Program-made: the position numbers and the translations under genes
Notes under the pieces: generated by a model
Seen by the model: only the letters and a program-made list of their open reading frames with translations
Database searches by the model: none
Told to the model about the DNA's origin: nothing
From: an uncultured Eubacteriales bacterium
Lineage (GTDB): Bacteria > Bacillota > Clostridia > Lachnospirales > Lachnospiraceae
Reading direction: 5' to 3'
Length of the DNA stretch: 64,000 bases
Assembly (NCBI GenBank): GCA_900314555.1
Contig: OMVQ01000113.1
Location: forward strand, 4,396 to 68,395
In this document: piece after piece, positions 1 to 64,000 of the stretch
Position numbering within the stretch: position 1 is the first letter of the stretch
How the letters are laid out: each line of letters begins with the position of its first letter

Positions 1-12
1 ACTGTTTTTATT

Positions 13-41
13 ATAATAGCATCCAACAATATTTTCGTCAA
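13..41 (-). promoter_or_regulatory. Putative sigma-A promoter firing out of the left edge of the window
   Basis: Minus strand TTGACG-N17-TATTAT, preceded by TGn (extended -10). Confidence 0.45.
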
Positions 42-56
42 TAGTTTTTTCATAAT

Positions 57-169
57 TTTTGCATCTGACACCATTAACTTGCACACAATACATCATAAAT
101 CAAGTGTTTCATAGACGGATATCCCATTTTAAGCATCTGGCATTGAATAACCCACAATAATAAAAAGAG
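57..169 (-). repeat. Family A palindromic element, solo left arm (truncated, inverted copy)
   Basis: 57-107 matches the reverse complement of the copy-3 left arm at 47/51 nt; similarity continues to 169 (copy-3 arm spans about 45882-45996). Confidence 0.85.
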
Positions 170-223
170 AGTGGCTAATCTATACATTAACTAAATAACA
201 TATAGCTTTTAATCACTCTCTTT
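164..223 (-). terminator. Possible terminator/hairpin after the DUF2325 gene
   Basis: AAAGAGAGTG...CACTCTCTTT inverted repeat with a long loop. Confidence 0.4.
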
Positions 224-251
224 ATAATATTAGCAATAATTACTATTTATT

Positions 252-536
252 CTAGAAACCTACTGCCGTATTTAATATTTCATTTAATGCATTTCCACTA
301 CTCGTATGGCATCTTACAACTTCAGCATTACATTTTTCAGCTTCTGTTATTGCACAATGAACCATTTTGTGAGATACAGTGTTTGTAAAAAGTATAATCA
401 GGTCAGGACTTCCTATCTTTGTACTGAGATTACCTGACATTTGTGTAAATACTTTAGCTTTACAATTATGCTCCTTACATATCTTTTTATATTGGCAGAC
501 CATACGGTCATGCCCACCTATTATAACTACACTCAC
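252..536 (-). CDS. DUF2325 domain protein
   Basis: 94 aa; MSVVIIGGHDRM...PDLIILFTNTVSH pattern typical of DUF2325; co-transcribed with flavodoxin. Confidence 0.8.
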   Translation of the reverse strand: MSVVIIGGHDRMVCQYKKICKEHNCKAKVFTQMSGNLSTKIGSPDLIILFTNTVSHKMVHCAITEAEKCNAEVVRCHTSSGNALNEILNTAVGF

Positions 537-550
537 TATAAACCTCCATT

Positions 551-985
551 TTAAACTAATGCAGCTAACTGTTTACCAAGTTCTTCACATTCTGCGATTG
601 CATCAGCATCAGGAGCTTCATTACAGATAAGTCCCTCACCGTTTAATACTGTTGCACCCGCAGCAGTCATTCTGTCTTCCCAGTCTCTCATCCACTGACC
701 GTCACCCCAGCCATATGAACCAAAGAGTGCGATTGTCTTACCATTTACAAAGCCCTCGATATCCTGTACGAATGGTTCCATTTCAGATTCTTCTAAAACT
801 TCAGCTCCCATTGCAGGACAACCCATTGCAAATGCCTTTGCATTCTTAACATCATCTACTGATGCACTGCTTACGAATACAACATTAGCTTCTTTACCTG
901 CATCTGTTATACCTTTTCCAATTGCCTCTGCCATTGCCTGTGTATTTCCTGACTGTGACCAGAATATTACGTCTACTTTACTCAT
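551..985 (-). CDS. Flavodoxin (short-chain)
   Basis: FMN loop SQSGNT, GCPAMG, ALFGSYGWG; start chosen at ATG 985 behind GGAGG. Confidence 0.93.
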   Translation of the reverse strand: MSKVDVIFWSQSGNTQAMAEAIGKGITDAGKEANVVFVSSASVDDVKNAKAFAMGCPAMGAEVLEESEMEPFVQDIEGFVNGKTIALFGSYGWGDGQWMRDWEDRMTAAGATVLNGEGLICNEAPDADAIAECEELGKQLAALV

Positions 986-1017
986 TTTTATGTCCTCCAT
1001 TTTATTTAAAATAATTT

Positions 1018-1611
1018 TTATGTTGCATAAATGTCAATTATATCTGACATACTAAGCCCATTTGAAAGTAAATGAATCAATGTTTCCTCGGCGACTTTAA
1101 ATTTATCAAATAATTTAACTTTGGCTTTCTGGTTCTCGTAGACTTTCCAATATCCGGAATATAAAAAGTTCTTACCATTATTCTCCACAAAACCAACTAC
1201 GTCTTCTACAGGATAACCAAGTAACAATCCCATTTCGTGAGGAAAACTCTTATCGCCCTGCATATATGCCTCATATCTGAGACTAAATGTTCTAAGAATC
1301 TTTCCAATCTGTAACGACTTATAGCCTGCTCTTATAAATACATTTTTAACATTCTCATCTGACAGGAATTCTTCTAATTCATTTCGTCTGAACAGTAAAA
1401 ATGTAGTTTTAGTTCTGGTCTGTATAAGTCTGTAATATGAAATTCCAGTACGATTTAGTATTCGTTTCACAACTTCCTCATTGCCTTTTGGAATAATCAA
1501 AAGATTTGAAACTTTAAGCCCTGTTATAAGCGGTGCACATTGTAATGCAAGCTGGGTTTCAATATTCTCTAAATCCATTCCCTTGACTATCTCGTATATT
1601 TCCTGACTCAT
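1018..1611 (-). CDS. DUF3793 family protein
   Basis: LALQCAP...SNL and FPHEMGLLLGYP motifs; typical neighbour of flavodoxin. Confidence 0.8.
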   Translation of the reverse strand: MSQEIYEIVKGMDLENIETQLALQCAPLITGLKVSNLLIIPKGNEEVVKRILNRTGISYYRLIQTRTKTTFLLFRRNELEEFLSDENVKNVFIRAGYKSLQIGKILRTFSLRYEAYMQGDKSFPHEMGLLLGYPVEDVVGFVENNGKNFLYSGYWKVYENQKAKVKLFDKFKVAEETLIHLLSNGLSMSDIIDIYAT

Positions 1612-1630
1612 AATGCCTCCATATTTCTGT

Positions 1631-1652
1631 TTAGTTAGTTTTATCTAACTAA
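1631..1652. promoter_or_regulatory. Palindromic operator candidate TTAGTTAG-N6-CTAACTAA
   Basis: Perfect 8-bp inverted repeat just downstream of the -10; core GTTAG-N6-CTAAC recurs at 11078 and 11826. Confidence 0.65.
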
Positions 1653-1657
1653 AGTTT

Positions 1658-1686
1658 ATTCTAGCTAATTATTATTTATTCGTCAA
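1658..1686 (-). promoter_or_regulatory. Sigma-A promoter of DUF3793-flavodoxin-DUF2325 operon
   Basis: TTGACG-N17-TAGAAT on minus strand. Confidence 0.6.
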
Positions 1687-1691
1687 GTAGT

Positions 1692-1747
1692 CTAAATGAT
1701 AAGAACTCTCAAAACCATATTCGGTTATGAGAGTTCTTATCATTTAG
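1692..1747 (-). terminator. Terminator hairpin downstream of the P-type ATPase
   Basis: 20-bp perfect stem CTAAATGATAAGAACTCTCA / TGAGAGTTCTTATCATTTAG. Confidence 0.7.
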
Positions 1748-1826
1748 CTTTTTATTCAATTATTTACTTAACTAATGTTAAGTATACTTCAAATTATTCA
1801 ACTATATTCAATATAATTATTTCTTA

Positions 1827-3902
1827 TTAATTCAAAAGATTCTGCATACTCTTAAGACTTATAAGTAATGTTGATGTATTATGGAACAGTGCCGATGTCG
1901 TAGGCTGTATAATTCCACTGACACCTAATAATATAAGTCCGGTATTAAAGCCTACAATATTTCTGTAGTTCTTACTGATTCGTTTCATTAAGCTGTCACT
2001 TAACAGTTTAAGTGTAACAATATTATATAAATCATCAGAACCAATTGTTATATCTGCTATTTCTCTTGCTATCTCTGCTCCATCGCTTATAGCGATACCT
2101 ACATCAGCGGCTGATAATGCCGGAGAATCATTAATGCCGTCTCCAATCATTATTACCTTTCTTGATTTAGCCTTTTCTTTTTCTACGAATTTCGCCTTAT
2201 CTTCCGGAAGCACTTCTGAATAATATTCATCAACGCCAACTTTCTTAGCAATTACTTTGGCGGTTCTGTCACTGTCACCCGTCATCATTACGATTTTGCT
2301 GATTCCTGCTCTTCTAAGTGAATTAATAACTGCTTCTGCCTCTTCCCTTAACGGATCCTCGATACAGATTACGGCAGCTAAACTGTCACCTATTGCAAGA
2401 TAGAGATGTGAATATTCATTTGGTAAATTCTTGAATAATTCTTCCTTACCCTCTGGAACAACACATTTTTCATCTTCAAATACGAAATGATAACTTCCGA
2501 TAATAACTTTCTTATCATTTATCTTAGTTGAAATTCCATGTGCTACAACATATTCAACCTTAGAATGCATCTCTTCATGGTCAAGCTTCTTAGCTCTTGC
2601 TGCATCTACAACCGCATTTGCCATCGAATGTGGGAAATGCTCTTCTAAGCAGGCTGCAATTCTTAATAATTCATCCGGCTCATAGCCATTGAACGAAATA
2701 ACCTTTGCTACAGTAGGCTGTGCTTTAGTAAGTGTTCCTGTCTTATCAAATACTATAGTATCTGCATTAGCTACTGCTTCTAGGAATTTACCACCCTTGA
2801 CAGTTATATTATGCATACTTGCTTCCCTGATTGCAGAAAGTACTGAAATAGGCATAGCTAACTTAAGTGCACATGAGAAATCTACCATCAATACGGACAA
2901 TGCTTTTGTTACATTTCTGCTTAAGAGATATGTAATTCCTGTTCCTGCTAAAGTATATGGAACAAGCTTATCTGCTATATGTTCTGCCTTACTTTCAAGT
3001 GCAGATTTAAGTTTCTCTGATTCTTCAATCATTGTCACTATCTTCTCAAACTTGCTAGAACCACCTGTTTCTTTAACTTTAACGGTAATTTCTCCCTCTT
3101 CCACAACTGTTCCTGCATATACGTAACTGTTTTCACACTTTCGTACAGGTGCAGACTCACCGGTAAGCGATGCCTGGTTAACCATAGCCTCACCGTCAGT
3201 TACCTGACCATCGAATGGAATTATCTTGCCCATTCTTACAACCACTTTGTCTCCGACTTCTATCTCTGAAGATGGAACTAACACTTCATTATCATCTTTA
3301 ACCAGCCATACTTTACCGACATTTAAAGACATAGTTCTTGCTAAATCATCTACTGACTTTTTATGAGTCCATTCCTCTAGAAGTTCACCGATTCCAAGTA
3401 AGAACATTACAGAACCTGCTGTCTCAAAATCACTTCTGATAACAGATACACCGATTGCAGTTGCATCTAATACAGGTACTTCAATCTTTCTATGCCATAA
3501 GCAGTTAAGTCCCTTGCAAATGTATTTAACAGACTTAACGGTTGTAACACACGCTCTTACAGGATATGACAGAAATAATTTGCCTGCATATCTGAAAATA
3601 ACTTTATTAACTAATTTTTCCTGATATTTAGCATTCAATTCTCTTCCTGAATTCTCAACTAATCCTGTAGGCACTTCCACTTCATCATATCTGAAGTGTT
3701 TAAGAAGTGTAATTATCTCTTCTCTGTCTCCTATATAATTAATTGTGGCATCAGAAGTTCTATCGTACACTTTTGCAAATGTGACATATTTATTATTATT
3801 TAAGTAAAAAGCTAATATATCAGCCTGTGCATAAGTCATCTTATTCTGAATTATGTGTACTCTTATACGACCTTTTATTTCATGCTTAATAATAAATTTC
3901 AA
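1827..3902 (-). CDS. Heavy-metal translocating P1B-type ATPase (SCA motif subclass)
   Basis: SLTGES actuator, DFSCA in place of CPC, DKTGT phosphorylation site, GDGIND hinge. Confidence 0.93.
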   Translation of the reverse strand: MKFIIKHEIKGRIRVHIIQNKMTYAQADILAFYLNNNKYVTFAKVYDRTSDATINYIGDREEIITLLKHFRYDEVEVPTGLVENSGRELNAKYQEKLVNKVIFRYAGKLFLSYPVRACVTTVKSVKYICKGLNCLWHRKIEVPVLDATAIGVSVIRSDFETAGSVMFLLGIGELLEEWTHKKSVDDLARTMSLNVGKVWLVKDDNEVLVPSSEIEVGDKVVVRMGKIIPFDGQVTDGEAMVNQASLTGESAPVRKCENSYVYAGTVVEEGEITVKVKETGGSSKFEKIVTMIEESEKLKSALESKAEHIADKLVPYTLAGTGITYLLSRNVTKALSVLMVDFSCALKLAMPISVLSAIREASMHNITVKGGKFLEAVANADTIVFDKTGTLTKAQPTVAKVISFNGYEPDELLRIAACLEEHFPHSMANAVVDAARAKKLDHEEMHSKVEYVVAHGISTKINDKKVIIGSYHFVFEDEKCVVPEGKEELFKNLPNEYSHLYLAIGDSLAAVICIEDPLREEAEAVINSLRRAGISKIVMMTGDSDRTAKVIAKKVGVDEYYSEVLPEDKAKFVEKEKAKSRKVIMIGDGINDSPALSAADVGIAISDGAEIAREIADITIGSDDLYNIVTLKLLSDSLMKRISKNYRNIVGFNTGLILLGVSGIIQPTTSALFHNTSTLLISLKSMQNLLN

Positions 3903-3924
3903 TGTTTAAACCTCTTAAGAAATA

Positions 3925-4260
3925 CTATTCTGCTTCAGTCTGTGCAGTTTCTTCGCTTTCTTTTTCTGTTACATCTTCTGTTGTATTATCAACTGCTTCG
4001 TCTTCTACAACTGCTTCACTTGCAGCTCTTTCTTCGTTAATAATCTTTGCTTCTGCTAAGATATCCTCTGCATTCTCCTGAATATTAGTTGTAACTTTCA
4101 TTACAGTTTCTTTAGCTCTTAAAACTGCTGCTGTACAGTTAGTATATAGTTTTTTAGCATCTTTGCTTGAAAGAATCTTAATTCCTGCTGTACCGAATAA
4201 TACGCCTGATGCAAATATTCCTGTCTTCTTTAAATCGATTTTTGATAATTTCTTTAACAT
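3925..4260 (-). CDS. DUF6110-like small protein preceding the P-type ATPase
   Basis: 111 aa; GIFASGVLFGTAGIKILSSKDAKK segment and acidic tail; good SD. Confidence 0.65.
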   Translation of the reverse strand: MLKKLSKIDLKKTGIFASGVLFGTAGIKILSSKDAKKLYTNCTAAVLRAKETVMKVTTNIQENAEDILAEAKIINEERAASEAVVEDEAVDNTTEDVTEKESEETAQTEAE

Positions 4261-4370
4261 AATAGTCCTCCATTCTGCAGATACAACATATTAGAATACT
4301 ACCGACTAATTCATAATAATCAATCTTATATTATTCTATATTTTACCGTTCTGCTAATAATATATTGTTT

Positions 4371-4416
4371 ATAATGTAATTAAAGACCATCATCTGGTCT
4401 TTAATCGTTACATTAT
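4371..4416. terminator. Stem-loop downstream of the ABC permease
   Basis: ATAATGTAA-TTAAAGACCA / TGGTCTTTAA-tcg-TTACATTAT. Confidence 0.45.
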
Positions 4417-4540
4417 TTTATAATATATTTTATCATTTTTTTCAAGTTCTCTTCGACACTATTCAAACAAATTTCATATATTTTCCGCCCTATTGATAAA
4501 CTTTATCAACAGGGCAGCTATTATGATATATTATACTTCT

Positions 4541-6808
4541 TTATTCTACATTTTTAAGTGCTTCATCCATTGGAACCTTCTTAATCTTTCTATACTGTAA
4601 CATTGCTACAACAGCATATGATATAATTCCAATTACAAACATCTGAGGATATATCTTAGGTTCGATATAAAGCTTTATCCAGCCTGTCAATGATGACATC
4701 ATACTTCTATATAATACCCTTAATATATATGTCGATAATACCATACCAATAATCATTGAGATAACTATCACAATTGATGTTGACAGAATATACAAGCCTG
4801 CTATTTCCCTGTTTTCATAACCTAATATCTTAACCATCGAGATAGATGTCGCATTCTTCTCGATTATAATCTTAGTCAGAAGATAAATCAGAAGAATAAA
4901 TAATATGATTGCAAATATATTGATTAAGTTAAACATCTCTCCCATTGAAACTTTTAACTGTCTTGACACCTTAGTTAAGTCATCTTCAGTAATCTTTGTA
5001 AGCACATAATTATCATCTATATCTGTTAACTCTTCATTAGAGAAATATCCATTGAAGTATCCGTCCTGAACTTCGAATAATTCCCTGTAATAATCCTCAT
5101 TCATAAATACAGCTAAAGACGATGGATATGTATAGATTCCTTTTATCTTAAATTCGTATTTTTTACCACTGTATTTATTATGCAATTTGAATTTATCACC
5201 CTTTTTAAGTAAATATTTATCAGCAAATGAATCAGAAATATATACTTCATCACCACTTAACTTAAGGTCAATGTATTTACTGTTTTCATTAATTCCATAG
5301 ATACCTACTCCTTCATCACTAAACTTCTTTGATGAAATCTCAAGTGATGTATAACAATATTTTTCAGCATTTTCATTTTCAGTTTCAACAGGTGCTTTAA
5401 GTACATATTGATATTCAGAAATCATATTATCAAGTGTTTCTTTCTGGAAATGTGTTAAAAGAGGACTCATCCCCATGCCAAATATCAATAATACATATGC
5501 AAATAATATTCCGACAAAGAGTGTAACATAGCTTGGTATGTTCTGAAATATTATTCTAAGTCTGAATCTGTGAAGAAACTTAAAACGAGGTAAACGTACT
5601 GCTTTCTTCTTCTTAGACTTGGATAAGTCATGTCTTAAGAATTTAAGTGGTGAAAGCTTAAGTTTCACAGAAATAAGTAGCATATTTATTACAATCATTA
5701 TAATTAAAGGTATTATTGTTGTCAGAACAAATGCTTCTGCATTCCATATTGTCTTATAGGTTGGAAGGCTGTAACTTCCATAATACATTGCTGCCATTAT
5801 GTTTTTAAATAATGTATAACCAAGTATATTACCGATTACAGCAGCTATAAGCGTTGTTATAACAGGTAATGATATGTAATGTCTTAACAATTCACCTCTT
5901 GTATATCCGGAAGCTCGTAAAGTACCTATTACCGTAGCTTCTTTAGTAATTGTATTATTAGTAGTTACTGCGAATACAAATGCCAAAATCACTATAAGAA
6001 TATATAGAAGCATAATCATCATTGCCTGATCGCTCCCCATATCTTCTCCGGTAAACTGTATTGCCTGATTACCATATCTTGGTATATATTTGATAATTGT
6101 TGCACTACTGTTTAATTCCTTCATAAAACCGTCTGATAACTTCTTTTCCTCTGTATCATTTTCCGGTTTATCATCATATATCCATGAATAATCATAATGT
6201 ACTTTTACATTATCAAACGCTTCATATCCCTCTTTAGTAACAATTGCAACACCGAATTTAATCGCATCAAACATTACATCTCCGTTATCAGAGAATAATG
6301 CACTGTAGTCTGATAATGCCACAAGACCTGTAACTTTAAGCTTTCTTCCTGCTACTTCTATCTTATCACCTACAGATACCTTGTTATTATCGGCATACAT
6401 TCTGTCTATTGCAATTTCATCAATATTTTCAGGCATCTTACCTTTCATAAGGCATACCTTATTAACTTCTTCTCTGTTCTTAAAGATTCTGAGTGTACTG
6501 TCAATTTCTCCATTCAGGTTATTATCTGAATCACACTCAATATAGTTATTATCATAAATTGCTACCCCATAGCTTTCTAATGAAGATATCAATTTATCAT
6601 CAGCTTTTTCCATAAGTTCAAAGTTGCCATCTTCAATATTATACTTATCAAAGCTTTCATCATAAGCTTTTATCATACTTGAATCTGCCACTAAAAATCC
6701 GGATATAAGACCAATTGTAATAGTCATAAATAAGAAAATAACTAAATATTTTCCGATTTCACCCACAAATTCTTTTGGCAGTCTTTTGCGTAATGGATTT
6801 TTCATCAT
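4541..6808 (-). CDS. ABC transporter permease, FtsX/MacB-like (two FtsX domains)
   Basis: 755 aa; two hydrophobic clusters each followed by IGTLRASGY / ISMVKILGY motifs. Confidence 0.88.
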   Translation of the reverse strand: MMKNPLRKRLPKEFVGEIGKYLVIFLFMTITIGLISGFLVADSSMIKAYDESFDKYNIEDGNFELMEKADDKLISSLESYGVAIYDNNYIECDSDNNLNGEIDSTLRIFKNREEVNKVCLMKGKMPENIDEIAIDRMYADNNKVSVGDKIEVAGRKLKVTGLVALSDYSALFSDNGDVMFDAIKFGVAIVTKEGYEAFDNVKVHYDYSWIYDDKPENDTEEKKLSDGFMKELNSSATIIKYIPRYGNQAIQFTGEDMGSDQAMMIMLLYILIVILAFVFAVTTNNTITKEATVIGTLRASGYTRGELLRHYISLPVITTLIAAVIGNILGYTLFKNIMAAMYYGSYSLPTYKTIWNAEAFVLTTIIPLIIMIVINMLLISVKLKLSPLKFLRHDLSKSKKKKAVRLPRFKFLHRFRLRIIFQNIPSYVTLFVGILFAYVLLIFGMGMSPLLTHFQKETLDNMISEYQYVLKAPVETENENAEKYCYTSLEISSKKFSDEGVGIYGINENSKYIDLKLSGDEVYISDSFADKYLLKKGDKFKLHNKYSGKKYEFKIKGIYTYPSSLAVFMNEDYYRELFEVQDGYFNGYFSNEELTDIDDNYVLTKITEDDLTKVSRQLKVSMGEMFNLINIFAIILFILLIYLLTKIIIEKNATSISMVKILGYENREIAGLYILSTSIVIVISMIIGMVLSTYILRVLYRSMMSSLTGWIKLYIEPKIYPQMFVIGIISYAVVAMLQYRKIKKVPMDEALKNVE

Positions 6809-6879
6809 ATCTTTCCTTTCCGAAATTAAGTCTTTTTCTTAACTTATTTTTCATAGTTCAACCTGACACTATAAATTAA

Positions 6880-7578
6880 TTACCAGTCAAGCTCGCTTGC
6901 AGATATCTTTTCTTCATTTATATAAGTCTTTCGAATCTGTCCATCTCTAAGTTTTACTACTCTGTCTGCCATATTTTTAATTGCATCATTGTGAGTTACC
7001 ATTATTACAGTTGTACCATACTTATGACTTACTTCCTCGATAAGTTTAAGTATCTCCTTAGATGTGTTATAGTCTAATGCTCCGGTTGGTTCATCACATA
7101 ACAGAATATCGGGGTTTTTGACAATTGCACGACCTATTGAAGTTCTCTGCTGCTGCCCACCTGATAACTGGTTAGGAAGTTTGTGTCTGTGTTCATAGAG
7201 TCCTAACGTCTTAAGCAAATCATCAATATCTAAAGGATTATCACTAAGATATGCACCTACCTCGATATTCTCTTTAACATTAAGGTTAGGAATGAGATTG
7301 TACATCTGGAAAATATATCCTAAATGCTTACGTCTGTATTTAGTAAGAGTTTTCTCATCCATATCCTTTATCTTCTCACCATCTATTGAGATATATCCAC
7401 TGTCAGCACCATCTATTCCACCGATTATATTAAGTAGTGTAGACTTACCTGAACCGGATGGTCCTAACAATACACAAAACTCACCTTTATTTACTTCAAA
7501 GTTAATTCCCTTTAAAACCTCTGTTTTATTAGAATCAGTTCCAAAACTTTTTTTCAAATCTTTTATCTCTAAAAACAT
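6880..7578 (-). CDS. ABC transporter ATP-binding protein (LolD/MacB-like)
   Basis: Walker A GPSGSGKS, LSGGQQQR signature, LLCDEPT, H-loop VTHN. Confidence 0.95.
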   Translation of the reverse strand: MFLEIKDLKKSFGTDSNKTEVLKGINFEVNKGEFCVLLGPSGSGKSTLLNIIGGIDGADSGYISIDGEKIKDMDEKTLTKYRRKHLGYIFQMYNLIPNLNVKENIEVGAYLSDNPLDIDDLLKTLGLYEHRHKLPNQLSGGQQQRTSIGRAIVKNPDILLCDEPTGALDYNTSKEILKLIEEVSHKYGTTVIMVTHNDAIKNMADRVVKLRDGQIRKTYINEEKISASELDW

Positions 7579-7619
7579 TTCTTTACCTCACTTTCATATG
7601 AATGTCTGTTCATATGTGT

Positions 7620-7648
7620 ATACTATCATCTTATTTTTCCATTGTCAA
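7620..7648 (-). promoter_or_regulatory. Sigma-A promoter of the ABC transporter pair
   Basis: TTGACA-N17-TAGTAT on minus strand. Confidence 0.6.
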
Positions 7649-7652
7649 TCAA

Positions 7653-7689
7653 AAAAGAGATGTTGATATTTTTTATAAACATCTCTTTT
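7653..7689 (-). terminator. Rho-independent terminator after the Fur-like gene
   Basis: AAAAGAGATGTT / AACATCTCTTTT stem with U-tract on minus strand. Confidence 0.7.
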
Positions 7690-7692
7690 GTT

Positions 7693-8163
7693 TTAATCAC
7701 ATATACAAGGCTGAACCTCAACACTTTGTATATTCTGATTATTAATAATGTATCCGCATGCTTTAAGACCTTCTAAGATAACCTTGTTCCATTTATTTGC
7801 CGACAAATGATGTGTTGTATCATCATCTAATTTAATAACACACGCATCTTTTACTTCGCACGTCGAACCACACGCAATTTTATACATATTTTTTCTGCTT
7901 ATGGCGCCAATTTCTTCAAGGGTATTAACCATTCGGTATACAGTTGCAGTTCCTATAGATGGTTCTATCTTTGATGCCTGATAATATATTTCTTTACAGC
8001 ATGAGCAATCTTCATTTAATATAATATCCAATAAAATCAATCTCTGTTTAGTAATTCTACAACCGCGTTCTTTTAAACGATCTATCACAATTTCTCTTTG
8101 CATTTCTGTTCTGAGATAATTCTGTGAATCATTTTTATTTACTACCTGATTACATTTCTCCAT
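7693..8163 (-). CDS. Fur-family (truncated-type) transcriptional regulator
   Basis: Fur winged-HTH LKERGCRITKQR...IGTATVYR; Cys-rich; lacks the usual His-rich metal motif. Confidence 0.75.
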   Translation of the reverse strand: MEKCNQVVNKNDSQNYLRTEMQREIVIDRLKERGCRITKQRLILLDIILNEDCSCCKEIYYQASKIEPSIGTATVYRMVNTLEEIGAISRKNMYKIACGSTCEVKDACVIKLDDDTTHHLSANKWNKVILEGLKACGYIINNQNIQSVEVQPCICD

Positions 8164-8207
8164 TCCGGTTAATCTCCTTTCCCTATAGTTTAGTCATAGA
8201 CATTTTC

Positions 8208-8345
8208 TTAATGGCAATGACCTCCACAATGCTTGCAGTCGCCTCCACATTGTATTGACTTACCATTTTTCTTATCTCTAACCATACTATAAATGATTAA
8301 TCCAACTATTACTGCTAAAATAACTGCTACAAGAATTGTTCCCAT
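8208..8345 (-). CDS. FeoB-associated Cys-rich membrane protein
   Basis: 45 aa; one TM helix then CGGDCKHCGGHCH; start ATG 8345 behind GGAGG. Confidence 0.85.
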   Translation of the reverse strand: MGTILVAVILAVIVGLIIYSMVRDKKNGKSIQCGGDCKHCGGHCH

Positions 8346-8417
8346 AATTTCCTCCAATCCGAAGTTTACTAACTTCGAAAAAGCACACATTTACATTTTA
8401 CAATCTGTTTAATCTTA

Positions 8418-10817
8418 TTATTTATTTAATTTAGCACCATCGAATTTAAGTGTTTTACTTTCCTTATATGGTCTGAAGAGAAGATATAAGAATCCGATGA
8501 TTAATAAGACAGCTACCACTGTTGCTATACCAAAGCTTATCTGTCCGGTAATTAATGCACCAATCTGGTAAATGCAAAGTGAAACAACATATGCAAGTAA
8601 TGTCTGATATCCAATTGCGAACCAGAACCATTTTGTATTGTTCATCTCTCTCTTGATAGCACCCATAGCTGCGAAACAAGGTGCACAAAGGAGGTTGAAT
8701 ACAAGGAATGAATATGCTGCAATCTTTGTCATATTCTCGAAGTCAAGTACACCGAATACACCAACAACTTCTTCTTTGGCAACTAATCCCATAATTGTAG
8801 CAATTGTTGCTTTAATGTTGTTGAAACCAAGAGGTGCAAAGATAAAGCTTACTGCGTTACCAATCTTACCAAGGATACTGCTTTCAAGAGCTATATCAGG
8901 GTTAAATCCAAACTTGCCACCTTCGAAACCGAATGATGAACCAGCCCAGATAATGATTGATGAAAGAAGAATTATTGTTCCGGCTTTCTTAATGAACGAC
9001 CATCCTCTTTCCCACATACTTCTTAATACATTTCCAACTGTTGGCATGTGATATGCTGGTAACTCCATAACGAATGGTGCAGGATCTCCTGCGAACATCT
9101 TTGTTTTCTTAAGTATGATACCAGAGCAGATAATTGCTGCGATACCTACGAAGTAAGCACTAGGTGCTACCCACCATGCTCCCTGGAATAATGCTGTTGC
9201 AATAAGAGCGATAATTGGTAATTTAGCTCCACAAGGGATAAATGTTGTTGTCATAATTGTCATCTTACGGTCTCTGTCGTTCTCGATTGTTCTCGATGCC
9301 ATAACACCAGGAACACCACAACCACTACCGATAAGCATTGGAATAAATGATTTACCTGATAAACCGAATTTACGGAAAATTCTATCCATAATAAATGCAA
9401 CTCTGGCCATATAACCACAAGCTTCAAGGAATGCTAGTAAAATGAATAAGACAAGCATCTGTGGTACGAAACCAAGTACAGCACCAACACCAGCTACAAT
9501 ACCGTCAAGGATAAGTCCTTTTAACCATCCAGCACAATGTACTGCATCAAGACCTTTTTCTACGAGTACAGGAATACCAGGTACCCAGATACCATAATCT
9601 GCTGTATCAGGAGCATCCTCCATGGCTTCGTCAACAGTTTCTGAAATATCATATCCTGCTTCTGTTAATGATTCACCATATGTACCATATTCTTCTTCAA
9701 ATGTAGCATAATCGTCATCTTTAATTGCGCCAAGAATATTATCGGCACCGATAACACCTGCTTCATCTGCTGCTTTAACCGTTTCAACTACATCATCTGT
9801 CCAGATGTTTTCTACTGCATAGTCATTTGCTGCTTTTTCATAAGCACTTGAACCATTTCCAAATAAGTGCCAGCCATCACCAAATAAACCATCATTTGTC
9901 CAGTCTGTTACGAATGTACCTACTGTACTTACTGCAATATAGTATACAAGGAACATTATCGCTGCAAATATAGGTAATGCAAGCCATCTGTTTGTAACGA
10001 TTCTATCAATCTTATCAGATGTTGTTAATGCTTTCTTCTTAGCTTTCTTTAAGCAATCACCGATTATGGAAGAAATATATACATATCTTTCATTTGTAAT
10101 AATACTTTCTGTATCATCATCAAATTTATCTTCTAATTCTTTAATTTCATCATCAACTTCAGGAACGATATCTAATAAAGTCTGAATTTTATCATCTTTC
10201 TCAAGTAATTTAATTGCGAAGAAACGTTTCTGTTCTTCTGCAACTACATTTGCAAGTTTTTCCTCTACTTTAGTAATTACTGCTTCAACATCTTTATCAA
10301 AGCTATGTACAGGAGTAACTTTCTTCTTGCTGCTTGCTAAAGCAACTGCTTTCTCTGCTGCTTTCTGAATTCCTGTTCCTTTAAGAGCAGATATTTCAAC
10401 TACTTCGCAGCCAAGCTTCTGGCTAAGTTTATCAGTATTAATTGTGTCACCAGTTTTCTCAAGGACGTCCATCATATTTATCGCCATAATTACAGGAATA
10501 CCAAGTTCCATAATCTGTGTTGATAAATATAAGTTTCTTTCAATGTTAGTACCATCTACAATGTTAATGATTGCATCCGGTTTCTCATTAATAAGATAGT
10601 TTCTTGCTACAACTTCCTCTAATGTATAAGGTGATAAAGAATAAATACCAGGTAAGTCAGTAATTACTACATCTTTATGATTCTTTAACTTACCTTCTTT
10701 TTTCTCAACTGTTACACCAGGCCAGTTACCAACGAATTGGTTTGAACCTGTCAACGCATTAAATAATGTGGTTTTTCCGCAGTTTGGATTACCTGCTAAT
10801 GCAATTTTAATTGACAT
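8418..10817 (-). CDS. feoB: Ferrous iron transport protein B
   Basis: G1 GNPNCGKT, G2 NWPGVTVE, G3 DLPG; membrane gate motifs GCGVP and CGAKLP. Confidence 0.97.
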   Translation of the reverse strand: MSIKIALAGNPNCGKTTLFNALTGSNQFVGNWPGVTVEKKEGKLKNHKDVVITDLPGIYSLSPYTLEEVVARNYLINEKPDAIINIVDGTNIERNLYLSTQIMELGIPVIMAINMMDVLEKTGDTINTDKLSQKLGCEVVEISALKGTGIQKAAEKAVALASSKKKVTPVHSFDKDVEAVITKVEEKLANVVAEEQKRFFAIKLLEKDDKIQTLLDIVPEVDDEIKELEDKFDDDTESIITNERYVYISSIIGDCLKKAKKKALTTSDKIDRIVTNRWLALPIFAAIMFLVYYIAVSTVGTFVTDWTNDGLFGDGWHLFGNGSSAYEKAANDYAVENIWTDDVVETVKAADEAGVIGADNILGAIKDDDYATFEEEYGTYGESLTEAGYDISETVDEAMEDAPDTADYGIWVPGIPVLVEKGLDAVHCAGWLKGLILDGIVAGVGAVLGFVPQMLVLFILLAFLEACGYMARVAFIMDRIFRKFGLSGKSFIPMLIGSGCGVPGVMASRTIENDRDRKMTIMTTTFIPCGAKLPIIALIATALFQGAWWVAPSAYFVGIAAIICSGIILKKTKMFAGDPAPFVMELPAYHMPTVGNVLRSMWERGWSFIKKAGTIILLSSIIIWAGSSFGFEGGKFGFNPDIALESSILGKIGNAVSFIFAPLGFNNIKATIATIMGLVAKEEVVGVFGVLDFENMTKIAAYSFLVFNLLCAPCFAAMGAIKREMNNTKWFWFAIGYQTLLAYVVSLCIYQIGALITGQISFGIATVVAVLLIIGFLYLLFRPYKESKTLKFDGAKLNK

Positions 10818-11077
10818 AAATCTCCTCATTTCTGCGACACTACTTTAATTCAGATTAATTCGTTTATAAATGTGCCGCTATTATAAACTTCTGAATATAT
10901 ACTGTTATAACTTAACATCATTTTTAACAATATAACTTCCGGTAAATATACTCGCTGCAACTTTTATAATCTTTTATATATTACGCTTTATACATTACAT
11001 ATTACTTCCAGCCAATATCTCTACCACAATCAAAATTGTTCGTCATAACTTTCTAATGTACGTTTTGCCTTATTCGT

Positions 11078-11093
11078 GTTAGTAATAACTAAC
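11078..11093. promoter_or_regulatory. Operator candidate GTTAG-N6-CTAAC upstream of feoB
   Basis: GTTAG TAATAA CTAAC inside a larger TTTGCCTT...AAGGCAAA hairpin. Confidence 0.5.
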
Positions 11094-11142
11094 ATAAAGG
11101 CAAAAAAAATTTGTTTATAAAATAAAATCTGTAAAACAGATT

Positions 11143-11361
11143 TTACTCTACTTCTATCATTTCTGCATCGGCTTTTCTTAATGACAATTCATAGCCTCTT
11201 ACTGTTACTTCTACAGGATCTCCAAGAGGTGCAACTTTTCTTACAAATATTTCAACACCTTTTGTAATTCCCATATCCATAATTCTTCTTTTAACCGGAC
11301 CATCACCTGTAAGTTTCTTAACTTTAACAGTTGTTCCGCACGCCACTTCTCTAAGTGTCAT
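11143..11361 (-). CDS. feoA: Ferrous iron transport protein A
   Basis: RRIMDMGITKG...APLGDP...SLRKADA FeoA signature; start ATG 11361. Confidence 0.95.
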   Translation of the reverse strand: MTLREVACGTTVKVKKLTGDGPVKRRIMDMGITKGVEIFVRKVAPLGDPVEVTVRGYELSLRKADAEMIEVE

Positions 11362-11560
11362 AATGCATTTCCTCCATTCTTGCCTCATTGTAAAGTATAT
11401 AAATACTTTTTTATACAAATAACATATAAATGTTATCTTGTCATAATTGTTACAAAATAATAATACCTCACCACCAGTTACATTTATATGTAACGATGTT
11501 GGTAATTAATACTTAACTCTTTTATCTTTATTACATTTATTCTATTAAGTATTAGTTTCT

Positions 11561-11773
11561 TTATACCATTATTTTATTTGCCATATCTTTACCTATAGCT
11601 ACTCTGGAATCTTTGACATTAACAATCATATTGCCATCGATTTCTGATATAACTGTTACTGTTCCACCAGCTACAAATCCAAGGTTCTCCAAAAATCTAC
11701 GTGTTTCTTCTTTACCGCCAACCTTTTTAATTACATTAGGTTCGCCTGCATTGACCATTGTTAAAGGCATCAT
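11561..11773 (-). CDS. feoA: Ferrous iron transport protein A (second paralogue)
   Basis: RRFLENLGFVAG...VKDSRVAIGKDMA FeoA signature. Confidence 0.92.
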   Translation of the reverse strand: MMPLTMVNAGEPNVIKKVGGKEETRRFLENLGFVAGGTVTVISEIDGNMIVNVKDSRVAIGKDMANKIMV

Positions 11774-11825
11774 ATCATCCTCTTTCTATATTGATAATAT
11801 TTTTCAAAACTCTTTTTCTTCGAAA

Positions 11826-11857
11826 GTTAGTATAGTCTAACATTCATTAGGTGTCAA
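11826..11857 (-). promoter_or_regulatory. feoA-feoA-feoB promoter with overlapping GTTAG-N6-CTAAC operator
   Basis: TTGACA(11852-57)-N17-TATACT(11829-34); palindrome 11826-11841 covers the -10. Confidence 0.7.
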
Positions 11858-12095
11858 TAACTTTTTTCACTTTTTTTCTACATATTTTGAATCTAATATA
11901 TTGCGTATCTAATTTCTTCATAAATATATCTAATATTAATATATCTAATATTGTGGTTCCATATTATTGAGAAAATAAACACTATCTAATTTTAGAAATT
12001 TGTGGTATAGTATTACTTAATAATATGATATTTTAATGAATGTGAATTTAAAATTATTTAATTATTTAAAATAATAAACAAAAGGAGCTTTAATA

Positions 12096-12470
12096 ATGAG
12101 AGCGTTTATAAACGAATCTTCTGAAAATTATCTAGAAACAATTTTAGTGTTAAGCAAGAAATTACCTGTTGTTCGTTCTGTCGATATTGCTAATGAATTA
12201 GGCTTTAAGAAATCAAGCGTAAGTATTGCAATGAAACATCTTCGTGAAAAGGAACATATTACGGTTACAGATGCAGGATACATATACTTAACTGATGCTG
12301 GTCGTGAAATTGCAGAAATGATTTACGAAAGACATGAGTTATTATCGAAATGGCTTGTCAAATTAGGTGTTAATCCTGAAGTCGCAGATGAAGATGCCTG
12401 CAAGATGGAACATGTACTTAGTAAAGAAACTTTCGAAGCACTAAAAAAACATGTGAATGGTACTGAATAA
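12096..12470 (+). CDS. DtxR/MntR-family metal-dependent transcriptional regulator (short form)
   Basis: ENYLE, RSVDIA, SVS HTH; RHELL and DACKMEH metal-site motifs. Confidence 0.92.
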   Translation: MRAFINESSENYLETILVLSKKLPVVRSVDIANELGFKKSSVSIAMKHLREKEHITVTDAGYIYLTDAGREIAEMIYERHELLSKWLVKLGVNPEVADEDACKMEHVLSKETFEALKKHVNGTE

Positions 12471-12502
12471 ATAATATTCAGATTTCAAATTCAATGTAAA
12501 TG

Positions 12503-12542
12503 AATACAAAACCCGGTTCGATTATGAACCGGGTTTTGTATT
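12503..12542 (+). terminator. Rho-independent terminator of the DtxR-family gene
   Basis: 17-bp perfect stem AATACAAAACCCGGTTC / GAACCGGGTTTTGTATT, 6-nt loop. Confidence 0.85.
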
Positions 12543-12555
12543 GCCACTCTCTATC

Positions 12556-13104
12556 TGCATATTTAACAGTTAGAAACAACTAAGAATGTTTAATAAGCTC
12601 TTATTTGCACTTACTTATATAAGACAATTTAACTGCGAATGACTTATTTGACAGATATATTTTTTCAAACTATTGCACTGAATTGCTAATTTGTCGATGC
12701 CAGTTTTTCGCTCTTTTGATTATTTGTATACATTCAATGCACAGACATTTAAACCAAAGAGTCCGTCTCTGACACACACTTGATTTATGACGTATCGTGT
12801 GTGTGAGTTATATGCCGCCAGATGCAAAAGGTCGGTGCAGAGGGGGGCATTTACTCACACCCGATTAAGGAATCTGAAAGCGTGTGTCATAGACGGACAC
12901 CTTTGGCTTAAAGGTCTGTCTGGTGAATGTACACAAAATTTGAGTGAAAAGCTGGCATCTGACAAATTTACGCAATTCATTTCAGACAGTTCGAAAATAT
13001 ATATCTGCAAATATGTCATACCCAGATAAAATGCTTCTCCTTATTAGTAAGTACAAATAAGAGTCTCCTCACGCCACCCCTATTTCTAACTGTTAAAATA
13101 TGCA
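12556..13104 (+). repeat. Family A long palindromic element, copy 1 (central 57 nt deleted)
   Basis: Nested inverted repeats 12556-76/13083-104, 12598-615/13046-63, 12696-713/12942-59; core homologous to 30834-31347 and 45771-46286. Confidence 0.9.
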
Positions 13105-14015
13105 TCTATTCCATTTGCAATTCCACTCACAATCTTATTCTGGTAATCCTCTGTAGCCATTAATCCATCTTCAGTCGGATTAGACATATACCCCATTTCT
13201 ATAATCGTGGTGGGTACGGATGCCCAGTTAATTCCACTCATAGTATCAGTTTCCCATACATATTGTTTTCTTGCACCTGTACTTTCGATATATTTATCTA
13301 ATACGCATTGTGATAATTTTCTGCTTAATCTATAGATATTACCATTATAAGGATTAGATGGTGTCTGACATATTGTCATCGCACCATTTGTACTACTGTT
13401 CTCAGAACCATTAGCATGTATTCTGATAAATGCTTCTGCACCTGCATTATTTGCAATCTGCGCTCTTTCACTGTTACTTATATTAACATCATTTGTACTT
13501 CTTATCATTATGACATTATACCCTCTGGCTTCTAATTCTTTCTGTAATTTGAGCGCAACGCTTAAGTTAAGTTCATATTCAGCAAGTCCACTAACGCAAC
13601 CTGCTGTTCCACTGCTTACTTTCGCCTTTACCTCTGATGCACCCGGTCCTACCGGTTCTTTTTCATTATTACCATGTGCCTGATGTCCGGCATCAATTGC
13701 TACTAGATGTCCTCCGGTTCTTGGTATGTATGAACTTGTCTCCTGTGCGGTTGTGACAGGTTCAGGTGTTGTTTCAGGCACCGTAGTAGTTGTGGGTTCT
13801 TCTGCCTGCGTTTCCTCTGTTGTGGTTTCTTTAGTAGTCTCTTCTAATTTCGTGGTTTCTACATTCTTCTCTGTTGTTTCTGTTATTTTCGTAGTATTTA
13901 CTGCCTTTGCTGTACTACTGTCTTTTGTATTATTTTTATTCTTCTTATTACTTCCACAGGCAGCTAATAATACTGTCATTGTCACTAAAGCAATTAGATA
14001 TATTAACTTCTTCAT
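13086..14015 (-). CDS. N-acetylmuramoyl-L-alanine amidase (Amidase_3), lipoprotein with Thr/Glu-rich linker
   Basis: Lipobox LLAAC; [26 protein letters not shown] Zn-amidase motifs. Confidence 0.92.
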
Positions 14016-14094
14016 TTTTCATACCTTTCCTTATTTTCAGAGTTATAGGATAAAACGTGTTGATAACTAATTTTCTTTATATAATTGTACAAAC

Positions 14095-14124
14095 AAATAC
14101 AGGTCAAATATATGACCTGTATTT
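14095..14124 (-). terminator. Terminator after the Na/Pi cotransporter
   Basis: 12-bp stem AAATACAGGTCA / TGACCTGTATTT. Confidence 0.7.
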
Positions 14125-14131
14125 AAAATTT

Positions 14132-15751
14132 CTAAATATATTCTTCTTCTCTGAATGTAGCAAATGCAATATTCGTAGCATGGTCTGATACTCTTTCGAA
14201 GTTCGAAATTAAATCAGAGAATATTGCTGCTTTAGGACTACATTCGTTCTTAGCCATACGGCGTACATGATTTCTCTGCAATTGTTTTTCTAAATCATCT
14301 ACTTCGTTTTCTAAGTCCATAATTTCCTTAAGATGTTCTTCATTTCTCTCAGTAAATGCTTCTAGCGCAAGTTTTACTTCCTTATTCATAACATCAAACA
14401 TATGTTGTAATTCCTCTGCACCCACTTTGCTGAATTCAATCGATTCATTAAGCTTTGTCTGTGCAAATTCCGCAATATTTTCTGCATGGTCACCTATACG
14501 TTCAATATCACTTACAACATGATAATATCCAGCTATATTCTTCGTCTCACTTACCGGTAGCATCTGATTTATCTTAACTAAGAAATCGGTAATCTTCCTA
14601 CTAAGGAAATCAACTTCATGTTCTCGTTCAAACACTTCATTAATTATATCCTTATTGCCTTTCATTAATGCCTCCATACTTCTTTCAAGGTTATAATTAG
14701 CAATCTCACCCATTCTCTTAATTTCATTTGTTACCTCTATCATAGCAATAGCCGGAGATACCGCTGAATCAAGACTTATATATTTTAATTCATATTTTTC
14801 TTTCTGTTCATCTTCGCCAGGTACAAGCCATTGTGTAAGTTTAACTATCCAGCCTGCAAATGGGAATAAGATAATAACCTGGAATACCTTAAATATAGTA
14901 TGTGTATTAGCTACGGCACGTTTAGGATCAGCTGAAATAACATTAATCCAATGCTCAACATATCCACCAAATGGCAATAATATAAGTAACATTATTATAG
15001 AACCAATAATGTTAAACATAAGATGAATAAGAGCAGCTCTCTTCGCATCTTTCTTACCTGTAAGACCTACTAATACAGCAGATGTACAGGCACCAATGTT
15101 ACAACCTAAGATAACATAGAAACACATTGGTAATTCTACAAGTCCACTTCCTGCCATTGTTACAAGAATACCTACTGATGCAGATGAACTCTGTAATATT
15201 GTAGTGATAACAAGTCCTACTAAGATTGCAACTAAAGGATTCTTAAGTGAACCAATCATCTTCATTACTGCGACAGAATCTTTTATACCTGTCATAGAAT
15301 TCTTCATAAGGCTCATTCCTAAGAATAATGCACCAAAACCAAAAAGTACCTCACCGACTTTATTGACCGTTTCATTCTTAAAGAACATAATCATAACAAC
15401 ACCGGTAATTACAAATATTGGTGCAATACTATCTAAATCAAATGCTACAATCTGTGCTGTTACAGTTGTACCGATGTTAGCACCCATAATTACACCTACA
15501 GCCTGCATAAGATTCATAAGTCCTGAGTTAACAAAACTTACAACCATAACAGTAGCTGCACTTGATGACTGGATAATAGCAGTAAAAATTGTACCGACGA
15601 TAACACCTATAAGTCTGTTCTTAGTACACCACTCTAAGATTGTTTTCATCTTAGAACCTGCTACTTTTTCGATTCCTTCACCCATAAGCTTCATTCCGTA
15701 AAGGAACAGCCCCAATCCCCCAAGCATACTTATTATCATTGTACTGCTCAT
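14132..15751 (-). CDS. Na/Pi cotransporter family protein with PhoU-like C-terminus
   Basis: QSSS repeats, GANIGTT and GCNIG; C-terminal ERIGDHAENI / ERVSDHATNI PhoU motifs. Confidence 0.92.
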   Translation of the reverse strand: MSSTMIISMLGGLGLFLYGMKLMGEGIEKVAGSKMKTILEWCTKNRLIGVIVGTIFTAIIQSSSAATVMVVSFVNSGLMNLMQAVGVIMGANIGTTVTAQIVAFDLDSIAPIFVITGVVMIMFFKNETVNKVGEVLFGFGALFLGMSLMKNSMTGIKDSVAVMKMIGSLKNPLVAILVGLVITTILQSSSASVGILVTMAGSGLVELPMCFYVILGCNIGACTSAVLVGLTGKKDAKRAALIHLMFNIIGSIIMLLILLPFGGYVEHWINVISADPKRAVANTHTIFKVFQVIILFPFAGWIVKLTQWLVPGEDEQKEKYELKYISLDSAVSPAIAMIEVTNEIKRMGEIANYNLERSMEALMKGNKDIINEVFEREHEVDFLSRKITDFLVKINQMLPVSETKNIAGYYHVVSDIERIGDHAENIAEFAQTKLNESIEFSKVGAEELQHMFDVMNKEVKLALEAFTERNEEHLKEIMDLENEVDDLEKQLQRNHVRRMAKNECSPKAAIFSDLISNFERVSDHATNIAFATFREEEYI

Positions 15752-15926
15752 AATTTTCCTTTCAATATACATATAGTTATGTATTTTCTAATATTCAATT
15801 ATAGTATAGACATTTTTTCTCAAAAAAAAGCGTCCTTATATACAATAACTTATATTTCAGAAATAAACAAGTATAATTTTACCTAATTTTAAATTAGATT
15901 TCACATAAATTCATACATAAATTACA

Positions 15927-15982
15927 AAGACCTTTTACAGTTATATATTATATCTTAAAATATATAAACTATAAAAGGTCTT
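15927..15982. terminator. Long AT-rich hairpin after the FHA gene
   Basis: AAGACCTTTTACAGTT / AACTATAAAAGGTCTT (1 mismatch). Confidence 0.5.
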
Positions 15983-16005
15983 ATAAATTCAAAAATATTC
16001 ACAGA

Positions 16006-17256
16006 TTATTTATGCATTCTGAATTCAAAATCTTCATCAGCAAATCTAAGCTGAGCTCCATGCGGAATAAAAATTTCTTCATCATTTCCTATTAACACTC
16101 TGTTTAAATATGTATGATTCTTCGAATTATTGTCTACAACGAAGAATTCTTTACCATGTCTTATAATATAAGCATGCTTATCATCAACAGCTAAGTTGCC
16201 TGATATACAATAATCAACATTTTCCTCGTCTTTACCAATATAGAATGTATCCTTATCAATCTTTATCTCCTGATTATTAGATAATCTGATAAGATATGGC
16301 TCTATCTCAGGTCTTGCAACAATTGGAGGAATTTCTTCTATTTTTTTATCATCTGCCTCGGATACTTCATCTATCTCTGTTGTCTCTTCAGTTACTTTTT
16401 CATCTGTAACTTCTGTATCATCTGATGTCTCTATATTTTTCTCTTCTGATTCAGATTGAATCTCTGCATCGCCATCATTAACAACTTCCTGCTCCGTATC
16501 TTCTTCTGGCTCTTTTTCTACATCTGCATCATTTTTATCTTCTTCTGTTTTGGCTTCTGTATCTATTTCATCTGTTTTCTCTTCTGTTTCAGATTCATTT
16601 TCTGCATATAACTCATCTACATTAACTTTATCATCTTCTGCCTCTGATTCTACAGTTGTATCATCTTCATCTTCTTCGTCCTCTTCATCAACCACTTCTT
16701 TATGTTCAAGTCCGAGCATATCTTCTAATTCATATATGAACTTGTCCAAAGTATATGATTTAGGATTAAGGAATGTGATAAGCTTACCTACATAATCACC
16801 ATTTTCATCTAAATCGAACTGTGAACTGAATAATACGTTCTTAAAGAAATTACATATGTTACCATCATTAATAACTGTAAGTAATGGAAGACATAATAAC
16901 TTAACATCTCCATTTTCAGGATTAACGTATATCTCTTTTCTCTCTAACGAAAATGATGTCCAGTTAATCATATATTCTGACGATTCTTTAATCGTATTTG
17001 CTATACCATAGAATACTTTTAATAATCTGTCTTTTTTAACATATTCACCAAGATATTCTTTCATTGTAACCAATCCGGTTATATCATATCTGAAATATCT
17101 GTCATTCTCCACCTGTACTGGCTGTACCGGTAAGAAACCCTCTATATCATTGTTAACCATCATACCTAATGTAAGATTGTCAATTCTGTCGTTAGATTTT
17201 AGGAGATATTCAGCAGTAACTTTTTCTTCATCGTTCTTTATGTTTAAATCTATCAT
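16006..17256 (-). CDS. DUF6382-like N-domain + acidic linker + C-terminal FHA domain protein
   Basis: C-terminal FYIGK...HAYI...DNNSKNHTYLN FHA-like fold; Asp/Glu-rich middle. Confidence 0.75.
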   Translation of the reverse strand: MIDLNIKNDEEKVTAEYLLKSNDRIDNLTLGMMVNNDIEGFLPVQPVQVENDRYFRYDITGLVTMKEYLGEYVKKDRLLKVFYGIANTIKESSEYMINWTSFSLERKEIYVNPENGDVKLLCLPLLTVINDGNICNFFKNVLFSSQFDLDENGDYVGKLITFLNPKSYTLDKFIYELEDMLGLEHKEVVDEEDEEDEDDTTVESEAEDDKVNVDELYAENESETEEKTDEIDTEAKTEEDKNDADVEKEPEEDTEQEVVNDGDAEIQSESEEKNIETSDDTEVTDEKVTEETTEIDEVSEADDKKIEEIPPIVARPEIEPYLIRLSNNQEIKIDKDTFYIGKDEENVDYCISGNLAVDDKHAYIIRHGKEFFVVDNNSKNHTYLNRVLIGNDEEIFIPHGAQLRFADEDFEFRMHK

Positions 17257-17299
17257 ATATTATTACCTAACCTTTCTGTAATCTTCAATATGTATGTAA

Positions 17300-18598
17300 C
17301 TATTCAACGATCTGTCCAAATATCGCCATCTTAGACATTGTATCTAATACTCTCTGTTCTGTCTTCTCTTTAATGACATTAATCTCACCTATTACATTAA
17401 CGTCTGAAAGATGTAATACACTACAATTTCTATTAACAAATCTGTTATAGAGTATATTAGCCTTCTCAACATAAGAGCAATCATTTACTTCATCATATTT
17501 TCTGATAATCTCAATATTTCTCTCAATATTCTTATTAGAATCAGGTAATCCGCTTCCCACAAATATAACTTTCTTAGCTACATCAAGAACTGAGAAATTA
17601 ATCTTAGAAATTGCACTCTCCAAGTTAACTATAATGATATCATACTTCTCTAACTCTCCAATTGTCTCATATAACTTTTTGAATCCATTTTCCAAATACA
17701 TAACTAATTCAAATGCACAATCTTCATTATTAATGAAGTCAAAGCCAAATTTCATATCTGTTATTATAGCTTTCTCTAAATCTTCTTTCGTAAGTTCCCC
17801 ATTTGCTGCCTTAGTTAAAATATCACTAAATGGCACATCTGTTCTTGAAACATCGAAAAATCTTCTCATTGTGCTGAACTGTTTGAAATCAAGATATAAA
17901 ATATTAGTGTCACTGTCTGCATTAGCTATACCAAGTGAAATACCTGCTGTCGTGCTGCCCTCACTATTTCCAGCCGAAATAAATGCATACACATCAGGAG
18001 TTCTACGTTTCTCTCTGATTCTTTCTTCCTCGGCTTTTCGCTCTTCTTCTAATCTCTTCTGCTCTTCTTCAGCAGCCTTTCTTTCAGCCTCTAATCTTTC
18101 CTCTTCAGCCTTTCTCTCTGCCTCAAGTCTTTCTTCTTCGGCTTTTCTTCTCTCTTCTTCAGACTTTCTTTCAGCTTCTAATCTTTCTTCTTCGGCTTTT
18201 CTTTCAGCCTCTAATCTTTCTTCTTCGGCCTTTCTCTCTGCCTCTTTCTTCTCAGCTAATAATTTATCATAGTTCTTGCCGATATTATATAACTCATTAG
18301 CAATATCCTTAACTTTCTGATACTTGCATACTACCGGTGTTCCATCTTCCTCTTTAACTGATTTTAATTCTGATAAATATACTACTGCACATTCCTCCGG
18401 TATCTGGGAAATATCGTAGTTAATCATCTTATTAATTGCAAAAACCTTTACTTCGTGTGATTCTATTACTGATAAAACATCTTCTGTACTGTTACATGGA
18501 AATACCTGTAATTTTTTAGAAAATCTTTCACGCAAAGCAACCAATACCCTGTTTTGATAGTTCTGATCCTGATCTAAAATTGCTACCCTGATTTGCAT
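17300..18598 (-). CDS. REC-like / coiled-coil repeat / degenerate ParA-CpaE-like protein
   Basis: N-terminal IRVAILDQD receiver-like strand, (LEAERKAEEER)n repeats, degenerate P-loop SAGNSEGSTT, LYLD strand. Confidence 0.6.
   Translation of the reverse strand: MQIRVAILDQDQNYQNRVLVALRERFSKKLQVFPCNSTEDVLSVIESHEVKVFAINKMINYDISQIPEECAVVYLSELKSVKEEDGTPVVCKYQKVKDIANELYNIGKNYDKLLAEKKEAERKAEEERLEAERKAEEERLEAERKSEEERRKAEEERLEAERKAEEERLEAERKAAEEEQKRLEEERKAEEERIREKRRTPDVYAFISAGNSEGSTTAGISLGIANADSDTNILYLDFKQFSTMRRFFDVSRTDVPFSDILTKAANGELTKEDLEKAIITDMKFGFDFINNEDCAFELVMYLENGFKKLYETIGELEKYDIIIVNLESAISKINFSVLDVAKKVIFVGSGLPDSNKNIERNIEIIRKYDEVNDCSYVEKANILYNRFVNRNCSVLHLSDVNVIGEINVIKEKTEQRVLDTMSKMAIFGQIVE
18033..18250 (-). 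repeat. Imperfect 33-bp coding tandem repeat (LEAERKAEEER)
   Basis: Repeated units such as TCTAATCTTTCTTCTTCGGCTTTTCTTTCAGC on the + strand. Confidence 0.85.
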
Positions 18599-18661
18599 AC
18601 TAGTACCTTTCCTTTTCTTTTATTTTTACACGAAACAACGTCACAAATTCATAATTCTATT

Positions 18662-19555
18662 TTATAAATTCGCCTCTGATATGTCAAGTAATATCTGCCT
18701 TTTTAGTGCGTTTAAATCAGAGAATTTTCTCTCTTCTCTTATGAATTTTATAAACTCAATTTTCACTTCTCTATCATAGATTTCTTCGCTAAAATCTAAT
18801 ATATGAGTTTCGACTACAATTCTTCCGTCATCTTTAACTGTTGGATTAATTCCGACATTAGTAATACTCTTAAAAACCCTTGAATCAATGTGTGTATTCG
18901 TCTTGTATACACCTCTTGGAGGCAGAATTTTATTCTCATCAGGACTTATATTAATAGTTCTGGTATCTATCTTTCTTCCATTCTGTTTTCCAGCTACAAC
19001 CTGTCCTTTTATAAAATAATTATAGCCAAGCATTTTGTTAGACATCTCTATCTTGCCTGCTGTAAGATAGTCCTTTATATTTGAACTGCTGACCTTTTCA
19101 CCATCTGACATAACATCATCTGCAACTATAAGTTCATATCCCGACTCGTCTGCATACTTCTCTAACATATCTACATTTCCACGTCTGTTTCTTCCAAAAC
19201 AGAAATCTCTGCCTGTTACAATTACCTTTGCGCCCATTCTTTTAACTAACACTTCTCTAATAAAATCTTCAGGCTCAATTGCCATAGTTTCTTTATTAAC
19301 AGGATAGAATACAAGATTATCTATACCTAATTCATTACATATATCAATTCTTTCAGCCTTAGTTGTCACACTTGGCAGATGTTTTATTCCTGTCGTATCA
19401 AATGAAAAAAGTACCGTTTCATAACCATATTCTTTCTTTTTCTCATTAATAATGTTAATAAGTCTCTGGTGTCCTAAATGAAATGCATCAAATTTACCTA
19501 ATGTTACTGCCGAATTATTAACACAAATATCCTTTGTCTCATCATAGATATGCAT
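18662..19555 (-). CDS. ribF: Bifunctional riboflavin kinase/FAD synthetase
   Basis: GKFDAFHLGHQ, DFCFG, VSSSNIK, TNVGINPT, ETHILDF. Confidence 0.95.
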   Translation of the reverse strand: MHIYDETKDICVNNSAVTLGKFDAFHLGHQRLINIINEKKKEYGYETVLFSFDTTGIKHLPSVTTKAERIDICNELGIDNLVFYPVNKETMAIEPEDFIREVLVKRMGAKVIVTGRDFCFGRNRRGNVDMLEKYADESGYELIVADDVMSDGEKVSSSNIKDYLTAGKIEMSNKMLGYNYFIKGQVVAGKQNGRKIDTRTINISPDENKILPPRGVYKTNTHIDSRVFKSITNVGINPTVKDDGRIVVETHILDFSEEIYDREVKIEFIKFIREERKFSDLNALKRQILLDISEANL

Positions 19556-19581
19556 ATTCTTTCACACTTTCTCCGTTTCTG
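19556..19581 (-). repeat. Family B terminal remnant supplying the ribF ribosome-binding region
   Basis: ATTCTTTCACACTTTCTCCGTTTCTG matches 57360-57386 with one gap and one mismatch. Confidence 0.55.
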
Positions 19582-19585
19582 AGTA

Positions 19586-20557
19586 TTAAGCCATAAACAT
19601 TTTCTCAGGCTTATATAATCTACTTTCCTTATCTATTTTATATACTGCGTAAAATCGTCCCTCGCAATAGACTCTGTATAACAACTGATTATTGGCATCA
19701 TCTCTGGTTTCATTACGTATCTGAGCTGCAATTCCATCAGTATTATCTGCATCTTTATCTGTTTCCATAAACATTTCAGAAGTTAATACATTTCCATTTA
19801 ATAACAGCTTTTTAAATCTTTCCTTAACATTTAATTTCGGATAATCAAGAATATCCTCTGTTTTAATTAATATTCCCGATGCTTCTAATCTGTCATCTGC
19901 TACAATCTGTTCAATTTCTGAAAGTTTTACGCTGTCTGTAAGCTTAAATATACCTGTCTGAGTTCTTAATAAATATCCCATACAGCCATATACGCCTAGT
20001 TTATCGCCTATATCATTGCATAAGGTTCTTATATATGTTCCCTTGCTGCAATTAACTCTGATTCTTATAACAGGAAGATTTATTTCTAATATGTCAATTC
20101 CATATATATAGATATTTCTTGGTTTTCTCTCTACTTCAATTCCCTCACGCGCTAAATCATATAGCTTTCTGCCATTTACTTTAAGAGCAGAATACATTGG
20201 TGGAATCTGGGCATAATCCCCCTCGAAGCTCTTAATGGCATTAATTATCTCTTCCTCTGATAATTCAATTGCACCATTATATTTCTCTATAACTTCACCT
20301 GTCATATCCTGTGTATCTGTCTTTAAACTGAGAACTAACTCTGCTTCATAAGTTTTTCTCTTTTCCATTATAAGGTCACATAATTTCGTCGCATTTCCTA
20401 TACAAATCGGAAGCACACCCTCCGCCTCCGGATCAAGTGTGCCTGTATGTCCAATTTTTTTAGTTTTTAATATACCTCTTAATTTTGCAACAACATCATG
20501 TGATGTAAAACCTTTTTCTTTATATACGTTGATTACACCATTAATATTATTGTTCAT
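19586..20557 (-). CDS. truB: tRNA pseudouridine(55) synthase
   Basis: KIGHTGTLDP catalytic motif, PPMYSALK, CSKGTYIRTL. Confidence 0.96.
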   Translation of the reverse strand: MNNNINGVINVYKEKGFTSHDVVAKLRGILKTKKIGHTGTLDPEAEGVLPICIGNATKLCDLIMEKRKTYEAELVLSLKTDTQDMTGEVIEKYNGAIELSEEEIINAIKSFEGDYAQIPPMYSALKVNGRKLYDLAREGIEVERKPRNIYIYGIDILEINLPVIRIRVNCSKGTYIRTLCNDIGDKLGVYGCMGYLLRTQTGIFKLTDSVKLSEIEQIVADDRLEASGILIKTEDILDYPKLNVKERFKKLLLNGNVLTSEMFMETDKDADNTDGIAAQIRNETRDDANNQLLYRVYCEGRFYAVYKIDKESRLYKPEKMFMA

Positions 20558-20588
20558 TCTAATCCTCATTTCCTAGCGATTTCTCATA

Positions 20589-21551
20589 CTAGCCTAACTG
20601 TTTCTCTATCTGCTCTGAAATATTATTTATCACATCATATACTGTGCCTTTCATATTAAAGCCTGCTGCTCTTATATGACCACCACCGCCAAAATATGTT
20701 GCAATAGCACTTACGTCTACGATTTCATTTGAACGCAGACTTACTTTGTATTCAAGCTCTCCGACTTCATATAAGAATATTGCACACTCAACACCTTTAG
20801 TAATTCTAAGCTGTTCTACTATTCCATCTAAATCTTTATTAGTAATGTTATAGAAATCAAATTCACTTTTCTTTACTACCGAGAAAATACATTTGCCATC
20901 ATAGAATAATACACTTTCAAGCAAGGCTCTTCCTAGTATCTGGTTCTGGACATAAGTCTTTGTATAGAATGTATTATCAATTATATTGGTAAATGGAATA
21001 CCTTTTTCCATAAGCTTACCAGCAATTGTCATTGTAGCTGCCGATGTATTCGAATACTTAAACACTCCGGAATCGTGAATTATTCCAAGATATAAAGCAC
21101 AAGCCACATCATAATCCACTTTATCCTCGTCTAAAAGTGTGTATACAACTTCACTTGCTGAACTTGCCTTAGGAAATACAATGTTATCCATCGCAAATTC
21201 TGTATTGCTTATATGATGGTCTATACATAATGTCTTTTTAGCATTATTAAAATATGGTTCAAACTCACCTAATCTGTCAATGTCACTTGAATCTAATGAG
21301 ATGAATAAATCATATTCTTTGTCTCCATCATAACTGTTCTTAATCTCATCACTATATTTAAGAAATTTGAACTTATCCGGAATAGGTTCTAAATATAAAT
21401 CAACTTTAATATCACTATACTGGTGTTTCAGATATGTATAAAGCCCCATACATGACCCGACGCAATCACCGTCAGGTCTTATATGTCCGCCCATACCTAT
21501 CGTTTTCACATTTTCTAAATAGTCAGATATTTTATTCTGTTTCAATATCAT
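20589..21551 (-). CDS. nrnA: DHH/DHHA1 bifunctional oligoribonuclease / pAp phosphatase
   Basis: HIRPDGDC, IDHH, GGGGHIRAAG; typical position between rbfA and truB. Confidence 0.88.
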   Translation of the reverse strand: MILKQNKISDYLENVKTIGMGGHIRPDGDCVGSCMGLYTYLKHQYSDIKVDLYLEPIPDKFKFLKYSDEIKNSYDGDKEYDLFISLDSSDIDRLGEFEPYFNNAKKTLCIDHHISNTEFAMDNIVFPKASSASEVVYTLLDEDKVDYDVACALYLGIIHDSGVFKYSNTSAATMTIAGKLMEKGIPFTNIIDNTFYTKTYVQNQILGRALLESVLFYDGKCIFSVVKKSEFDFYNITNKDLDGIVEQLRITKGVECAIFLYEVGELEYKVSLRSNEIVDVSAIATYFGGGGHIRAAGFNMKGTVYDVINNISEQIEKQLG

Positions 21552-21924
21552 TTTCCTCACCGTCATCTTTAATATCCTTATTTACTTCATCTATAAACTT
21601 AGACATATTGACACCATATTCAATTGACTGGTCAATAATAAAAATAATTTCAGGTGTATTTCTTAGATTAATTGTATGTGCAAGTTCTCTTCTTATATAG
21701 CCCTCTGCACTTCTTAATCCCTCTAATGTGCTTTTCTGTGACTCTTCATCACCTAATACACTTATATATGCTTTACACTGTTTTAAATCAGGTGAAACCT
21801 CCACAGACACAACACTTGTCATAGGATTAATTCTTGGATCTTTAATCTCACCTCTTATTATATTGCTAAGTTCACGCATTACTTCGCCATTAATACGAGT
21901 ATTTTTTATGCTGTTTTTTCTCAT
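21532..21924 (-). CDS. rbfA: 30S ribosome-binding factor A
   Basis: IKDPRI, VSPDLKQCKAYIS, LRNTPEI motifs. Confidence 0.96.
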   Translation of the reverse strand: MRKNSIKNTRINGEVMRELSNIIRGEIKDPRINPMTSVVSVEVSPDLKQCKAYISVLGDEESQKSTLEGLRSAEGYIRRELAHTINLRNTPEIIFIIDQSIEYGVNMSKFIDEVNKDIKDDGEENDIETE

Positions 21925-21949
21925 AGACAAAACCCTGCCTTTCTATAAT

Positions 21950-24526
21950 CTATCTTGGCACTTCCTGCATAATGTATGCTTCTACGATGTCGCCCTCTTT
22001 TACATCATTGAATTTCTCAAATACAAGACCACATTCATAGTTAGATTTCACTTCTTTTACATCATCTTTAAATCTCTTAAGTGATGCTAACGCACCCTCG
22101 AATATCTGCTCGCCTTCTCTTGTAATTCTTACGCTGCAGCCTCTCTGGAATACACCGTCAAGTACATAAGAACCTGCGATTGTTCCAACACCTGAAGCTT
22201 TAAATAACTGTCTTACCTCTGCATGACCGATTACTTTCTCTTCAAATACAGGATCTAACATACCTTTCATTGCTGCTTCCACATCTGCAATAGCCTGATA
22301 AATAACTCTGTATAATCTTAAGTCAACTTTTTCTCTTTCAGCTATCTCTTTAGCAAGATTATCTGGTCTTACGTTAAAGCCGATTATAATTGCATTTGAT
22401 GCAGATGCTAAGATAACGTCTGATTCGTTAATTGCACCGACACCGGCATGGATAACTTTAACTACAACTTCATCATTAGATAATTTTGTAAGACTGTTCT
22501 TAACTGCTTCAACAGAACCCTGAACATCAGCTTTGACAATTAAGTCTAACTCTTTAAGTTCGCCTTCCTGTATCTGGTTAAATAAGTCATCTAATGACAT
22601 CTTTGCTTTAGCTTTAGAACCCTCAAGAAGTTTTTCTCTTCCGTCTTTGATAAATGTTTCAGCAAAGTTTCTTGCCTCTTTATCATTTTCTGTTGCCACA
22701 AATACTTCACCTGCATTTGGAACACCATTAAGTCCTAAGATTTCAACAGGAGTTGATGGAGTAGCTGTATTAACTCTCATTCTCTTATCATTAACCATTG
22801 CACGTACTTTACCATAGAACGAACCTGCTGCAATTGCATCACCTACATGTAATGTACCTTTCTGTACTAATACTGTAGCGACAGGACCACGTCCCTTATC
22901 AAGCTGTGCTTCTATTACAAGACCTCTTGCCTTTCTGTCAGGATTAGCCTTAAGTTCGCATACCTCTGCTTCAAGAAGAATCATCTCAAGAAGTGTATCG
23001 ATACCTTCTTTAGTATGTGCAGATACAGGAACAAATATTGTATCTCCACCCCAGTCCTCAGCAACTAATTCATATTCTGCTAATTCCTGTTTAACTTTAT
23101 CTATGTTAGCGCTTGGCTTATCAATCTTATTAACTGCAACGATGATGCTTATTCCTGCTGCCTTCGCGTGGTTAATAGCCTCTACTGTCTGTGGCATTAC
23201 ACCATCATCTGCTGCAACTACTAATATAGCTATATCTGTTGACTGTGCACCTCTCATACGCATTGCTGTAAATGCTTCATGTCCCGGTGTATCTAAGAAT
23301 GTAATCTGTTCGCCATTAACCGTTACTGTGTATGCACCAATATGCTGTGTAATTCCACCGGCTTCTTTAGCTATGACATTTGTCTGTCTGATTGCATCAA
23401 GAAGTGATGTTTTACCATGGTCAACGTGGCCCATAACACATACAACAGGTGGTCTCTTTACTAACTTGCTTTCATCTTCTTCATCTTCTCTTAACAATTC
23501 TTCGATGATATCAACTTTTTCTTCCTGCTCTGCAATAATATCATATTCTAATGCTATCTCCTGAGCTGTATCAAAATCAATTTCCTGATTAATTGTAACA
23601 ATCTGTCCCTGCATAAATAATTTCTTAACAAGTGCAGATGGCTGAATCTTCATCTTATCAGCAAGTTCTTTGATTGTAAGTGTCTCTGGAAGAATAATCT
23701 CTTTGATTGTCTCTTCTTCTTTCACAGGCTGCTGTTTAACAGGCTGTGAATTGTTATTCTTTCCATTATTTTTACCATATGAATTATTGTTATTCTGGTT
23801 ATTATTTCTGTTGTTACGGTTATTCTGATTATTTCCGTTATTACGGTTATTACCATTATTCTTATTGTTCTGGTTGTTTCCGTTATTATTTCTATTCTGA
23901 TTATTATTTCTGTTATTCTGATTGCCGTTCTGGTTATTATTCTGATTGTTTACATTATTGGAATTTCCACCATTGTTCTTATTCTTCTGGTTATTTCCAT
24001 TATTCTTATTGTTCTGGTTGTTTCCGTTATTATTTCTATTCTGATTATTAGAATTAAAGTCATTTTTCTTATTCTGACCGTTGTTCTTTTTCTTTCCTGC
24101 ATCAGAATTATTTGCACTGTTCTGTGGGTTATACACCTGGGTTATATGTGCTTTTTTACCATCATTATTATCTTTTGATGCATTTTTCTTATCTGTATTT
24201 GATGCTTCTTTTGAAACATTCTTCTCATCATTTACTGCTTCTTTTACTTCTTTTTTCTTATCTGCCTGTTCATTAACGGATTTTTTATCTGTTTCTTTAT
24301 TCTCTACCTTATTATCAGGTTTCTTATCCGCTTTAACATTTCCTGATTTCTCGCCACCTTTACCATTCAATGCACTTACAGCCTTTCTGGCTCTGTCAGC
24401 CTCTTCCTCTGTAATTGAACTTGTGTGACTTTTTACTTCTATTCCATTATCTGCTAAAATCTGCTTTAATACCTTATTATCTAAGCCAAGCTGTTTAGCA
24501 AGTTCATATACTCTAATATTTGCCAT
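21950..24526 (-). CDS. infB: Translation initiation factor IF-2 with Asn-rich N-terminal region
   Basis: [26 protein letters not shown]; start ATG 24526 behind GGAGG. Confidence 0.98.
23853..24050 (-). repeat. Exact 54-bp direct repeat within the Asn-rich IF2 region
   Basis: 23853-23906 identical to 23997-24050 (encoding [18 protein letters not shown]). Confidence 0.9.
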
Positions 24527-24539
24527 TCTTCTACCTCCG

Positions 24540-24851
24540 TTAATTTTGTTCTGCATTTATTTTGTTCACGATCGCTTTTGAAAATCCTTCATCTAACAGC
24601 GCTAAAGATGCTCTTGTCTCTTTACCCATCGCATTACCTAATAATTCTTTATTTCCATAGAAATATATTGGTACTTTATAAAATGTGCACATATTCGTAA
24701 ACATCTTCTTAGTATTATCTGATGCATCATCTGCCACGATAACTAAATACGCTTTATTAGACTTCACCATTTTTTCAACTGAAAATTCTCCGCTTGCTAC
24801 TTTACCTGCCTTTGTAGCCAGGCCAATCATTGATAACACTTTGTTTTGCAA
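24540..24851 (-). CDS. ylxQ: L7Ae/L30e-like RNA-binding protein
   Basis: [29 protein letters not shown]; nusA operon position. Confidence 0.9.
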
Positions 24852-24909
24852 TGCCCTGTACTTCCTTTCTGTATGAATTCTCCGTATAAACTTTGTAACA
24901 TATATTTAA

Positions 24910-25170
24910 TTATATGCTTCCTCTTAACAAGTCATATACATAATCATCAATCTTCATTTTGAATGAGCGCTCAAGGCCATGGTTTTTAATGCTTTTTTCT
25001 AAACATTCCCTAGAAGAACATATATATGCACCTCTGCCATTTTTCTTGCCTGTTTTATCAATAATAATTTCATTCTCTGCTGTTTTAAGTACTCGTATCA
25101 GTTCTTTCTTAGGTTTCATCTCACCGCAACCTACGCACTGACGCATTGGAACTTTCTTTGTAAAACTCAT
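24910..25170 (-). CDS. ylxR: YlxR/RnpM family RNA-binding protein
   Basis: PMRQCVGC, KELIRV, GRGAYIC. Confidence 0.93.
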   Translation of the reverse strand: MSFTKKVPMRQCVGCGEMKPKKELIRVLKTAENEIIIDKTGKKNGRGAYICSSRECLEKSIKNHGLERSFKMKIDDYVYDLLRGSI

Positions 25171-25184
25171 ATATACACCTACTT

Positions 25185-26282
25185 TTATTCTTCGCTAATA
25201 TCTTCTGTTACTTCTGAATTCTCGTTCTGCTCCTCAGCTTCTTTAGCAGCTTTTGCCTGGCTTTCACTCTTAATATCAATCTTAAAGCCTGTGAGTTTCG
25301 CAGCAAGTCTTGCATTAATTCCCTCTTTACCTATTGCAAGTGATAACTGGTAATCAGGTACGATAACTGATGCTGTCTTTGCTTCATCATCTGCAACTAC
25401 TGAAATAACTTTTGCAGGACTAAGTGCATTCTCAACATAGTTAGCTGCATTCTCGCTATAAGGTACTATATCTACCTTTTCACCTCTTAATTCATTAACG
25501 ATTGCATTAACTCTTGCTCCGTTAACACCTACGCATGCTCCTAATGGATCTACGTTCTTATTATTAGATTTAACTGTAATCTTACTTCTTACACCAGGTT
25601 CTCTTGAAACACTTACGATTTCAACTGTACCGTCTCTGATTTCTGCAACTTCTGCTTCAAATAAACGTTTTACAAGGTCAGGATGTGTTCTTGATACACA
25701 GATTTTTGGTCCCTTTGGTGTCTCCTTAACTTCAGTAATGTATAATTTAATACGTTCTGTTGGCATAAATTTCTCTGTCTTAACCTGTTCTGATTCAAGA
25801 AGTACGGCATCAGCCTTACCTAAATTAATACTAATATTCTTACCATTTATTCTCTGTACAATACCTGTTACGATATCCTTTTCCTTAGCATAATACTGGT
25901 CATATACTACTTTTCTTTCTTCTTCTCTTATCTTCTGTAAGATAACGTTCTTCGCATTCTGTGTTGCAATTCTTCCGAATTCTTTAGAATTAACATCAAC
26001 TTTAATCTCATCACCGACTTCGCTGTTTATATCTATCTCTTTTGCTTTAGCTAATGAAATCTCACATGATGGGTCTTCAACTTCTTCTACAACTTTCTTA
26101 GTTGCAATAATCTTGAAATCTCCTGTTTCTCTGTCTACAGTAGCTTCTACATTATCACATTTACCATAATGGTTCTTATAAGCCATTAATAATGAATTCT
26201 CAATAGCTTCAAAAAGCACTTCTTTATTAATGTCTTTCTCCTTTTCTAATATTTCTAATGATTCAATTAATTCTCTGTTCAT
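25185..26282 (-). CDS. nusA: Transcription termination/antitermination factor NusA
   Basis: FGRIATQNAK, SREPGVRSK, CVGVNGARV, SLAIGKEGINARLA. Confidence 0.97.
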   Translation of the reverse strand: MNRELIESLEILEKEKDINKEVLFEAIENSLLMAYKNHYGKCDNVEATVDRETGDFKIIATKKVVEEVEDPSCEISLAKAKEIDINSEVGDEIKVDVNSKEFGRIATQNAKNVILQKIREEERKVVYDQYYAKEKDIVTGIVQRINGKNISINLGKADAVLLESEQVKTEKFMPTERIKLYITEVKETPKGPKICVSRTHPDLVKRLFEAEVAEIRDGTVEIVSVSREPGVRSKITVKSNNKNVDPLGACVGVNGARVNAIVNELRGEKVDIVPYSENAANYVENALSPAKVISVVADDEAKTASVIVPDYQLSLAIGKEGINARLAAKLTGFKIDIKSESQAKAAKEAEEQNENSEVTEDISEE

Positions 26283-26392
26283 TTCTATCAATCTCCTTTT
26301 CTATATTTAATAAATTCATATGCATTTCCATACTTATATCTATATTCAGAATATACTAGCAAAAAATAATCAGATATTTTATAACTGCATAA

Positions 26393-26857
26393 TTAAAAAT
26401 CTAATGCAAGTCTTACAAGTGCTATTTCGCTTCTTTTAAATGTAATCTCTTCATCATTATCTTCAATTACTATCTCTTCTTTATTATATGATTTTAGAAA
26501 ACCTCTGTAATCCTTAGTACCATCTTTCATTCTGTAAAGTTTTATCTCTACATCTTCACCTAAGCTTCTCTCAAAATCTTTATCTTTCTTAAGTGGTCTG
26601 CCAAGTCCCGGCGAGCTTACTTCTAATATATATGCATCATCGATAAAATCTTCCTCATCGAGCTTATCGCTTAATGCCCTGCTTATTAATTCACAGTCAT
26701 CAACATTTATTCCACCCGGTTTATCGATATAAACTCTTAAGTACCAGTTACTTCCCTCTTTAACATATTCAACGTCTACTAATTCGAAGTTGTTCTGCTC
26801 AATAAGAGGCGTAACTAACTCTTCAGTCTTTGATTCGTATAAATCTCTTTTTGACAT
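26393..26857 (-). CDS. rimP: Ribosome maturation factor RimP
   Basis: LRVYIDK, DDCELIS, YILEVSSPGLGRPL. Confidence 0.96.
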   Translation of the reverse strand: MSKRDLYESKTEELVTPLIEQNNFELVDVEYVKEGSNWYLRVYIDKPGGINVDDCELISRALSDKLDEEDFIDDAYILEVSSPGLGRPLKKDKDFERSLGEDVEIKLYRMKDGTKDYRGFLKSYNKEEIVIEDNDEEITFKRSEIALVRLALDF

Positions 26858-26896
26858 ATTCTTTAATCACTCCTTAATTTTTTGCCTTTACAAACA

Positions 26897-26928
26897 TTAG
26901 AGAGTGGACTTGCTTGCCCACTCTCTAA
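26897..26928 (-). promoter_or_regulatory. rimP leader hairpin (attenuator-like)
   Basis: TTAGAGAGTGG / CCACTCTCTAA 11-bp stem between the promoter and rimP; resembles the described rimP-leader. Confidence 0.65.
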
Positions 26929-26953
26929 ACATAATTCACTATATCATATATAG

Positions 26954-26982
26954 AGTATATCACTATACCTATAATAATGCAA
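26954..26982 (-). promoter_or_regulatory. Sigma-A promoter of the rimP-nusA-infB operon
   Basis: TTGCAT-N17-TATACT. Confidence 0.6.
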
Positions 26983-27055
26983 GTAATTTTTACCCTGTTT
27001 TCATCCTCCATACTTTCTCCATGCTTTCAACTGGCTTTAAAACCACTATAACCTA

Positions 27056-27760
27056 CTAAATATTATCATGTTTTTTCAACAAATCAGGGCGTCTTTCCTT
27101 AGTCCGCTTAAGAGATTCTGCTTCTCTCCACTCATTTACTTTCTTATGGTCACCTGATAACAGCACATCAGGAACACGTTTCCCCATAAATTCAACCGGT
27201 CTTGTATACTGCGGATATTCTAATTTATCTTCTGCAAATGACTCATATTTAGCAGATTCATCATTATTAAGAACTCCATCCACTAATCTTGATATTGTAT
27301 CAACCATAACCATTGCCGGAAGTTCTCCACCTGTCAGGACATAGTCACCTATTGAAACGTTATCAGTTACTATCATTTCTAAAACTCTTTCATCGATTCC
27401 CTCATAATGTCCACATAAGAATACTAAATCTTCTTCTTCGGATAATTGTTCTGCCATTCTCTGGTTAAACACGTCACCCTGCGGGGTCATATATATAACT
27501 CTTGGTTTCGTATCTGTTACCTGACTAATTTTCTCTTCTATTGATTTATATGATAAATATACCGGTTCCGCCTGCATAACCATACCTGCACCACCGCCAT
27601 AAGGATAATCATCTACCTTATGATGCTTATTAGTCGCAAAATCTCTTATATTTACAACATTTAACTCTATATTACCATTTTTAATGGCACGACCGATTAT
27701 GCTTGTATTTAAACAATCCTCAACCATCTCAGGAAATAATGTTAATATGTGAAATCTCAT
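27056..27760 (-). CDS. trmD: tRNA (guanine-N1)-methyltransferase
   Basis: VDDYPYGGGAGM, CGHYEGIDER, SIGDYVLTGGE, LEYPQYTRP. Confidence 0.97.
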   Translation of the reverse strand: MRFHILTLFPEMVEDCLNTSIIGRAIKNGNIELNVVNIRDFATNKHHKVDDYPYGGGAGMVMQAEPVYLSYKSIEEKISQVTDTKPRVIYMTPQGDVFNQRMAEQLSEEEDLVFLCGHYEGIDERVLEMIVTDNVSIGDYVLTGGELPAMVMVDTISRLVDGVLNNDESAKYESFAEDKLEYPQYTRPVEFMGKRVPDVLLSGDHKKVNEWREAESLKRTKERRPDLLKKHDNI

Positions 27761-28314
27761 AAATCTATTAATCCTTCCATAATATGTACTCTCATTATTC
27801 CCTCTTCGATATTTACATCTTTAATGCATTCCTTAATTGCAGGCAGAAGAAGTTCTTTTCCTCCAAATTCTTCATTTGCTTTTACTTCATAAACATCATT
27901 TGCACCTGTCTGTAATACATCACTAAGTATTCCGACTTCCCTGTCATCATCACTGATAACTTTTAATCCAATTAAATCTGCAATATAATATTCGTTTTCT
28001 TCAAGTGGAATTGCATCCTCTCTTGTTACATACAAGTCCATTCCTTTATATTTTTCAACATCATTTATATCATCAATGCCTTTGAATTTAACAATTACAA
28101 ATTGTTTAAAATATCTTGCACCGCTAATTTCTAATTCTATTAATTCACTTGTGGAATTACCTCTTAAGCCTTTTTTACAAAAGTCTACATATACTTTCTT
28201 AAGCTTACTAAATCTTTTAGGTTCATCTGTTGTTGGATATACTTTCACTTCCCCTTTAATACCATGAGTTGATGATACAACTCCGACTCTGAACATATCA
28301 CTTGTTTTATCCAT
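27757..28314 (-). CDS. rimM: Ribosome maturation factor RimM
   Basis: HGIKGEVKV, YYIADLIG, QTGANDVY, LLPAI; ATGA overlap with trmD. Confidence 0.96.
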   Translation of the reverse strand: MDKTSDMFRVGVVSSTHGIKGEVKVYPTTDEPKRFSKLKKVYVDFCKKGLRGNSTSELIELEISGARYFKQFVIVKFKGIDDINDVEKYKGMDLYVTREDAIPLEENEYYIADLIGLKVISDDDREVGILSDVLQTGANDVYEVKANEEFGGKELLLPAIKECIKDVNIEEGIMRVHIMEGLIDL

Positions 28315-28446
28315 TCTTACCTCCATTTATTATATAATAGAACTGTCATGGTGTATATCACATATCCAATGTAGCACATAGCAATCCTTTTAATCTTAAT
28401 CAGGTATTTTACCCTGATTATAATTGTCATTTTAATATCATACAAC

Positions 28447-28484
28447 AAAAGCTATCACAAAACAAATATTATGTGATAGCCTTT
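28447..28484 (-). terminator. Terminator after khpA
   Basis: AAAAGCTATCACA / TGTGATAGCCTTT. Confidence 0.65.
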
Positions 28485-28488
28485 TATA

Positions 28489-28719
28489 TTACTGTACTAT
28501 TTCAACAATAACTTTTTTGTTCTCTTTAAAAGCTGCGGCTTTAACAACAGAACGAATTGATTTAGCAATACGTCCTTGTTTGCCAATAACTTTTCCCATA
28601 TCTGATGGGGCAACCTTTAATTCAATAACTGTTCCCTTTTCATCTTCATGTTCAGTCACAACAACTTCATCAGGAGAGTCAACTAGTGCCTTTGCAAGTA
28701 TTTCTACTAATTCTTTCAT
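28489..28719 (-). CDS. khpA: KH-domain RNA-binding protein KhpA
   Basis: DMGKVIGKQGRIAKSIR; follows rpsP. Confidence 0.95.
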   Translation of the reverse strand: MKELVEILAKALVDSPDEVVVTEHEDEKGTVIELKVAPSDMGKVIGKQGRIAKSIRSVVKAAAFKENKKVIVEIVQ

Positions 28720-28742
28720 TACTACTACACCTCCACTAGCCA

Positions 28743-28988
28743 CTATTTTTCAATACCAGCCTGTTTTAATAACTTAGCTACTGTGTCTGTTGGCTGAGCA
28801 CCATTGTTTAACCATTTCTGTGCTAATTCAGCATCAATCTTAACTGCACTTGGTTCAACATTTGGATCATAAGTACCGATTTCTTCGATGAACTTACCAT
28901 CTCTTGGTGATCTTGAATCTGAAACTACTACTCTATAAAAAGGAGCTTTTTTCTGTCCCATTCTTCTTAATCTAATCTTTACTGCCAT
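28743..28988 (-). CDS. rpsP: 30S ribosomal protein S16
   Basis: [11 protein letters not shown]...[15 protein letters not shown]. Confidence 0.98.
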
Positions 28989-29023
28989 TGTCTTTTCACC
29001 TCCTTAGTTTTTTTATGTGTATG

Positions 29024-30367
29024 TTAAAAAGGAAGTCTGAATCTGCCTTTTTTACCACCTTTTTTGCCCATCATTCCGGACATCTGCTTCATAAGTTTCT
29101 TACTTTGTTCATATTGCTTCATAAGCCTGTTGACCTCTGCAATATCAACACCTGCACCTCTTGCAATTCTGTTCTTTCTAGATACATTAATAATTGCAGG
29201 ATTACTTCTCTCTTCCGGTGTCATAGAATAAATAATTGCTTCTGTTCTGCCTAATACTTTTTCATCAGGCATCTGAGCACCTTTTAGCTGATCACCCATT
29301 CCCGGAATCATACTAATAATATCTTCTAATCCACCCATTTTCTTAATCTGCTGCATCTGTTCAAGATAATCGTCAAATCCGAATTCAGCTTTCTTGAATT
29401 TCTTCTCTAACTCTTTAGCCTTCTCTTCATCAACAACAGCTTCGGCTTTCTCTATCAGTGTGAGTATATCACCCATACCTAATATTCTTGAAGCCATTCT
29501 GTCAGGATAAAACTGTTCTAAATCTGAAAGTTTTTCTCCCATACCAATATATAAAATAGGCTTTCCTGTAACTGCTCTGATTGACAGTGCAGCACCGCCT
29601 CTGGTATCACCATCTAATTTAGTAAGGATTACGCCGTCAATTCCAATCTTCTCGTTGAATGTTCCGGCTACGTTAACTGCATCCTGACCTGTCATGGCAT
29701 CTACTACCAAAATAGTCTGGTCAACTGTTACGTTTTCCTTAATCTCTATAAGCTCGTTCATCATATCTTCATCAATATGTAAACGACCGGCTGTATCGAT
29801 AATAACGACATTATTGCCATTCTTCTCAGCATGTTCAATTGCCGCTTTTACAATATTCACAGGCTTATGACCTGTTCCCATTGCAAATACCTCTACGCCC
29901 TGCTTCTCTCCATTTATCTGTAACTGTTCAATTGCTGCTGGTCTATATACATCACATGCAGCAAGTAAAGGCTTTCTTCCTTTAGCTTTAAGCTTTCCTG
30001 CTATCTTAGCCGTCGTAGTTGTCTTACCTGCACCCTGAAGACCGGTCATCATAATTACGGTTATCTCATTCTGTGGTCTTAACTTAATCTCAGTTGTCTC
30101 ACTTCCCATTAATGAAACCATTTCTTCATTAACAATCTTGATAACCATCTGTCCCGGAGTAAGACTTGTCATTACTTCCTGACCTATAGCTCTTTCCTCT
30201 ACAGACTTGACGAACTTCTTAACAACCTTAAAGTTAACATCAGCCTCTAATAAAGCCATCTTAACTTCCTTAAGTGCTGCCTTAACATCTGCTTCTGAAA
30301 GTTTTCCTTTGCCTCTTAAGTTTTTAAATATATTCTGAAGTTTATCTGATAAACTTTCAAATGCCAT
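29024..30367 (-). CDS. ffh: Signal recognition particle protein Ffh
   Basis: GLQGAGKTT, DTAGR, TKLDGD, Met-rich M domain. Confidence 0.98.
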   Translation of the reverse strand: MAFESLSDKLQNIFKNLRGKGKLSEADVKAALKEVKMALLEADVNFKVVKKFVKSVEERAIGQEVMTSLTPGQMVIKIVNEEMVSLMGSETTEIKLRPQNEITVIMMTGLQGAGKTTTTAKIAGKLKAKGRKPLLAACDVYRPAAIEQLQINGEKQGVEVFAMGTGHKPVNIVKAAIEHAEKNGNNVVIIDTAGRLHIDEDMMNELIEIKENVTVDQTILVVDAMTGQDAVNVAGTFNEKIGIDGVILTKLDGDTRGGAALSIRAVTGKPILYIGMGEKLSDLEQFYPDRMASRILGMGDILTLIEKAEAVVDEEKAKELEKKFKKAEFGFDDYLEQMQQIKKMGGLEDIISMIPGMGDQLKGAQMPDEKVLGRTEAIIYSMTPEERSNPAIINVSRKNRIARGAGVDIAEVNRLMKQYEQSKKLMKQMSGMMGKKGGKKGRFRLPF

Positions 30368-30387
30368 ACTATTCCTCCATATTGAAG

Positions 30388-30732
30388 TTATATTTCACTA
30401 AGTATCTTGTCAGAAATACTTATAATCTCATCAATTTCTTTCAAGTTATTATTAACTTTACATTCGTTAGAATATTTCTTAATAAGTTCAACATCTTTCT
30501 TAGTCTGCATAAATCTTTCAACCAAGTGCAACTTATCTTCATAATCTCTAAGTATCTTATCGCATCTTTTAATCAAATCGTGTACACCCTGTCTGGAAAT
30601 ACCCTCTTCTCTGGCAATCTCACTAGGCGACATATCATTAAATACAACATCTTCATATATATTCTTCTGATGTTCAGTAAGCAATTCACCATAGAAATCA
30701 TATAACATTGACTGTTCAACTATCTTAATCAA
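30388..30732 (-). CDS. ylxM: YlxM SRP-associated DNA-binding-like protein
   Basis: [16 protein letters not shown]...ISRQGVHD; TTG start at 30732 inferred from the SD. Confidence 0.93.
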
Positions 30733-30770
30733 GTCTATCCCTCGCTTCGTCAAGTTGCTTTACTTGACAT

Positions 30771-30799
30771 AGTATATAATACAAGAAAAGATATGTCAA
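30771..30799 (-). promoter_or_regulatory. Sigma-A promoter of ylxM-ffh
   Basis: TTGACA-N17-TATACT; flanked by two GTCAAG-N8-CTTGAC palindromes. Confidence 0.7.
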
Positions 30800-30833
30800 G
30801 TATTTTTTCTTGACATCTTACATATTTTACATC

Positions 30834-31347
30834 TCAAACTTCATAAATATCGAATTGCTCTATCATCATATATCAGACAAACTTTGTATATATGAATATT
30901 TAAACATATGCTTCGAATTGCTAATTTGTCGGTATCATCTTTCTGCTCTTATGATTATTTGTATTCATTCAATGCCCAGACATTTACGTGGAGTTATCCG
31001 TCTCTGACACACACTCGATTTATAACGTATCGTGTGGGAGTTTATGCCGTCATATGTAAAAGGGCGGTGCAGTAAATTTCCGTTCAAGCGAAGCGCGTTT
31101 GATTTACTGCACCGCAATAATCTCTACAGATGACGGCATTTACTCCCACTAGATTAAGGCATACGAGAGTGTGTGTCATAGACGGACAACTTCGCTAAAA
31201 TGTCTGTTCAGTGAATGTATACAAAACTTGAGCAGAAAGATGACACCTGACAAATTTACGCAATTCTTGCAAAAGTTCAAATATTCATATATACAAATTT
31301 GGCTGCATACAGATTATCTGGTTCAATTCGATATTTATGAAGTTTGA
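30834..31347 (+). repeat. Family A long palindromic element, copy 2 (514 bp)
   Basis: Perfect 24-bp terminal inverted repeat TCAAACTTCATAAATATCGAATTG; nested stems to an apical TCAAGCGAAGCGCGTTTGA hairpin. Confidence 0.92.
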
Positions 31348-31350
31348 ACA

Positions 31351-31399
31351 TATAATACAAAAGATATGCCACTTAACTGACATATCTTTTTGTATTATA
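31351..31399 (-). terminator. Terminator hairpin of the GGDEF gene
   Basis: TATAATACAAAAGATATG / CATATCTTTTTGTATTATA. Confidence 0.65.
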
Positions 31400-31402
31400 T
31401 AC

Positions 31403-32368
31403 TTATGAAATTATAAACATATTTTTGCCATAATTTTTGGCTTCATAGAGATTTCTGTCAGCTTTCTTATAGAGTGACTCTGTCTCTTTGCAATTCTTAT
31501 CTACAATAGTTGCACCTATACTGCATTGAATATTTAATACTTCATCACTTTCTGTATATTCAAATCGTATACATTTAAGTATTCTTTCAATTCTCTTTTT
31601 GGCTTTCACGATATCATCGCATTTCTTAAGAAGAAATACGAACTCATCTCCTCCTAATCTTCCGACAATATCATCATTATCCACATTTTCGAATAACAAA
31701 TCAGCGACTCTCTTAAGTACCTCGTCACCAGCCATATGTCCAAATGTATCATTTACATTCTTAAAATCATCTATATCTAAGATGCCATATACACTGTTTT
31801 GTTCTCTTTCTTCATTTAAGAATTCTTCTATCCTGCTGTTTAAATACTCTCTGTTGTAAATATGGGTAAGTGAATCTCTCTGTGACTTATGTATAAAATC
31901 TAATTCAAGCCGTTTACGGTCATCAATATTTCTAAACATTACGAAGATACTGTCTATGTTATCTAATCTTTCATTTGGAATAAAGACTACCACCATTCTA
32001 AGCCATATATAATCTTTTTCCTTATTCTTGATTCTTATATCATCTTCTACAACATATTTACCTGATTTGATACGTTTAAATATATCATTGCTTCTAAATA
32101 TATCTAATAATTCCGTATCCTCTTGCAGAAGCGAATTACTACACATATGCCAGAACCACTGATCCTGGTTTGTAAAATGAGTTTTCACCCCAAATAAGTC
32201 GTAATATTTATCCGGATCATAATAAAGTTTATTTTTCACATTATCATATATGATTACTACATCATACATACAATCAAGTAGTTTTCCATACACCGATTGA
32301 AATCTGCTATCATTTGTTAAATCACCTTTGAAAATATTATCTTCCGGTAAATTCATACCTTTATCCAT
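31403..32368 (-). CDS. Diguanylate cyclase (sensor/PAS-like N-domain + GGDEF)
   Basis: DSLTHIYNR, DIDDFKNVNDTFGH, RLGGDEF, ADRNLYEAK. Confidence 0.92.
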   Translation of the reverse strand: MDKGMNLPEDNIFKGDLTNDSRFQSVYGKLLDCMYDVVIIYDNVKNKLYYDPDKYYDLFGVKTHFTNQDQWFWHMCSNSLLQEDTELLDIFRSNDIFKRIKSGKYVVEDDIRIKNKEKDYIWLRMVVVFIPNERLDNIDSIFVMFRNIDDRKRLELDFIHKSQRDSLTHIYNREYLNSRIEEFLNEEREQNSVYGILDIDDFKNVNDTFGHMAGDEVLKRVADLLFENVDNDDIVGRLGGDEFVFLLKKCDDIVKAKKRIERILKCIRFEYTESDEVLNIQCSIGATIVDKNCKETESLYKKADRNLYEAKNYGKNMFIIS

Positions 32369-32457
32369 TTACTGTTTTCCCTCCGTCATTTGTATATACA
32401 GATTATGGTATCCTGGGTTTAACAAATATAATCATTAATCAGAACTGTCTATATGAC

Positions 32458-33675
32458 TTATAATACAGGCACCTCTAATTTAGGATTATATCCTTTCTTC
32501 TCTAAAGCTTTAATGATTTCTGCCTTATGTTCATTTCCAAATGACTCAAGTGTAATCTTAAGCTCTACTGCTGCATTTCTGTTAATGCTTACGAACTGGT
32601 TATGTTCAAGTTTAACGACATTTCCCTGTGCCTCTGCGATAACATTTGCAACCTTAACAAGTTCGCCCGGCTTATCAGGAAGTAAGACAGAGATTGTGAA
32701 TATTCTTCCTCTCTCAATAAGACCATGCTGAAGTGTTGATGACATTGTAATAATATCCATGTTACCACCACTAAGTATTGATACGACTTTCTTCTTCTTG
32801 AAATCTAAATGTTTAAGTGCTGCTACAGTAAGTAAACCAGAGTTCTCAACTACCATCTTATGGTTCTCAACCATATCAAGGAATGCAACTATTAACTCTT
32901 CATCAGGTATTGTAATAATATCATCAAGGTTCTTCTGGATATATGGGAATATCTTTGTACCCGGTGTCTTAACTGCTGTACCATCTGCAATAGTATTAGC
33001 ACTGTCTAATGTTACAACCTTGCCTGCTTTCAATGAAGCTTTCATACAGCTTGCACCTTCCGGCTCTACACCGATTACTTTGACATTTGGATTTAATAAT
33101 TTTGCAAGTGTACTTACACCAGTTGCTAATCCGCCACCACCGATTGGAACTAATATATAATCAACTGTTGGAAGTTCTTTAAAGATTTCCATTGCAATTG
33201 TTCCCTGACCTGTTGCAACGTCTAAATCATCAAATGGATGAATAAATGTTAATCCGTCTTTTTCTGCAAGTTCATATGCTTTTGCACATGCTTCATCATA
33301 TACATCACCATGTAATACAACTTTAGCACCATAGCTCTTTGTTCTGTTAACTTTCATAAGCGGTGTTGTAGTAGGCATTACGATTGTTGCAGGTACACCA
33401 TATAATTTAGCTGCATAAGCTACACCCTGTGCATGGTTTCCTGCTGATGCAGTAATAAGACCTTTCTTTCTGTCCTCTTCATTTAATGTACTGATTTTAT
33501 AATATGCACCTCTTACCTTATATGCACCCGTAAACTGCATATTCTCAGGTTTAAGATATACTTTATTACCTGTCTGTTCACTAAGATAATCACTATATAC
33601 AAGTTTTGTCTTTGTGATTACTTTTTTAACTACTTCTGTTGCTTCTTCAAATTTCTCAAGTGTCATCTTATCCAT
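32458..33675 (-). CDS. ilvA: Threonine ammonia-lyase with a single C-terminal ACT domain
   Basis: ENMQFTGAYKVRG PLP lysine, SAGNHAQG, PIGGGGL, SGGN; ACT LPDKPGEL. Confidence 0.92.
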   Translation of the reverse strand: MDKMTLEKFEEATEVVKKVITKTKLVYSDYLSEQTGNKVYLKPENMQFTGAYKVRGAYYKISTLNEEDRKKGLITASAGNHAQGVAYAAKLYGVPATIVMPTTTPLMKVNRTKSYGAKVVLHGDVYDEACAKAYELAEKDGLTFIHPFDDLDVATGQGTIAMEIFKELPTVDYILVPIGGGGLATGVSTLAKLLNPNVKVIGVEPEGASCMKASLKAGKVVTLDSANTIADGTAVKTPGTKIFPYIQKNLDDIITIPDEELIVAFLDMVENHKMVVENSGLLTVAALKHLDFKKKKVVSILSGGNMDIITMSSTLQHGLIERGRIFTISVLLPDKPGELVKVANVIAEAQGNVVKLEHNQFVSINRNAAVELKITLESFGNEHKAEIIKALEKKGYNPKLEVPVL

Positions 33676-33701
33676 ATCTCTATTCTTCTTTCTAAATATT
33701 T

Positions 33702-34643
33702 TTATTCATTTGATGAGTCTGTATCAAATAATGCATCAACAAAACTGTTAGCATCAAATTTCTGTAAATCTTCGATTTTCTCGCCAATTCCAATATATTT
33801 GACAGGAATTCCAAGTTCTGACTGAATTGCCACAGCGATACCACCCTTGGCAGTACCGTCCATTTTAGTAAGGATTACTCCTGTTATATCTGCACATTCC
33901 ATAAACTGCTTAGCCTGTGCTAATGCATTCTGTCCTGTTGTCGCATCTAATACTATGAAATTTTCTCTATATGCTTCACTATATTCCTTTTCAATGATTC
34001 TGTCAATTTTTTTTAGTTCAGCCATAAGATTTTTTTTGTTATGAAGTCGTCCTGCGGTATCGCAGATAAGCACATCTGCTTTTCTGGCTTTTGCTGCCTG
34101 AATGGCATCATATATAACTGCTGCTGGGTCTGAACCCTCCTGTTGTGCAATTATATCTGTACCTGCTCTGTGTGCCCATTCTGTAAGCTGTTCAATGGCT
34201 GCTGCCCTGAATGTATCTGCTGCTGCCATTATTACTTTCTTGCCTTTGCCTTTTATCTGTGCTGATAATTTACCAACCGAAGTAGTCTTACCCACACCAT
34301 TTACACCGATAACAAGTACAATTGACTTTCTGTCCTCGAATTCATAAGCATTCTCGCCTATATCCATCTGCTCTTTAATACTGTCGATTAAGAGCTGTTT
34401 ACATTCCTTTGGATCTTTGATTTTGTTAGCTTTAACTTTCTCTTTTAAATCATCAATAATCTTCATCGTAGTGGCAACACCTAAGTCACCCATTATAAGT
34501 ATCTCTTCGATTTCATCATAGAAATCATCATCAATACTTGAAAATCCGCTAAATATATTGTCAATTCCGGATACAATGTTATCTCTTGTCTTAGTAAGTC
34601 CTGATACTAACTTTCTAAAAAAGCCTTTCTTTTCTTCACTCAT
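33702..34643 (-). CDS. ftsY: SRP receptor FtsY
   Basis: [31 protein letters not shown]; start ATG 34643. Confidence 0.97.
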
Positions 34644-34656
34644 ATAATTCTCCATT

Positions 34657-34835
34657 CCGCAGGCACAAAGTGTCGGAGGAATCGCGAGTCAAATGTCAGA
34701 TTTGACTCTGCGATAGATGCTAAATGTGGTGCCTGCAACACATTTAGCCGTGCGAAAGAATTGGTGCATCAGCACAATTCTTTCACACTATTCTCCTTAA
34801 ATAATCGCATCAGCATTATTTTTCACACTGTTCTG
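34657..34835. repeat. Family B multi-hairpin cassette between smc and ftsY
   Basis: Four tandem hairpins; last one (34750-34788) is 37/39 identical to 57333-57371; a degenerate extra hairpin lies at 34799-34835. Confidence 0.85.
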
Positions 34836-34854
34836 ATATCACATAATTATACAC

Positions 34855-37800
34855 CTAATTCGTCAGTTCTGCATCTAATAAATCAACAGAAACAAGTGTA
34901 GACACACCTTTCTCCTGCATAGTTATACCATACAGTCTGTCTGCTGCCTCCATTGTACCTTTTCTATGGGTAATAACGATGAACTGTGTATATTTAGTTA
35001 ATTTATGAAGATAATTAGCATATCTTGAAACGTTTGAATCATCTAAGGCAGCCTCTATTTCATCAAGCAGACAGAATGGAGATGGCTTAAGATTCTGAAT
35101 GGCAAATAATAACGCAATCGCTGTAAGTGCTTTCTCACCACCGGATAACTGCATCATATTCTGAAGCTTCTTTCCTGGTGGTTGTGAGATGATTGTTATT
35201 CCTGCCTCTAAGATATCCTCGTCCTCATTCAGTTCTATAGTACCCTTACCACCACCAAATAATTCCTTGAATACCTTATCAAACTCTGTACGAATCTGTG
35301 CAAATTTCTCTGTAAACTGCGCCCTCATACCTTTGTCTAATTCATCAATAATCTGAATTAATGATTTCTCTGCTTCTACTAAGTCATCATGCTGTGCCTT
35401 TAAGAATTCATATCTTTCAGAAACACTCTTATATTCTTCAATAGAATTAACATTTACATCGCCGAGTCCTCTGATTTTAGCCTTTAATTCAGCAATGTTT
35501 TTCTTAAGCTCAGGAAGATTATTATATTCATCATTCTTAAGTTCTAATGCAATATTATATGTGATTTCATATTCATTCCACATATAATTAATCTGGTTAT
35601 CCTGCTGCTCTTCTAACTTCTCACGCTGACTGTTCAATCTATAGATTTCTTTATCTAACTGATTCATTTTCTCTGACAGACTTTCACGCTTAGCGAAGAA
35701 ATCTTTATGTTCATTAGACTGTTTCTCTTTCTTCTGATACAATTCGGTTATTTCTTCAGAATATTTATTAAATGATTTATCAGCCTCTTCAATTGCTTTC
35801 TTAATGCTTTCAATCTCATCTAGTTTATTCTGTACATCACTTCCTGAATCCTCAGCATTTTTCTGAATATTCTCAAGTTCAGCATTATTAGTCTCTATTT
35901 CACCGTCTATACGTCTGATATTCTCTGCGACAAAAGTAACTTTCTGGTTCATCTCCATGAATTCTAACTTCATACTGTCTACTTTCTCGCTCTGGGCAGC
36001 TTCTTTTGCCTTTTCTTTCTCCATATCCTCTGTAAGAGATTTTATCTTCTCTTCTAAAGATGCATTCAGGTCCTCATAAGTCTTTAATTCAGAATTAAGT
36101 TCACTGCTGCTTTCCTTAATATCAGAAATCTGTATTCCGATTTCAGCATTTTCTCTCTTGAAATCTTCGAAAGAGGTCTGCAATTCATCACGCTTTTCAG
36201 TTGCCTGATTAAGATTTAACTTAATTGTATTCTGTAAAATGAACTGCTCCTGCAATACTTTCTTGATTTTATCAAGTTCGTTAGTATACTCTAACACCTG
36301 ACTCTTATACTTTTTAACAGCTTCTTCACATTTCTTATAATTTTCCTGATTCTCTTTAATGCTCTTCTCTAAATCTTCAATCTCTCTTCTACGTCCAAGA
36401 AGATTACTTGAATTTCTGAAAGCACCACCCGACATTGAACCACCAGCATTGAGCAATTCTCCCTCAAGTGTAACAATTCTTAATGTGTAATTATATTTTC
36501 TTGCAATTATTAAAGCATTATCAATATGGTCTACTACAACTATTCTTCCTAACAGATATTTTGCAATAGCTTCATATTCTTTCTTAATATGCACAAGGTC
36601 ACAGGCAAGTCCTAACACTCCTCTTTCACTTAATACTCTTTCATTGTTAAAGCCTGTCCTGTTAGCAATACTGCTAAGTGGAAGAAATGTTGCTCTACCG
36701 AATTTGTTCTTCTTAAGATATTCAATTAAATCTTTAGCAGTATTTTCAGTATCGGTAACCACATTCTGTATACTACCGCCTAATGCAGTTTCAATAGCTA
36801 CCTCATATTGCTTATCAACCTTGATAATATCAGCAACTACACCGATTACACCTTTCTTCTGCTCTTTAACTTCCATTATCTTTCGGATACTGTTACCATA
36901 TCCCTCATATCTCTCAGTAATATTCTTAAGAGATTCTAACTTAGAATGGTTACGCTGGTATTCCATAGATAAATCTTTAGACTTCTTATCTAATTCTGAA
37001 AGATTTCTATTAGTCTCACTAATGTTATCAGTAATCTCATCACTCTTTTTCGAAAGTTCAATAATCTGCATACTTACATCTTTCAAATCACTTTCAAATT
37101 CTTCGATTACCTTATCCTGGCTCTCTCTGTCACTTGAGAACTTAATAAGCTTCTGGCTTATCTCAGATTTTCTTATGGAAACCTGTTCAAGCATTGTATC
37201 ATATCTCTGAATTTTTGATTTAACAGCCGACTTCTGATTTAATAAATCAATAATTTCATTCTTAGCCTCTTCAATTTCAGATAAGATAGACTCAATATTT
37301 TCAGAGATTCCTGCCAAAGCATCAAATTCTTTCTTACGTGTCTCATCAGCTTCTTTTAATACGCTGTTGATGTTATTCTTCTCATTAACATAAGATTCTT
37401 TCTCTTTCTGTAATTCAATTAATTTATCATTAATAGCCTGAATTCTTTCCTTGATATGTAAATCATTCATTTTAGCTGAATTAATCTGCTCATTTAATAA
37501 TCTGATTTCACCATCATATTTCTCTTTTAACAACTGAATCTTATTTAATTCATTCTTCTTCTCATCTACGTTAGAAGTAATCTCTTCTATCTCTAATTCT
37601 AACTGTTCATATTCAGTTTTAATTCTTTCAAATACTTTCTTAGTCTCTTCTAAATCATTAGTAGCAATCTCGTTCTTGCCATCAAGTTCAGATAACTTAT
37701 TCTTAATATTCTCAACTTCTAATAAGAACATATTAATATCATTTACTTTAAGTTCTTCTTTATATTTCAAATATTCTCTGGCTTTCTCAGACTGTCTCTC

Positions 37801-38415
37801 TAATGGCTTAACCTGTTTCTCTAATTCGCCTAAGATATCATTAACACGCACTAAATTAGCCTGTTCATCATCAAGCTTCTTCTGTGTCATTATCTTTCTT
37901 CGCTTATATTTAACGATACCTGCCGCTTCGTCAAAAAGCTCTCTTCTCTCTTCCGGCTTTCCTGATAAAATCTTATCTATCTGTCCCTGTCCGATAATAG
38001 AGTAACCCTCTTTACCGATACCGGTATCATAGAATAATTCATTTATGTCTTTCAGACGGCTTACTGTACCATTAATCATATATTCACTTTCACCTGAACG
38101 GAATAATCTTCTTGATACTGTAACTTCGTCAAAATCTATCGCCAGCGAATGGTCTGAATTATCAAGCGTTATGGCAACATAAGCAAAACCAAGCGGTTTT
38201 CTGTTCTCTGTTCCCGCAAAGATTACGTCTTCCATCTTCGCACCACGAAGCTGCTTTATTCTCTGCTCACCAAGAACCCATCTGACTGCATCGGCTACAT
38301 TACTCTTACCACTTCCATTTGGTCCGACAATTCCCGTAATACCATTATGAAATTCAAAATTTATCTTATTGGCAAATGATTTAAAGCCCTGAACCTCTAT
38401 ACTCTTTAAGTACAT
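34855..38415 (-). CDS. smc: Chromosome segregation protein SMC
   Basis: GPNGSGKSN, long coiled coils, hinge GRATFLPL, LSGGEK, LLDEIEAALD. Confidence 0.98.
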   Translation of the reverse strand: MYLKSIEVQGFKSFANKINFEFHNGITGIVGPNGSGKSNVADAVRWVLGEQRIKQLRGAKMEDVIFAGTENRKPLGFAYVAITLDNSDHSLAIDFDEVTVSRRLFRSGESEYMINGTVSRLKDINELFYDTGIGKEGYSIIGQGQIDKILSGKPEERRELFDEAAGIVKYKRRKIMTQKKLDDEQANLVRVNDILGELEKQVKPLERQSEKAREYLKYKEELKVNDINMFLLEVENIKNKLSELDGKNEIATNDLEETKKVFERIKTEYEQLELEIEEITSNVDEKKNELNKIQLLKEKYDGEIRLLNEQINSAKMNDLHIKERIQAINDKLIELQKEKESYVNEKNNINSVLKEADETRKKEFDALAGISENIESILSEIEEAKNEIIDLLNQKSAVKSKIQRYDTMLEQVSIRKSEISQKLIKFSSDRESQDKVIEEFESDLKDVSMQIIELSKKSDEITDNISETNRNLSELDKKSKDLSMEYQRNHSKLESLKNITERYEGYGNSIRKIMEVKEQKKGVIGVVADIIKVDKQYEVAIETALGGSIQNVVTDTENTAKDLIEYLKKNKFGRATFLPLSSIANRTGFNNERVLSERGVLGLACDLVHIKKEYEAIAKYLLGRIVVVDHIDNALIIARKYNYTLRIVTLEGELLNAGGSMSGGAFRNSSNLLGRRREIEDLEKSIKENQENYKKCEEAVKKYKSQVLEYTNELDKIKKVLQEQFILQNTIKLNLNQATEKRDELQTSFEDFKRENAEIGIQISDIKESSSELNSELKTYEDLNASLEEKIKSLTEDMEKEKAKEAAQSEKVDSMKLEFMEMNQKVTFVAENIRRIDGEIETNNAELENIQKNAEDSGSDVQNKLDEIESIKKAIEEADKSFNKYSEEITELYQKKEKQSNEHKDFFAKRESLSEKMNQLDKEIYRLNSQREKLEEQQDNQINYMWNEYEITYNIALELKNDEYNNLPELKKNIAELKAKIRGLGDVNVNSIEEYKSVSERYEFLKAQHDDLVEAEKSLIQIIDELDKGMRAQFTEKFAQIRTEFDKVFKELFGGGKGTIELNEDEDILEAGITIISQPPGKKLQNMMQLSGGEKALTAIALLFAIQNLKPSPFCLLDEIEAALDDSNVSRYANYLHKLTKYTQFIVITHRKGTMEAADRLYGITMQEKGVSTLVSVDLLDAELTN

Positions 38416-38442
38416 ATATTAACAACCTTTCTGTCATTACAT

Positions 38443-39129
38443 TTATCTTTTCTTTAATTTCTTAATGGCATTATATGCTGCCTGCTGTTGGGCATTTTTC
38501 TTCGTTCTGCCAATTCCATTTCCGATAACTTTATTATCTAACATACAATTAACTTCATATTCCTTAAGATGGTCTGGACCATCCTCTCTGACCACAACAT
38601 AACTAAGTTCACCAAGCTTATACTTCTGTATAATCTCCTGAAGAACTGTCTTGCTGTCGTGAAATAATTGTTTATTCTCTATGTCGCTTACAACATATTT
38701 GTATACAAATTCTCTTGCGTGTTCTATTCCACCATCTAAATATATTGCTCCTAAGAGTGCCTCAACTGCATCTGATGTAATTGATGCTCTCTCTCTTCCG
38801 CCTGTATTCTCTTCGCCATTGCTAAGTAAAATATATTTACCAAGACCTAATTCCTTAGCTACAGCAGCAAGTGGATATTCACTTACAAGACTCGCTCTTA
38901 ATTTCGTAAGTTCTCCCTCTGGTTTATTAGGAAAATTATCATACAGATACTCACTTGATATTAACTCTAATACGGCATCTCCTAAGAACTCTAATCTCTC
39001 ATTACAACTGAATTTACTCATTTTATTATCATTTGCATAAGAACTATGTGTCATCGCCCTGTATAATAACTCTAAATTTTTAAATTCATACCCTATTATG
39101 TGTTGAATTTCTTCTATTCTGTATTCCAT
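38443..39129 (-). CDS. rnc: Ribonuclease III
   Basis: NERLEFLGDAVL signature, dsRBD KTVLQE...AQQQAA. Confidence 0.97.
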   Translation of the reverse strand: MEYRIEEIQHIIGYEFKNLELLYRAMTHSSYANDNKMSKFSCNERLEFLGDAVLELISSEYLYDNFPNKPEGELTKLRASLVSEYPLAAVAKELGLGKYILLSNGEENTGGRERASITSDAVEALLGAIYLDGGIEHAREFVYKYVVSDIENKQLFHDSKTVLQEIIQKYKLGELSYVVVREDGPDHLKEYEVNCMLDNKVIGNGIGRTKKNAQQQAAYNAIKKLKKR

Positions 39130-39306
39130 TTCTGTCCTTCCTGCTTAAAAACATATTCGCATCACTTCCATTACTTTAAAGGAAATATCTCATAAATGTA
39201 ACTCTTAATACTATAAATAATTTATATTCTAAAACTCAAAATATTAAATTTCAAAAGTTAAATTAAAGAATATATCATAAATATAATTATTACCTTTAAA
39301 ATAATA

Positions 39307-39385
39307 AAAGTGAAAAGTAAAGAATCGCATACTTTGAATATTCTGTATTCTTAGAATACTCTGCAAATTCTTTACTATTCACTTT
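39307..39385. terminator. Long hairpin directly after acpP
   Basis: AAAGTGAAAAGTAAAGAAT / ATTCTTTACTATTCACTTT. Confidence 0.5.
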
Positions 39386-39391
39386 AAAATT

Positions 39392-39625
39392 CTAGTTGTT
39401 CATTGCAGCTTTAATCTGTTCTACAGCATCTCCAACTGTTGCAATTGACTCAGCAGCTTCGTTTGGAATCTCGATATCGAATTCTTCTTCAATTCCCATA
39501 ATAATCTGGAAAACGTCTAATGAATCTGCTCCTAAATCATCTACGAAAGTAGTCTCCATTGTTATATCCTCTGGGTCAACGCTTAATACCTCAGCTATAA
39601 TTTTCTGTAATTTTTCAAATTCCAT
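39392..39625 (-). CDS. acpP: Acyl carrier protein
   Basis: DDLGADSLD phosphopantetheine motif. Confidence 0.96.
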
Positions 39626-39736
39626 TATAATACACACCTTTCTGAATTCAAATAATAATTTAATCAGATTTATATTTTTAATATAAATTTGCTTTTAAGT
39701 ATTTATTAAACAGCTTTTAACATTTTCAAATGTATG

Positions 39737-40753
39737 TTATTTCTCTTCAAACAGAAGTTTCTCTTTGATTTTCTCATTAATCTTCTGTTCTTTGAAATTA
39801 ACACACTGAATTATTGAATTACAAACTTCCTTAGCTTTAGAACTTCCATGAGTCTTTACAACTAATCCATTCAATCCTAATAATGGCGCTCCACCATATT
39901 CATCTGTCTGGAATGATTTAAGCGTCTTCTTAAGTGCCGGTTTGATTAATAACGCACCAATCTTAGTTCTGAGTGATGACATAAGTCCCTCTTTAACTTT
40001 GGCAATTAATGTGTTACCAACACCTTCATATAATTTAAGAATAACATTTCCAACAAATGCTTCGCTGACTATTACGTCTGCATATCCTGATGGAATATCT
40101 CTTGCTTCAATGCTTCCGATAAAGTTAATATCAGGACAATTCTTAAGAAGTGGAAATGTCTCTTTAACTAATGCATTTCCTTTCTCTTCTTCAGCACCTA
40201 TATTGACGATAGCTACTCTTGGATTCTTGACACCTACAATGTTCTCCATATAGATTGAACCCATCTTCGCAAACTGTACAAGATGTGATGGTCGTGCATC
40301 AACATTAGCACCACAGTCAATAAGTAAAGCTACTCCATCTTTCGTTGGAATAAGAGGTGCAAGAGGTGGTCTTTCGATTCCTTTAATTCTTCCAACGATT
40401 AACTGACCGCCTACTAGAACCGCCCCGGAACTTCCTGCTGATACAAATGCATCTGCCTGATTGTTCTTAACTAAATTCATAGCTACAACAATCGAAGAAT
40501 CTTTCTTTCTTCTTATTGCATTAACCGGTGGTTCTTCTGTCTGTATAACCTCAGTTGCATTCACAACTTCTATTTTATCTTTGTTATATTCATACTTCGA
40601 TAATTCCTGATTAACAACATCTTCCATACCAACTAAAATTACCTTGATATCTTCACAGGAATTAACGGCATCTATTGCACCCTTGACAATCTCTGTCGGA
40701 GCATTATCTCCGCCCATAGCATCAACTGCTACAACTGTAATCTCTTTCTCCAC
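39737..40753 (-). CDS. plsX: Phosphate acyltransferase PlsX
   Basis: VDAMGGDNAP, SAGSSGA, DCGANVD, GNVILK, KTHGSS. Confidence 0.96.
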   Translation of the reverse strand: MEKEITVVAVDAMGGDNAPTEIVKGAIDAVNSCEDIKVILVGMEDVVNQELSKYEYNKDKIEVVNATEVIQTEEPPVNAIRRKKDSSIVVAMNLVKNNQADAFVSAGSSGAVLVGGQLIVGRIKGIERPPLAPLIPTKDGVALLIDCGANVDARPSHLVQFAKMGSIYMENIVGVKNPRVAIVNIGAEEEKGNALVKETFPLLKNCPDINFIGSIEARDIPSGYADVIVSEAFVGNVILKLYEGVGNTLIAKVKEGLMSSLRTKIGALLIKPALKKTLKSFQTDEYGGAPLLGLNGLVVKTHGSSKAKEVCNSIIQCVNFKEQKINEKIKEKLLFEEK

Positions 40754-41060
40754 TTATAAAATACCCAGCATATTGCTACCCATATAAGTAAAGGATATTT
40801 GGGTCCTTTTTTATTTTCCTTTACCTCTATAAAACTTACTTATGTAAGTCTCTAACATAATATACTAAATAGCTAAATAAAAATCAACATTAATTTTAAA
40901 TTTTGTATACAGTTAATGTTAGACATTCATAACCAAGTATTCGTTTGTCATACATACTCTCATTTACCTTAATCGTTTGCAGGTAAATGCTGTTCTCTGC
41001 AAAGTTTATTACATTTGAATATCTTACTATTAACTGTATCCAAATAATTAGCACACAAAA

Positions 41061-41096
41061 AATGTCATAACCTGTATTTTACAAGTTATGACATTC
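41061..41096 (-). terminator. Terminator after rpmF
   Basis: AATGTCATAAC / GTTATGACATT with an A-tract on + (U-tract on minus). Confidence 0.7.
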
Positions 41097-41154
41097 CTTT
41101 GAGAATGAATCTCTAAATAAGTTATCCGTAATACGAACTACTCATTTCTAATAA

Positions 41155-41334
41155 TTAATCAACTGATATTATTTCTTTTTTGTTGTATGAACCACAAGCT
41201 TTACATACTCTATGTGGCATCATTAATGCTCCACATTTGCTGCATTTAACTAAGTTTGGAGCGCTCATTTTCCAATTAGCTCTTCTCTTATCTCTTCTAG
41301 CCTTTGAGCTTTTATTCTTTGGACAAATAGACAT
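41155..41334 (-). CDS. rpmF: 50S ribosomal protein L32 (absent from the supplied ORF track)
   Basis: Manual translation MSICPKNKSSKARRDKRRANWK...CSKCG...HRVCKACGSY, 59 aa, Zn-ribbon type. Confidence 0.96.
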   Translation of the reverse strand: MSICPKNKSSKARRDKRRANWKMSAPNLVKCSKCGALMMPHRVCKACGSYNKKEIISVD

Positions 41335-41340
41335 GGTCTG

Positions 41341-41868
41341 TTACACCTCCTTAAAATTGTTGAAAATGTCACGAATTTTTGACATTCTAGGGTCTAATTC
41401 TGTGGTATCACAGTTACAAGTCTGTGAATTAAGATTTGCCCCACATCTATTACAAATTCCTTTACAATTCTCACTGCAAAGAACCTTCATAGGCAAATTA
41501 ACAAGTATTTCATTATAAATAAGCTTTTCCACATCAAGCATATTATCCTGAATATATGGCTGCTCATCTAACGACTCTGTCTTGTCATTTTCCGACTCAT
41601 TCATGTCAATCTCTTTATTTACTTTGATGTTCATATCATACTTCACATCTTCTAAACATCTGTCACACGGTATCATCAATGATAACTCAATCTCTGTTGC
41701 CAATGTAAATGTTCTCTTTCCAGTGTTACGAAGCTTAATAAGAACTGGTTCTTTCTTAACTATTTCGTAATCACACATCTTAGATATAAATCTTGACATT
41801 TCTATGTCTGCACGAACATCTAACTCTTTATCAATAGTTGATAAAAGTTCGGATAAGTCAATCAGCAT
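41341..41868 (-). CDS. yceD: YceD/DUF177 23S rRNA accumulation protein
   Basis: CDRCL, LPMKVLCSENCKGICNRCG, DPR; directly upstream of rpmF. Confidence 0.92.
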   Translation of the reverse strand: MLIDLSELLSTIDKELDVRADIEMSRFISKMCDYEIVKKEPVLIKLRNTGKRTFTLATEIELSLMIPCDRCLEDVKYDMNIKVNKEIDMNESENDKTESLDEQPYIQDNMLDVEKLIYNEILVNLPMKVLCSENCKGICNRCGANLNSQTCNCDTTELDPRMSKIRDIFNNFKEV

Positions 41869-41898
41869 AAATTACCTCTTTTCTAATCGCACTTGAAT

Positions 41899-41927
41899 AT
41901 TATAACCATAGGTATTGTGTTTGTCAA
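41899..41927 (-). promoter_or_regulatory. Consensus sigma-A promoter of yceD-rpmF
   Basis: TTGACA-N17-TATAAT. Confidence 0.8.
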
Positions 41928-41980
41928 CCAAAAATTTTCAAAATCTTGTATAAACTTGTCCAATTATTAAATATATATTA

Positions 41981-43174
41981 TTATTTTACAAGTTCTAATG
42001 TCTCTTTAGCTATTTTTAATTCTTCATTTGTTGGTACTACAAGCACTTTAATCTTTGAGTTGTCTGTAGAGATGACAACATCTTCTCCTCTTTTAGCATT
42101 CTGTTCGTCATCTATTTCCACGCCTAAGAATGTAAAGTATGAACAAATCTCTTTTCTTACTATTGCATTGTTCTCTCCAAGTCCTGCTGTAAATACTATT
42201 GCATCTATTCCGTTCATTGCTGCTGCATATGCTCCGATATATTTAGCAACTCTGTAGCAATATGCTTCAATTGTCATTCTGGCTCTTTCGTCTCCTGCAA
42301 GCATAGCATCTGTTATATCTCTGAAATCACTACCGATTCCTGATAATCCAAGAACACCTGATTCTTTATTAAGGATATTCATAACTTCATCTATGGTCTT
42401 ATTCTCTTTATGGGCAAGAAACTCTACTATAGCAGGGTCTATACTTCCTGAACGTGTTCCCATAATAAGTCCCTCTAAAGGTGTAAGTCCCATACTTGTA
42501 TCTACTGATTTACCACCATCAACTGCACATACACTTGCACCATTTCCAAGATGGCATACAACTGTCTTAAGTTCTTCATATGGTCTGTCTAAGATTTCGG
42601 CAACTCGTTTTGAAACAAAACTGTGTGATGTTCCATGGAAGCCATATCTTCTCACCTTATAGTCTTCATAATATTTATATGGAAGTCCGTATAAATATGC
42701 TTTAGCAGGCATAGTCTGATGAAATGCAGTATCAAATACGGCTACCATCTTTGTATCAGGCATTAACTCCTTGCATGCCATTATTCCAATAAGATTGGCC
42801 GGATTGTGTAATGGTGCTAAATCGTTACATTCCTTTATAGCTTCAATTACATCATCATCAATTATTACTGATTTGGCAAATTTCTCTCCGCCATGTACGA
42901 TTCTGTGTCCTACTGCACCAACATCACTTAAATCTTTAATAACACCTGTCTTTGCATTTGTAAGTGCATTTATAACTAATTCAACTGCCTTTTTATGATT
43001 TGGCATTGCCTCTTTCACTATCTCTTTATCAAGACCTGCCGGCTGATATACTAACTGACTGCCATCTAAGCCTATTCTTTCGCATAATCCTTTTGCTAAT
43101 ACGCTATCATCTTCTGAATTAATTAACTGGAATTTCAATGACGAACTTCCGCAATTGATAATAAGAATCTTCAT
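41981..43174 (-). CDS. ackA: Acetate kinase
   Basis: INCGSSSLK, GHRIVHGG, APLHNP, RRYGFHGTSH, CHLGNGAS; start ATG 43174. Confidence 0.97.
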   Translation of the reverse strand: MKILIINCGSSSLKFQLINSEDDSVLAKGLCERIGLDGSQLVYQPAGLDKEIVKEAMPNHKKAVELVINALTNAKTGVIKDLSDVGAVGHRIVHGGEKFAKSVIIDDDVIEAIKECNDLAPLHNPANLIGIMACKELMPDTKMVAVFDTAFHQTMPAKAYLYGLPYKYYEDYKVRRYGFHGTSHSFVSKRVAEILDRPYEELKTVVCHLGNGASVCAVDGGKSVDTSMGLTPLEGLIMGTRSGSIDPAIVEFLAHKENKTIDEVMNILNKESGVLGLSGIGSDFRDITDAMLAGDERARMTIEAYCYRVAKYIGAYAAAMNGIDAIVFTAGLGENNAIVRKEICSYFTFLGVEIDDEQNAKRGEDVVISTDNSKIKVLVVPTNEELKIAKETLELVK

Positions 43175-43236
43175 TTTCTCACTCAGTTTCCTTTCCTTAC
43201 TATAATTATTATTTGAGATTAATATATTTAAAAAAC

Positions 43237-44241
43237 TTAAACAAGTTTTCTCTGCTGTGCCTGTACTGCTGTAATAGCTACAACACCAACGATATCTGAT
43301 GATGAACAACCTCTTGATAAATCATTGATAGGCTTAGCCATACCCTGTGTTAATGGACCATAAGCTTCTGCTTTTCCTAATCTCTGAACTAACTTATATC
43401 CGATATTACCTGCATCAAGGTCTGGGAAGATCAAAACATTTGCATTGCCTGCAACTGTACTTCCAGGCGCTTTTAATTTAGCTACTTCCGGTACAAGTGC
43501 CGCATCTAACTGTAACTCACCATCTGCTGTTACGTGAGGATAATTCTTCTTTAATATCTCTACTGCATCTGTAACCTTTGTTACATCAGGGTGTTTTGCA
43601 CTTCCCTTTGTAGAATGTGATAATAATGCACAAATTGGTTTCTCACCGACTAACATCTCAAATGATTTAGCTGACGATTCTGTAATAGCTGCAAGTTCTT
43701 CCGGATTAGGATTCTGGTTAAGTCCTGCATCCGCAAATACAAATGTACCATCTGCACCATATTCACAATCAGGTACACATACTACGAAGAAACCTGATAC
43801 TAATTTTGTTCCCGGTTTAGTCTTAATAATCTGAAGTGATGGCTTTAATGTTGAAGCTGTAGAATGGCAAGCACCTGAAACTACACCATCTGCATCGCCA
43901 AATTTAACCATCATACATGCATAATACATAAAGTCATTCATCAAAAGGTCTTTAGCCTGTTCAGGAGTCATACCCTTTGACTTTCTTAATTCATAAAATA
44001 CTTCTATGTAATCCGGTGTTTTGCTAAATGTATATGGGTTAACTATTCTTGCTCCTGAGATATCTAATCCTTTGCTGTTCTCTGCAATAACGTCTTCTGT
44101 ACCAATGATAATAAGATTTGCAATTTTCTCTTTAAGAATAATCTCTGCTGCCTCAAAAGTTCTTCTGTCCATTGATTCAGGTAAAACAATTGTCTTAATA
44201 TCTTTTTTTGCTCTTTCTTTAATATTATCAATAAATCCCAT
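43237..44241 (-). CDS. pta: Phosphate acetyltransferase
   Basis: LPESMDRR, FADAG, DGELQLDAA, FPDLDAGNIGYK, DLSRG. Confidence 0.96.
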   Translation of the reverse strand: MGFIDNIKERAKKDIKTIVLPESMDRRTFEAAEIILKEKIANLIIIGTEDVIAENSKGLDISGARIVNPYTFSKTPDYIEVFYELRKSKGMTPEQAKDLLMNDFMYYACMMVKFGDADGVVSGACHSTASTLKPSLQIIKTKPGTKLVSGFFVVCVPDCEYGADGTFVFADAGLNQNPNPEELAAITESSAKSFEMLVGEKPICALLSHSTKGSAKHPDVTKVTDAVEILKKNYPHVTADGELQLDAALVPEVAKLKAPGSTVAGNANVLIFPDLDAGNIGYKLVQRLGKAEAYGPLTQGMAKPINDLSRGCSSSDIVGVVAITAVQAQQRKLV

Positions 44242-44347
44242 AATTTAATTTCCTTTCCTGTATAATTAATCCGCATACTTTGTGATATTATAACGCATTT
44301 TCCCTTTGTATACAATATCTTTAAACGTACTAAATTCAATACATTTA

Positions 44348-44376
44348 TTGATATTTTTTTAACAAAATGTTATCAT
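44348..44376 (+). promoter_or_regulatory. Putative promoter of tmcAL
   Basis: TTGATA-N17-TATCAT with TGn extension. Confidence 0.45.
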
Positions 44377-44418
44377 AAATATAACGTATTTTATAACACA
44401 ATATGAAAGGAGTTTATA

Positions 44419-45702
44419 ATGAAAACCGTTGGAATTATAGCTGAATTTAATCCATTTCACAATGGTCATGCATATCTTATTGAAAAAGCAAGAGAAATTA
44501 CCAATGCTGACCACGTTATAGTTGTTATGAGTGGCAACTTTGTCCAGAGGGGCGCACCCGCATTTATGGATAAATTCACAAGAGCTGCCATTGCCCTTGA
44601 GAATAATGTAGACCTTGTCCTCGAACTTCCGGTTTGTTATTCTATGTCAAGCGCTGCTTATTTTGCAACCGGTGCAGTAGCAACTTTAGATAAATTAAAT
44701 GTCGTTGATTACCTTTGTTTTGGCTGTGAAAATGATGATTTAGACCTGTTAAATCTTATCGCAGATATAATAATAGATGAAGATGAATGTTATAGTGAAG
44801 CATTACAATCATATTTAAAAACCGGTATGTCATTCTCAAGAAGCCGCGAAAATGCAATTATAAAATCTCTTTCTCTGCGTGGTGTCAATATGAGCTCAGA
44901 GGAGCTTTCACTTATAATTTCATCTCCAAACTCTATTCTTGCCATTGAATATATTATTGCAATGCGTAAGTCTGGCAGCAAGATGATTCCGGTTCCAATT
45001 AAACGTTTAGACAAAGGCTACCATTCATCTGATTTAGACGGACATTTTGCAAGTGCAAGTGCGATCAGAAAACTCTTTGGTGGCAAATCAATATTTACAT
45101 TCAACAATGTCAAGGAAACACTTTCTGATATCGTCCCTGCAAATTGTATGGAATTACTTGAAAATGAATACAAGAAAACTTACCCTATTGTCTCTGATGA
45201 TTTCAGTCCATTAGTCGGTAATGAGTTAATTAAAGCAAGATATAATAATACAGAGATTAATAATCTCTTTGATATAACAGATGACTTAGCTAACAGAATA
45301 ACTAATCTCTCAGGTGCATATGAAGCTTTCGACAGTTTTGTTAATACCTGTAATTCTTCTATATTTACATCTTCAAGAATTTCGAGAATTCTCTTCTATC
45401 TGCTATTCAATTATACTAAAGATGATTACTTTACTTTTAAAGATGAGGGATACGTTTACTACTTCAGAGTTCTTGGTTTCAATAAAGCCCATAACAGCTT
45501 ACTTACTGAAATTAAAACTAACTCCGACATTCCTCTTATCACTAAAATCTCGAATGCATTTTCAGTTCTGTCTGAGAACGGCAAACGTATGTTATCAATT
45601 AATATGATGGCTGATGAGATTTACAGATTAGTAAGTATTGATAAATACAATTTCTCAATACCAAAAGAACAGCAATATGGTGTTATAATAAAAGATGAAT
45701 AG
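44419..45702 (+). CDS. tmcAL: tRNA(Met) cytidine acetate ligase (YlbM-family nucleotidyltransferase)
   Basis: AEFNPFHNGH HIGH motif, SGNFVQRG, PNSIL, SASAIR. Confidence 0.88.
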   Translation: MKTVGIIAEFNPFHNGHAYLIEKAREITNADHVIVVMSGNFVQRGAPAFMDKFTRAAIALENNVDLVLELPVCYSMSSAAYFATGAVATLDKLNVVDYLCFGCENDDLDLLNLIADIIIDEDECYSEALQSYLKTGMSFSRSRENAIIKSLSLRGVNMSSEELSLIISSPNSILAIEYIIAMRKSGSKMIPVPIKRLDKGYHSSDLDGHFASASAIRKLFGGKSIFTFNNVKETLSDIVPANCMELLENEYKKTYPIVSDDFSPLVGNELIKARYNNTEINNLFDITDDLANRITNLSGAYEAFDSFVNTCNSSIFTSSRISRILFYLLFNYTKDDYFTFKDEGYVYYFRVLGFNKAHNSLLTEIKTNSDIPLITKISNAFSVLSENGKRMLSINMMADEIYRLVSIDKYNFSIPKEQQYGVIIKDE

Positions 45703-45721
45703 CATATTTAATTGCTTATAT

Positions 45722-45767
45722 AAAAATGAGTTGATATACATTTTAATTTATACATCAACTCATTTTT
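45722..45767 (+). terminator. Terminator of tmcAL
   Basis: 14-bp stem AAAAATGAGTTGAT / ATCAACTCATTTTT plus T-tract. Confidence 0.75.
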
Positions 45768-45770
45768 TCA

Positions 45771-46286
45771 CTCAAACTTTGCACATATATGTTTGAATTA
45801 AATCATCTGTATTAAGTGAATTTGCATATATAAATATCGAAACTTTTGTTAGAAATGCTAATTTGTAGATATCTTTTTCGGCTCTTTTGATTATTTGAGT
45901 TCATTCAATGCCATACACTTAAAACGATGTGTTCGTCTATGCCACACACTTGATTTATGACGTATCGTGTGCAAGTTAATGCCGTCAGATGCAAAAGGGC
46001 GGTGCAGCAAATCACCGTTCAAGCAAAGCGCGTTTGATTAGCTGCACCGTAATAACCTATGCAGATGACGGCATTTATTTGCACTAGATAAAGGAATATG
46101 AAAGCGTGTGTCATAGACGTACATCTCGTCTTAAGTGTATGTCTGTTGAATGTACACAAAATTTGAGCCGAAAAAAAGATATCTTACAAATTTACGCAAT
46201 TCTTACAAGATGTTTCGATATTTATATCTGTCAAATTTACTTTAAAAGATGAATATAAACTGCAACATATATGTTCGAAGTTTGAG
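45771..46286 (+). repeat. Family A long palindromic element, copy 3 (516 bp)
   Basis: Termini CTCAAACTT / AAGTTTGAG; same nested stems and conserved loops as copy 2. Confidence 0.92.
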
Positions 46287-46307
46287 TTATTTATATATTC
46301 TGTCTTA

Positions 46308-47672
46308 TTAGTTCTTAAAACTATGGATTGGTGCAGGTATTCTGCCGCCTCTGTTTACAAATGCATCACAAGAGAAATTATTAACAGGCATTATTGGTGC
46401 ATATCCAAGTAAACCACCGAATTCTACTGTCTCTCCAACGCCTTTACCAATTACAGGAATAACTCTTACTGCTGTTGTCTTCTGATTAATCATACCGATT
46501 GCTGACTCATCTGCAATGATTCCTGCAATAGTTGTAGCTTTAGTATCTCCAGGAATTGCTATCATATCAAGACCAACTGAGCATACGCAGGTCATAGCCT
46601 CTAACTTCTCAATTGTAAGTGCTCCTGCTGTAACTGAATTAATCATTTCCTGATCTTCACTTACAGGAATAAATGCACCACTTAAACCACCAACATAAGA
46701 TGATGCCATAACGCCGCCTTTTTTAACCTGGTCGTTTAATAATGCAAGAGCTGCTGTTGTTCCCGGTGCTCCTACTCTTTCTAATCCGATTTCTTCAAGA
46801 ATATCTGCAACACTATCTCCAATAGCAGGTGTTGGTGCTAACGATAAGTCAACGATACCAAATGGGATACCTAATCTCTTAGATGCTTCTTTAGCAACTA
46901 ACTGACCGACTCTTGTTACCTTGAAGGCTGTCTTTTTAATAGTTTCACAAAGAATCTCAAAGTTCTCTCCACGAACTTTAGTAAGTGCAGTTCTTACAAC
47001 ACCCGGTCCACTTACACCTACATTTATAATTGCATCGGCTTCTGTTACACCATGGAAAGCTCCTGCCATAAATGGATTGTCATCAGGTGCATTACAGAAT
47101 ACTACAAGTTTAGCACAGCCTAATGAATCCTGTTCCTTAGTATATTCTGCTGTCTTACGAACGATTTCACCCATTAACTTGACAGCATCCATATTAATTC
47201 CTGTCTTAGTAGAACCAACATTAACAGAACTACATACTCTTTCTGTGCATGCAAGTGCCTGTGGAATTGAATTAATAAGATTCTCATCAGCTTTAGTCAT
47301 TCCCTTACTTACTAATGCTGAATATCCACCGATAAAGTTCACACCTACCTCGTGAGCCACTTTATCAAGTGTCTTAGCTATAGTCACGAAATCTTCAGGT
47401 GTTTTGCAAGCACTTCCACCAACTAAACTAATAGGTGTTACGGAAATTCTCTTATTTACGATAGGAATACCGAATTCTTTTTCAATCTCCTGTCCTGTAG
47501 ATACAAGATTCTTAGCTAATTTAGTGATTTTGTTATAAATATTTTCATTGACCTTGTCTAAATCTGTATCAATACAGTCTAAAAGGCTGATACCAAGTGT
47601 AATTGTTCTTACATCAAGATTCTCCTGGTCTATCATTTTATTTGTTTCATTTACTTCAAAAATGTTTATCAT
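46308..47672 (-). CDS. DUF711 / UPF0210 (PFL-like) family protein
   Basis: [49 protein letters not shown]. Confidence 0.9.
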
Positions 47673-47695
47673 TACATTTGACTCCTTTTGTAATA

Positions 47696-47968
47696 TTAAA
47701 TTCTATGCATTGAGTTAAATATATCTTCCTGCTGAATTTTAATCTGAACTCCGATTTCTTCACCTAATTTTTCAAGTTCATCAGCTATATTACCGATTTT
47801 CTTATCTGCATTGTTAGCATCTACTATCATCATCATATTGAAATAGTCCTGTACAATTGTCTGTGAAATATCTAAAATATTAATATTATTTTCAGCTAAA
47901 TATGTACATACCTTTGCTATAATTCCTACAGTATCTTTTCCAACTACAGTTATAATTGATTTCTTCAT
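47696..47968 (-). CDS. ACT domain protein (UPF0237)
   Basis: [28 protein letters not shown]; usual partner of DUF711. Confidence 0.9.
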
Positions 47969-47999
47969 TTCTATTCTTTACCTCATTTCTAAATATATT

Positions 48000-48797
48000 T
48001 CAAACGCAAAACAGCATTGAATTAACATCTCTTCTGGCAACTTCAATATCAAAGTCACTTGCCTTATATTTATTATCACTTATCGCAATCTCTGATTTTA
48101 CGGTTTCATATGCGAGTTCTTCATAATTATTCTCTTTGCTAAGATGCCCTAACAGAATGTATTTGAGTCCATCATGTAAGATATCATTAATAAGTTTTCC
48201 TGACATCTCATTTGATAGATGTCCTCTGTCACCTAGAATTCTCTGTTTAAGATAATAAGGATAGGCACCCGCTAATAACATTCTGACATCATGATTAGCC
48301 TCTATAACCAAAGCATCTAACTTCTTAAGATTACTCACTATATAGTCATCATATTTACCCATATCAGTAGCTACCGCAACCGACTTACCGCCCTCATTGA
48401 ACCTGTAAGCTACAGGTTCAGCGGCATCATGTGATATGCTAAATGGACACACTTCTATATCACCGATATTAAAATGCTCATCAGCTTTAATCTCTACATA
48501 TAACTCTTCCGGTATATGCCCTAATTTATTATTGCTTTTTATAGCCTCTACAGTCTTAGGTGTTGCATAAATAGGTATCTCATATTTTCTTGAAATAACT
48601 CCAAGTCCGTTAATATGGTCTATATGCTCATGTGTAATTAATATTCCACTTATATCTTTCATATCAATATCATTTGCATTAAGACCGGTTTCCGTTCTCT
48701 TCTTGCTGATTCCCGCATCTACTAACAGATGTGTATTATCAGAACCTACATATATACAATTACCGCTGCTTCCACTTGCTACAGTAGATATTCTCAT
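48000..48797 (-). CDS. MBL-fold metallo-hydrolase (YycJ/WalJ-like)
   Basis: ASGSSGNC, THEHIDH, SHDAAEP, EANHD, GHLSN, HLSKENN. Confidence 0.88.
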   Translation of the reverse strand: MRISTVASGSSGNCIYVGSDNTHLLVDAGISKKRTETGLNANDIDMKDISGILITHEHIDHINGLGVISRKYEIPIYATPKTVEAIKSNNKLGHIPEELYVEIKADEHFNIGDIEVCPFSISHDAAEPVAYRFNEGGKSVAVATDMGKYDDYIVSNLKKLDALVIEANHDVRMLLAGAYPYYLKQRILGDRGHLSNEMSGKLINDILHDGLKYILLGHLSKENNYEELAYETVKSEIAISDNKYKASDFDIEVARRDVNSMLFCV

Positions 48798-48813
48798 TTG
48801 AACCTCCTATCTG

Positions 48814-50655
48814 TTAGCATGCAGCAGCAAAATGTTTCTGATACCAAAGAACAAATGCATATACTGTCCAGATTTTTCTTGCATTATCACATTTCTCATG
48901 ATAATGTCTGTCTAACAGATTAACAAGATAATCTGTGTTAAAGAATAACTCGGCTTCTTTAGATGTAAGAGTATCCTTAACTAAATTATAATATTTATCT
49001 TCTCTTAACCAGTTTCTTACAGGAATAGGGAAGCCTAATTTCTTTCTCTCTGCTGTAATATCAGGCATAAATTCACTTGCAGCTTTTCTGAAATATCTCT
49101 TTGTCTCATGCTTGTCAACTCTATGCTCTACAGGAATACTGAAAGCTACCTTTGCAACCTCTTTATCAAGGAAAGGTACACGTACTTCTAATGAATGAGC
49201 CATACTCATTGTATCTGCTTTATTAAGGATATCGCCCCATAACCATGTATTGATATCAAGATACTGCATCTTTGTTATATCATCTTTATCCTTAACCTTG
49301 TCATATATTGGCTTTGTAATGCTCTCAGGTGTATATTTCTTAATTGGTTTCTTAAGCATCTTATATATCTCAGAAGTATGGAAAATGTAAGCATTACCGA
49401 TATATCTCTCTTCAAGGTCTAAGCCTGCTCTTATCATATAATTCTTACCTTTAAAATTAACAGGTAATTTAGTAAGAACTTTTCTGACACCTCTTCTTAC
49501 TGGTCTAGGAATCGCCATCATAGGTTTTAATGCTATTGGCGATTTATATATATTATATCCACCAAACAACTCATCTGAACCCTCACCTGATAATACAACT
49601 TTAACCTGTTCACTTGCTAACTTACATAAGAAATATAATGCAATACATGATGGATCTGATAATGGTTCATCAACGTGATTCATTATCTTTGGAAATTCTT
49701 CAAAATATTCCTCTGTAGTTATTAATTTACTCTTATTCTTAACACCGACATAATCTGATAATGTCTTTGCTAAAGGTATCTCATTACATCTTGGATAATC
49801 AAAACCTACACTAAAAGTCTTGTCAAGATTACTTCTTGCAACAATGTAGCTTGAATCAACACCACCTGATAAGAAACCACCTACTTCTGTGTCACTTATC
49901 TTATGTGCTGCAATTGAATCAGCCATAACATCATTAACTTTCTTTACTGCTTCATCAAATGTAATGCTCTCATCTGTATTAAATTCAGGTGAATAATATC
50001 TCTCTATCTCGATTTTTCCATCTTTCCATAAAAGGTAATGTGCAGGTGGAAGTCTGAATATTCCCTTAAAGAATGTCTCTTTTAAGATAGAATACTGGAA
50101 TGAAAGATAACTTTCTAATGCTTCCGGATTAAATTCTTTCTTAACAGTTGGGAATTTAAGAATTGCCTTAATCTCTGAACCAAATACAAAATCATTCTCT
50201 GTCTGTGTATAGAAAAGAGGTTTAATTCCGAAGATATCTCTTGCCATAAGCATCTCTTTCTTCTCTCTGTTCCAGATTGCAAATGCATACATTCCTCTTA
50301 ATTTCTGTAATAAATCTTTACCATATTCTTCATATCCATGTACTAAAACTTCTGTATCTGCATCAGTTTTAAATATATGTCCTTTTTCAATAAGGTCAGC
50401 CTTAATATCCTGATAATTATATATCTCGCCATTGAATGTCACGACAATAGAACCGTCCTCATTATACATCGGCTGTTTACCATTAGTAATACCAATAATA
50501 CTAAGTCTTCTAAAACCAAGACCTGCCATATCATCTATATGAGTTCCCTCATCATCAGGTCCTCTATGTTTAATAGAATTCATCATTTCAATTAAATCTT
50601 CTTTATATTCACTACCTTTGCCCTCGGTTGTAATATATCCGGCAAATCCACACAT
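48814..50655 (-). CDS. asnB: Asparagine synthase (glutamine-hydrolysing) family amidotransferase
   Basis: N-terminal nucleophile MCG (ATG 50655, SD GGAG), HRGPD, NGEIYN, RDIFGIKP, LSGGVDSS, SGEGSDE. Confidence 0.93.
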   Translation of the reverse strand: MCGFAGYITTEGKGSEYKEDLIEMMNSIKHRGPDDEGTHIDDMAGLGFRRLSIIGITNGKQPMYNEDGSIVVTFNGEIYNYQDIKADLIEKGHIFKTDADTEVLVHGYEEYGKDLLQKLRGMYAFAIWNREKKEMLMARDIFGIKPLFYTQTENDFVFGSEIKAILKFPTVKKEFNPEALESYLSFQYSILKETFFKGIFRLPPAHYLLWKDGKIEIERYYSPEFNTDESITFDEAVKKVNDVMADSIAAHKISDTEVGGFLSGGVDSSYIVARSNLDKTFSVGFDYPRCNEIPLAKTLSDYVGVKNKSKLITTEEYFEEFPKIMNHVDEPLSDPSCIALYFLCKLASEQVKVVLSGEGSDELFGGYNIYKSPIALKPMMAIPRPVRRGVRKVLTKLPVNFKGKNYMIRAGLDLEERYIGNAYIFHTSEIYKMLKKPIKKYTPESITKPIYDKVKDKDDITKMQYLDINTWLWGDILNKADTMSMAHSLEVRVPFLDKEVAKVAFSIPVEHRVDKHETKRYFRKAASEFMPDITAERKKLGFPIPVRNWLREDKYYNLVKDTLTSKEAELFFNTDYLVNLLDRHYHEKCDNARKIWTVYAFVLWYQKHFAAAC

Positions 50656-50885
50656 TCCAGTCACTCCAATCATAAATAATTTGTGGTACTTGTAAATATC
50701 TGTCGCAATCATATCATAAATGTTAATCAAGGTCAAACCAAAATGCCATATATTTAGTCATATTAACAGGATAAATTAATAAAATTATAATAAACTAATA
50801 AAAGAATTGCCTTTATGACAGATAAGAAATTGCCTGCACATTTCTCATCGTCTCTTAAAGCCACGGCACTCAGAAAGAAAATAAA

Positions 50886-51806
50886 ATGAAAAATCTCTTA
50901 CTTCGTATATTTCTTTGTCTTACACTTGTTGTTTTGCTGTTTTTTCCATCCTATTGTGCTGACGGTGTCTTATTAGGTATCAAATTATTTATTAATTCGT
51001 TATTACCTGCAATTCTTCCATTCATAATTTTCTCTAACTTTATGATTCAGCTTGACTATTCATGGCAGATAGGTCGGTTGTTCTATCCTATTACGCATAC
51101 TCTCTTCGGTGTATCTTACTATGGTTCTTATGCTGTCATTATGGGCTTTCTATGTGGTTATCCGGTCGGTGCCAAAATAACTTCGGACCTATACCTTAAT
51201 GGCAGTATAACCAAAGCTGAATCTGACTACATCCTGAAATTCGTTAATCACGCCAGTCCATCTTTCATTCAGGGTTATGTTGTACTTTCGTTATTAAATA
51301 CACCTGAATACAGATTTATCGCCATAATACTTACATATCTTCCAGAAGTAATAACAGGAATAATTTTCAGACGACATAAATCATTTAAAAATATTGATAC
51401 ATCAGCTTCTAAGATAAAATATCCAATAAATAAAATACTTGATGACAGCCTGTCTAATGCTATTTTAACTGTTGTTAAAATAGGTGGTTATCTGATTATT
51501 TTTACCACTATTGCAGGTATTATTATGAAAATTACATTTATTCCTGATATCTTCAAAGTTATTATGGTAGCTTTATTAGAGATAACCTCAGGAACTTATT
51601 ATCTGTCATTATTAAATATCAGTCTGTCTCTCAGGCTTCTTTGTATTGTAGCTGCCTGCGTGCTTGGTGGAGTGTCTACATTTTTCCAGATTAACAGCGT
51701 TCTATCTAAATTTGAATACAAAAAAAGAGACTACATATATTCTAAATGTGTCTCTTTAATAATTATGATAATATTATATGTTATTTTATTTACTATATTT
51801 AACTAA
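50886..51806 (+). CDS. ylbJ: YlbJ-like integral membrane protein (nucleoside-recognition/gate family)
   Basis: LLPAILPF, GFLCGYPVGAK, LEITSG motifs; next to coaD as in Bacillus. Confidence 0.75.
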   Translation: MKNLLLRIFLCLTLVVLLFFPSYCADGVLLGIKLFINSLLPAILPFIIFSNFMIQLDYSWQIGRLFYPITHTLFGVSYYGSYAVIMGFLCGYPVGAKITSDLYLNGSITKAESDYILKFVNHASPSFIQGYVVLSLLNTPEYRFIAIILTYLPEVITGIIFRRHKSFKNIDTSASKIKYPINKILDDSLSNAILTVVKIGGYLIIFTTIAGIIMKITFIPDIFKVIMVALLEITSGTYYLSLLNISLSLRLLCIVAACVLGGVSTFFQINSVLSKFEYKKRDYIYSKCVSLIIMIILYVILFTIFN

Positions 51807-51872
51807 TATATGTACATCTGTTAAAGTAAATTTGCATATAGAAATTCACTTAATCAAATGATTTAACTCTTA

Positions 51873-52505
51873 TTATTCACTTAAATCAACTGTATAATCT
51901 TCAAATTCTGTATCTTCTGCAGCCTCCTCAGTATTCTCAGGCTGTTCTTCTACATTTTCACTTGCCTCATCCTTAGGATAAAGTTCATTTCTATTTGCAG
52001 TTACGACATCAAGACTTGTATTTAATGATTTCATAAACGCATCATATTTCATTGTAACATTTTCCATTGTATGAGTAATTATATTCTGTAAATTCTCTAA
52101 AATATCATCAGTATACTGCATTGCACCCATTCTGATGTCATTTGCATCATTAACAGCATTATCAAGTATCTGCTGTGCCTGTGCTGAAGCATCATCAACA
52201 AGATTCTGAGCCTGAACATATGCCTGCTGCATAATCTCATGTTCTGAGATAAGTTCACTTGTCTCTTCTCTTGCCTGCTGTAACATATCCTCAGCTCTTG
52301 CCTGTGCATCATTCATAATAGCTTCTTTATTATTGATGATACGCTGATATTTCCTGATTTCCTCAGGTGTCTTCATTCTAAGTTCAGATATGTACTCTTC
52401 TAACTGCTCTTTATTAACAATTATATTAACTCCTGATAATTTCTGTCTTTTACAATTATCGATAAACTCTTCAATTTCTGTTAATATCTGCTCATACTTA
52501 CTCAT
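51873..52505 (-). CDS. Conserved coiled-coil hypothetical protein downstream of coaD
   Basis: 210 aa helical protein with AQQILDNA/AQARAE repeats and acidic tail. Confidence 0.65.
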   Translation of the reverse strand: MSKYEQILTEIEEFIDNCKRQKLSGVNIIVNKEQLEEYISELRMKTPEEIRKYQRIINNKEAIMNDAQARAEDMLQQAREETSELISEHEIMQQAYVQAQNLVDDASAQAQQILDNAVNDANDIRMGAMQYTDDILENLQNIITHTMENVTMKYDAFMKSLNTSLDVVTANRNELYPKDEASENVEEQPENTEEAAEDTEFEDYTVDLSE

Positions 52506-52530
52506 TTTTTACCTCCATACCTTTTAAAGG

Positions 52531-53019
52531 TTATTTCTTGATTGAATCTATTTTTTCATGTATTTTCTCTACAACATATGGTGGAACAAATTTATCAACG
52601 TCACCGCCACACATAGCCACCTCTTTTACTGTACTAGAACACAGGTATGCATATTCAAGACTTGTCGTAAGGAAAATTGTATCAACATTTTTGTCCATTA
52701 TCCTGTTAGTCTGGGACATCTGCAACTCATACTCAAAATCTGTTACTGCTCGTAAACCTCTTATGATTATTGTTGCATCATATTTTTTAGCAAAATCTAC
52801 TAATAATCCACTAAAACTGTCTATTTTAACGTTGTCCATATGTTTTGTAACTTCCTTTAACATATTAACACGTTCTTCCACAGAAAACAATGGAGATTTT
52901 GAATTATTATTGAGTACAGCCACTATCAAAACGTCTACCATTTTAGCAGAACGTTCTATTATATCTAAATGTCCTTTGGTTACAGGATCAAAACTTCCCG
53001 GATAAATCGCTATTTTCAT
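52531..53019 (-). CDS. coaD: Phosphopantetheine adenylyltransferase
   Basis: [29 protein letters not shown]. Confidence 0.97.
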
Positions 53020-53084
53020 CTTATTATCATTCCAGTCTATTATTACTTTTATTATTCATAATTTATATATTATAATACGGATAG

Positions 53085-53666
53085 TTAATCATCAGATGAA
53101 CCTTTAACATCCTGATTCTTATATATAAACATATGCTTATTTGTCTTATATTTCTTCTCTTTGAAAAGCTCATATCCCATATCTTCAAGATATGAAAATG
53201 ATGTATCAAGAGATGCTTCCACAATTATCATTGTATCACTATCTATAATCTCAGATTGCTTCAATCTGTTAAGAACTTCTTTTTCTATTTCTTTATTATA
53301 TGGTGGATCCATAAATACAATATCAAACTTTGCATTTCTTCCCTCTAGCATAGAAATAGCAGACATTACATCATATGCCATTACAATACCACTATTAGCA
53401 AGTTTTGTAAACCTAAGATTCTCTTTAATACAATTAATTGCTTCTTTGTTATTTTCAACAAAAACAGCCTCTTTAGCACCTCTGCTTAGAGCCTCTATGC
53501 CAATCGCACCACTTCCGCTGAATAAATCAAGAAATCTACAGTCCTCTATATCATTCTGTAACATATTAAACAAAGTTTCCTTAATCCTGTCAGTAGTCGG
53601 TCGGGTGTTATCACCTTTTACTGTCTTTAATTGAAGACGTTTTGCAGTTCCAGCTATAACTCTCAT
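53085..53666 (-). CDS. rsmD: 16S rRNA (G966-N2) methyltransferase
   Basis: RPTTDRIKETLFN, DLFSGSGAIGIEALSRG, FMDPPY. Confidence 0.95.
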   Translation of the reverse strand: MRVIAGTAKRLQLKTVKGDNTRPTTDRIKETLFNMLQNDIEDCRFLDLFSGSGAIGIEALSRGAKEAVFVENNKEAINCIKENLRFTKLANSGIVMAYDVMSAISMLEGRNAKFDIVFMDPPYNKEIEKEVLNRLKQSEIIDSDTMIIVEASLDTSFSYLEDMGYELFKEKKYKTNKHMFIYKNQDVKGSSDD

Positions 53667-53713
53667 TTTCCGGTCAGATACCTTTCTTATAAAAAATTTC
53701 CTTTATATCGAAA

Positions 53714-53742
53714 ATATGGTTGTCCAAAATGGGCAACCATAT
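53714..53742 (-). terminator. Terminator after cheR
   Basis: ATATGGTTGTCC / GGGCAACCATAT. Confidence 0.7.
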
Positions 53743-53745
53743 GAA

Positions 53746-54525
53746 TTAGTCTTGTTTCTGATAGAAAAACGATTTAACCGATGAGTAATTTAATTCGCGG
53801 TAATTTATTATTTGTTCAGTACTTCCCACGAATAGAATTCCTCCAGGATTCAATGATTCGTTGAATTTCTTATATATCTCGGTCTTTGCTCCATCCGTAA
53901 AATATATTACAACATTTCTGCAGAGAATCAAATCACAATTAGAAATATATTCATCTTGTAATAAATTATGATGTCTGAATTCAACACATTTCTTAATTCT
54001 ATCACTTATTCGATAATTTTTCTCGCCAATCTTCGTAAAGTACATATCTACAAAGTCTTTTGGAAGATTTGCAAGGCTTTTGGCATTATATACACCCACA
54101 TTTGCTTTCTCTAAAACCTGTTTATCAATATCTGTTGCAATAACTGATATATCACTTAAAGGCATATACTTAGAAAGCAACATTACCAATGAGTATGGCT
54201 CATCACCTGTAGAACAGGCTGCACTCCATATCTTCAGTTTACCATTTGCTGAACTCTTCAGAAGTCCAGGAAGTATACTGTCTTCTAAAATCTCCCATTG
54301 GTCAGGGTTTCTATAAAATTCGGACACATTGATGGTAATATAACTTATGAATTCCTCGAAAATCTCCTTGTTATTCTTAAGTGCCTCTACATATTCACTG
54401 TATCCGTTAAAATTATGTTTCGCTATAAGAGCGTCAATTCTTCTCTTCATCTGACGCTCTTTATAGCAATTTAAATCAATATGAGTTAATCCATATACAG
54501 GCAGCTTGAATTGTTCGTAATCCAT
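53746..54525 (-). CDS. cheR: Chemotaxis protein-glutamate O-methyltransferase
   Basis: TINVSEFYR, IWSAACSTGDEPYS, ATDID, CRNVVIYF. Confidence 0.94.
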   Translation of the reverse strand: MDYEQFKLPVYGLTHIDLNCYKERQMKRRIDALIAKHNFNGYSEYVEALKNNKEIFEEFISYITINVSEFYRNPDQWEILEDSILPGLLKSSANGKLKIWSAACSTGDEPYSLVMLLSKYMPLSDISVIATDIDKQVLEKANVGVYNAKSLANLPKDFVDMYFTKIGEKNYRISDRIKKCVEFRHHNLLQDEYISNCDLILCRNVVIYFTDGAKTEIYKKFNESLNPGGILFVGSTEQIINYRELNYSSVKSFFYQKQD

Positions 54526-54540
54526 TATAGCCTCCCTGAA

Positions 54541-55650
54541 TTATTCTTCAGTATCAGCCTCTGCTTCTGCTTCATCTGCTGAATCAGCTTCTAATGCTTT
54601 AATACTTAAACTTACTTTCTTAGCTTCTGCATTGAAATCAACGATCTTAGCTTCTACTTCCTGACCGATTGAAAGAACATCAGCAGGTTTGTTGATTCTT
54701 GTCTTAGAAATCTGTGATACATGAAGTAATGCATCAACACCTGGCTCTAATTCAACGAATGCACCAAAGTCAGCCATTCTTGCAACTTTACCCTTAACAA
54801 CATCACCAACATGATATTTATCCGCTGCTGTTGTCCATGGGTTTGTCTCATCAAATTTGCAACTTAAAGCAATCTTATTGCCTTTAATTTCTTTAATGAT
54901 ACATTTAACTTTATCACCTGTTTTAAAGATATCCTGTGGATTCTCAACTCTTCCCCAAGACATCTCAGAGATATGAAGTAATCCGTCCATTCCACCTAAA
55001 TCAACAAATGCACCAAAGCTTGTTACATTCTTAACTGTTCCTTCTACAACATCGCCTTCTTTGATTGATTCAAGTAAAGCTTTCTGTTTCTCTTCTTTAG
55101 CTGCTACTAAAAGAGTCTTTCTGTTACCAATAATTCTTCTCTTTCTTGGATTAGAATTTGGTGTAAATTCTGTAACAACGAATTCGATTTCTTTATCTGC
55201 ATATTTAGATAAATCTTTCTCGTATGTGTCTGATACAAGACTTGCAGGAATAAAGATCTCTGTTTCGTCAACTACAACTGTAAGTCCACCGGCTCTTACC
55301 TGTGTAACTTTTGCTTTGAGAACTTCTTTGTTGTTATAAGCTTCTTCAATACGTTTGCTTCCTTTTTCAGCAGCAAGACGTTTGTATGAAAGTACAACCT
55401 GACCTTCACCATCATTAACTTTAACAACTTTTGCTTCCATTGTGTCACCTACAGATACACATGTTCTTAAATCAACGTTTGGTGTATTTGTATATTCACT
55501 ACGACTAACAATACCATCTGCTTTGTAACCTATATTTAAGACGATTTCGTCTTCTTTAACGCTGATTACTGTGCCCTCAACGACTTCTCCTGTACTTATT
55601 TGTTTCATTCCCTGTTCTTCAAATAACTGTTCAAAACTTAACTCTGACAT
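54541..55650 (-). CDS. rpsA: 30S ribosomal protein S1 (four S1 domains)
   Basis: Repeated S1 motifs (FGAFVDLGGMDGLLHISE, FGAFVELEPGVDALLHVSQ); own GGAGG SD. Confidence 0.92.
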   Translation of the reverse strand: MSELSFEQLFEEQGMKQISTGEVVEGTVISVKEDEIVLNIGYKADGIVSRSEYTNTPNVDLRTCVSVGDTMEAKVVKVNDGEGQVVLSYKRLAAEKGSKRIEEAYNNKEVLKAKVTQVRAGGLTVVVDETEIFIPASLVSDTYEKDLSKYADKEIEFVVTEFTPNSNPRKRRIIGNRKTLLVAAKEEKQKALLESIKEGDVVEGTVKNVTSFGAFVDLGGMDGLLHISEMSWGRVENPQDIFKTGDKVKCIIKEIKGNKIALSCKFDETNPWTTAADKYHVGDVVKGKVARMADFGAFVELEPGVDALLHVSQISKTRINKPADVLSIGQEVEAKIVDFNAEAKKVSLSIKALEADSADEAEAEADTEE

Positions 55651-56521
55651 TAGTATGAACCTCCTCGATTATATTATTTGGGGTTGAAGCCCCAGCTGTA
55701 ATACCTACGCTACCTATTTCAATATTATCTAATTCTAAATCATCTAATGTTTGTATATAGTAAGTATTATTACATTCGCTTTTGCATATTTCATACAACT
55801 TTTGTGTATTTGAACTGTTCTTTCCACCAATGACAATCATGGTGTCAACTTGCTTTGCTATCTCTCTCGCCTCTCGTTGACGTTCGTGTGTAGCGCTACA
55901 AATTGTGTCTAAAACATTTATATCATAACCCTTTTTTGAAATAATTTCAACTAAATTATTAAATTTCTTGTAATTAAATGTCGTTTGAGATACAATACAC
56001 ACTTTCTTTGGTTCTTTTAGCTCGAATTCTTCGGCTTCTTTAGCTGTTCCAATGATTGTCGTATCATCTCCTGCCCAGCCTTTTATACCCTTTACTTCAG
56101 GGTGGTCTGAATTACCGATTATTATAATGTGCTTATTATTATTCTTTTCATTTTGCACAATCTTATGAATTTTTCTAACAAAAGGACAGGTTGCATCTAC
56201 TAAAACAAGATTATTTTCTTCTATTATGTCGTATACTTCCTTTGTTGCACCATGAGAACGTATAATAACTATTCCATCTTTCGTATTTTCTAACTCTTCT
56301 TTAGAATTAATAACACTGACACCTTTATTTTCTAAATCTTTAACTACTTCCTCATTGTGTATGATAGGTCCATAAGTATATATTTGCTTGTGCATGGGAT
56401 TATCATTAATCTGTTCATATACTTTATCAACTGCTCTCTTTACGCCAAAGCAGAAGCCAGCACTTTTAGCAACAATTATATTCTTATCTGCATTCAAATT
56501 ATCTTTCATGCTTTTCTCCAT
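55631..56521 (-). CDS. ispH: 4-hydroxy-3-methylbut-2-enyl diphosphate reductase
   Basis: AGFCFGV, IIHN, DATCPFV, TICSAT, SSNT, GITAGASTP. Confidence 0.96.
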   Translation of the reverse strand: MEKSMKDNLNADKNIIVAKSAGFCFGVKRAVDKVYEQINDNPMHKQIYTYGPIIHNEEVVKDLENKGVSVINSKEELENTKDGIVIIRSHGATKEVYDIIEENNLVLVDATCPFVRKIHKIVQNEKNNNKHIIIIGNSDHPEVKGIKGWAGDDTTIIGTAKEAEEFELKEPKKVCIVSQTTFNYKKFNNLVEIISKKGYDINVLDTICSATHERQREAREIAKQVDTMIVIGGKNSSNTQKLYEICKSECNNTYYIQTLDDLELDNIEIGSVGITAGASTPNNIIEEVHTNVRVKF

Positions 56522-56553
56522 ATTCTTAAAAATTCTATTATACTACACTTATA

Positions 56554-57222
56554 CTACAATGCTTCATCTATATATTCAATTATCTTATCAACCACTTCAT
56601 CGATAGTCATATCAGAAGAATCTAAGATTACGGCACCCTCAGCTACAGTTAAAGGAGCACATTCCCTATGGGAATCTCTGTAATCACGCTTCTCAATTTC
56701 AGCCTCTATCTCTTCAATTGTTCCTGTATAGCCCTTTTCTTTCTGTTCGATAAATCTTCTCTTGGCTCTTGTATGCACTGACGCTGTAAGATATATCTTA
56801 ACTTCGGCATCTGGAAGTACATTAGAACCAATATCTCTTCCATCCATAATTACATTTTCTGTCTTGGCTATATTTCTCTGAAGTTCTAATAATTTAGCCC
56901 TTACCTGTGGATATGCCGAAACTGCTGAAGTCATCTGACTTACTTCTTCTGTTCTTATAAATGCATTAACATTTTCGCCATTTAGTAATACTTTCTGCTC
57001 TCCGTTTTCATATTCAATTGTAACGTCACAGTTTTCGCATACTTTGACTACACCGGCTTCATCATCTGCTAAAATATTTTCTCTTATGCACGCAAGTGCC
57101 ATTGCTCTGTACATTGCACCTGTATCCACATAGATAAACTGCTTCTTTGCTGCTGCAAGCTTTGCTATTGTACTCTTTCCCGCTCCTGCTGGTCCATCAA
57201 TTGCTACATTTATTTTTTTCAT
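56554..57222 (-). CDS. cmk: Cytidylate kinase
   Basis: AIDGPAGAGKST, DTGAMYR, MDGRDIG, RDYRD; start ATG 57222 (ORF-track extension runs through the repeat). Confidence 0.95.
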   Translation of the reverse strand: MKKINVAIDGPAGAGKSTIAKLAAAKKQFIYVDTGAMYRAMALACIRENILADDEAGVVKVCENCDVTIEYENGEQKVLLNGENVNAFIRTEEVSQMTSAVSAYPQVRAKLLELQRNIAKTENVIMDGRDIGSNVLPDAEVKIYLTASVHTRAKRRFIEQKEKGYTGTIEEIEAEIEKRDYRDSHRECAPLTVAEGAVILDSSDMTIDEVVDKIIEYIDEAL

Positions 57223-57240
57223 ACTAATCCTCATTTCTGA

Positions 57241-57386
57241 GCGACTTGTTGCGAAAGGGCGATGAGAAATTCGCATAGGCGATTTCTCATCTGCCATAAA
57301 AGCTATTTGCTTTCGCTCCGAAGCAAATAGCTGTGTGAAAGAATTGGTGCATCGGCACAATTCTTTCACACTTATCTCCATTTCTG
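57241..57386. repeat. Family B multi-hairpin cassette between baiN-like gene and cmk
   Basis: Hairpins GATGAGAAAT/ATTTCTCATC, AGCTATTTGCTT/AAGCAAATAGCT and GTGTGAAAGAATTG/CAATTCTTTCACAC. Confidence 0.85.
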
Positions 57387-57388
57387 TT

Positions 57389-58630
57389 TTAATATTCCAT
57401 ACCTGCAAGTCGTCCTGTAGACCATGCTATCTGTAGGTTATAACCACCTGTCAGTGCATCAACATCTAACATTTCGCCTGCTAAATATAAATTACTGATA
57501 ATTTTCGATTCCATTGTTCCCGGATCTACTTCCTTAACCTTAACACCACCCTGGGTAATTATCGCTTCATTAAAGCCTCTTAGTGATGTTACTGTAAGTT
57601 TTAATCCCTTAAATGCTTCAACCATTCGGTTTCTCTCTTCTTTAGAAATACTATTTACTTTTTTATGAGGTTCTATCTCACAATAATCTAGCATAACAGG
57701 AATTAACTTTTTAGGCAACAGATTATCCATAACATTTACAATATCTTTATTAATTCCATTCGTAAATTCTCTAAGTATTCTGTCATCTAACTGTTCTTTA
57801 CTAAGTGCCGGTTTTAAATCTATCTTAGCAATCAGATTGCCCTCTTTAAGATATTTGCCGACAACACTGCTTCCACTTAATACTATCGGACCGCTGATAC
57901 CAAAATGTGTAAAAAGCATTTCGCCAAATTCCTCATACACAGGCTTTTTATCACCCTCCTTACGGAAAAATGCTATAGTAACATTCTTAAGTGATAAGCC
58001 CTGTAATTCCTTAGCGAACTCTTCCTTTACATTCATTGGCACAAGTGCAGGACTTAAATCAGTTATCGTATGCCCATATTTTCTAAGAATATCAAAGCCT
58101 TTTCCATCAGAACCGGTCACCGGATAAGACATACCACCTGTAGCCATTATAACTTTATCAGCGTATACTTTTCTGCCCTCTTCAAGAACAACTCCTTTTA
58201 CTGTATTATCCTCAACTATCAGGTCTTTTACAAATGTATTATACTCTATCTCTACATTTTCATTTCTAAGTGCTTTCTTTAATGTATTAATAACATCTGA
58301 GGACTTGTCTGATACAGGGAAAATTCTGTTGCCTCTTTCCACTTTCAGATGTAATCCGTTCTCCTCAAAAAATGCTTTAACATCTTCATTGCTAAACGAA
58401 TAAATCGCACTATACATAAACTTTCTGTTAGTAATTATATTATTAAGAATTGTCTCCACATCAGAATCATTTGTTATATTACATCTTCCTTTTCCGGTAA
58501 TGAATAACTTCTTTCCTGCTTTCTCATTTCTTTCAAATACAGTTACTTTATTTCCACACAAAGCAGACGAATATGCAGCCATCATTCCTGCCGCACCTGC
58601 TCCTATAACTATAACTTTTCTATCTGCCAT
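57389..58630 (-). CDS. BaiN/HI0933-family FAD-dependent oxidoreductase
   Basis: GAGAAGMMAA, ITGKGRCNITN, LFTHFGISGP, TQGGV, GGYNLQIAWSTG. Confidence 0.92.
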   Translation of the reverse strand: MADRKVIVIGAGAAGMMAAYSSALCGNKVTVFERNEKAGKKLFITGKGRCNITNDSDVETILNNIITNRKFMYSAIYSFSNEDVKAFFEENGLHLKVERGNRIFPVSDKSSDVINTLKKALRNENVEIEYNTFVKDLIVEDNTVKGVVLEEGRKVYADKVIMATGGMSYPVTGSDGKGFDILRKYGHTITDLSPALVPMNVKEEFAKELQGLSLKNVTIAFFRKEGDKKPVYEEFGEMLFTHFGISGPIVLSGSSVVGKYLKEGNLIAKIDLKPALSKEQLDDRILREFTNGINKDIVNVMDNLLPKKLIPVMLDYCEIEPHKKVNSISKEERNRMVEAFKGLKLTVTSLRGFNEAIITQGGVKVKEVDPGTMESKIISNLYLAGEMLDVDALTGGYNLQIAWSTGRLAGMEY

Positions 58631-58654
58631 TTAATCCACCATTTCCGTTTTAGT

Positions 58655-58750
58655 CTTGATTCCATATTATGTATGATACGGAACTACATTGATTTTTTTC
58701 ATACATTTCGAGTGAAAAAGCTTGATTCCATATTAAATATGATACGAAAC
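58655..58750. repeat. Repeat-spacer-repeat unit: two 30-bp direct repeats (27/30 identical) separated by 36 bp
   Basis: 58655-58684 CTTGATTCCATATTATGTATGATACGGAAC and 58721-58750 CTTGATTCCATATTAAATATGATACGAAAC. Confidence 0.8.
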
Positions 58751-58786
58751 CTCAAACCCGATATCAGGTTCTCTATATGATAAAAG

Positions 58787-59773
58787 CTATTTTTCAATAC
58801 TTCTAATTGCAACTTCATCATCAACCATATTTATCTCATCATTTGAATAAATCTGGTAATCATTCCAGATTCTCTCTAATGTATCTAGCTTCTCTGTCAC
58901 ATAATCTGCTTTCTTCATACATAGAGATACCACTAAAGCATTTATAACACTTAATGGTGCTACTAACGAATCAACCACCGTTGCCATATCACTTCTTGCT
59001 AAAAGATTACATGATGAATATAGATTAAGTGGCGAATTCTTGTCATCTGTAATCGATATAACTTTCGCATTTCTGTCATTGGCAAATTCCATAGCTTTAA
59101 GGGTTCTCATTGAATATCTCGGAAAACTTATTCCAATAAGCACATCATCTTTATTAATATTAATCATCTGCTCGAAAATCTCACTTGCATTATTCGTAGT
59201 TACAACTGTGACATCGTCAAAGATAAGATTGAGATAAAAGCCTAAAAATGTTGCAAGCGGCATACAGGTTCTTATACCCACAACGTAAATACGTTTAGCA
59301 TTCATTATGCTTTCTACTGCCTCTTCAAAATTAGACTTAGATATGGTATCTAATGTAAGCTTTATTTTCTCGGCATCTGACATCATAACTGTTTCTAACA
59401 CCTGTGCCTTAGTCATCTTAGAAGCTGATATCTCTATACGCTGCACAGAATGTAATTTATCTTTCACAACATCTTCTAATGCCTTATGGAATTCAGGGAA
59501 ACCATTATATCCTAAAAGTGTTGCAAATCTTACCGTTGTTGACTCACTTACGCCTACCATTTCTCCTAACTTAGCCGCTGTCATAAATACTGCTGTATCA
59601 TAATTAGAGGTAATGTATGCCGCAAGTTTTTTCTGTCCTTTACTCATTTTAGGATACATTTCGTTCATTCTCGATATTAAATCAACATTAACTTCTGTAT
59701 TATCCATCTGTGTGCTGTCCATTTCTATATTGTACGTCTCTGCATTATTAATTTCATTATTATTGTCTGCCAT
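58787..59773 (-). CDS. MurR/RpiR-family transcriptional regulator
   Basis: MSKGQKKLA...VSESTTVRFATLLGY HTH; SIS domain ISFPRYS. Confidence 0.93.
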   Translation of the reverse strand: MADNNNEINNAETYNIEMDSTQMDNTEVNVDLISRMNEMYPKMSKGQKKLAAYITSNYDTAVFMTAAKLGEMVGVSESTTVRFATLLGYNGFPEFHKALEDVVKDKLHSVQRIEISASKMTKAQVLETVMMSDAEKIKLTLDTISKSNFEEAVESIMNAKRIYVVGIRTCMPLATFLGFYLNLIFDDVTVVTTNNASEIFEQMININKDDVLIGISFPRYSMRTLKAMEFANDRNAKVISITDDKNSPLNLYSSCNLLARSDMATVVDSLVAPLSVINALVVSLCMKKADYVTEKLDTLERIWNDYQIYSNDEINMVDDEVAIRSIEK

Positions 59774-59945
59774 ATATGCACTCCAATTTTATCCAATATA
59801 TTATCTATATTCTAGTAGTCCATAAAGATTTCTAAGCGAAATTTAGTATTCCATAAAATCCAGCTAAAATCAAATGGTAACAGGATTATAAATTTACATT
59901 CCATATTTCCACATAATTCTATCACATAACGGCATAAAAAAACAA

Positions 59946-59975
59946 GTCATTATGAAGATTAGATTTCATAATGAC
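59946..59975 (-). terminator. Terminator of the decarboxylase cluster
   Basis: GTCATTATGAA / TTCATAATGAC with an upstream A-tract on +. Confidence 0.7.
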
Positions 59976-60038
59976 CTGTCAATTTCAATATTTAGATTTC
60001 TATTTGAATTAACTAATATTAACTAATTATATATCTAA

Positions 60039-61451
60039 TTATGCTGGATATACACCATCTTTAGTATCTGCTTTAGCTAAATCAACTTTAGTCTCCTGTG
60101 CTTCTCTGTATTTAAAGAAGTCTGTAGCAACCTGTGGGAATAATGCATATGATAATACATCTTCATCCTGCTCAACATACTGTTCTGCTTCTTTCTTAAA
60201 CTCTTCAAGCTGTGGCTTAATTAAGTCTGCAGGTCTGCATGTAATAGGTTTTGTATCACCAATACATTTCTTCTGAACCTCTTTATTAAATGGTTTAACT
60301 GTCTTACCAAATTCACCACTTAATATCTTCTTAGATTCTTTTGTTACCATCTTATATCTTTCACCCTGAAGTACGTTAAGAACTGCCTGTGTACCAACAA
60401 TCTGTGATGATGGTGTAACAAGTGGTGGTTCACCAAAGTCTTTTCTTACTCTTGGAATCTCTTCTAAAACATCATAGTATTTATCTTCAGCATGAGCATC
60501 TTTAAGCTGTGATACAAGGTTAGATAACATACCACCCGGTACCTGATACAATAATGTCTTGATATTAACACCCATAACCTTTGGATTAAGTAATCCTGTC
60601 TTAAGTGCATCTTCCTGGATTGGTCTGAAGTAATCAGCGATTTCAGCAAGAAGGTTCTGGTCAAGACCTGTATCGTATGGTGTTCCCTTAAATGTTTCAA
60701 CCATAACTTCTGTTGCAGGCTGGCTTGTTCCCATTGAGAATGGTGACATGGCTGTATCTATAACATCTGCTCCTGCTTCTACTGCTTTTAAATATGTCAT
60801 TGATGCTACACCTGAAGTATAGTGTGTATGCATCTGGATTGGAAGTGATGTACCATCCTTTAAAGCCTGAACTAATTCAGTTGCTTTATATGGTAAAAGT
60901 AATCCTGCCATATCCTTAATACATAATGAGTCAGCACCCATATCTTCAATTCTCTTAGCTGTCTCTTTCCAGTAATCAAGTGTGTATGCATCACCTAATG
61001 TATAAGCTAATGCAACCTGTGCATGACCTTTTTCTTTCTTAGCAGCGTTAACTGCTGTTTTTAAGTTATCAAGATCGTTAAAGCAGTCAAATATTCTGAT
61101 GATATCGATACCATTTGCGATTGATTTCTGTACGAAATATTCTACAACATCATCTGCATAATGATTATATCCTAAGATATTCTGACCTCTGAATAACATC
61201 TGTAATTTAGTATTTTTGAATCCATCTCTTAACTTTCTAAGTCTTTCCCATGGATCTTCTTTTAAGAATCTAAGTGATGCATCAAATGTAGCTCCACCCC
61301 AACATTCTACTGAGTGGTAACCAACTTTATCCATTTTATCTACTATAGGTAACATCTGCTCTGTTGTCATTCTTGTAGCAATTAATGACTGATGGGCATC
61401 ACGAAGAACTGTCTCTGTAATTTTAATTGGCTTTTTAACCTGTTCTGCCAT
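60039..61451 (-). CDS. oadA: Oxaloacetate decarboxylase alpha (carboxyltransferase; no biotin domain)
   Basis: LRDAHQSL, CWGGATFD, CIKDMAG, HTHYT, QVPGGM, PLVTPSSQIVG. Confidence 0.92.
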   Translation of the reverse strand: MAEQVKKPIKITETVLRDAHQSLIATRMTTEQMLPIVDKMDKVGYHSVECWGGATFDASLRFLKEDPWERLRKLRDGFKNTKLQMLFRGQNILGYNHYADDVVEYFVQKSIANGIDIIRIFDCFNDLDNLKTAVNAAKKEKGHAQVALAYTLGDAYTLDYWKETAKRIEDMGADSLCIKDMAGLLLPYKATELVQALKDGTSLPIQMHTHYTSGVASMTYLKAVEAGADVIDTAMSPFSMGTSQPATEVMVETFKGTPYDTGLDQNLLAEIADYFRPIQEDALKTGLLNPKVMGVNIKTLLYQVPGGMLSNLVSQLKDAHAEDKYYDVLEEIPRVRKDFGEPPLVTPSSQIVGTQAVLNVLQGERYKMVTKESKKILSGEFGKTVKPFNKEVQKKCIGDTKPITCRPADLIKPQLEEFKKEAEQYVEQDEDVLSYALFPQVATDFFKYREAQETKVDLAKADTKDGVYPA

Positions 61452-61518
61452 ATTATACCTCTTTTCTGTACTTCATCTGAAATACTATTTTATTATCTGC
61501 GTTTTACTCACAAAATTT

Positions 61519-62673
61519 CTATGCTCCAATTCCAAATATCGCCATAAATGTACCAGCGGCAACTGCTGTACCGATAACACCGGCAACGTTTGGTCCCATC
61601 GCATGCATAAGTAAGAAGTTCGTAGGATCTGATTCAGAACCGACTTTCTGTGATACTCTGGCTGCCATAGGAACTGCTGATACACCAGCCGAACCGATAA
61701 GAGGATTAATCTTACCTTTTGTAACCTTGCACATAACTTTACCGATAAGTACACCTGCTGCAGTACCGAAAGCAAATGCAACAAGACCAAGAACTACAAT
61801 CTTAATTGTGTTCATATTTAAGAAAGCTTCTGCACTTGTTGTAGCACCAACACTTGTACCAAGTAAGATAACTACGATATACATAAGTGCATTTGATGCT
61901 GTCTCTGTAAGCTGTTTAACAACACCACATTCTCTGAATAAGTTACCAAGCATAAGCATACCAACAAGTGGTGCTGTTGTAGGTAAAATAAGAACTACTA
62001 CTACAGTAATAACAATTGGGAATAAAATCTTTTCTAATTTAGAAACAGGTCTTAACTGTTCCATCTTAATCTTACGTTCTTTCTCAGTTGTAAGTAATTT
62101 CATAATTGGTGGCTGGATAATTGGAACTAATGACATATATGAATATGCCGCCACTGCTATAGGTCCCATTAAAGCAGTCTGACCTAATTTACCTGCAAGG
62201 AAGATTGATGTAGGACCATCTGCACCACCAATGATAGAGATAGCTGCTGCTGCCTTATCACTGAATCCCATAAATATTGCAAGGAAATAAGCTATATAAA
62301 TACCGAACTGTGCTGCTGCACCAAGTATGAAACATTTTGGATTTGCGATAAGAGGACCGAAGTCTGTCATCGCACCAACACCTAAGAAGATAAGTGATGG
62401 TAAAATACTCCATTCATCTAATAAGTAAAAATAATGTAATAAACCACCTACTCCATTATCTGAATCCTTAATTGCAAGCATAATGTCAGGATACATATTA
62501 ACCAAAAGCATACCAAATGCGATTGGAACAAGTAATAATGGTTCATATTCTTTAGCTATTGCAAGATATAAAAACACTAACGCCACTAAAATCATAACAT
62601 AGTTACCCCATGTCAGATTAAAGAAAGCTGTCTGATGCAATAGATTTCCAAGTGTGTCAACAACGTAACCCAT
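61519..62673 (-). CDS. oadB: Na+-translocating decarboxylase beta subunit
   Basis: [48 protein letters not shown]. Confidence 0.95.
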
Positions 62674-62707
62674 TGTAAAGCCTCCTGTTCAATTTAATTT
62701 TAAAATT

Positions 62708-63079
62708 TTAGTTTAAAGATGCTAATACGCTACCTGCTTCAACACTTGCGCCTTCGTTTACATTTATGCTGGCAATTGTTCCATCAGAAGGTGCAACGAT
62801 TTCATTTTCCATCTTCATTGCTTCTAATATCATAATAACTTCGCCTTTTTTAACAGCCTGTCCTACACTAGCCTTAACTGAAAGAACTTTACCAGGCATT
62901 GGAGAATTAACTTTAACAGCTCCCTCTGAACCTGTTGCTGCAGGTGCTGCTGCCTTTGGTGCTGCTACTGCTTTAGGTGCTGCCTTTGGTGCTGCTGTCT
63001 GTGTAGCTGCTCCTGCTCCTAATTCTTCAACTTCTACATCATATACATTTCCATTTACTGTGATTCTATAATTTTTCAT
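62708..63079 (-). CDS. Biotin carboxyl carrier protein of the decarboxylase
   Basis: Ala/Pro-rich linker, EAMKMENE biotinylation motif. Confidence 0.95.
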   Translation of the reverse strand: MKNYRITVNGNVYDVEVEELGAGAATQTAAPKAAPKAVAAPKAAAPAATGSEGAVKVNSPMPGKVLSVKASVGQAVKKGEVIMILEAMKMENEIVAPSDGTIASINVNEGASVEAGSVLASLN

Positions 63080-63112
63080 TTTGAATGTCCTTTCTAATAA
63101 TATATTTTTGAT

Positions 63113-63901
63113 TTATTTCCAGTTTCTGTTCTGTACTCTCTTGATTGAACGAACAACAAATCCATCACCTGATGTCTGACTAGATGCAGCAATTGCAGCA
63201 GTTATAACGGCTACTAATTCTTCATCATTTGCTGTTTCAATTTCTTCCTTAGTTGTAATCTGTTCAACAGTATTATCAACCGCTGTATCTTTCTTGCCAT
63301 TCTTCTTGTCAGCAATTGCTTTTTCAGCTTTTCCGACATATTTGAATAAGCCAATTAATAAACTTAAGAATATTAATACAATGATTACTGTTCCCATACC
63401 CATTACTGTATTAAGAGCAGCTTTCTTCATAGTTTCGCCAATTGTATACTTTGGTTCATATGTCATAGATGTAATACTTAAATTCTTATCAATCATACCA
63501 AATGTATAAGTAATATTTACATCTCTTTTCTTAAACTGTGCTTTTAACTTTATAGTTACTGAATCAGTATCTTCTGTCAATGTGTATTTAGGATTTTCAT
63601 CTTTATCAAGATAGAATCCTACGAATTCACCAGCTTCTTTTCTGGCTGCTTTGAACTGTTCAAGACCTTTCTTTAAAGCTGCTTCAGATTCATTACTATC
63701 GTCATACTGATCCATTGCATCATCAATTGTCTTGTCTTCCCATTCAGCTACTGTTTCTGTATTAGTTGTTACTGCACTAACTAAATCACTTTCAGTATAA
63801 TCGAAAGAAGCTTTTTTATCTTTACTATTTCCACATGCTGTCAAAGCAAAAACACAAGTAAGAACACATACAAATACCAATAATTTTTTAATTTTTTTCA
63901 T
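63113..63901 (-). CDS. OadG-family gamma/delta subunit with N-terminal lipoprotein domain
   Basis: Lipobox LTACG; C-terminal GMGTVIIVLIFL TM helix and ELVAVITAAIAA OadG motif. Confidence 0.8.
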   Translation of the reverse strand: MKKIKKLLVFVCVLTCVFALTACGNSKDKKASFDYTESDLVSAVTTNTETVAEWEDKTIDDAMDQYDDSNESEAALKKGLEQFKAARKEAGEFVGFYLDKDENPKYTLTEDTDSVTIKLKAQFKKRDVNITYTFGMIDKNLSITSMTYEPKYTIGETMKKAALNTVMGMGTVIIVLIFLSLLIGLFKYVGKAEKAIADKKNGKKDTAVDNTVEQITTKEEIETANDEELVAVITAAIAASSQTSGDGFVVRSIKRVQNRNWK

Positions 63902-63916
63902 GTTCTTCACCTCTCA

Positions 63917-64000
63917 CTAGACCGTTCCATGTTTTTTGCCCGGACGATCCTCTCTCTTTGTGAACAGCATCTCAATTGCACCGATAAGATATTTTCTTGT
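63917..64000 (-). CDS. 3' end of an acyl-CoA carboxyltransferase (MmdA-like), partial
   Basis: Manual translation TRKYLIGAIEMLFTKREDRPGKKHGTV*, typical carboxyltransferase C-terminus. Confidence 0.7.
   Translation of the reverse strand, partial: TRKYLIGAIEMLFTKREDRPGKKHGTV

Follow-up and report, generated by a model that had tools for sequence, protein, structure and literature searches.

The hairpin repeats of the window (the whole 64-kb stretch of DNA that was analysed) represent an unannotated element of a known kind with a conserved folded core, and the family belongs to rumen and gut Lachnospiraceae. They are probably orphan foldback MITEs with IS4-type ends, mobilised in trans in the past and now persisting as immobile relics whose arms are kept mainly by DNA-level processes. 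An earlier sequence-only reading of the window had proposed a non-autonomous, MITE-like family of mobile hairpins, and the present analysis supports this proposal.

That reading claimed three copies, but the actual family is far larger. The element (~515 bp, non-coding and multi-copy) forms a family of roughly 60 copies and was detected at ~68 places in the 2.66-Mb source genome, ~28 of them full length. It is the sole repeat of at least 300 bp in the assembly, and it accounts for ~1% of the genome and for many assembly breaks. No conserved ORF was found, i.e. no reading frame stays open across the copies. Paralogous copies are ~80% identical and orthologous copies 93–98% identical. One IS630-like ORF was observed on a short contig of the assembly. 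The distribution of the repeat is patchy: it was present in 3 of 61 relatives and in 2 of 15 congeners, and a wider survey with a gapped sequence pattern as the query revealed it in 2 of the 400 Lachnospiraceae genera sampled. Copies also reside in replicons of Lachnospira eligens and Agathobacter rectalis. Matches in the plasmid database were unannotated intergenic copies only, the phage database gave no match to the repeat, and no IS was found when the terminal 74 nt were used as a query against plasmids.

The features identified in the window are listed in Table 1. The coordinates and near full-length folds proposed for the three main copies hold (z = -16 to -22), and the compensatory segments and conserved motifs quoted earlier were confirmed.

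Table 1. Copies of the foldback element and their parts in the window.
Feature	Position	Strand	Evidence
Solo arm of a decayed copy (consensus positions 112-226)	57..169	-	BLAST, 82.8% identity, 116 nt
Left outer arm of copy 1: inverted copy of the 3' end of the native amidase gene	12553..12577	+	Reverse complement of 13083-13106
Copy 1, foldback element without the ~57-nt apex	12556..13104	+	DNA fold z = -16.1
Copy 2, full-length foldback element	30834..31347	+	RNA MFE -245 kcal/mol, z = -21.7
Inner core of copy 2, conserved	30990..31200	+	Blocks near-invariant across three clades
Copy 3, member of the young subfamily, IS4-type terminal inverted repeats intact	45771..46286	+	DNA fold z = -17.5
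Left terminal inverted repeat of copy 3 (IS4-type end), CTCAAACTTTGCACATATAT	45771..45790	+	At most 2 mismatches to CTCAAACTTCGCACATACAT
Right terminal inverted repeat of copy 3 (IS4-type end), inverted partner of CTCAAACTTTGCACATATAT	46267..46286	-	
Small palindromic remnant, outer-arm sequence only	51809..51869	.	BLAST, both strands: consensus 25-65 and 450-487

The outermost arms of copy 1 are host-derived. Since the C-terminus of the adjacent amidase (ANGIDxYF) is conserved in all 8 congeners shown, while the DNA 3' of the stop codon is unrelated in these congeners and carries no element, the right side at this locus is native. In the sister species Bovifimicola ammoniilytica the ortholog of copy 1 has kept the apex and lost the outer arms. 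Copy 2, whose minus strand folds just as well (z = -26.7), has a degenerate IS4-type left end (CTCAAACTTCATAAATATCG, 30833-30852). The order of its core blocks is GTCCGTCTCTGACACAC, CGATTTATAACGTATCG, the apex CGTTCAAGCGAAGCGCGTTTGA, GATTAAGG and GTGTGTCATAGACGGAC. The orthologous site of B. ammoniilytica is devoid of the segment corresponding to 30820-31377 and contains a single terminator hairpin instead. The palindromic remnant near the end of the window resembles remnants at two B. ammoniilytica sites.

The sequence-only reading did not recognise the repeats as a described family, and had named a match to a known IS-end family as evidence against its view; the ends do match one. The terminal 17–20 nt of the family (CTCAAACTTCGCACATA.AT) match the ends of a multi-copy element of two related genomes, G011 and G022; both are without the hairpin core, and many of their contig ends carry identical terminal motifs. 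In G011 (contig C41), one such end is found 73 nt downstream of an incomplete ORF whose score against NCBIfam NF049925 (IS4-family DDE transposase) is 276.5 bits, above the cut-off of 250, and the first 15–17 nt of CTCAAACTTCGCACATACAT recur at the end beside the IS4-family transposase gene of this genome. A second case was found in G050 (contig C67), where a similar end adjoins a transposase fragment. The link with the IS consists of one end adjoining an incomplete gene in each of two draft genomes; no complete IS carrying both ends and an intact transposase was recovered, and the IS and MITE ends cease to resemble each other after ~19 nt. The element ends may also resemble dif/Xer sites.

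A tblastn search with the G011 transposase fragment detected no homolog in the source genome, and NF049925 is absent from both the source genome and B. ammoniilytica, so the copies are orphan. The earlier statement that no transposase lies near the window copies was borne out. Likewise, no mobility gene was found in the 4-kb block separating two copies on contig C103, nor in the 1.1–1.35 kb of extra DNA adjoining B. ammoniilytica copies; both contain ordinary genes. The source genome also bears out the absence of a consistent target-site duplication. AT-rich direct repeats of 7 nt border ~5 of 11 young copies, but palindromic flank extension would look alike; elsewhere the direct repeats are 5 to 25 nt long or absent, and palindromic flanks confound their reading.

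Other routes of mobility were considered and rejected. The REP/PATE-like ssDNA route put forward earlier does not fit, as the source genome lacks a Y1 (HUH) transposase (PF01797 gave 0 matches there and only fragments in B. ammoniilytica) and the ends match IS4-family ends instead; REP/REPIN-RAYT elements and IS200/IS605 PATEs were ruled out on the same absence. Nor is there the replication-strand bias through which an ssDNA mechanism was sought: relative to the dominant gene strand, used as a proxy of replication, 25 copies have the same and 20 the opposite orientation. Integron attC sites are imperfect palindromes of 57–141 bp with R'' (RYYYAAC) and R' (GTTRRRY) boxes; the present element is ~4–9 times too long, and its ends and apex misfit the R-box consensus.

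Covariation of the arms, proposed earlier from three copies and whose absence that reading had named as counting against it, is statistically supported in a set of 47 copies from three clades. Paired cells amount to 95.8% (86.2% in shuffles), and 59 of the 95 stem pairs show changes on both sides, compared with 35.6 in shuffles, 0 of 500 of which reach 59; in slid-register controls 31–46% of the cells are paired. The claim that unpaired segments are near-invariant stands for some internal loops but not on average (conservation of 0.857 for unpaired and 0.860 for paired positions), an outcome that the earlier reading had also named as evidence against itself; conservation is concentrated in blocks that mirror each other on the two arms. 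At the outermost tips, the bases vary among old copies yet remain complementary; such variation is unusual for tips recognised by a transposase.

The significant covariation would also suit a rod-like, structured non-coding RNA family, transcribed from its own promoters or as 3' UTRs, as would promoter-like hexamers within the arms and the location of 18 of the 34 scorable copies between convergent genes, i.e. by their 3' ends. We nevertheless consider this reading, raised earlier as an alternative, hardly probable at all. Both strands fold equally well, and among the rare, recent mismatches G.T (G.U) and A.C are equally frequent (30 and 31) and show no strand bias. The + orientation shared by the window copies, as noted in the earlier reading, is a coincidence of this region: across the genome copies lie in either orientation, one ortholog has been flipped in place, and copies in tandem gene contexts are divided 5 to 7. 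As orientation is related neither to transcription nor to the replication proxy, and recent mismatches lack strand bias, a strand-specific RNA is argued against. Moreover, the ends of the hairpins are variable and contain host sequence, and copies have been deleted or truncated independently in the two sister species. The family is absent from Rfam: at the gathering score, Rfam 15 gave no match in the window, and relaxing the threshold to an E-value of 10 yielded only miRNA and snoRNA hits at chance level.

The position between convergent genes, with many copies adjoining terminators, and the retention of most copies in both species since their split would also fit relics that are kept because the host uses them, for example as bidirectional terminators, as insulators or as 3' hairpins stabilising mRNA between convergent genes. 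REP, ERIC and Correia elements serve their hosts in this way elsewhere. However, neutral insertions likewise survive at gene 3' ends, and many copies have disappeared or been shortened in one of the species without any mark of constraint, which makes this reading very unlikely. It is compatible with a MITE origin.

Comparison of the source genome with B. ammoniilytica revealed presence/absence polymorphism: ~9 sites hold a copy in one species and are empty or occupied only by a remnant in the other. At most of them insertion and loss are ambiguous, while several are clearly deletions. Two B. ammoniilytica sites retain only the element termini, one deletion took both the element and the first part of an adjacent gene, and the same orthologous copy has been struck by independent deletions. 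Some copies lack their central part, others persist as solo arms or are cleanly lost, and losses occur at short direct repeats. We did not accept the clean empty sites as evidence of insertion after the split; the copies concerned have no paralog above ~83% identity, and precise loss is therefore at least as likely. In addition, a 440-bp core is inverted in place relative to its flanks between the species, and inverted duplicates of host flank were detected at four loci, that of copy 1 with its amidase 3' end being one of them, and are missing from the empty alleles.

The preferred explanation, that of relic MITEs, would account for these observations as follows. A NF049925-type IS4 transposase supplied in trans probably spread the copies in the past, and the present ones would be immobile. 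Their palindromy and arm co-variation may be kept mainly by intramolecular template switching and arm-to-arm gene conversion, which would keep the two arms alike and lengthen them both inwards and outwards, host flank being copied in inverted form as they grow outwards. The hairpin itself provokes the DNA-level events described above, the in-place inversion of the core arising by arm-to-arm recombination. The inner blocks may have been kept by selection on lineages that were still mobile, or for a cis function, rather than in each resident copy. Hairpin-stimulated precise excision is known from IR-flanked transposons such as Tn5 and Tn10. Template switching is reported to homogenise and expand the arms of inverted repeats (PMC13100816, PMC5941160). 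Together, template switching and hairpin-stimulated excision would explain selection-free arm co-variation, the inverted host flank at the hairpin base and clean loss at short direct repeats. These are general DNA processes that define no element family, and they leave the conserved asymmetric inner loops outside their reach.

As an IS4-type transposase needs only the ends, the conservation of the inner blocks across genera is not accounted for by transposition. An inner core of ~230 nt is strongly conserved across genera, with blocks near-invariant in three clades that are ~66% identical overall, and it also occurs alone, without IS4 ends, at at least 8 loci. These solo cores have common boundaries (TGTCCGTCTATG... 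/ ...CATAGACGGACA), and in a tree, which is based on 185 nt and weakly supported, they fall among the full-length copies. The inner hairpin could itself be the mobile or functional unit, recognised through its internal loops as folded ssDNA or RNA, with the IS4-type MITE as one vehicle; we regard this as rather unlikely. Equally doubtful is the more specific proposal that the core loops GATTTATGACGT and TAAGGAAT, with the apex CGTTCAAGC...GCGCGTTTGA, form a structure-selected single-strand module spreading independently of IS4 ends. Such spread might involve, for example, hairpin-primed or template-switch copying, which would also make inverted target duplications. Apart from the solo cores and the inner blocks, these proposals are favoured by one G.U pair conserved in 45 of 47 copies, by an excess of G.U over A.C among the frequent, fixed non-Watson–Crick pairs (15 versus 7) in favour of the + strand, and by the apical GCGAAGC, a DNA mini-hairpin of very high stability. 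A conserved loop may resemble rolling-circle nick sites (CTTGAT). On the other hand, no candidate enzyme was found in this genome without an HUH transposase, the solo cores might be truncation products, and the unbiased recent mismatches, the random and reversible orientation and the free decay of individual copies all speak against a single-strand unit.

Among known systems, the closest in kind are IS4-family MITEs and mobile insertion cassettes, e.g. the IS231-derived MIC231 of Bacillus cereus. These share with the present family a non-coding, multi-copy nature, the terminal inverted repeats of DDE IS4-family elements, dependence on a transposase in trans and the ability of orphans to persist. 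In contrast, nearly the whole 515 bp of the present element forms one imperfect hairpin with covarying arms, its ~230-nt core is conserved across genera and also found alone, target duplication is not clear-cut, and the cognate transposase was detected in other species alone. The Correia (CREE/nemis) elements of Neisseria, like the ERIC/IRU elements of enterobacteria, are also dispersed intergenic hairpins of imperfect palindromic sequence, enriched close to gene ends and without a transposase of their own; however, they are only 100–170 bp long (Correia elements having a TA duplication and an IHF site), lack IS4-type ends and show no sequence similarity to this family. REPINs, mobilised by RAYTs, are also hairpin-forming non-autonomous repeats for which compensatory changes have been reported, but they are ~100 nt long, are built of two REPs and require an HUH (Y1) transposase that is present as a single copy with REPs on either side (PMC3116915, PMC3337134), an enzyme that is absent from the source genome.

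With this analysis, an unannotated repeat of Lachnospiraceae genomes, including that of Lachnospira eligens ATCC 27750, gains a name for annotators. DNA palindromes can give strong covariation without any RNA function, and covariation alone is thus not evidence of a structured RNA. The comparison of the two species provides a natural record of the fate of long bacterial palindromes, comprising central deletion, formation of solo arms, flip-flop inversion, clean excision and outward growth through inverted copying of host DNA, among it the end of a gene. If the inner fold has a function or a means of spread of its own, the finding would be more interesting still.

The three hairpins recognised in the sequence-only reading were borne out in sequence, fold and compensatory segments. 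Copy 2 folds into a single rod (RNA MFE -245 kcal/mol, z = -21.7) and its opposite strand folds equally well (z = -26.7), while copies 1 and 3, folded with DNA parameters, gave z values of -16.1 and -17.5. In an alignment of the three copies the mean column identity was 74%, and the compensatory segments quoted in that reading were present. The hairpins are real and lie far past chance. The comparison with Rfam 15 that had been proposed yielded no match at the gathering score, and only chance-level ones at E values up to 10.

The repeat was found in about 68 places in the window's genome (2.66 Mb, 124 contigs, 33% G+C), many of them at contig ends; about 28 copies are full-length, with a mutual identity of roughly 80%. 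It is the sole repeat of at least 300 bp in this assembly, and a search for a conserved reading frame across the family copies revealed none. The family's distribution elsewhere is patchy. A set of 61 relatives contained two carriers besides the window's genome: the sister species Bovifimicola ammoniilytica, a congener, and a member of a different genus (66-69% identity). When one genome per species was scanned with a motif, the family turned up in B. ammoniilytica, Lachnospira sp. UBA2821 and several rumen Lachnospiraceae MAGs, and a strict gapped pattern, applied to one genome per genus, matched in only 2 of 400 Lachnospiraceae genera. BLAST revealed intergenic, unannotated copies on the megaplasmid of Lachnospira eligens ATCC 27750 and on an Agathobacter rectalis plasmid, and none in a phage collection.

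Coordinates of the hairpin copies and of other features observed (window positions unless another sequence is named)
Feature	Position	Description
Copy 1	12556-13104	
Copy 1, left outer arm	12553-12577	inverted copy of the amidase gene end (right outer arm)
Copy 2	30834-31347	
Copy 3	45771-46286	
Young-subfamily termini		CTCAAACTTCGCACATACAT and inverted partner
Direct repeat pair	34707-34796 and 57290-57379	90 nt, 77% identical, small hairpins inside; 'Family B' cassette of the sequence-only reading
Long array, 9-nt periodicity	23766-24104	probably within repetitive low-complexity coding sequence, minus strand
Long array, 33-nt periodicity	18033-18268	probably within repetitive low-complexity coding sequence, minus strand
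ORF, window's genome	contig C2:1618-2886	~420 aa, IS630-family transposase-like by eye only
Directly oriented copy pair, window's genome, outside the window	contig C103:1234-6032	~90% alike, bracketing a block of 4 kb with ordinary genes (a TetR-type regulator among them); at the orthologous B. ammoniilytica site one element, block absent; block either deleted by element-element recombination or inserted
G+C-rich hairpin cluster, B. ammoniilytica	locus L055:3380-3470	small; GCTCCGC...GCGGAGC, GCCGCAGGCGG, GTCGCAAGCGAC; immediately upstream of a short-core copy, absent at the orthologous site in the window's genome; may be another small repeat family
Copy on the 627-kb L. eligens ATCC 27750 megaplasmid	NC_012780.1:317598-317954 (locus L106)	74% identical, with cls and a NUDIX gene as neighbours; cultured strain that suits experiments

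The flanks of the copies are 91-96% identical between the window's genome and B. ammoniilytica and most copies are orthologous, which indicates that the family is older than the species split. The differences between the two species at these copies are mainly erosion. In B. ammoniilytica, the element termini alone remain at two sites, the element and the start of the next gene are both deleted at a third, and one full copy of the window's genome is matched by a solo arm. The two species differ in their deletions at the copy 1 locus (apex lost in the window's genome, outer arms in B. ammoniilytica), and the short hairpins (83-112 nt) of the window's genome are internal-deletion derivatives with differing breakpoints. 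The inner ~440 bp of one orthologous locus match between the species (93-100% identity) only when read against the orientation of the flanks and outer arms; the core was therefore flipped in place via arm-arm recombination. Several sites, including that of copy 2, are cleanly empty in one species. For the copies facing such sites, identity to paralogs does not exceed ~83%, against 93-98% between orthologs, so a precise loss has at least the same likelihood as a recent insertion. Such a loss could arise by slippage between short direct repeats, stimulated by the hairpin, a process known for transposons flanked by inverted repeats.

Covariation was analysed in an alignment (A2) of 47 cores from three clades (404 columns), for which RNAalifold predicted 95 pairs, 59 of them with changes on both sides. 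Paired cells amounted to 95.8%, versus 86.2% in shuffled and 31-46% in slid controls; arm complementarity is thus actively maintained. A strand-specific folded RNA is disfavoured, since rare mismatches (found in at most two sequences and read as recent events) comprise G.T and A.C equally (30 versus 31), copy orientation shows no relation to the dominant local gene strand (25 in agreement, 20 opposed) or to neighbouring transcription in tandem contexts (5 versus 7), and mean column conservation is equal in unpaired (0.857) and paired (0.860) positions. The rod-like ncRNA proposed earlier is therefore unsupported, as is the idea that loops are on average more conserved than stems. The conserved positions are clustered in blocks, symmetric between the two arms, some of which contain near-invariant asymmetric loops (e.g. 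GATTTATGACGT facing TAAGGAAT). Fixed wobble pairs favour the + strand (15 versus 7) and one G.U pair is kept in 45 of the 47 copies, which weakly hints at a preferred strand. Relative to contig orientation, itself expected to be arbitrary, 25 internal copies of the whole genome are + and 9 are -, a skew without counterpart relative to the dominant gene strand.

Often the palindrome does not stop at the family consensus but continues into sequence specific to the copy, and the longest hairpins reach ~615 nt. At four loci the filled allele contains an inverted duplicate of neighbouring host DNA (22-52 nt) that is missing from the empty allele. The right outer arm of copy 1 is the native 3' end of an amidase gene, whose C-terminus (ANGIDxYF) is kept in the 8 congeners examined; the DNA downstream of their stop codon is unrelated. 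These duplicates match published accounts in which polymerase template switching homogenises and expands the arms of inverted repeats (PMC13100816, PMC5941160). Together with arm-to-arm recombination, template switching would provide a DNA-level cause of arm covariation, and the covariation of the family is largely explicable by such palindrome dynamics.

No HUH (Y1) transposase, the type mobilising REP/REPIN and IS200/IS605 elements, was found in the window's genome, which leaves the earlier suggestion of mobility as ssDNA without support. The MITE-like inference of the same reading holds. The terminal motif CTCAAACTTCGCACATACAT recurs, with 1-2 mismatches, in two core-less genomes (the congener G011, and G022 from another genus), where it forms identical ends, present in multiple copies, at the ends of contigs. 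The multi-copy element concerned (loci L133-L157), with identical ends CTCAAACTTCGCACATA[A/G]AT...TATGCACCTTGAAAATTCAATA, interrupts many contigs and probably represents an active member, IS or MITE, of the same IS4 subgroup. Alongside it there is a second end family (~85% identical). In G011, an end with the same first 15-17 nt sits 73 nt after a partial ORF scoring 276.5 bits against NCBIfam NF049925, an IS4 family transposase (cut-off 250), and in a second genome (G050) a similar end adjoins a fragmentary transposase of this type. The IS4 link is made through one IS end and partial genes, and the similarity between IS end and MITE end ceases past ~19 nt. Of 11 young copies, about 5 have AT-rich target repeats of 7 nt; the pattern is inconsistent, and ambiguous against the palindromic flanks. 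An NF049925-type transposase is absent from the window's genome (tblastn) and from B. ammoniilytica, which, taken with the shared ends, argues that the copies here are orphan MITEs of an IS4-type element. Apart from the ORF on C2, no transposase-like ORFs were noticed on the short contigs (<7 kb) read in the window's genome.

An IS4-type transposase requires the element ends alone, yet the inner ~230 nt are strongly conserved between clades that are 66% identical overall. This unit is also found by itself, without IS4 ends, at at least 8 loci (bounds TGTCCGTCTATG... / ...CATAGACGGACA); in a short tree with weak support, solo cores and full-length copies are intermingled. The tip bases of old copies vary from copy to copy yet remain complementary. 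These observations keep alive the reading of the inner fold as a module that has a function of its own or propagates by itself. The family as a whole is new and unannotated, and is best filed under a known kind, as a foldback MITE with IS4-family ends that is orphaned in the window's genome.

What the first reader, a model, noticed from the sequence alone, without database searches (positions are those of the whole stretch)
34657..34835. Family B: ~140-bp four-hairpin cassette at intra-operon junctions
The smc-ftsY and baiN-cmk junctions hold cassettes with the same architecture: a small hairpin, a hairpin with a bulged T near its base (ATCGC-GAGTCAAAT/ATTTGACTC-T-GCGAT versus GGC-GATGAGAAAT/ATTTCTCATC-T-GCC), a third hairpin, and a near-identical terminal hairpin (37/39). 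The middle stems differ almost completely in sequence but keep pairing. A degenerate extra hairpin with the same GCATCAGC loop follows at 34799-34835. Both cassettes have an SD-like GGAG(A)/GAGG at each end. Inference: a REP/BIME-like or structured-RNA repeat that could stabilise or process polycistronic mRNA. It should be compared with known multicopy clostridial motifs such as Clostridiales-1.
Basis: partly seen in the sequence, partly recalled or inferred. Interest (0 to 1): 0.65.

Follow-up and report, generated by a model that had tools for sequence, protein, structure and literature searches.

The report
Ribosome-site-carrying hairpin repeat before start codons
The two cassettes are copies of a roughly 140-base folded repeat, present about 138 times in this gut bacterium and in many related Lachnospiraceae, that always ends at a gene's start codon and supplies its ribosome-binding site; I found it in neither Rfam nor the papers searched.

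Summary

The two cassettes are not a local oddity:
- The genome (2.66 Mb, close to Bovifimicola ammoniilytica) holds about 138 copies in two subfamilies, B1 and B2, with interchangeable H1 variants.
- 112 of 127 loci are co-oriented with the downstream gene.
- Homology runs to the start codon and stops there.
- A covariance model finds full-length copies in 23 of 151 Lachnospiraceae genera and in a second family of the order.

All helices show compensatory changes. The H2 loop also pairs with the segment just 5' of the SD. This pseudoknot covaries across genera and competes with the tail hairpin. G:U exceeds A:C, which points to folding of the sense strand.

Negative results: no Rfam match, no RAYT, no terminal inverted repeats, no conserved ORF, no promoter or terminator, no shared gene set.

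About half of the syntenic loci lack the element in B. ammoniilytica. Junctions show SD-containing direct repeats of 6-24 nt.

Best reading: a portable, RBS-carrying structured leader repeat, closest in kind to Neisseria REP2. Its spread mechanism and RNA-level role are inferred only.

The parts
34799..34828 (-). Truncated S-type H1 (GUGUGAAAAAUAAUGCUGAUGCGAUUAUUU).
   Evidence: About 66 S-type heads occur genome-wide. A 42-nt stretch holding it is absent at the orthologous site in B. ammoniilytica.
34787..34798 (-). Copy 1: 5' SD-like module AAGGAGAAUAGU, directly before the GUG of H1. It is a direct repeat of the 3' SD module.
   Evidence: An SD-like 5' flank is present in 77 of 112 loci.
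34750..34788 (-). Copy 1: H1 (T-type head hairpin, conserved UGAU loop).
   Evidence: (helix 1: 91% of cells paired, 12 of 16 pairs with changes on both sides).
34719..34748 (-). Copy 1: H2. Its loop GCAGGCAC (34729-34736) is the 5' strand of the pseudoknot.
34681..34714 (-). Copy 1: H3 with a bulged A (B1 subfamily).
34659..34681 (-). Copy 1: UUCCUCC tract and small tail hairpin. GUGCCUGC (34659-34666) is the 3' strand of the pseudoknot.
   Evidence: Duplex energy -17.5 kcal/mol.
34641..34658 (-). Copy 1: GGAAUGGAGAAUUAUAUG, which is the SD, the spacer and the likely ftsY start codon (AUG at 34643-34641).
57370..57383 (-). Copy 2: 5' SD-like module AAAUGGAGAUAAGU.
57333..57371 (-). Copy 2: H1 (T-type), 37/39 identical to copy 1.
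57301..57332 (-). Copy 2: H2 (B2 subfamily). Its loop GAGCGA (57313-57318) is the pseudoknot 5' strand.
57258..57295 (-). Copy 2: H3 with a bulged A (B2 subfamily).
57220..57252 (-). Copy 2: tail hairpin, pseudoknot 3' strand UCGCUC (57239-57244), CUCA-GAAA-UGAG mini-hairpin that half-covers the SD, SD GAGGA, spacer and the cmk AUG (57222-57220).
   Evidence: The whole 148-nt element is absent at the orthologous site of B. ammoniilytica.
50782..50891 (+). Third, degraded B2-type copy. It keeps H3, the tail and an SD remnant and runs into an AUG at 50887.
   Evidence: 40 bits, E = 7.5e-8.

Best explanation
Each cassette is one copy of a portable, structured translation-initiation leader. This is an oriented interspersed repeat of about 140-148 nt found in Lachnospiraceae. 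It fills the gap between two co-transcribed genes, ends exactly at the downstream start codon, and provides that gene's Shine-Dalgarno sequence and spacer.

Shown:
- The copy number, orientation and boundaries.
- The modular make-up: interchangeable H1 heads and two body subfamilies.
- Conserved base pairing of H1, H2 and the tail hairpin, tested column by column; H3 pairs within each subfamily by eye.
- A pseudoknot between the H2 loop and the segment just upstream of the SD.
- The taxonomic spread, and presence/absence differences between two species about 95% identical in DNA.

Inferred:
- The element is transcribed within the operon mRNA and folds as RNA.
- The fold keeps, and in subfamily B2 perhaps tunes, access of ribosomes to the SD: the pseudoknot competes with a local hairpin that covers the SD. 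An insertion would therefore leave the downstream gene translatable and be tolerated.
- Copies are gained and lost by homology-driven exchange at the SD-containing direct repeats (template switching or recombination), not by a cut-and-paste transposase.
- Loss leaves a solo 'tail + SD' footprint that still works as a ribosome-binding site.
For: Copy number and position:
- 65 B1 + 73 B2 bodies lie in 136 loci.
- 112 of 127 loci are co-oriented with the downstream ORF.
- Alignment of 3' ends shows conservation up to the start codon and none after it.
- Element genes have the consensus AAUGGAGAUUAGUAUG down to position -1. The other 1844 genes show only a fuzzy GGAGG.

Structure:
- On alignment A2, 91.9% of cells pair against 38-46% for slid controls; 25 of 35 pairs have changes on both sides; 0 of 500 shuffles reach this.
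- Pseudoknot: on A2 the core pairs are 83-97% paired with CG/GC swaps. On 29 copies from other genera, aligned by a model that held no pseudoknot, 89.9% pair against 30-48% slid, and covariation is 0.366 against 0.150 (0 of 500).
- G:U versus A:C is 79:43 in helices and 16:7 in the pseudoknot.
- Pseudoknot duplex energies are -17.5 and -12.2 kcal/mol, against -6.5 and -8.2 for the local tail folds.
- In B2 the SD is less accessible than in ordinary genes (0.23 against 0.51), and rises to 0.38 when the pseudoknot strands are taken out of play.

Distribution:
- Full-length hits in 23 of 151 Lachnospiraceae genera, many at the scoring cap.
- Hits in a second family of the order.

Turnover:
- About 25-30 of 57 syntenic loci lack the element in B. 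ammoniilytica, with size differences of 141 or 145-148 nt.
- Junctions show direct repeats of 6-24 nt made of tail + SD. The 3' copy keeps the locus's own spacer.
- One allele retains half of H2, so it is a deletion product.
- 63 solo modules exist against about 6 expected; 57 sit before ORFs and 13 keep tail remnants.

Other:
- No promoter or terminator in either cassette.
- Downstream genes are functionally unrelated.
Against: - No transcript data could be obtained, so transcription, processing and folding in vivo are unproven.
- The SD-access switch fits B2 but not B1. In B1 the SD is as accessible as in ordinary genes, and slightly less so when the pseudoknot strands are removed (0.50 to 0.36).
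- A continuous 10-bp pseudoknot inside a 10-nt loop is sterically doubtful, so only part of it may form together with H2.
- No copy is more than 96.7% identical to another. The best paralogue is about 92% identical, while orthologous copies are 94.8% identical. Recent insertion is therefore not demonstrated, and much of the polymorphism may be loss.
- No enzyme or donor mechanism was identified.
- Strong conservation of primary sequence in stems and loops across genera hints at a protein partner or a function not captured here.
Confidence: 0.55

Rival explanations
1. Global cis-regulatory RNA switch. The fold is an aptamer-like or protein-binding platform, and the mutually exclusive pseudoknot and tail hairpin (with the anti-SD hairpin) form an expression platform. 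More than 100 unrelated genes would then answer to one signal, such as a small molecule, an RNA-binding protein, temperature or ribosome status.
For: - Two alternative helices that share one strand both covary.
- Loop and junction sequences (UGAU loop, GCAGA bulge, GUGUGAAAAAU) are conserved across genera.
- The B2 SD is sequestered locally and partly released in the pseudoknot state.
- Both subfamilies coexist in several genera.
Against: - Gene association is not conserved across genera: 2 of 17 against about 0.8 expected.
- Downstream functions are unrelated.
- B1 does not behave as a switch in the crude model.
- Copies within one genome are 85-95% identical, the pattern of a spreading repeat rather than of independently maintained riboswitches.
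- Many close relatives lack the family altogether.
Confidence: 0.2
2. mRNA stabiliser or processing module. After endonucleolytic cleavage of the operon transcript, the 5' SD-like site plus H1, or the compact pseudoknotted fold, protects the downstream cistron from 5'-to-3' decay by RNase J. This would resemble the STAB-SD sequence of B. thuringiensis cryIIIA (recalled from my own knowledge, not checked) or 5' hairpin stabilisers. Alternatively the hairpins are RNase III or RNase Y targets that set cistron stoichiometry.
For: - Mostly intra-operon location immediately after the upstream stop codon.
- An SD-like motif not used for a real gene sits at the 5' end in 77 of 112 loci.
- Very stable folds.
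- No terminator.
Against: - No expression or end-mapping data.
- 35 of 112 loci lack the 5' SD-like site.
- It does not explain why the repeat must run exactly to the start codon.
- It does not explain why the H2 loop pairs next to the 3' SD.
Confidence: 0.12
3. DNA-level REP/BIME-like or MITE-like element. The palindromes act as double- or single-stranded DNA, for example as binding sites for nucleoid proteins or gyrase, or as substrates of a RAYT/IS200-type or other transposase.
For: - Mosaic, modular arrays of palindromic units, with tandem arrays at 8-9 loci.
- Presence/absence polymorphism.
- Patchy distribution.
Against: - No PF01797 (Y1/RAYT/IS200 TnpA) gene in a 99.9% complete genome.
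- No terminal inverted repeats and no fixed-length target duplication.
- Strict orientation relative to genes.
- G:U over A:C bias, and a loop-to-tail pseudoknot that a cruciform does not need.
- No match in phage or plasmid collections.
- Reverse transcriptase genes do not track the element.
Confidence: 0.05
4. Coding sequence. The GUG at the start of H1, preceded by an SD, opens a leader peptide or an N-terminal extension of the downstream protein.
For: - The SD + spacer + GUG-AAA-AAU at the 5' end mimics a gene start.
- In some copies the frame is open into the downstream gene; 47 loci overlap the longest ORF call.
Against: - GUG-to-AUG lengths are spread over all three residues mod 3.
- Only 12 of 86 copies are open in the gene's frame, no more than in another frame.
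- Two of the four H1 variants, including both window copies, have a stop after five codons.
- Variation preserves pairing, not codons.
Confidence: 0.02

Closest known systems
Neisseria REP2 repeats (CREN), with the similar Borrelia plasmid IR-A/IR-B sequences. Described in Delihas 2011, PMC3184786 (read), citing Parkhill 2000, Morelle 2003 and Dunn 1994.
   Same: - 120-150 nt interspersed repeat without terminal inverted repeats.
- Internal stem-loops predicted at the RNA level.
- Carries a ribosome-binding site and abuts the ATG of unrelated downstream genes.
- Origin and way of spreading unknown.
   Different: - No sequence relation expected (different phylum; not tested).
- REP2 carries a promoter and marks about 14 co-regulated genes in about 26 copies.
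- This family has about 138 copies per genome, sits mainly inside operons with no promoter detected, and has 4-5 hairpins plus a covarying pseudoknot.
- It spans many genera, and its downstream gene set is not conserved.
REP/BIME elements with RAYT transposases (Enterobacteriaceae, Pseudomonas)
   Same: - High-copy extragenic palindromic units.
- Combined into mosaics.
- Persist within lineages.
   Different: - REPs are about 35 nt and GC-rich, lie mostly after genes in both orientations, and go with a Y1 (RAYT) gene.
- This element is 140 nt and AT-rich, has one orientation, lies before start codons, and the genome has no Y1 gene.
BOX elements of Streptococcus pneumoniae (boxA-boxB-boxC). From my own knowledge; not tested here.
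   Same: - Modular build from interchangeable hairpin-forming modules.
- Intergenic, many copies, in a Firmicute.
- No transposase of its own.
   Different: - BOX does not end at start codons or supply the SD.
- No pseudoknot is reported for it.
- No sequence similarity was looked for.
SD-sequestering expression platforms of translational riboswitches and RNA thermometers
   Same: An upstream strand competes for pairing with, or next to, the SD. Mutually exclusive helices are both supported by covariation.
   Different: - No ligand-binding family matches.
- The copies look like a spreading repeat.
- Downstream genes are unrelated.
- B1 shows no SD occlusion in the model.

Membership tests
REP/BIME (RAYT-associated REPINs) | Short (about 20-40 nt) GC-rich imperfect palindrome units | tested here: not met
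   The unit is 140-148 nt, 40-43% GC, with 4-5 different hairpins.
REP/BIME (RAYT-associated REPINs) | A RAYT / Y1 HUH transposase gene (PF01797) in the genome | tested here: not met
   No PF01797 match in G000, which is 99.86% complete. The control genomes scored as expected.
REP/BIME (RAYT-associated REPINs) | Occurs in both orientations, typically downstream of genes or between convergent genes | tested here: not met
   112 of 127 loci are co-oriented with the downstream ORF and end at its start codon.
MITE | Terminal inverted repeats | tested here: not met
   The ends (AGUGUGAAA... and ...CUGCGG or ...GCUCAGA + SD) are not inverted repeats.
MITE | Target-site duplication of fixed length | tested here: not met
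   The flanking direct repeats vary from 6 to 24 nt and always consist of tail + SD sequence.
MITE | A parent insertion sequence with matching ends | not tested
   Only PF01797 and PF00078 were searched. No systematic IS survey was made.
Neisseria REP2-like RBS-carrying repeats (a kind, not a homologous family) | 120-150 nt, no TIR, internal stem-loops, RBS, fused to the ATG of downstream genes | tested here: met
   REP2 features as described in PMC3184786.
Neisseria REP2-like RBS-carrying repeats (a kind, not a homologous family) | Carries its own promoter | tested here: inconclusive
   There is no promoter-like excess in the two window cassettes, and 95 of 112 loci sit behind a co-oriented ORF. 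The scan covers sigma-70-type sites only, and there are no transcript data.
Any Rfam 15 family, including Clostridiales-1 | Score at or above the family's gathering threshold | tested here: not met
   No hits at gathering threshold in the whole window. Only chance-level snoRNA/CRISPR hits at E of 1.5-9 in 34500-35000.
Riboswitch / dedicated cis-regulatory leader | Association with a conserved, functionally related gene set | tested here: not met
   2 of 17 downstream genes from other genera have an element-bearing homologue in G000, against about 0.8 expected. Functions are diverse.
Riboswitch / dedicated cis-regulatory leader | Alternative structures that gate a terminator or the SD | tested here: inconclusive
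   The pseudoknot and tail hairpin are mutually exclusive and both covary. Modelled SD access changes in the expected direction only in B2.
Retroelement-mobilised (SINE-like) repeat | A reverse transcriptase present wherever the repeat is abundant | tested here: not met
   G044, G096 and G154 are rich in the element but have no RVT_1 match. Several genomes without the element do have one.

The most novel reading that the evidence does not exclude
The element is a mobile 'plug-in' translational switch. It would be a self-contained RNA module whose pseudoknot and anti-SD hairpin are alternative states read by a still unknown signal or protein. By spreading to the start codons of about 5-7% of all genes, it would wire unrelated operon-internal genes into one post-transcriptional regulon in many gut Lachnospiraceae. 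It would target translation-initiation regions by homology, because its own circular-permuted junction (tail-SD-spacer-GUG-AAA) mimics a gene start.
Probability: 0.15. Interest if true: 0.85.

Novelty: new variant of a known kind. Interest (0 to 1): 0.62.

Why it matters
Lachnospiraceae are dominant gut bacteria. In this genome about 106 genes take their ribosome-binding site from the repeat, and about 57 more carry its solo footprint. The element has therefore rewritten the translation-initiation regions of roughly 7% of genes.

- It is a natural 'standardised RBS cassette' with a conserved RNA fold. That bears on how operon-internal translation is set, on how selfish repeats stay harmless, and on the design of expression parts for these organisms.
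- It confuses gene-start calling: many longest ORFs run into it.
- It also confuses short-read assembly: one metagenome scaffold appears to be joined through it.
- If the pseudoknot proves to be a switch, it would be a new way of building a large post-transcriptional regulon.

Tried and rejected
- Rfam at gathering and permissive thresholds: nothing.
- RAYT/IS200 Y1 transposase: absent.
- Reverse transcriptase as mobiliser: presence does not track the element.
- Phage and plasmid collections: no match.
- Leader peptide or N-terminal extension: no frame preference, and stops in the common head variants.
- Conserved regulon: no.
- Promoter or terminator inside the cassettes: none.
- Simple target-site-duplication model: rejected, because repeat length varies and some 'empty' alleles are clearly deletion products.
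- Recent burst of transposition: not supported, because no near-identical copies exist.
- General 'pseudoknot frees the SD' model: fits B2 only.
- Strain-level polymorphism by exact-protein look-up: the only hit was a 1.8-kb metagenome scaffold. It joins the upstream flank of another G000 element locus (C37:16562) to cmk through the repeat, so it is probably an assembly chimera (compared).
- Sequence-string and keyword literature searches found no description.
- My first loop-versus-tail complementarity script parsed only 110 of 165 copies and was noisy. I replaced it with column-based tests.

Full report
**1. What is there**

The four flanking genes are on the minus strand. Pfam identifies them as SMC (34855-38415), FtsY (33702-34643/34655), an HI0933/BaiN-like flavoprotein (57389-58630) and cytidylate kinase (56554-57222).

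Read as RNA, each intergenic cassette runs in this order:
- an SD-like module;
- H1, GUGUGAAAG...UGAU...CUUUC(G/A)CAC, which is 37/39 identical between the copies;
- H2;
- H3, with one bulged A;
- a small tail hairpin;
- the SD, a 6-7-nt spacer and the AUG.

Both cassettes fold far better than shuffles, with z-scores of -5.9 and -7.7. The extra hairpin at 34799-34828 is a 3'-truncated H1 of another variant.

**2. It is a large repeat family**

blastn and nhmmer against the window's own genome (2.66 Mb, 124 contigs) find 65 'B1' bodies like copy 1 and 73 'B2' bodies like copy 2, in 136 loci. Eight or nine of these loci are tandem arrays.

Nearly all bodies are preceded by an H1. H1 comes in at least four variants that share the stem base and the UGAU loop but have compensating distal stems. 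B1 and B2 align well and share the bases of H2 and H3. Only the distal parts and the tail differ.

**3. Position and boundaries**

- 112 of 127 loci are co-oriented with the downstream ORF.
- 95 of 112 have a co-oriented upstream ORF, with a median of 24 nt between its stop and H1.
- Similarity among copies continues through the SD and spacer to the start codon and ends there.
- A position table shows AAUGGAGAUUAGUAUG conserved to position -1 in element genes. The other 1844 genes show only a diffuse GGAGG.

The repeat therefore supplies the ribosome-binding site.

The 5' flank carries a similar SD module directly before the GUG of H1 in 77 of 112 loci, so most copies are bracketed by SD-containing direct repeats.

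There is no conserved ORF. GUG-to-AUG distances fall in all three frames, and open frames are rare and unbiased. No sigma-70-like promoter excess and no intrinsic terminator lies in either cassette. A random sample of downstream genes is functionally unrelated: ABC permease and ATPase, AzlC, a GntR regulator, CobW, a hydrolase and MiaA.

**4. Structure**

I aligned 36 copies: the two window copies, 33 from B. ammoniilytica and one from a Lachnospira MAG. A hand-drawn structure of H1, H2, the tail hairpin and an anti-SD:SD helix pairs 91.9% of cells, against 38-46% for slid controls. 25 of 35 pairs have changes on both sides, and no shuffle out of 500 reaches this.

I then noticed that the H2 loop is complementary to the segment immediately 5' of the SD:
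- B1: GCAGGCAC with GUGCCUGC, or GCAGACGU with ACGUCUGC;
- B2: (U)GAGCGA with UCGCUC(A);
- other genera: CCGGAGCG with CGCUCCGG, UCAGAGC with GCUCUGA, CCGAAGC with GCUUCGG.

Column tests support this pseudoknot:
- In the first alignment the core pairs are 83-97% paired with CG/GC swaps.
- In 29 copies from other genera, 89.9% pair against 30-48% slid, and covariation is 0.366 against 0.150 (0 of 500). These copies were aligned by a model that held no pseudoknot.

The pseudoknot's 3' strand overlaps the 3' arm of the tail hairpin. The two helices are therefore alternatives, and both covary.

G:U pairs outnumber A:C mismatches, 79:43 in helices and 16:7 in the pseudoknot. This is expected if the sense strand, most simply the mRNA, is what folds.

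Duplex energies for the pseudoknot are -17.5 and -12.2 kcal/mol, more favourable than the local tail folds at -6.5 and -8.2.

In a crude accessibility model:
- The B2 SD is more buried than in ordinary genes (0.23 against 0.51 unpaired), and is partly released when the pseudoknot strands are withheld (0.38).
- B1 does not behave this way (0.50 falling to 0.36).

A general 'pseudoknot opens the SD' mechanism is therefore only a hypothesis. A full 10-bp pseudoknot within a 10-nt loop is also sterically unlikely.

**5. Distribution**

The FtsY search places the organism next to Bovifimicola ammoniilytica (99% identity). Genome G007 is that species' strain Sanger_97, as shown by the matching contig length of 405,639 nt.

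- By BLAST, 7 of 15 genomes of the genus carry the family.
- The covariance model finds full-length matches of 80-170 bits in 23 of 151 genera of the family, many at the scoring cap.
- It also finds matches in three genomes of a second family of the order.
- Both subfamilies occur in several genera.
- There is no match in phage or plasmid collections.

The smc-ftsY junction carries divergent versions in two other lineages and is empty (TAATTTGATGGAGGAAATATG) in a closer one.

**6. Turnover and junctions**

I fetched 1.59 Mb of G007. Of 57 G000 element loci with both flanks found there, about 20 are shared. About 25-30 lack one or two units, with size differences of 141 nt for B1 or 145-148 nt for B2. 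The cmk copy of this window is one of those missing in G007. Its empty site reads AAAGCGGAAUGGAGUUUAGUAUG. Only about 7 of 37 G007 loci are missing in G000.

The junctions show:
- no terminal inverted repeats;
- direct repeats of 6-24 nt made of tail + SD, for example a 24-nt repeat at C21:712, and a repeat of about 20 nt with a rare AAAC variant in both copies and in the empty site at C14:25425;
- a 3' copy that keeps the locus's own spacer, while the 5' copy has the element-type UAGU|GUG.

This is the pattern expected from exchange within a shared SD module. It is not the pattern of a staggered cut of fixed size.

One G007 allele retains half of H2 and is plainly a deletion product. Many 'empty' sites keep tail remnants.

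Genome-wide there are 63 solo modules against about 6 in a reversed-genome null. 57 of them directly precede ORFs.

Orthologous copies are 94.8% identical, the same as their flanks. The best paralogue within G000 is 92% identical at the median and 96.7% at most. Recent insertion is therefore not shown, and loss explains much of the polymorphism.

No Y1 transposase is present, and reverse transcriptase genes do not track the element.

**7. Interpretation**

The best-supported reading is a portable, structured, RBS-carrying leader repeat. It is transcribed within operons, and its RNA fold keeps the downstream gene translatable, and may tune translation in B2. It is gained and lost by homology-driven events at its SD-bearing direct repeats.

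Rivals:
- a true global translational switch;
- a DNA-level REP/MITE-like element;
- a coding sequence.

The last two are poorly supported.

**8. Comparison and novelty**

No Rfam family matches. Keyword and sequence-string searches of the paper library found no description.

The closest described kind is Neisseria REP2, with the Borrelia IR repeats. These have no terminal inverted repeats, are 120-150 nt, contain stem-loops, and carry an RBS and ATG upstream of genes (PMC3184786).

This family differs in these ways:
- no detectable promoter;
- an intra-operon position;
- five-fold higher copy number;
- a covarying pseudoknot;
- a family-wide spread;
- no conserved gene set.

Earlier notes of this scan describe what appears to be the same family in other genomes, and one mentions a pseudoknot. 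I treated these as leads and tested the claims independently here.

I class the finding as a new variant of a known kind.

Noticed in passing
window 50782-50891 (+): A third, degraded B2-type copy. H1 and H2 are lost; H3, the tail and an SD remnant are kept. It runs into an AUG at 50887 and is shared with B. ammoniilytica (size difference 0).
   Followed up: partly
window 19556-19581 (-) = G000 C9:23951-23976: A 26-27-nt stretch matches the 5' SD module plus the first bases of H1 of copy 2 (25/27), without any element body. It is probably one of the solo-module footprints.
   Followed up: partly
G000 C53:32117-32251 (L088:2117-2251): A different repeat of about 135 nt (TTTTTACTTATCAGGAAATTTTG...GACATTCTTTATTC) with GC-rich hairpins lies just upstream of an element. 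It is absent at the orthologous site of G007, yet more than 25 copies at 92-96% identity occur elsewhere in G007. This looks like a second, more recently active interspersed repeat.
   Followed up: no
window 12655-12978, 30890-31266, 45876-46201: Three copies of a longer (about 300-500 nt) dispersed repeat, 78-89% identical.
   Followed up: no
L208 (ENA metagenome scaffold_118584, 1815 nt), 420-600: The scaffold encodes an identical Cmk. Its upstream flank and H1/H2 come from another G000 element locus (C37:16562), joined within the repeat. It is most likely a short-read assembly chimera through the repeat.
   Followed up: partly
G000 genome-wide: 63 solo 'AAUG(GAG/AGG)AUUAGUAUG' modules without an element body (about 6 expected). 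57 directly precede ORFs of at least 60 codons and 13 keep tail remnants. About 7% of all genes therefore use an element-type ribosome-binding site.
   Followed up: partly
window 34655 and 57408 (-): The longest-ORF start calls for ftsY (AUG inside GGAAUGGAG) and cmk (UUG at 57408, reading through the whole cassette) are probably artefacts of the repeat. 47 element loci overlap the longest ORF in this way.
   Followed up: partly
G000 C53:~30860-30990 (L088:860-990): A run of about 12-nt TTTCATGATTTAC-like tandem units after a gene differs in length between G000 and G007 (35- and 64-nt gaps).
   Followed up: no
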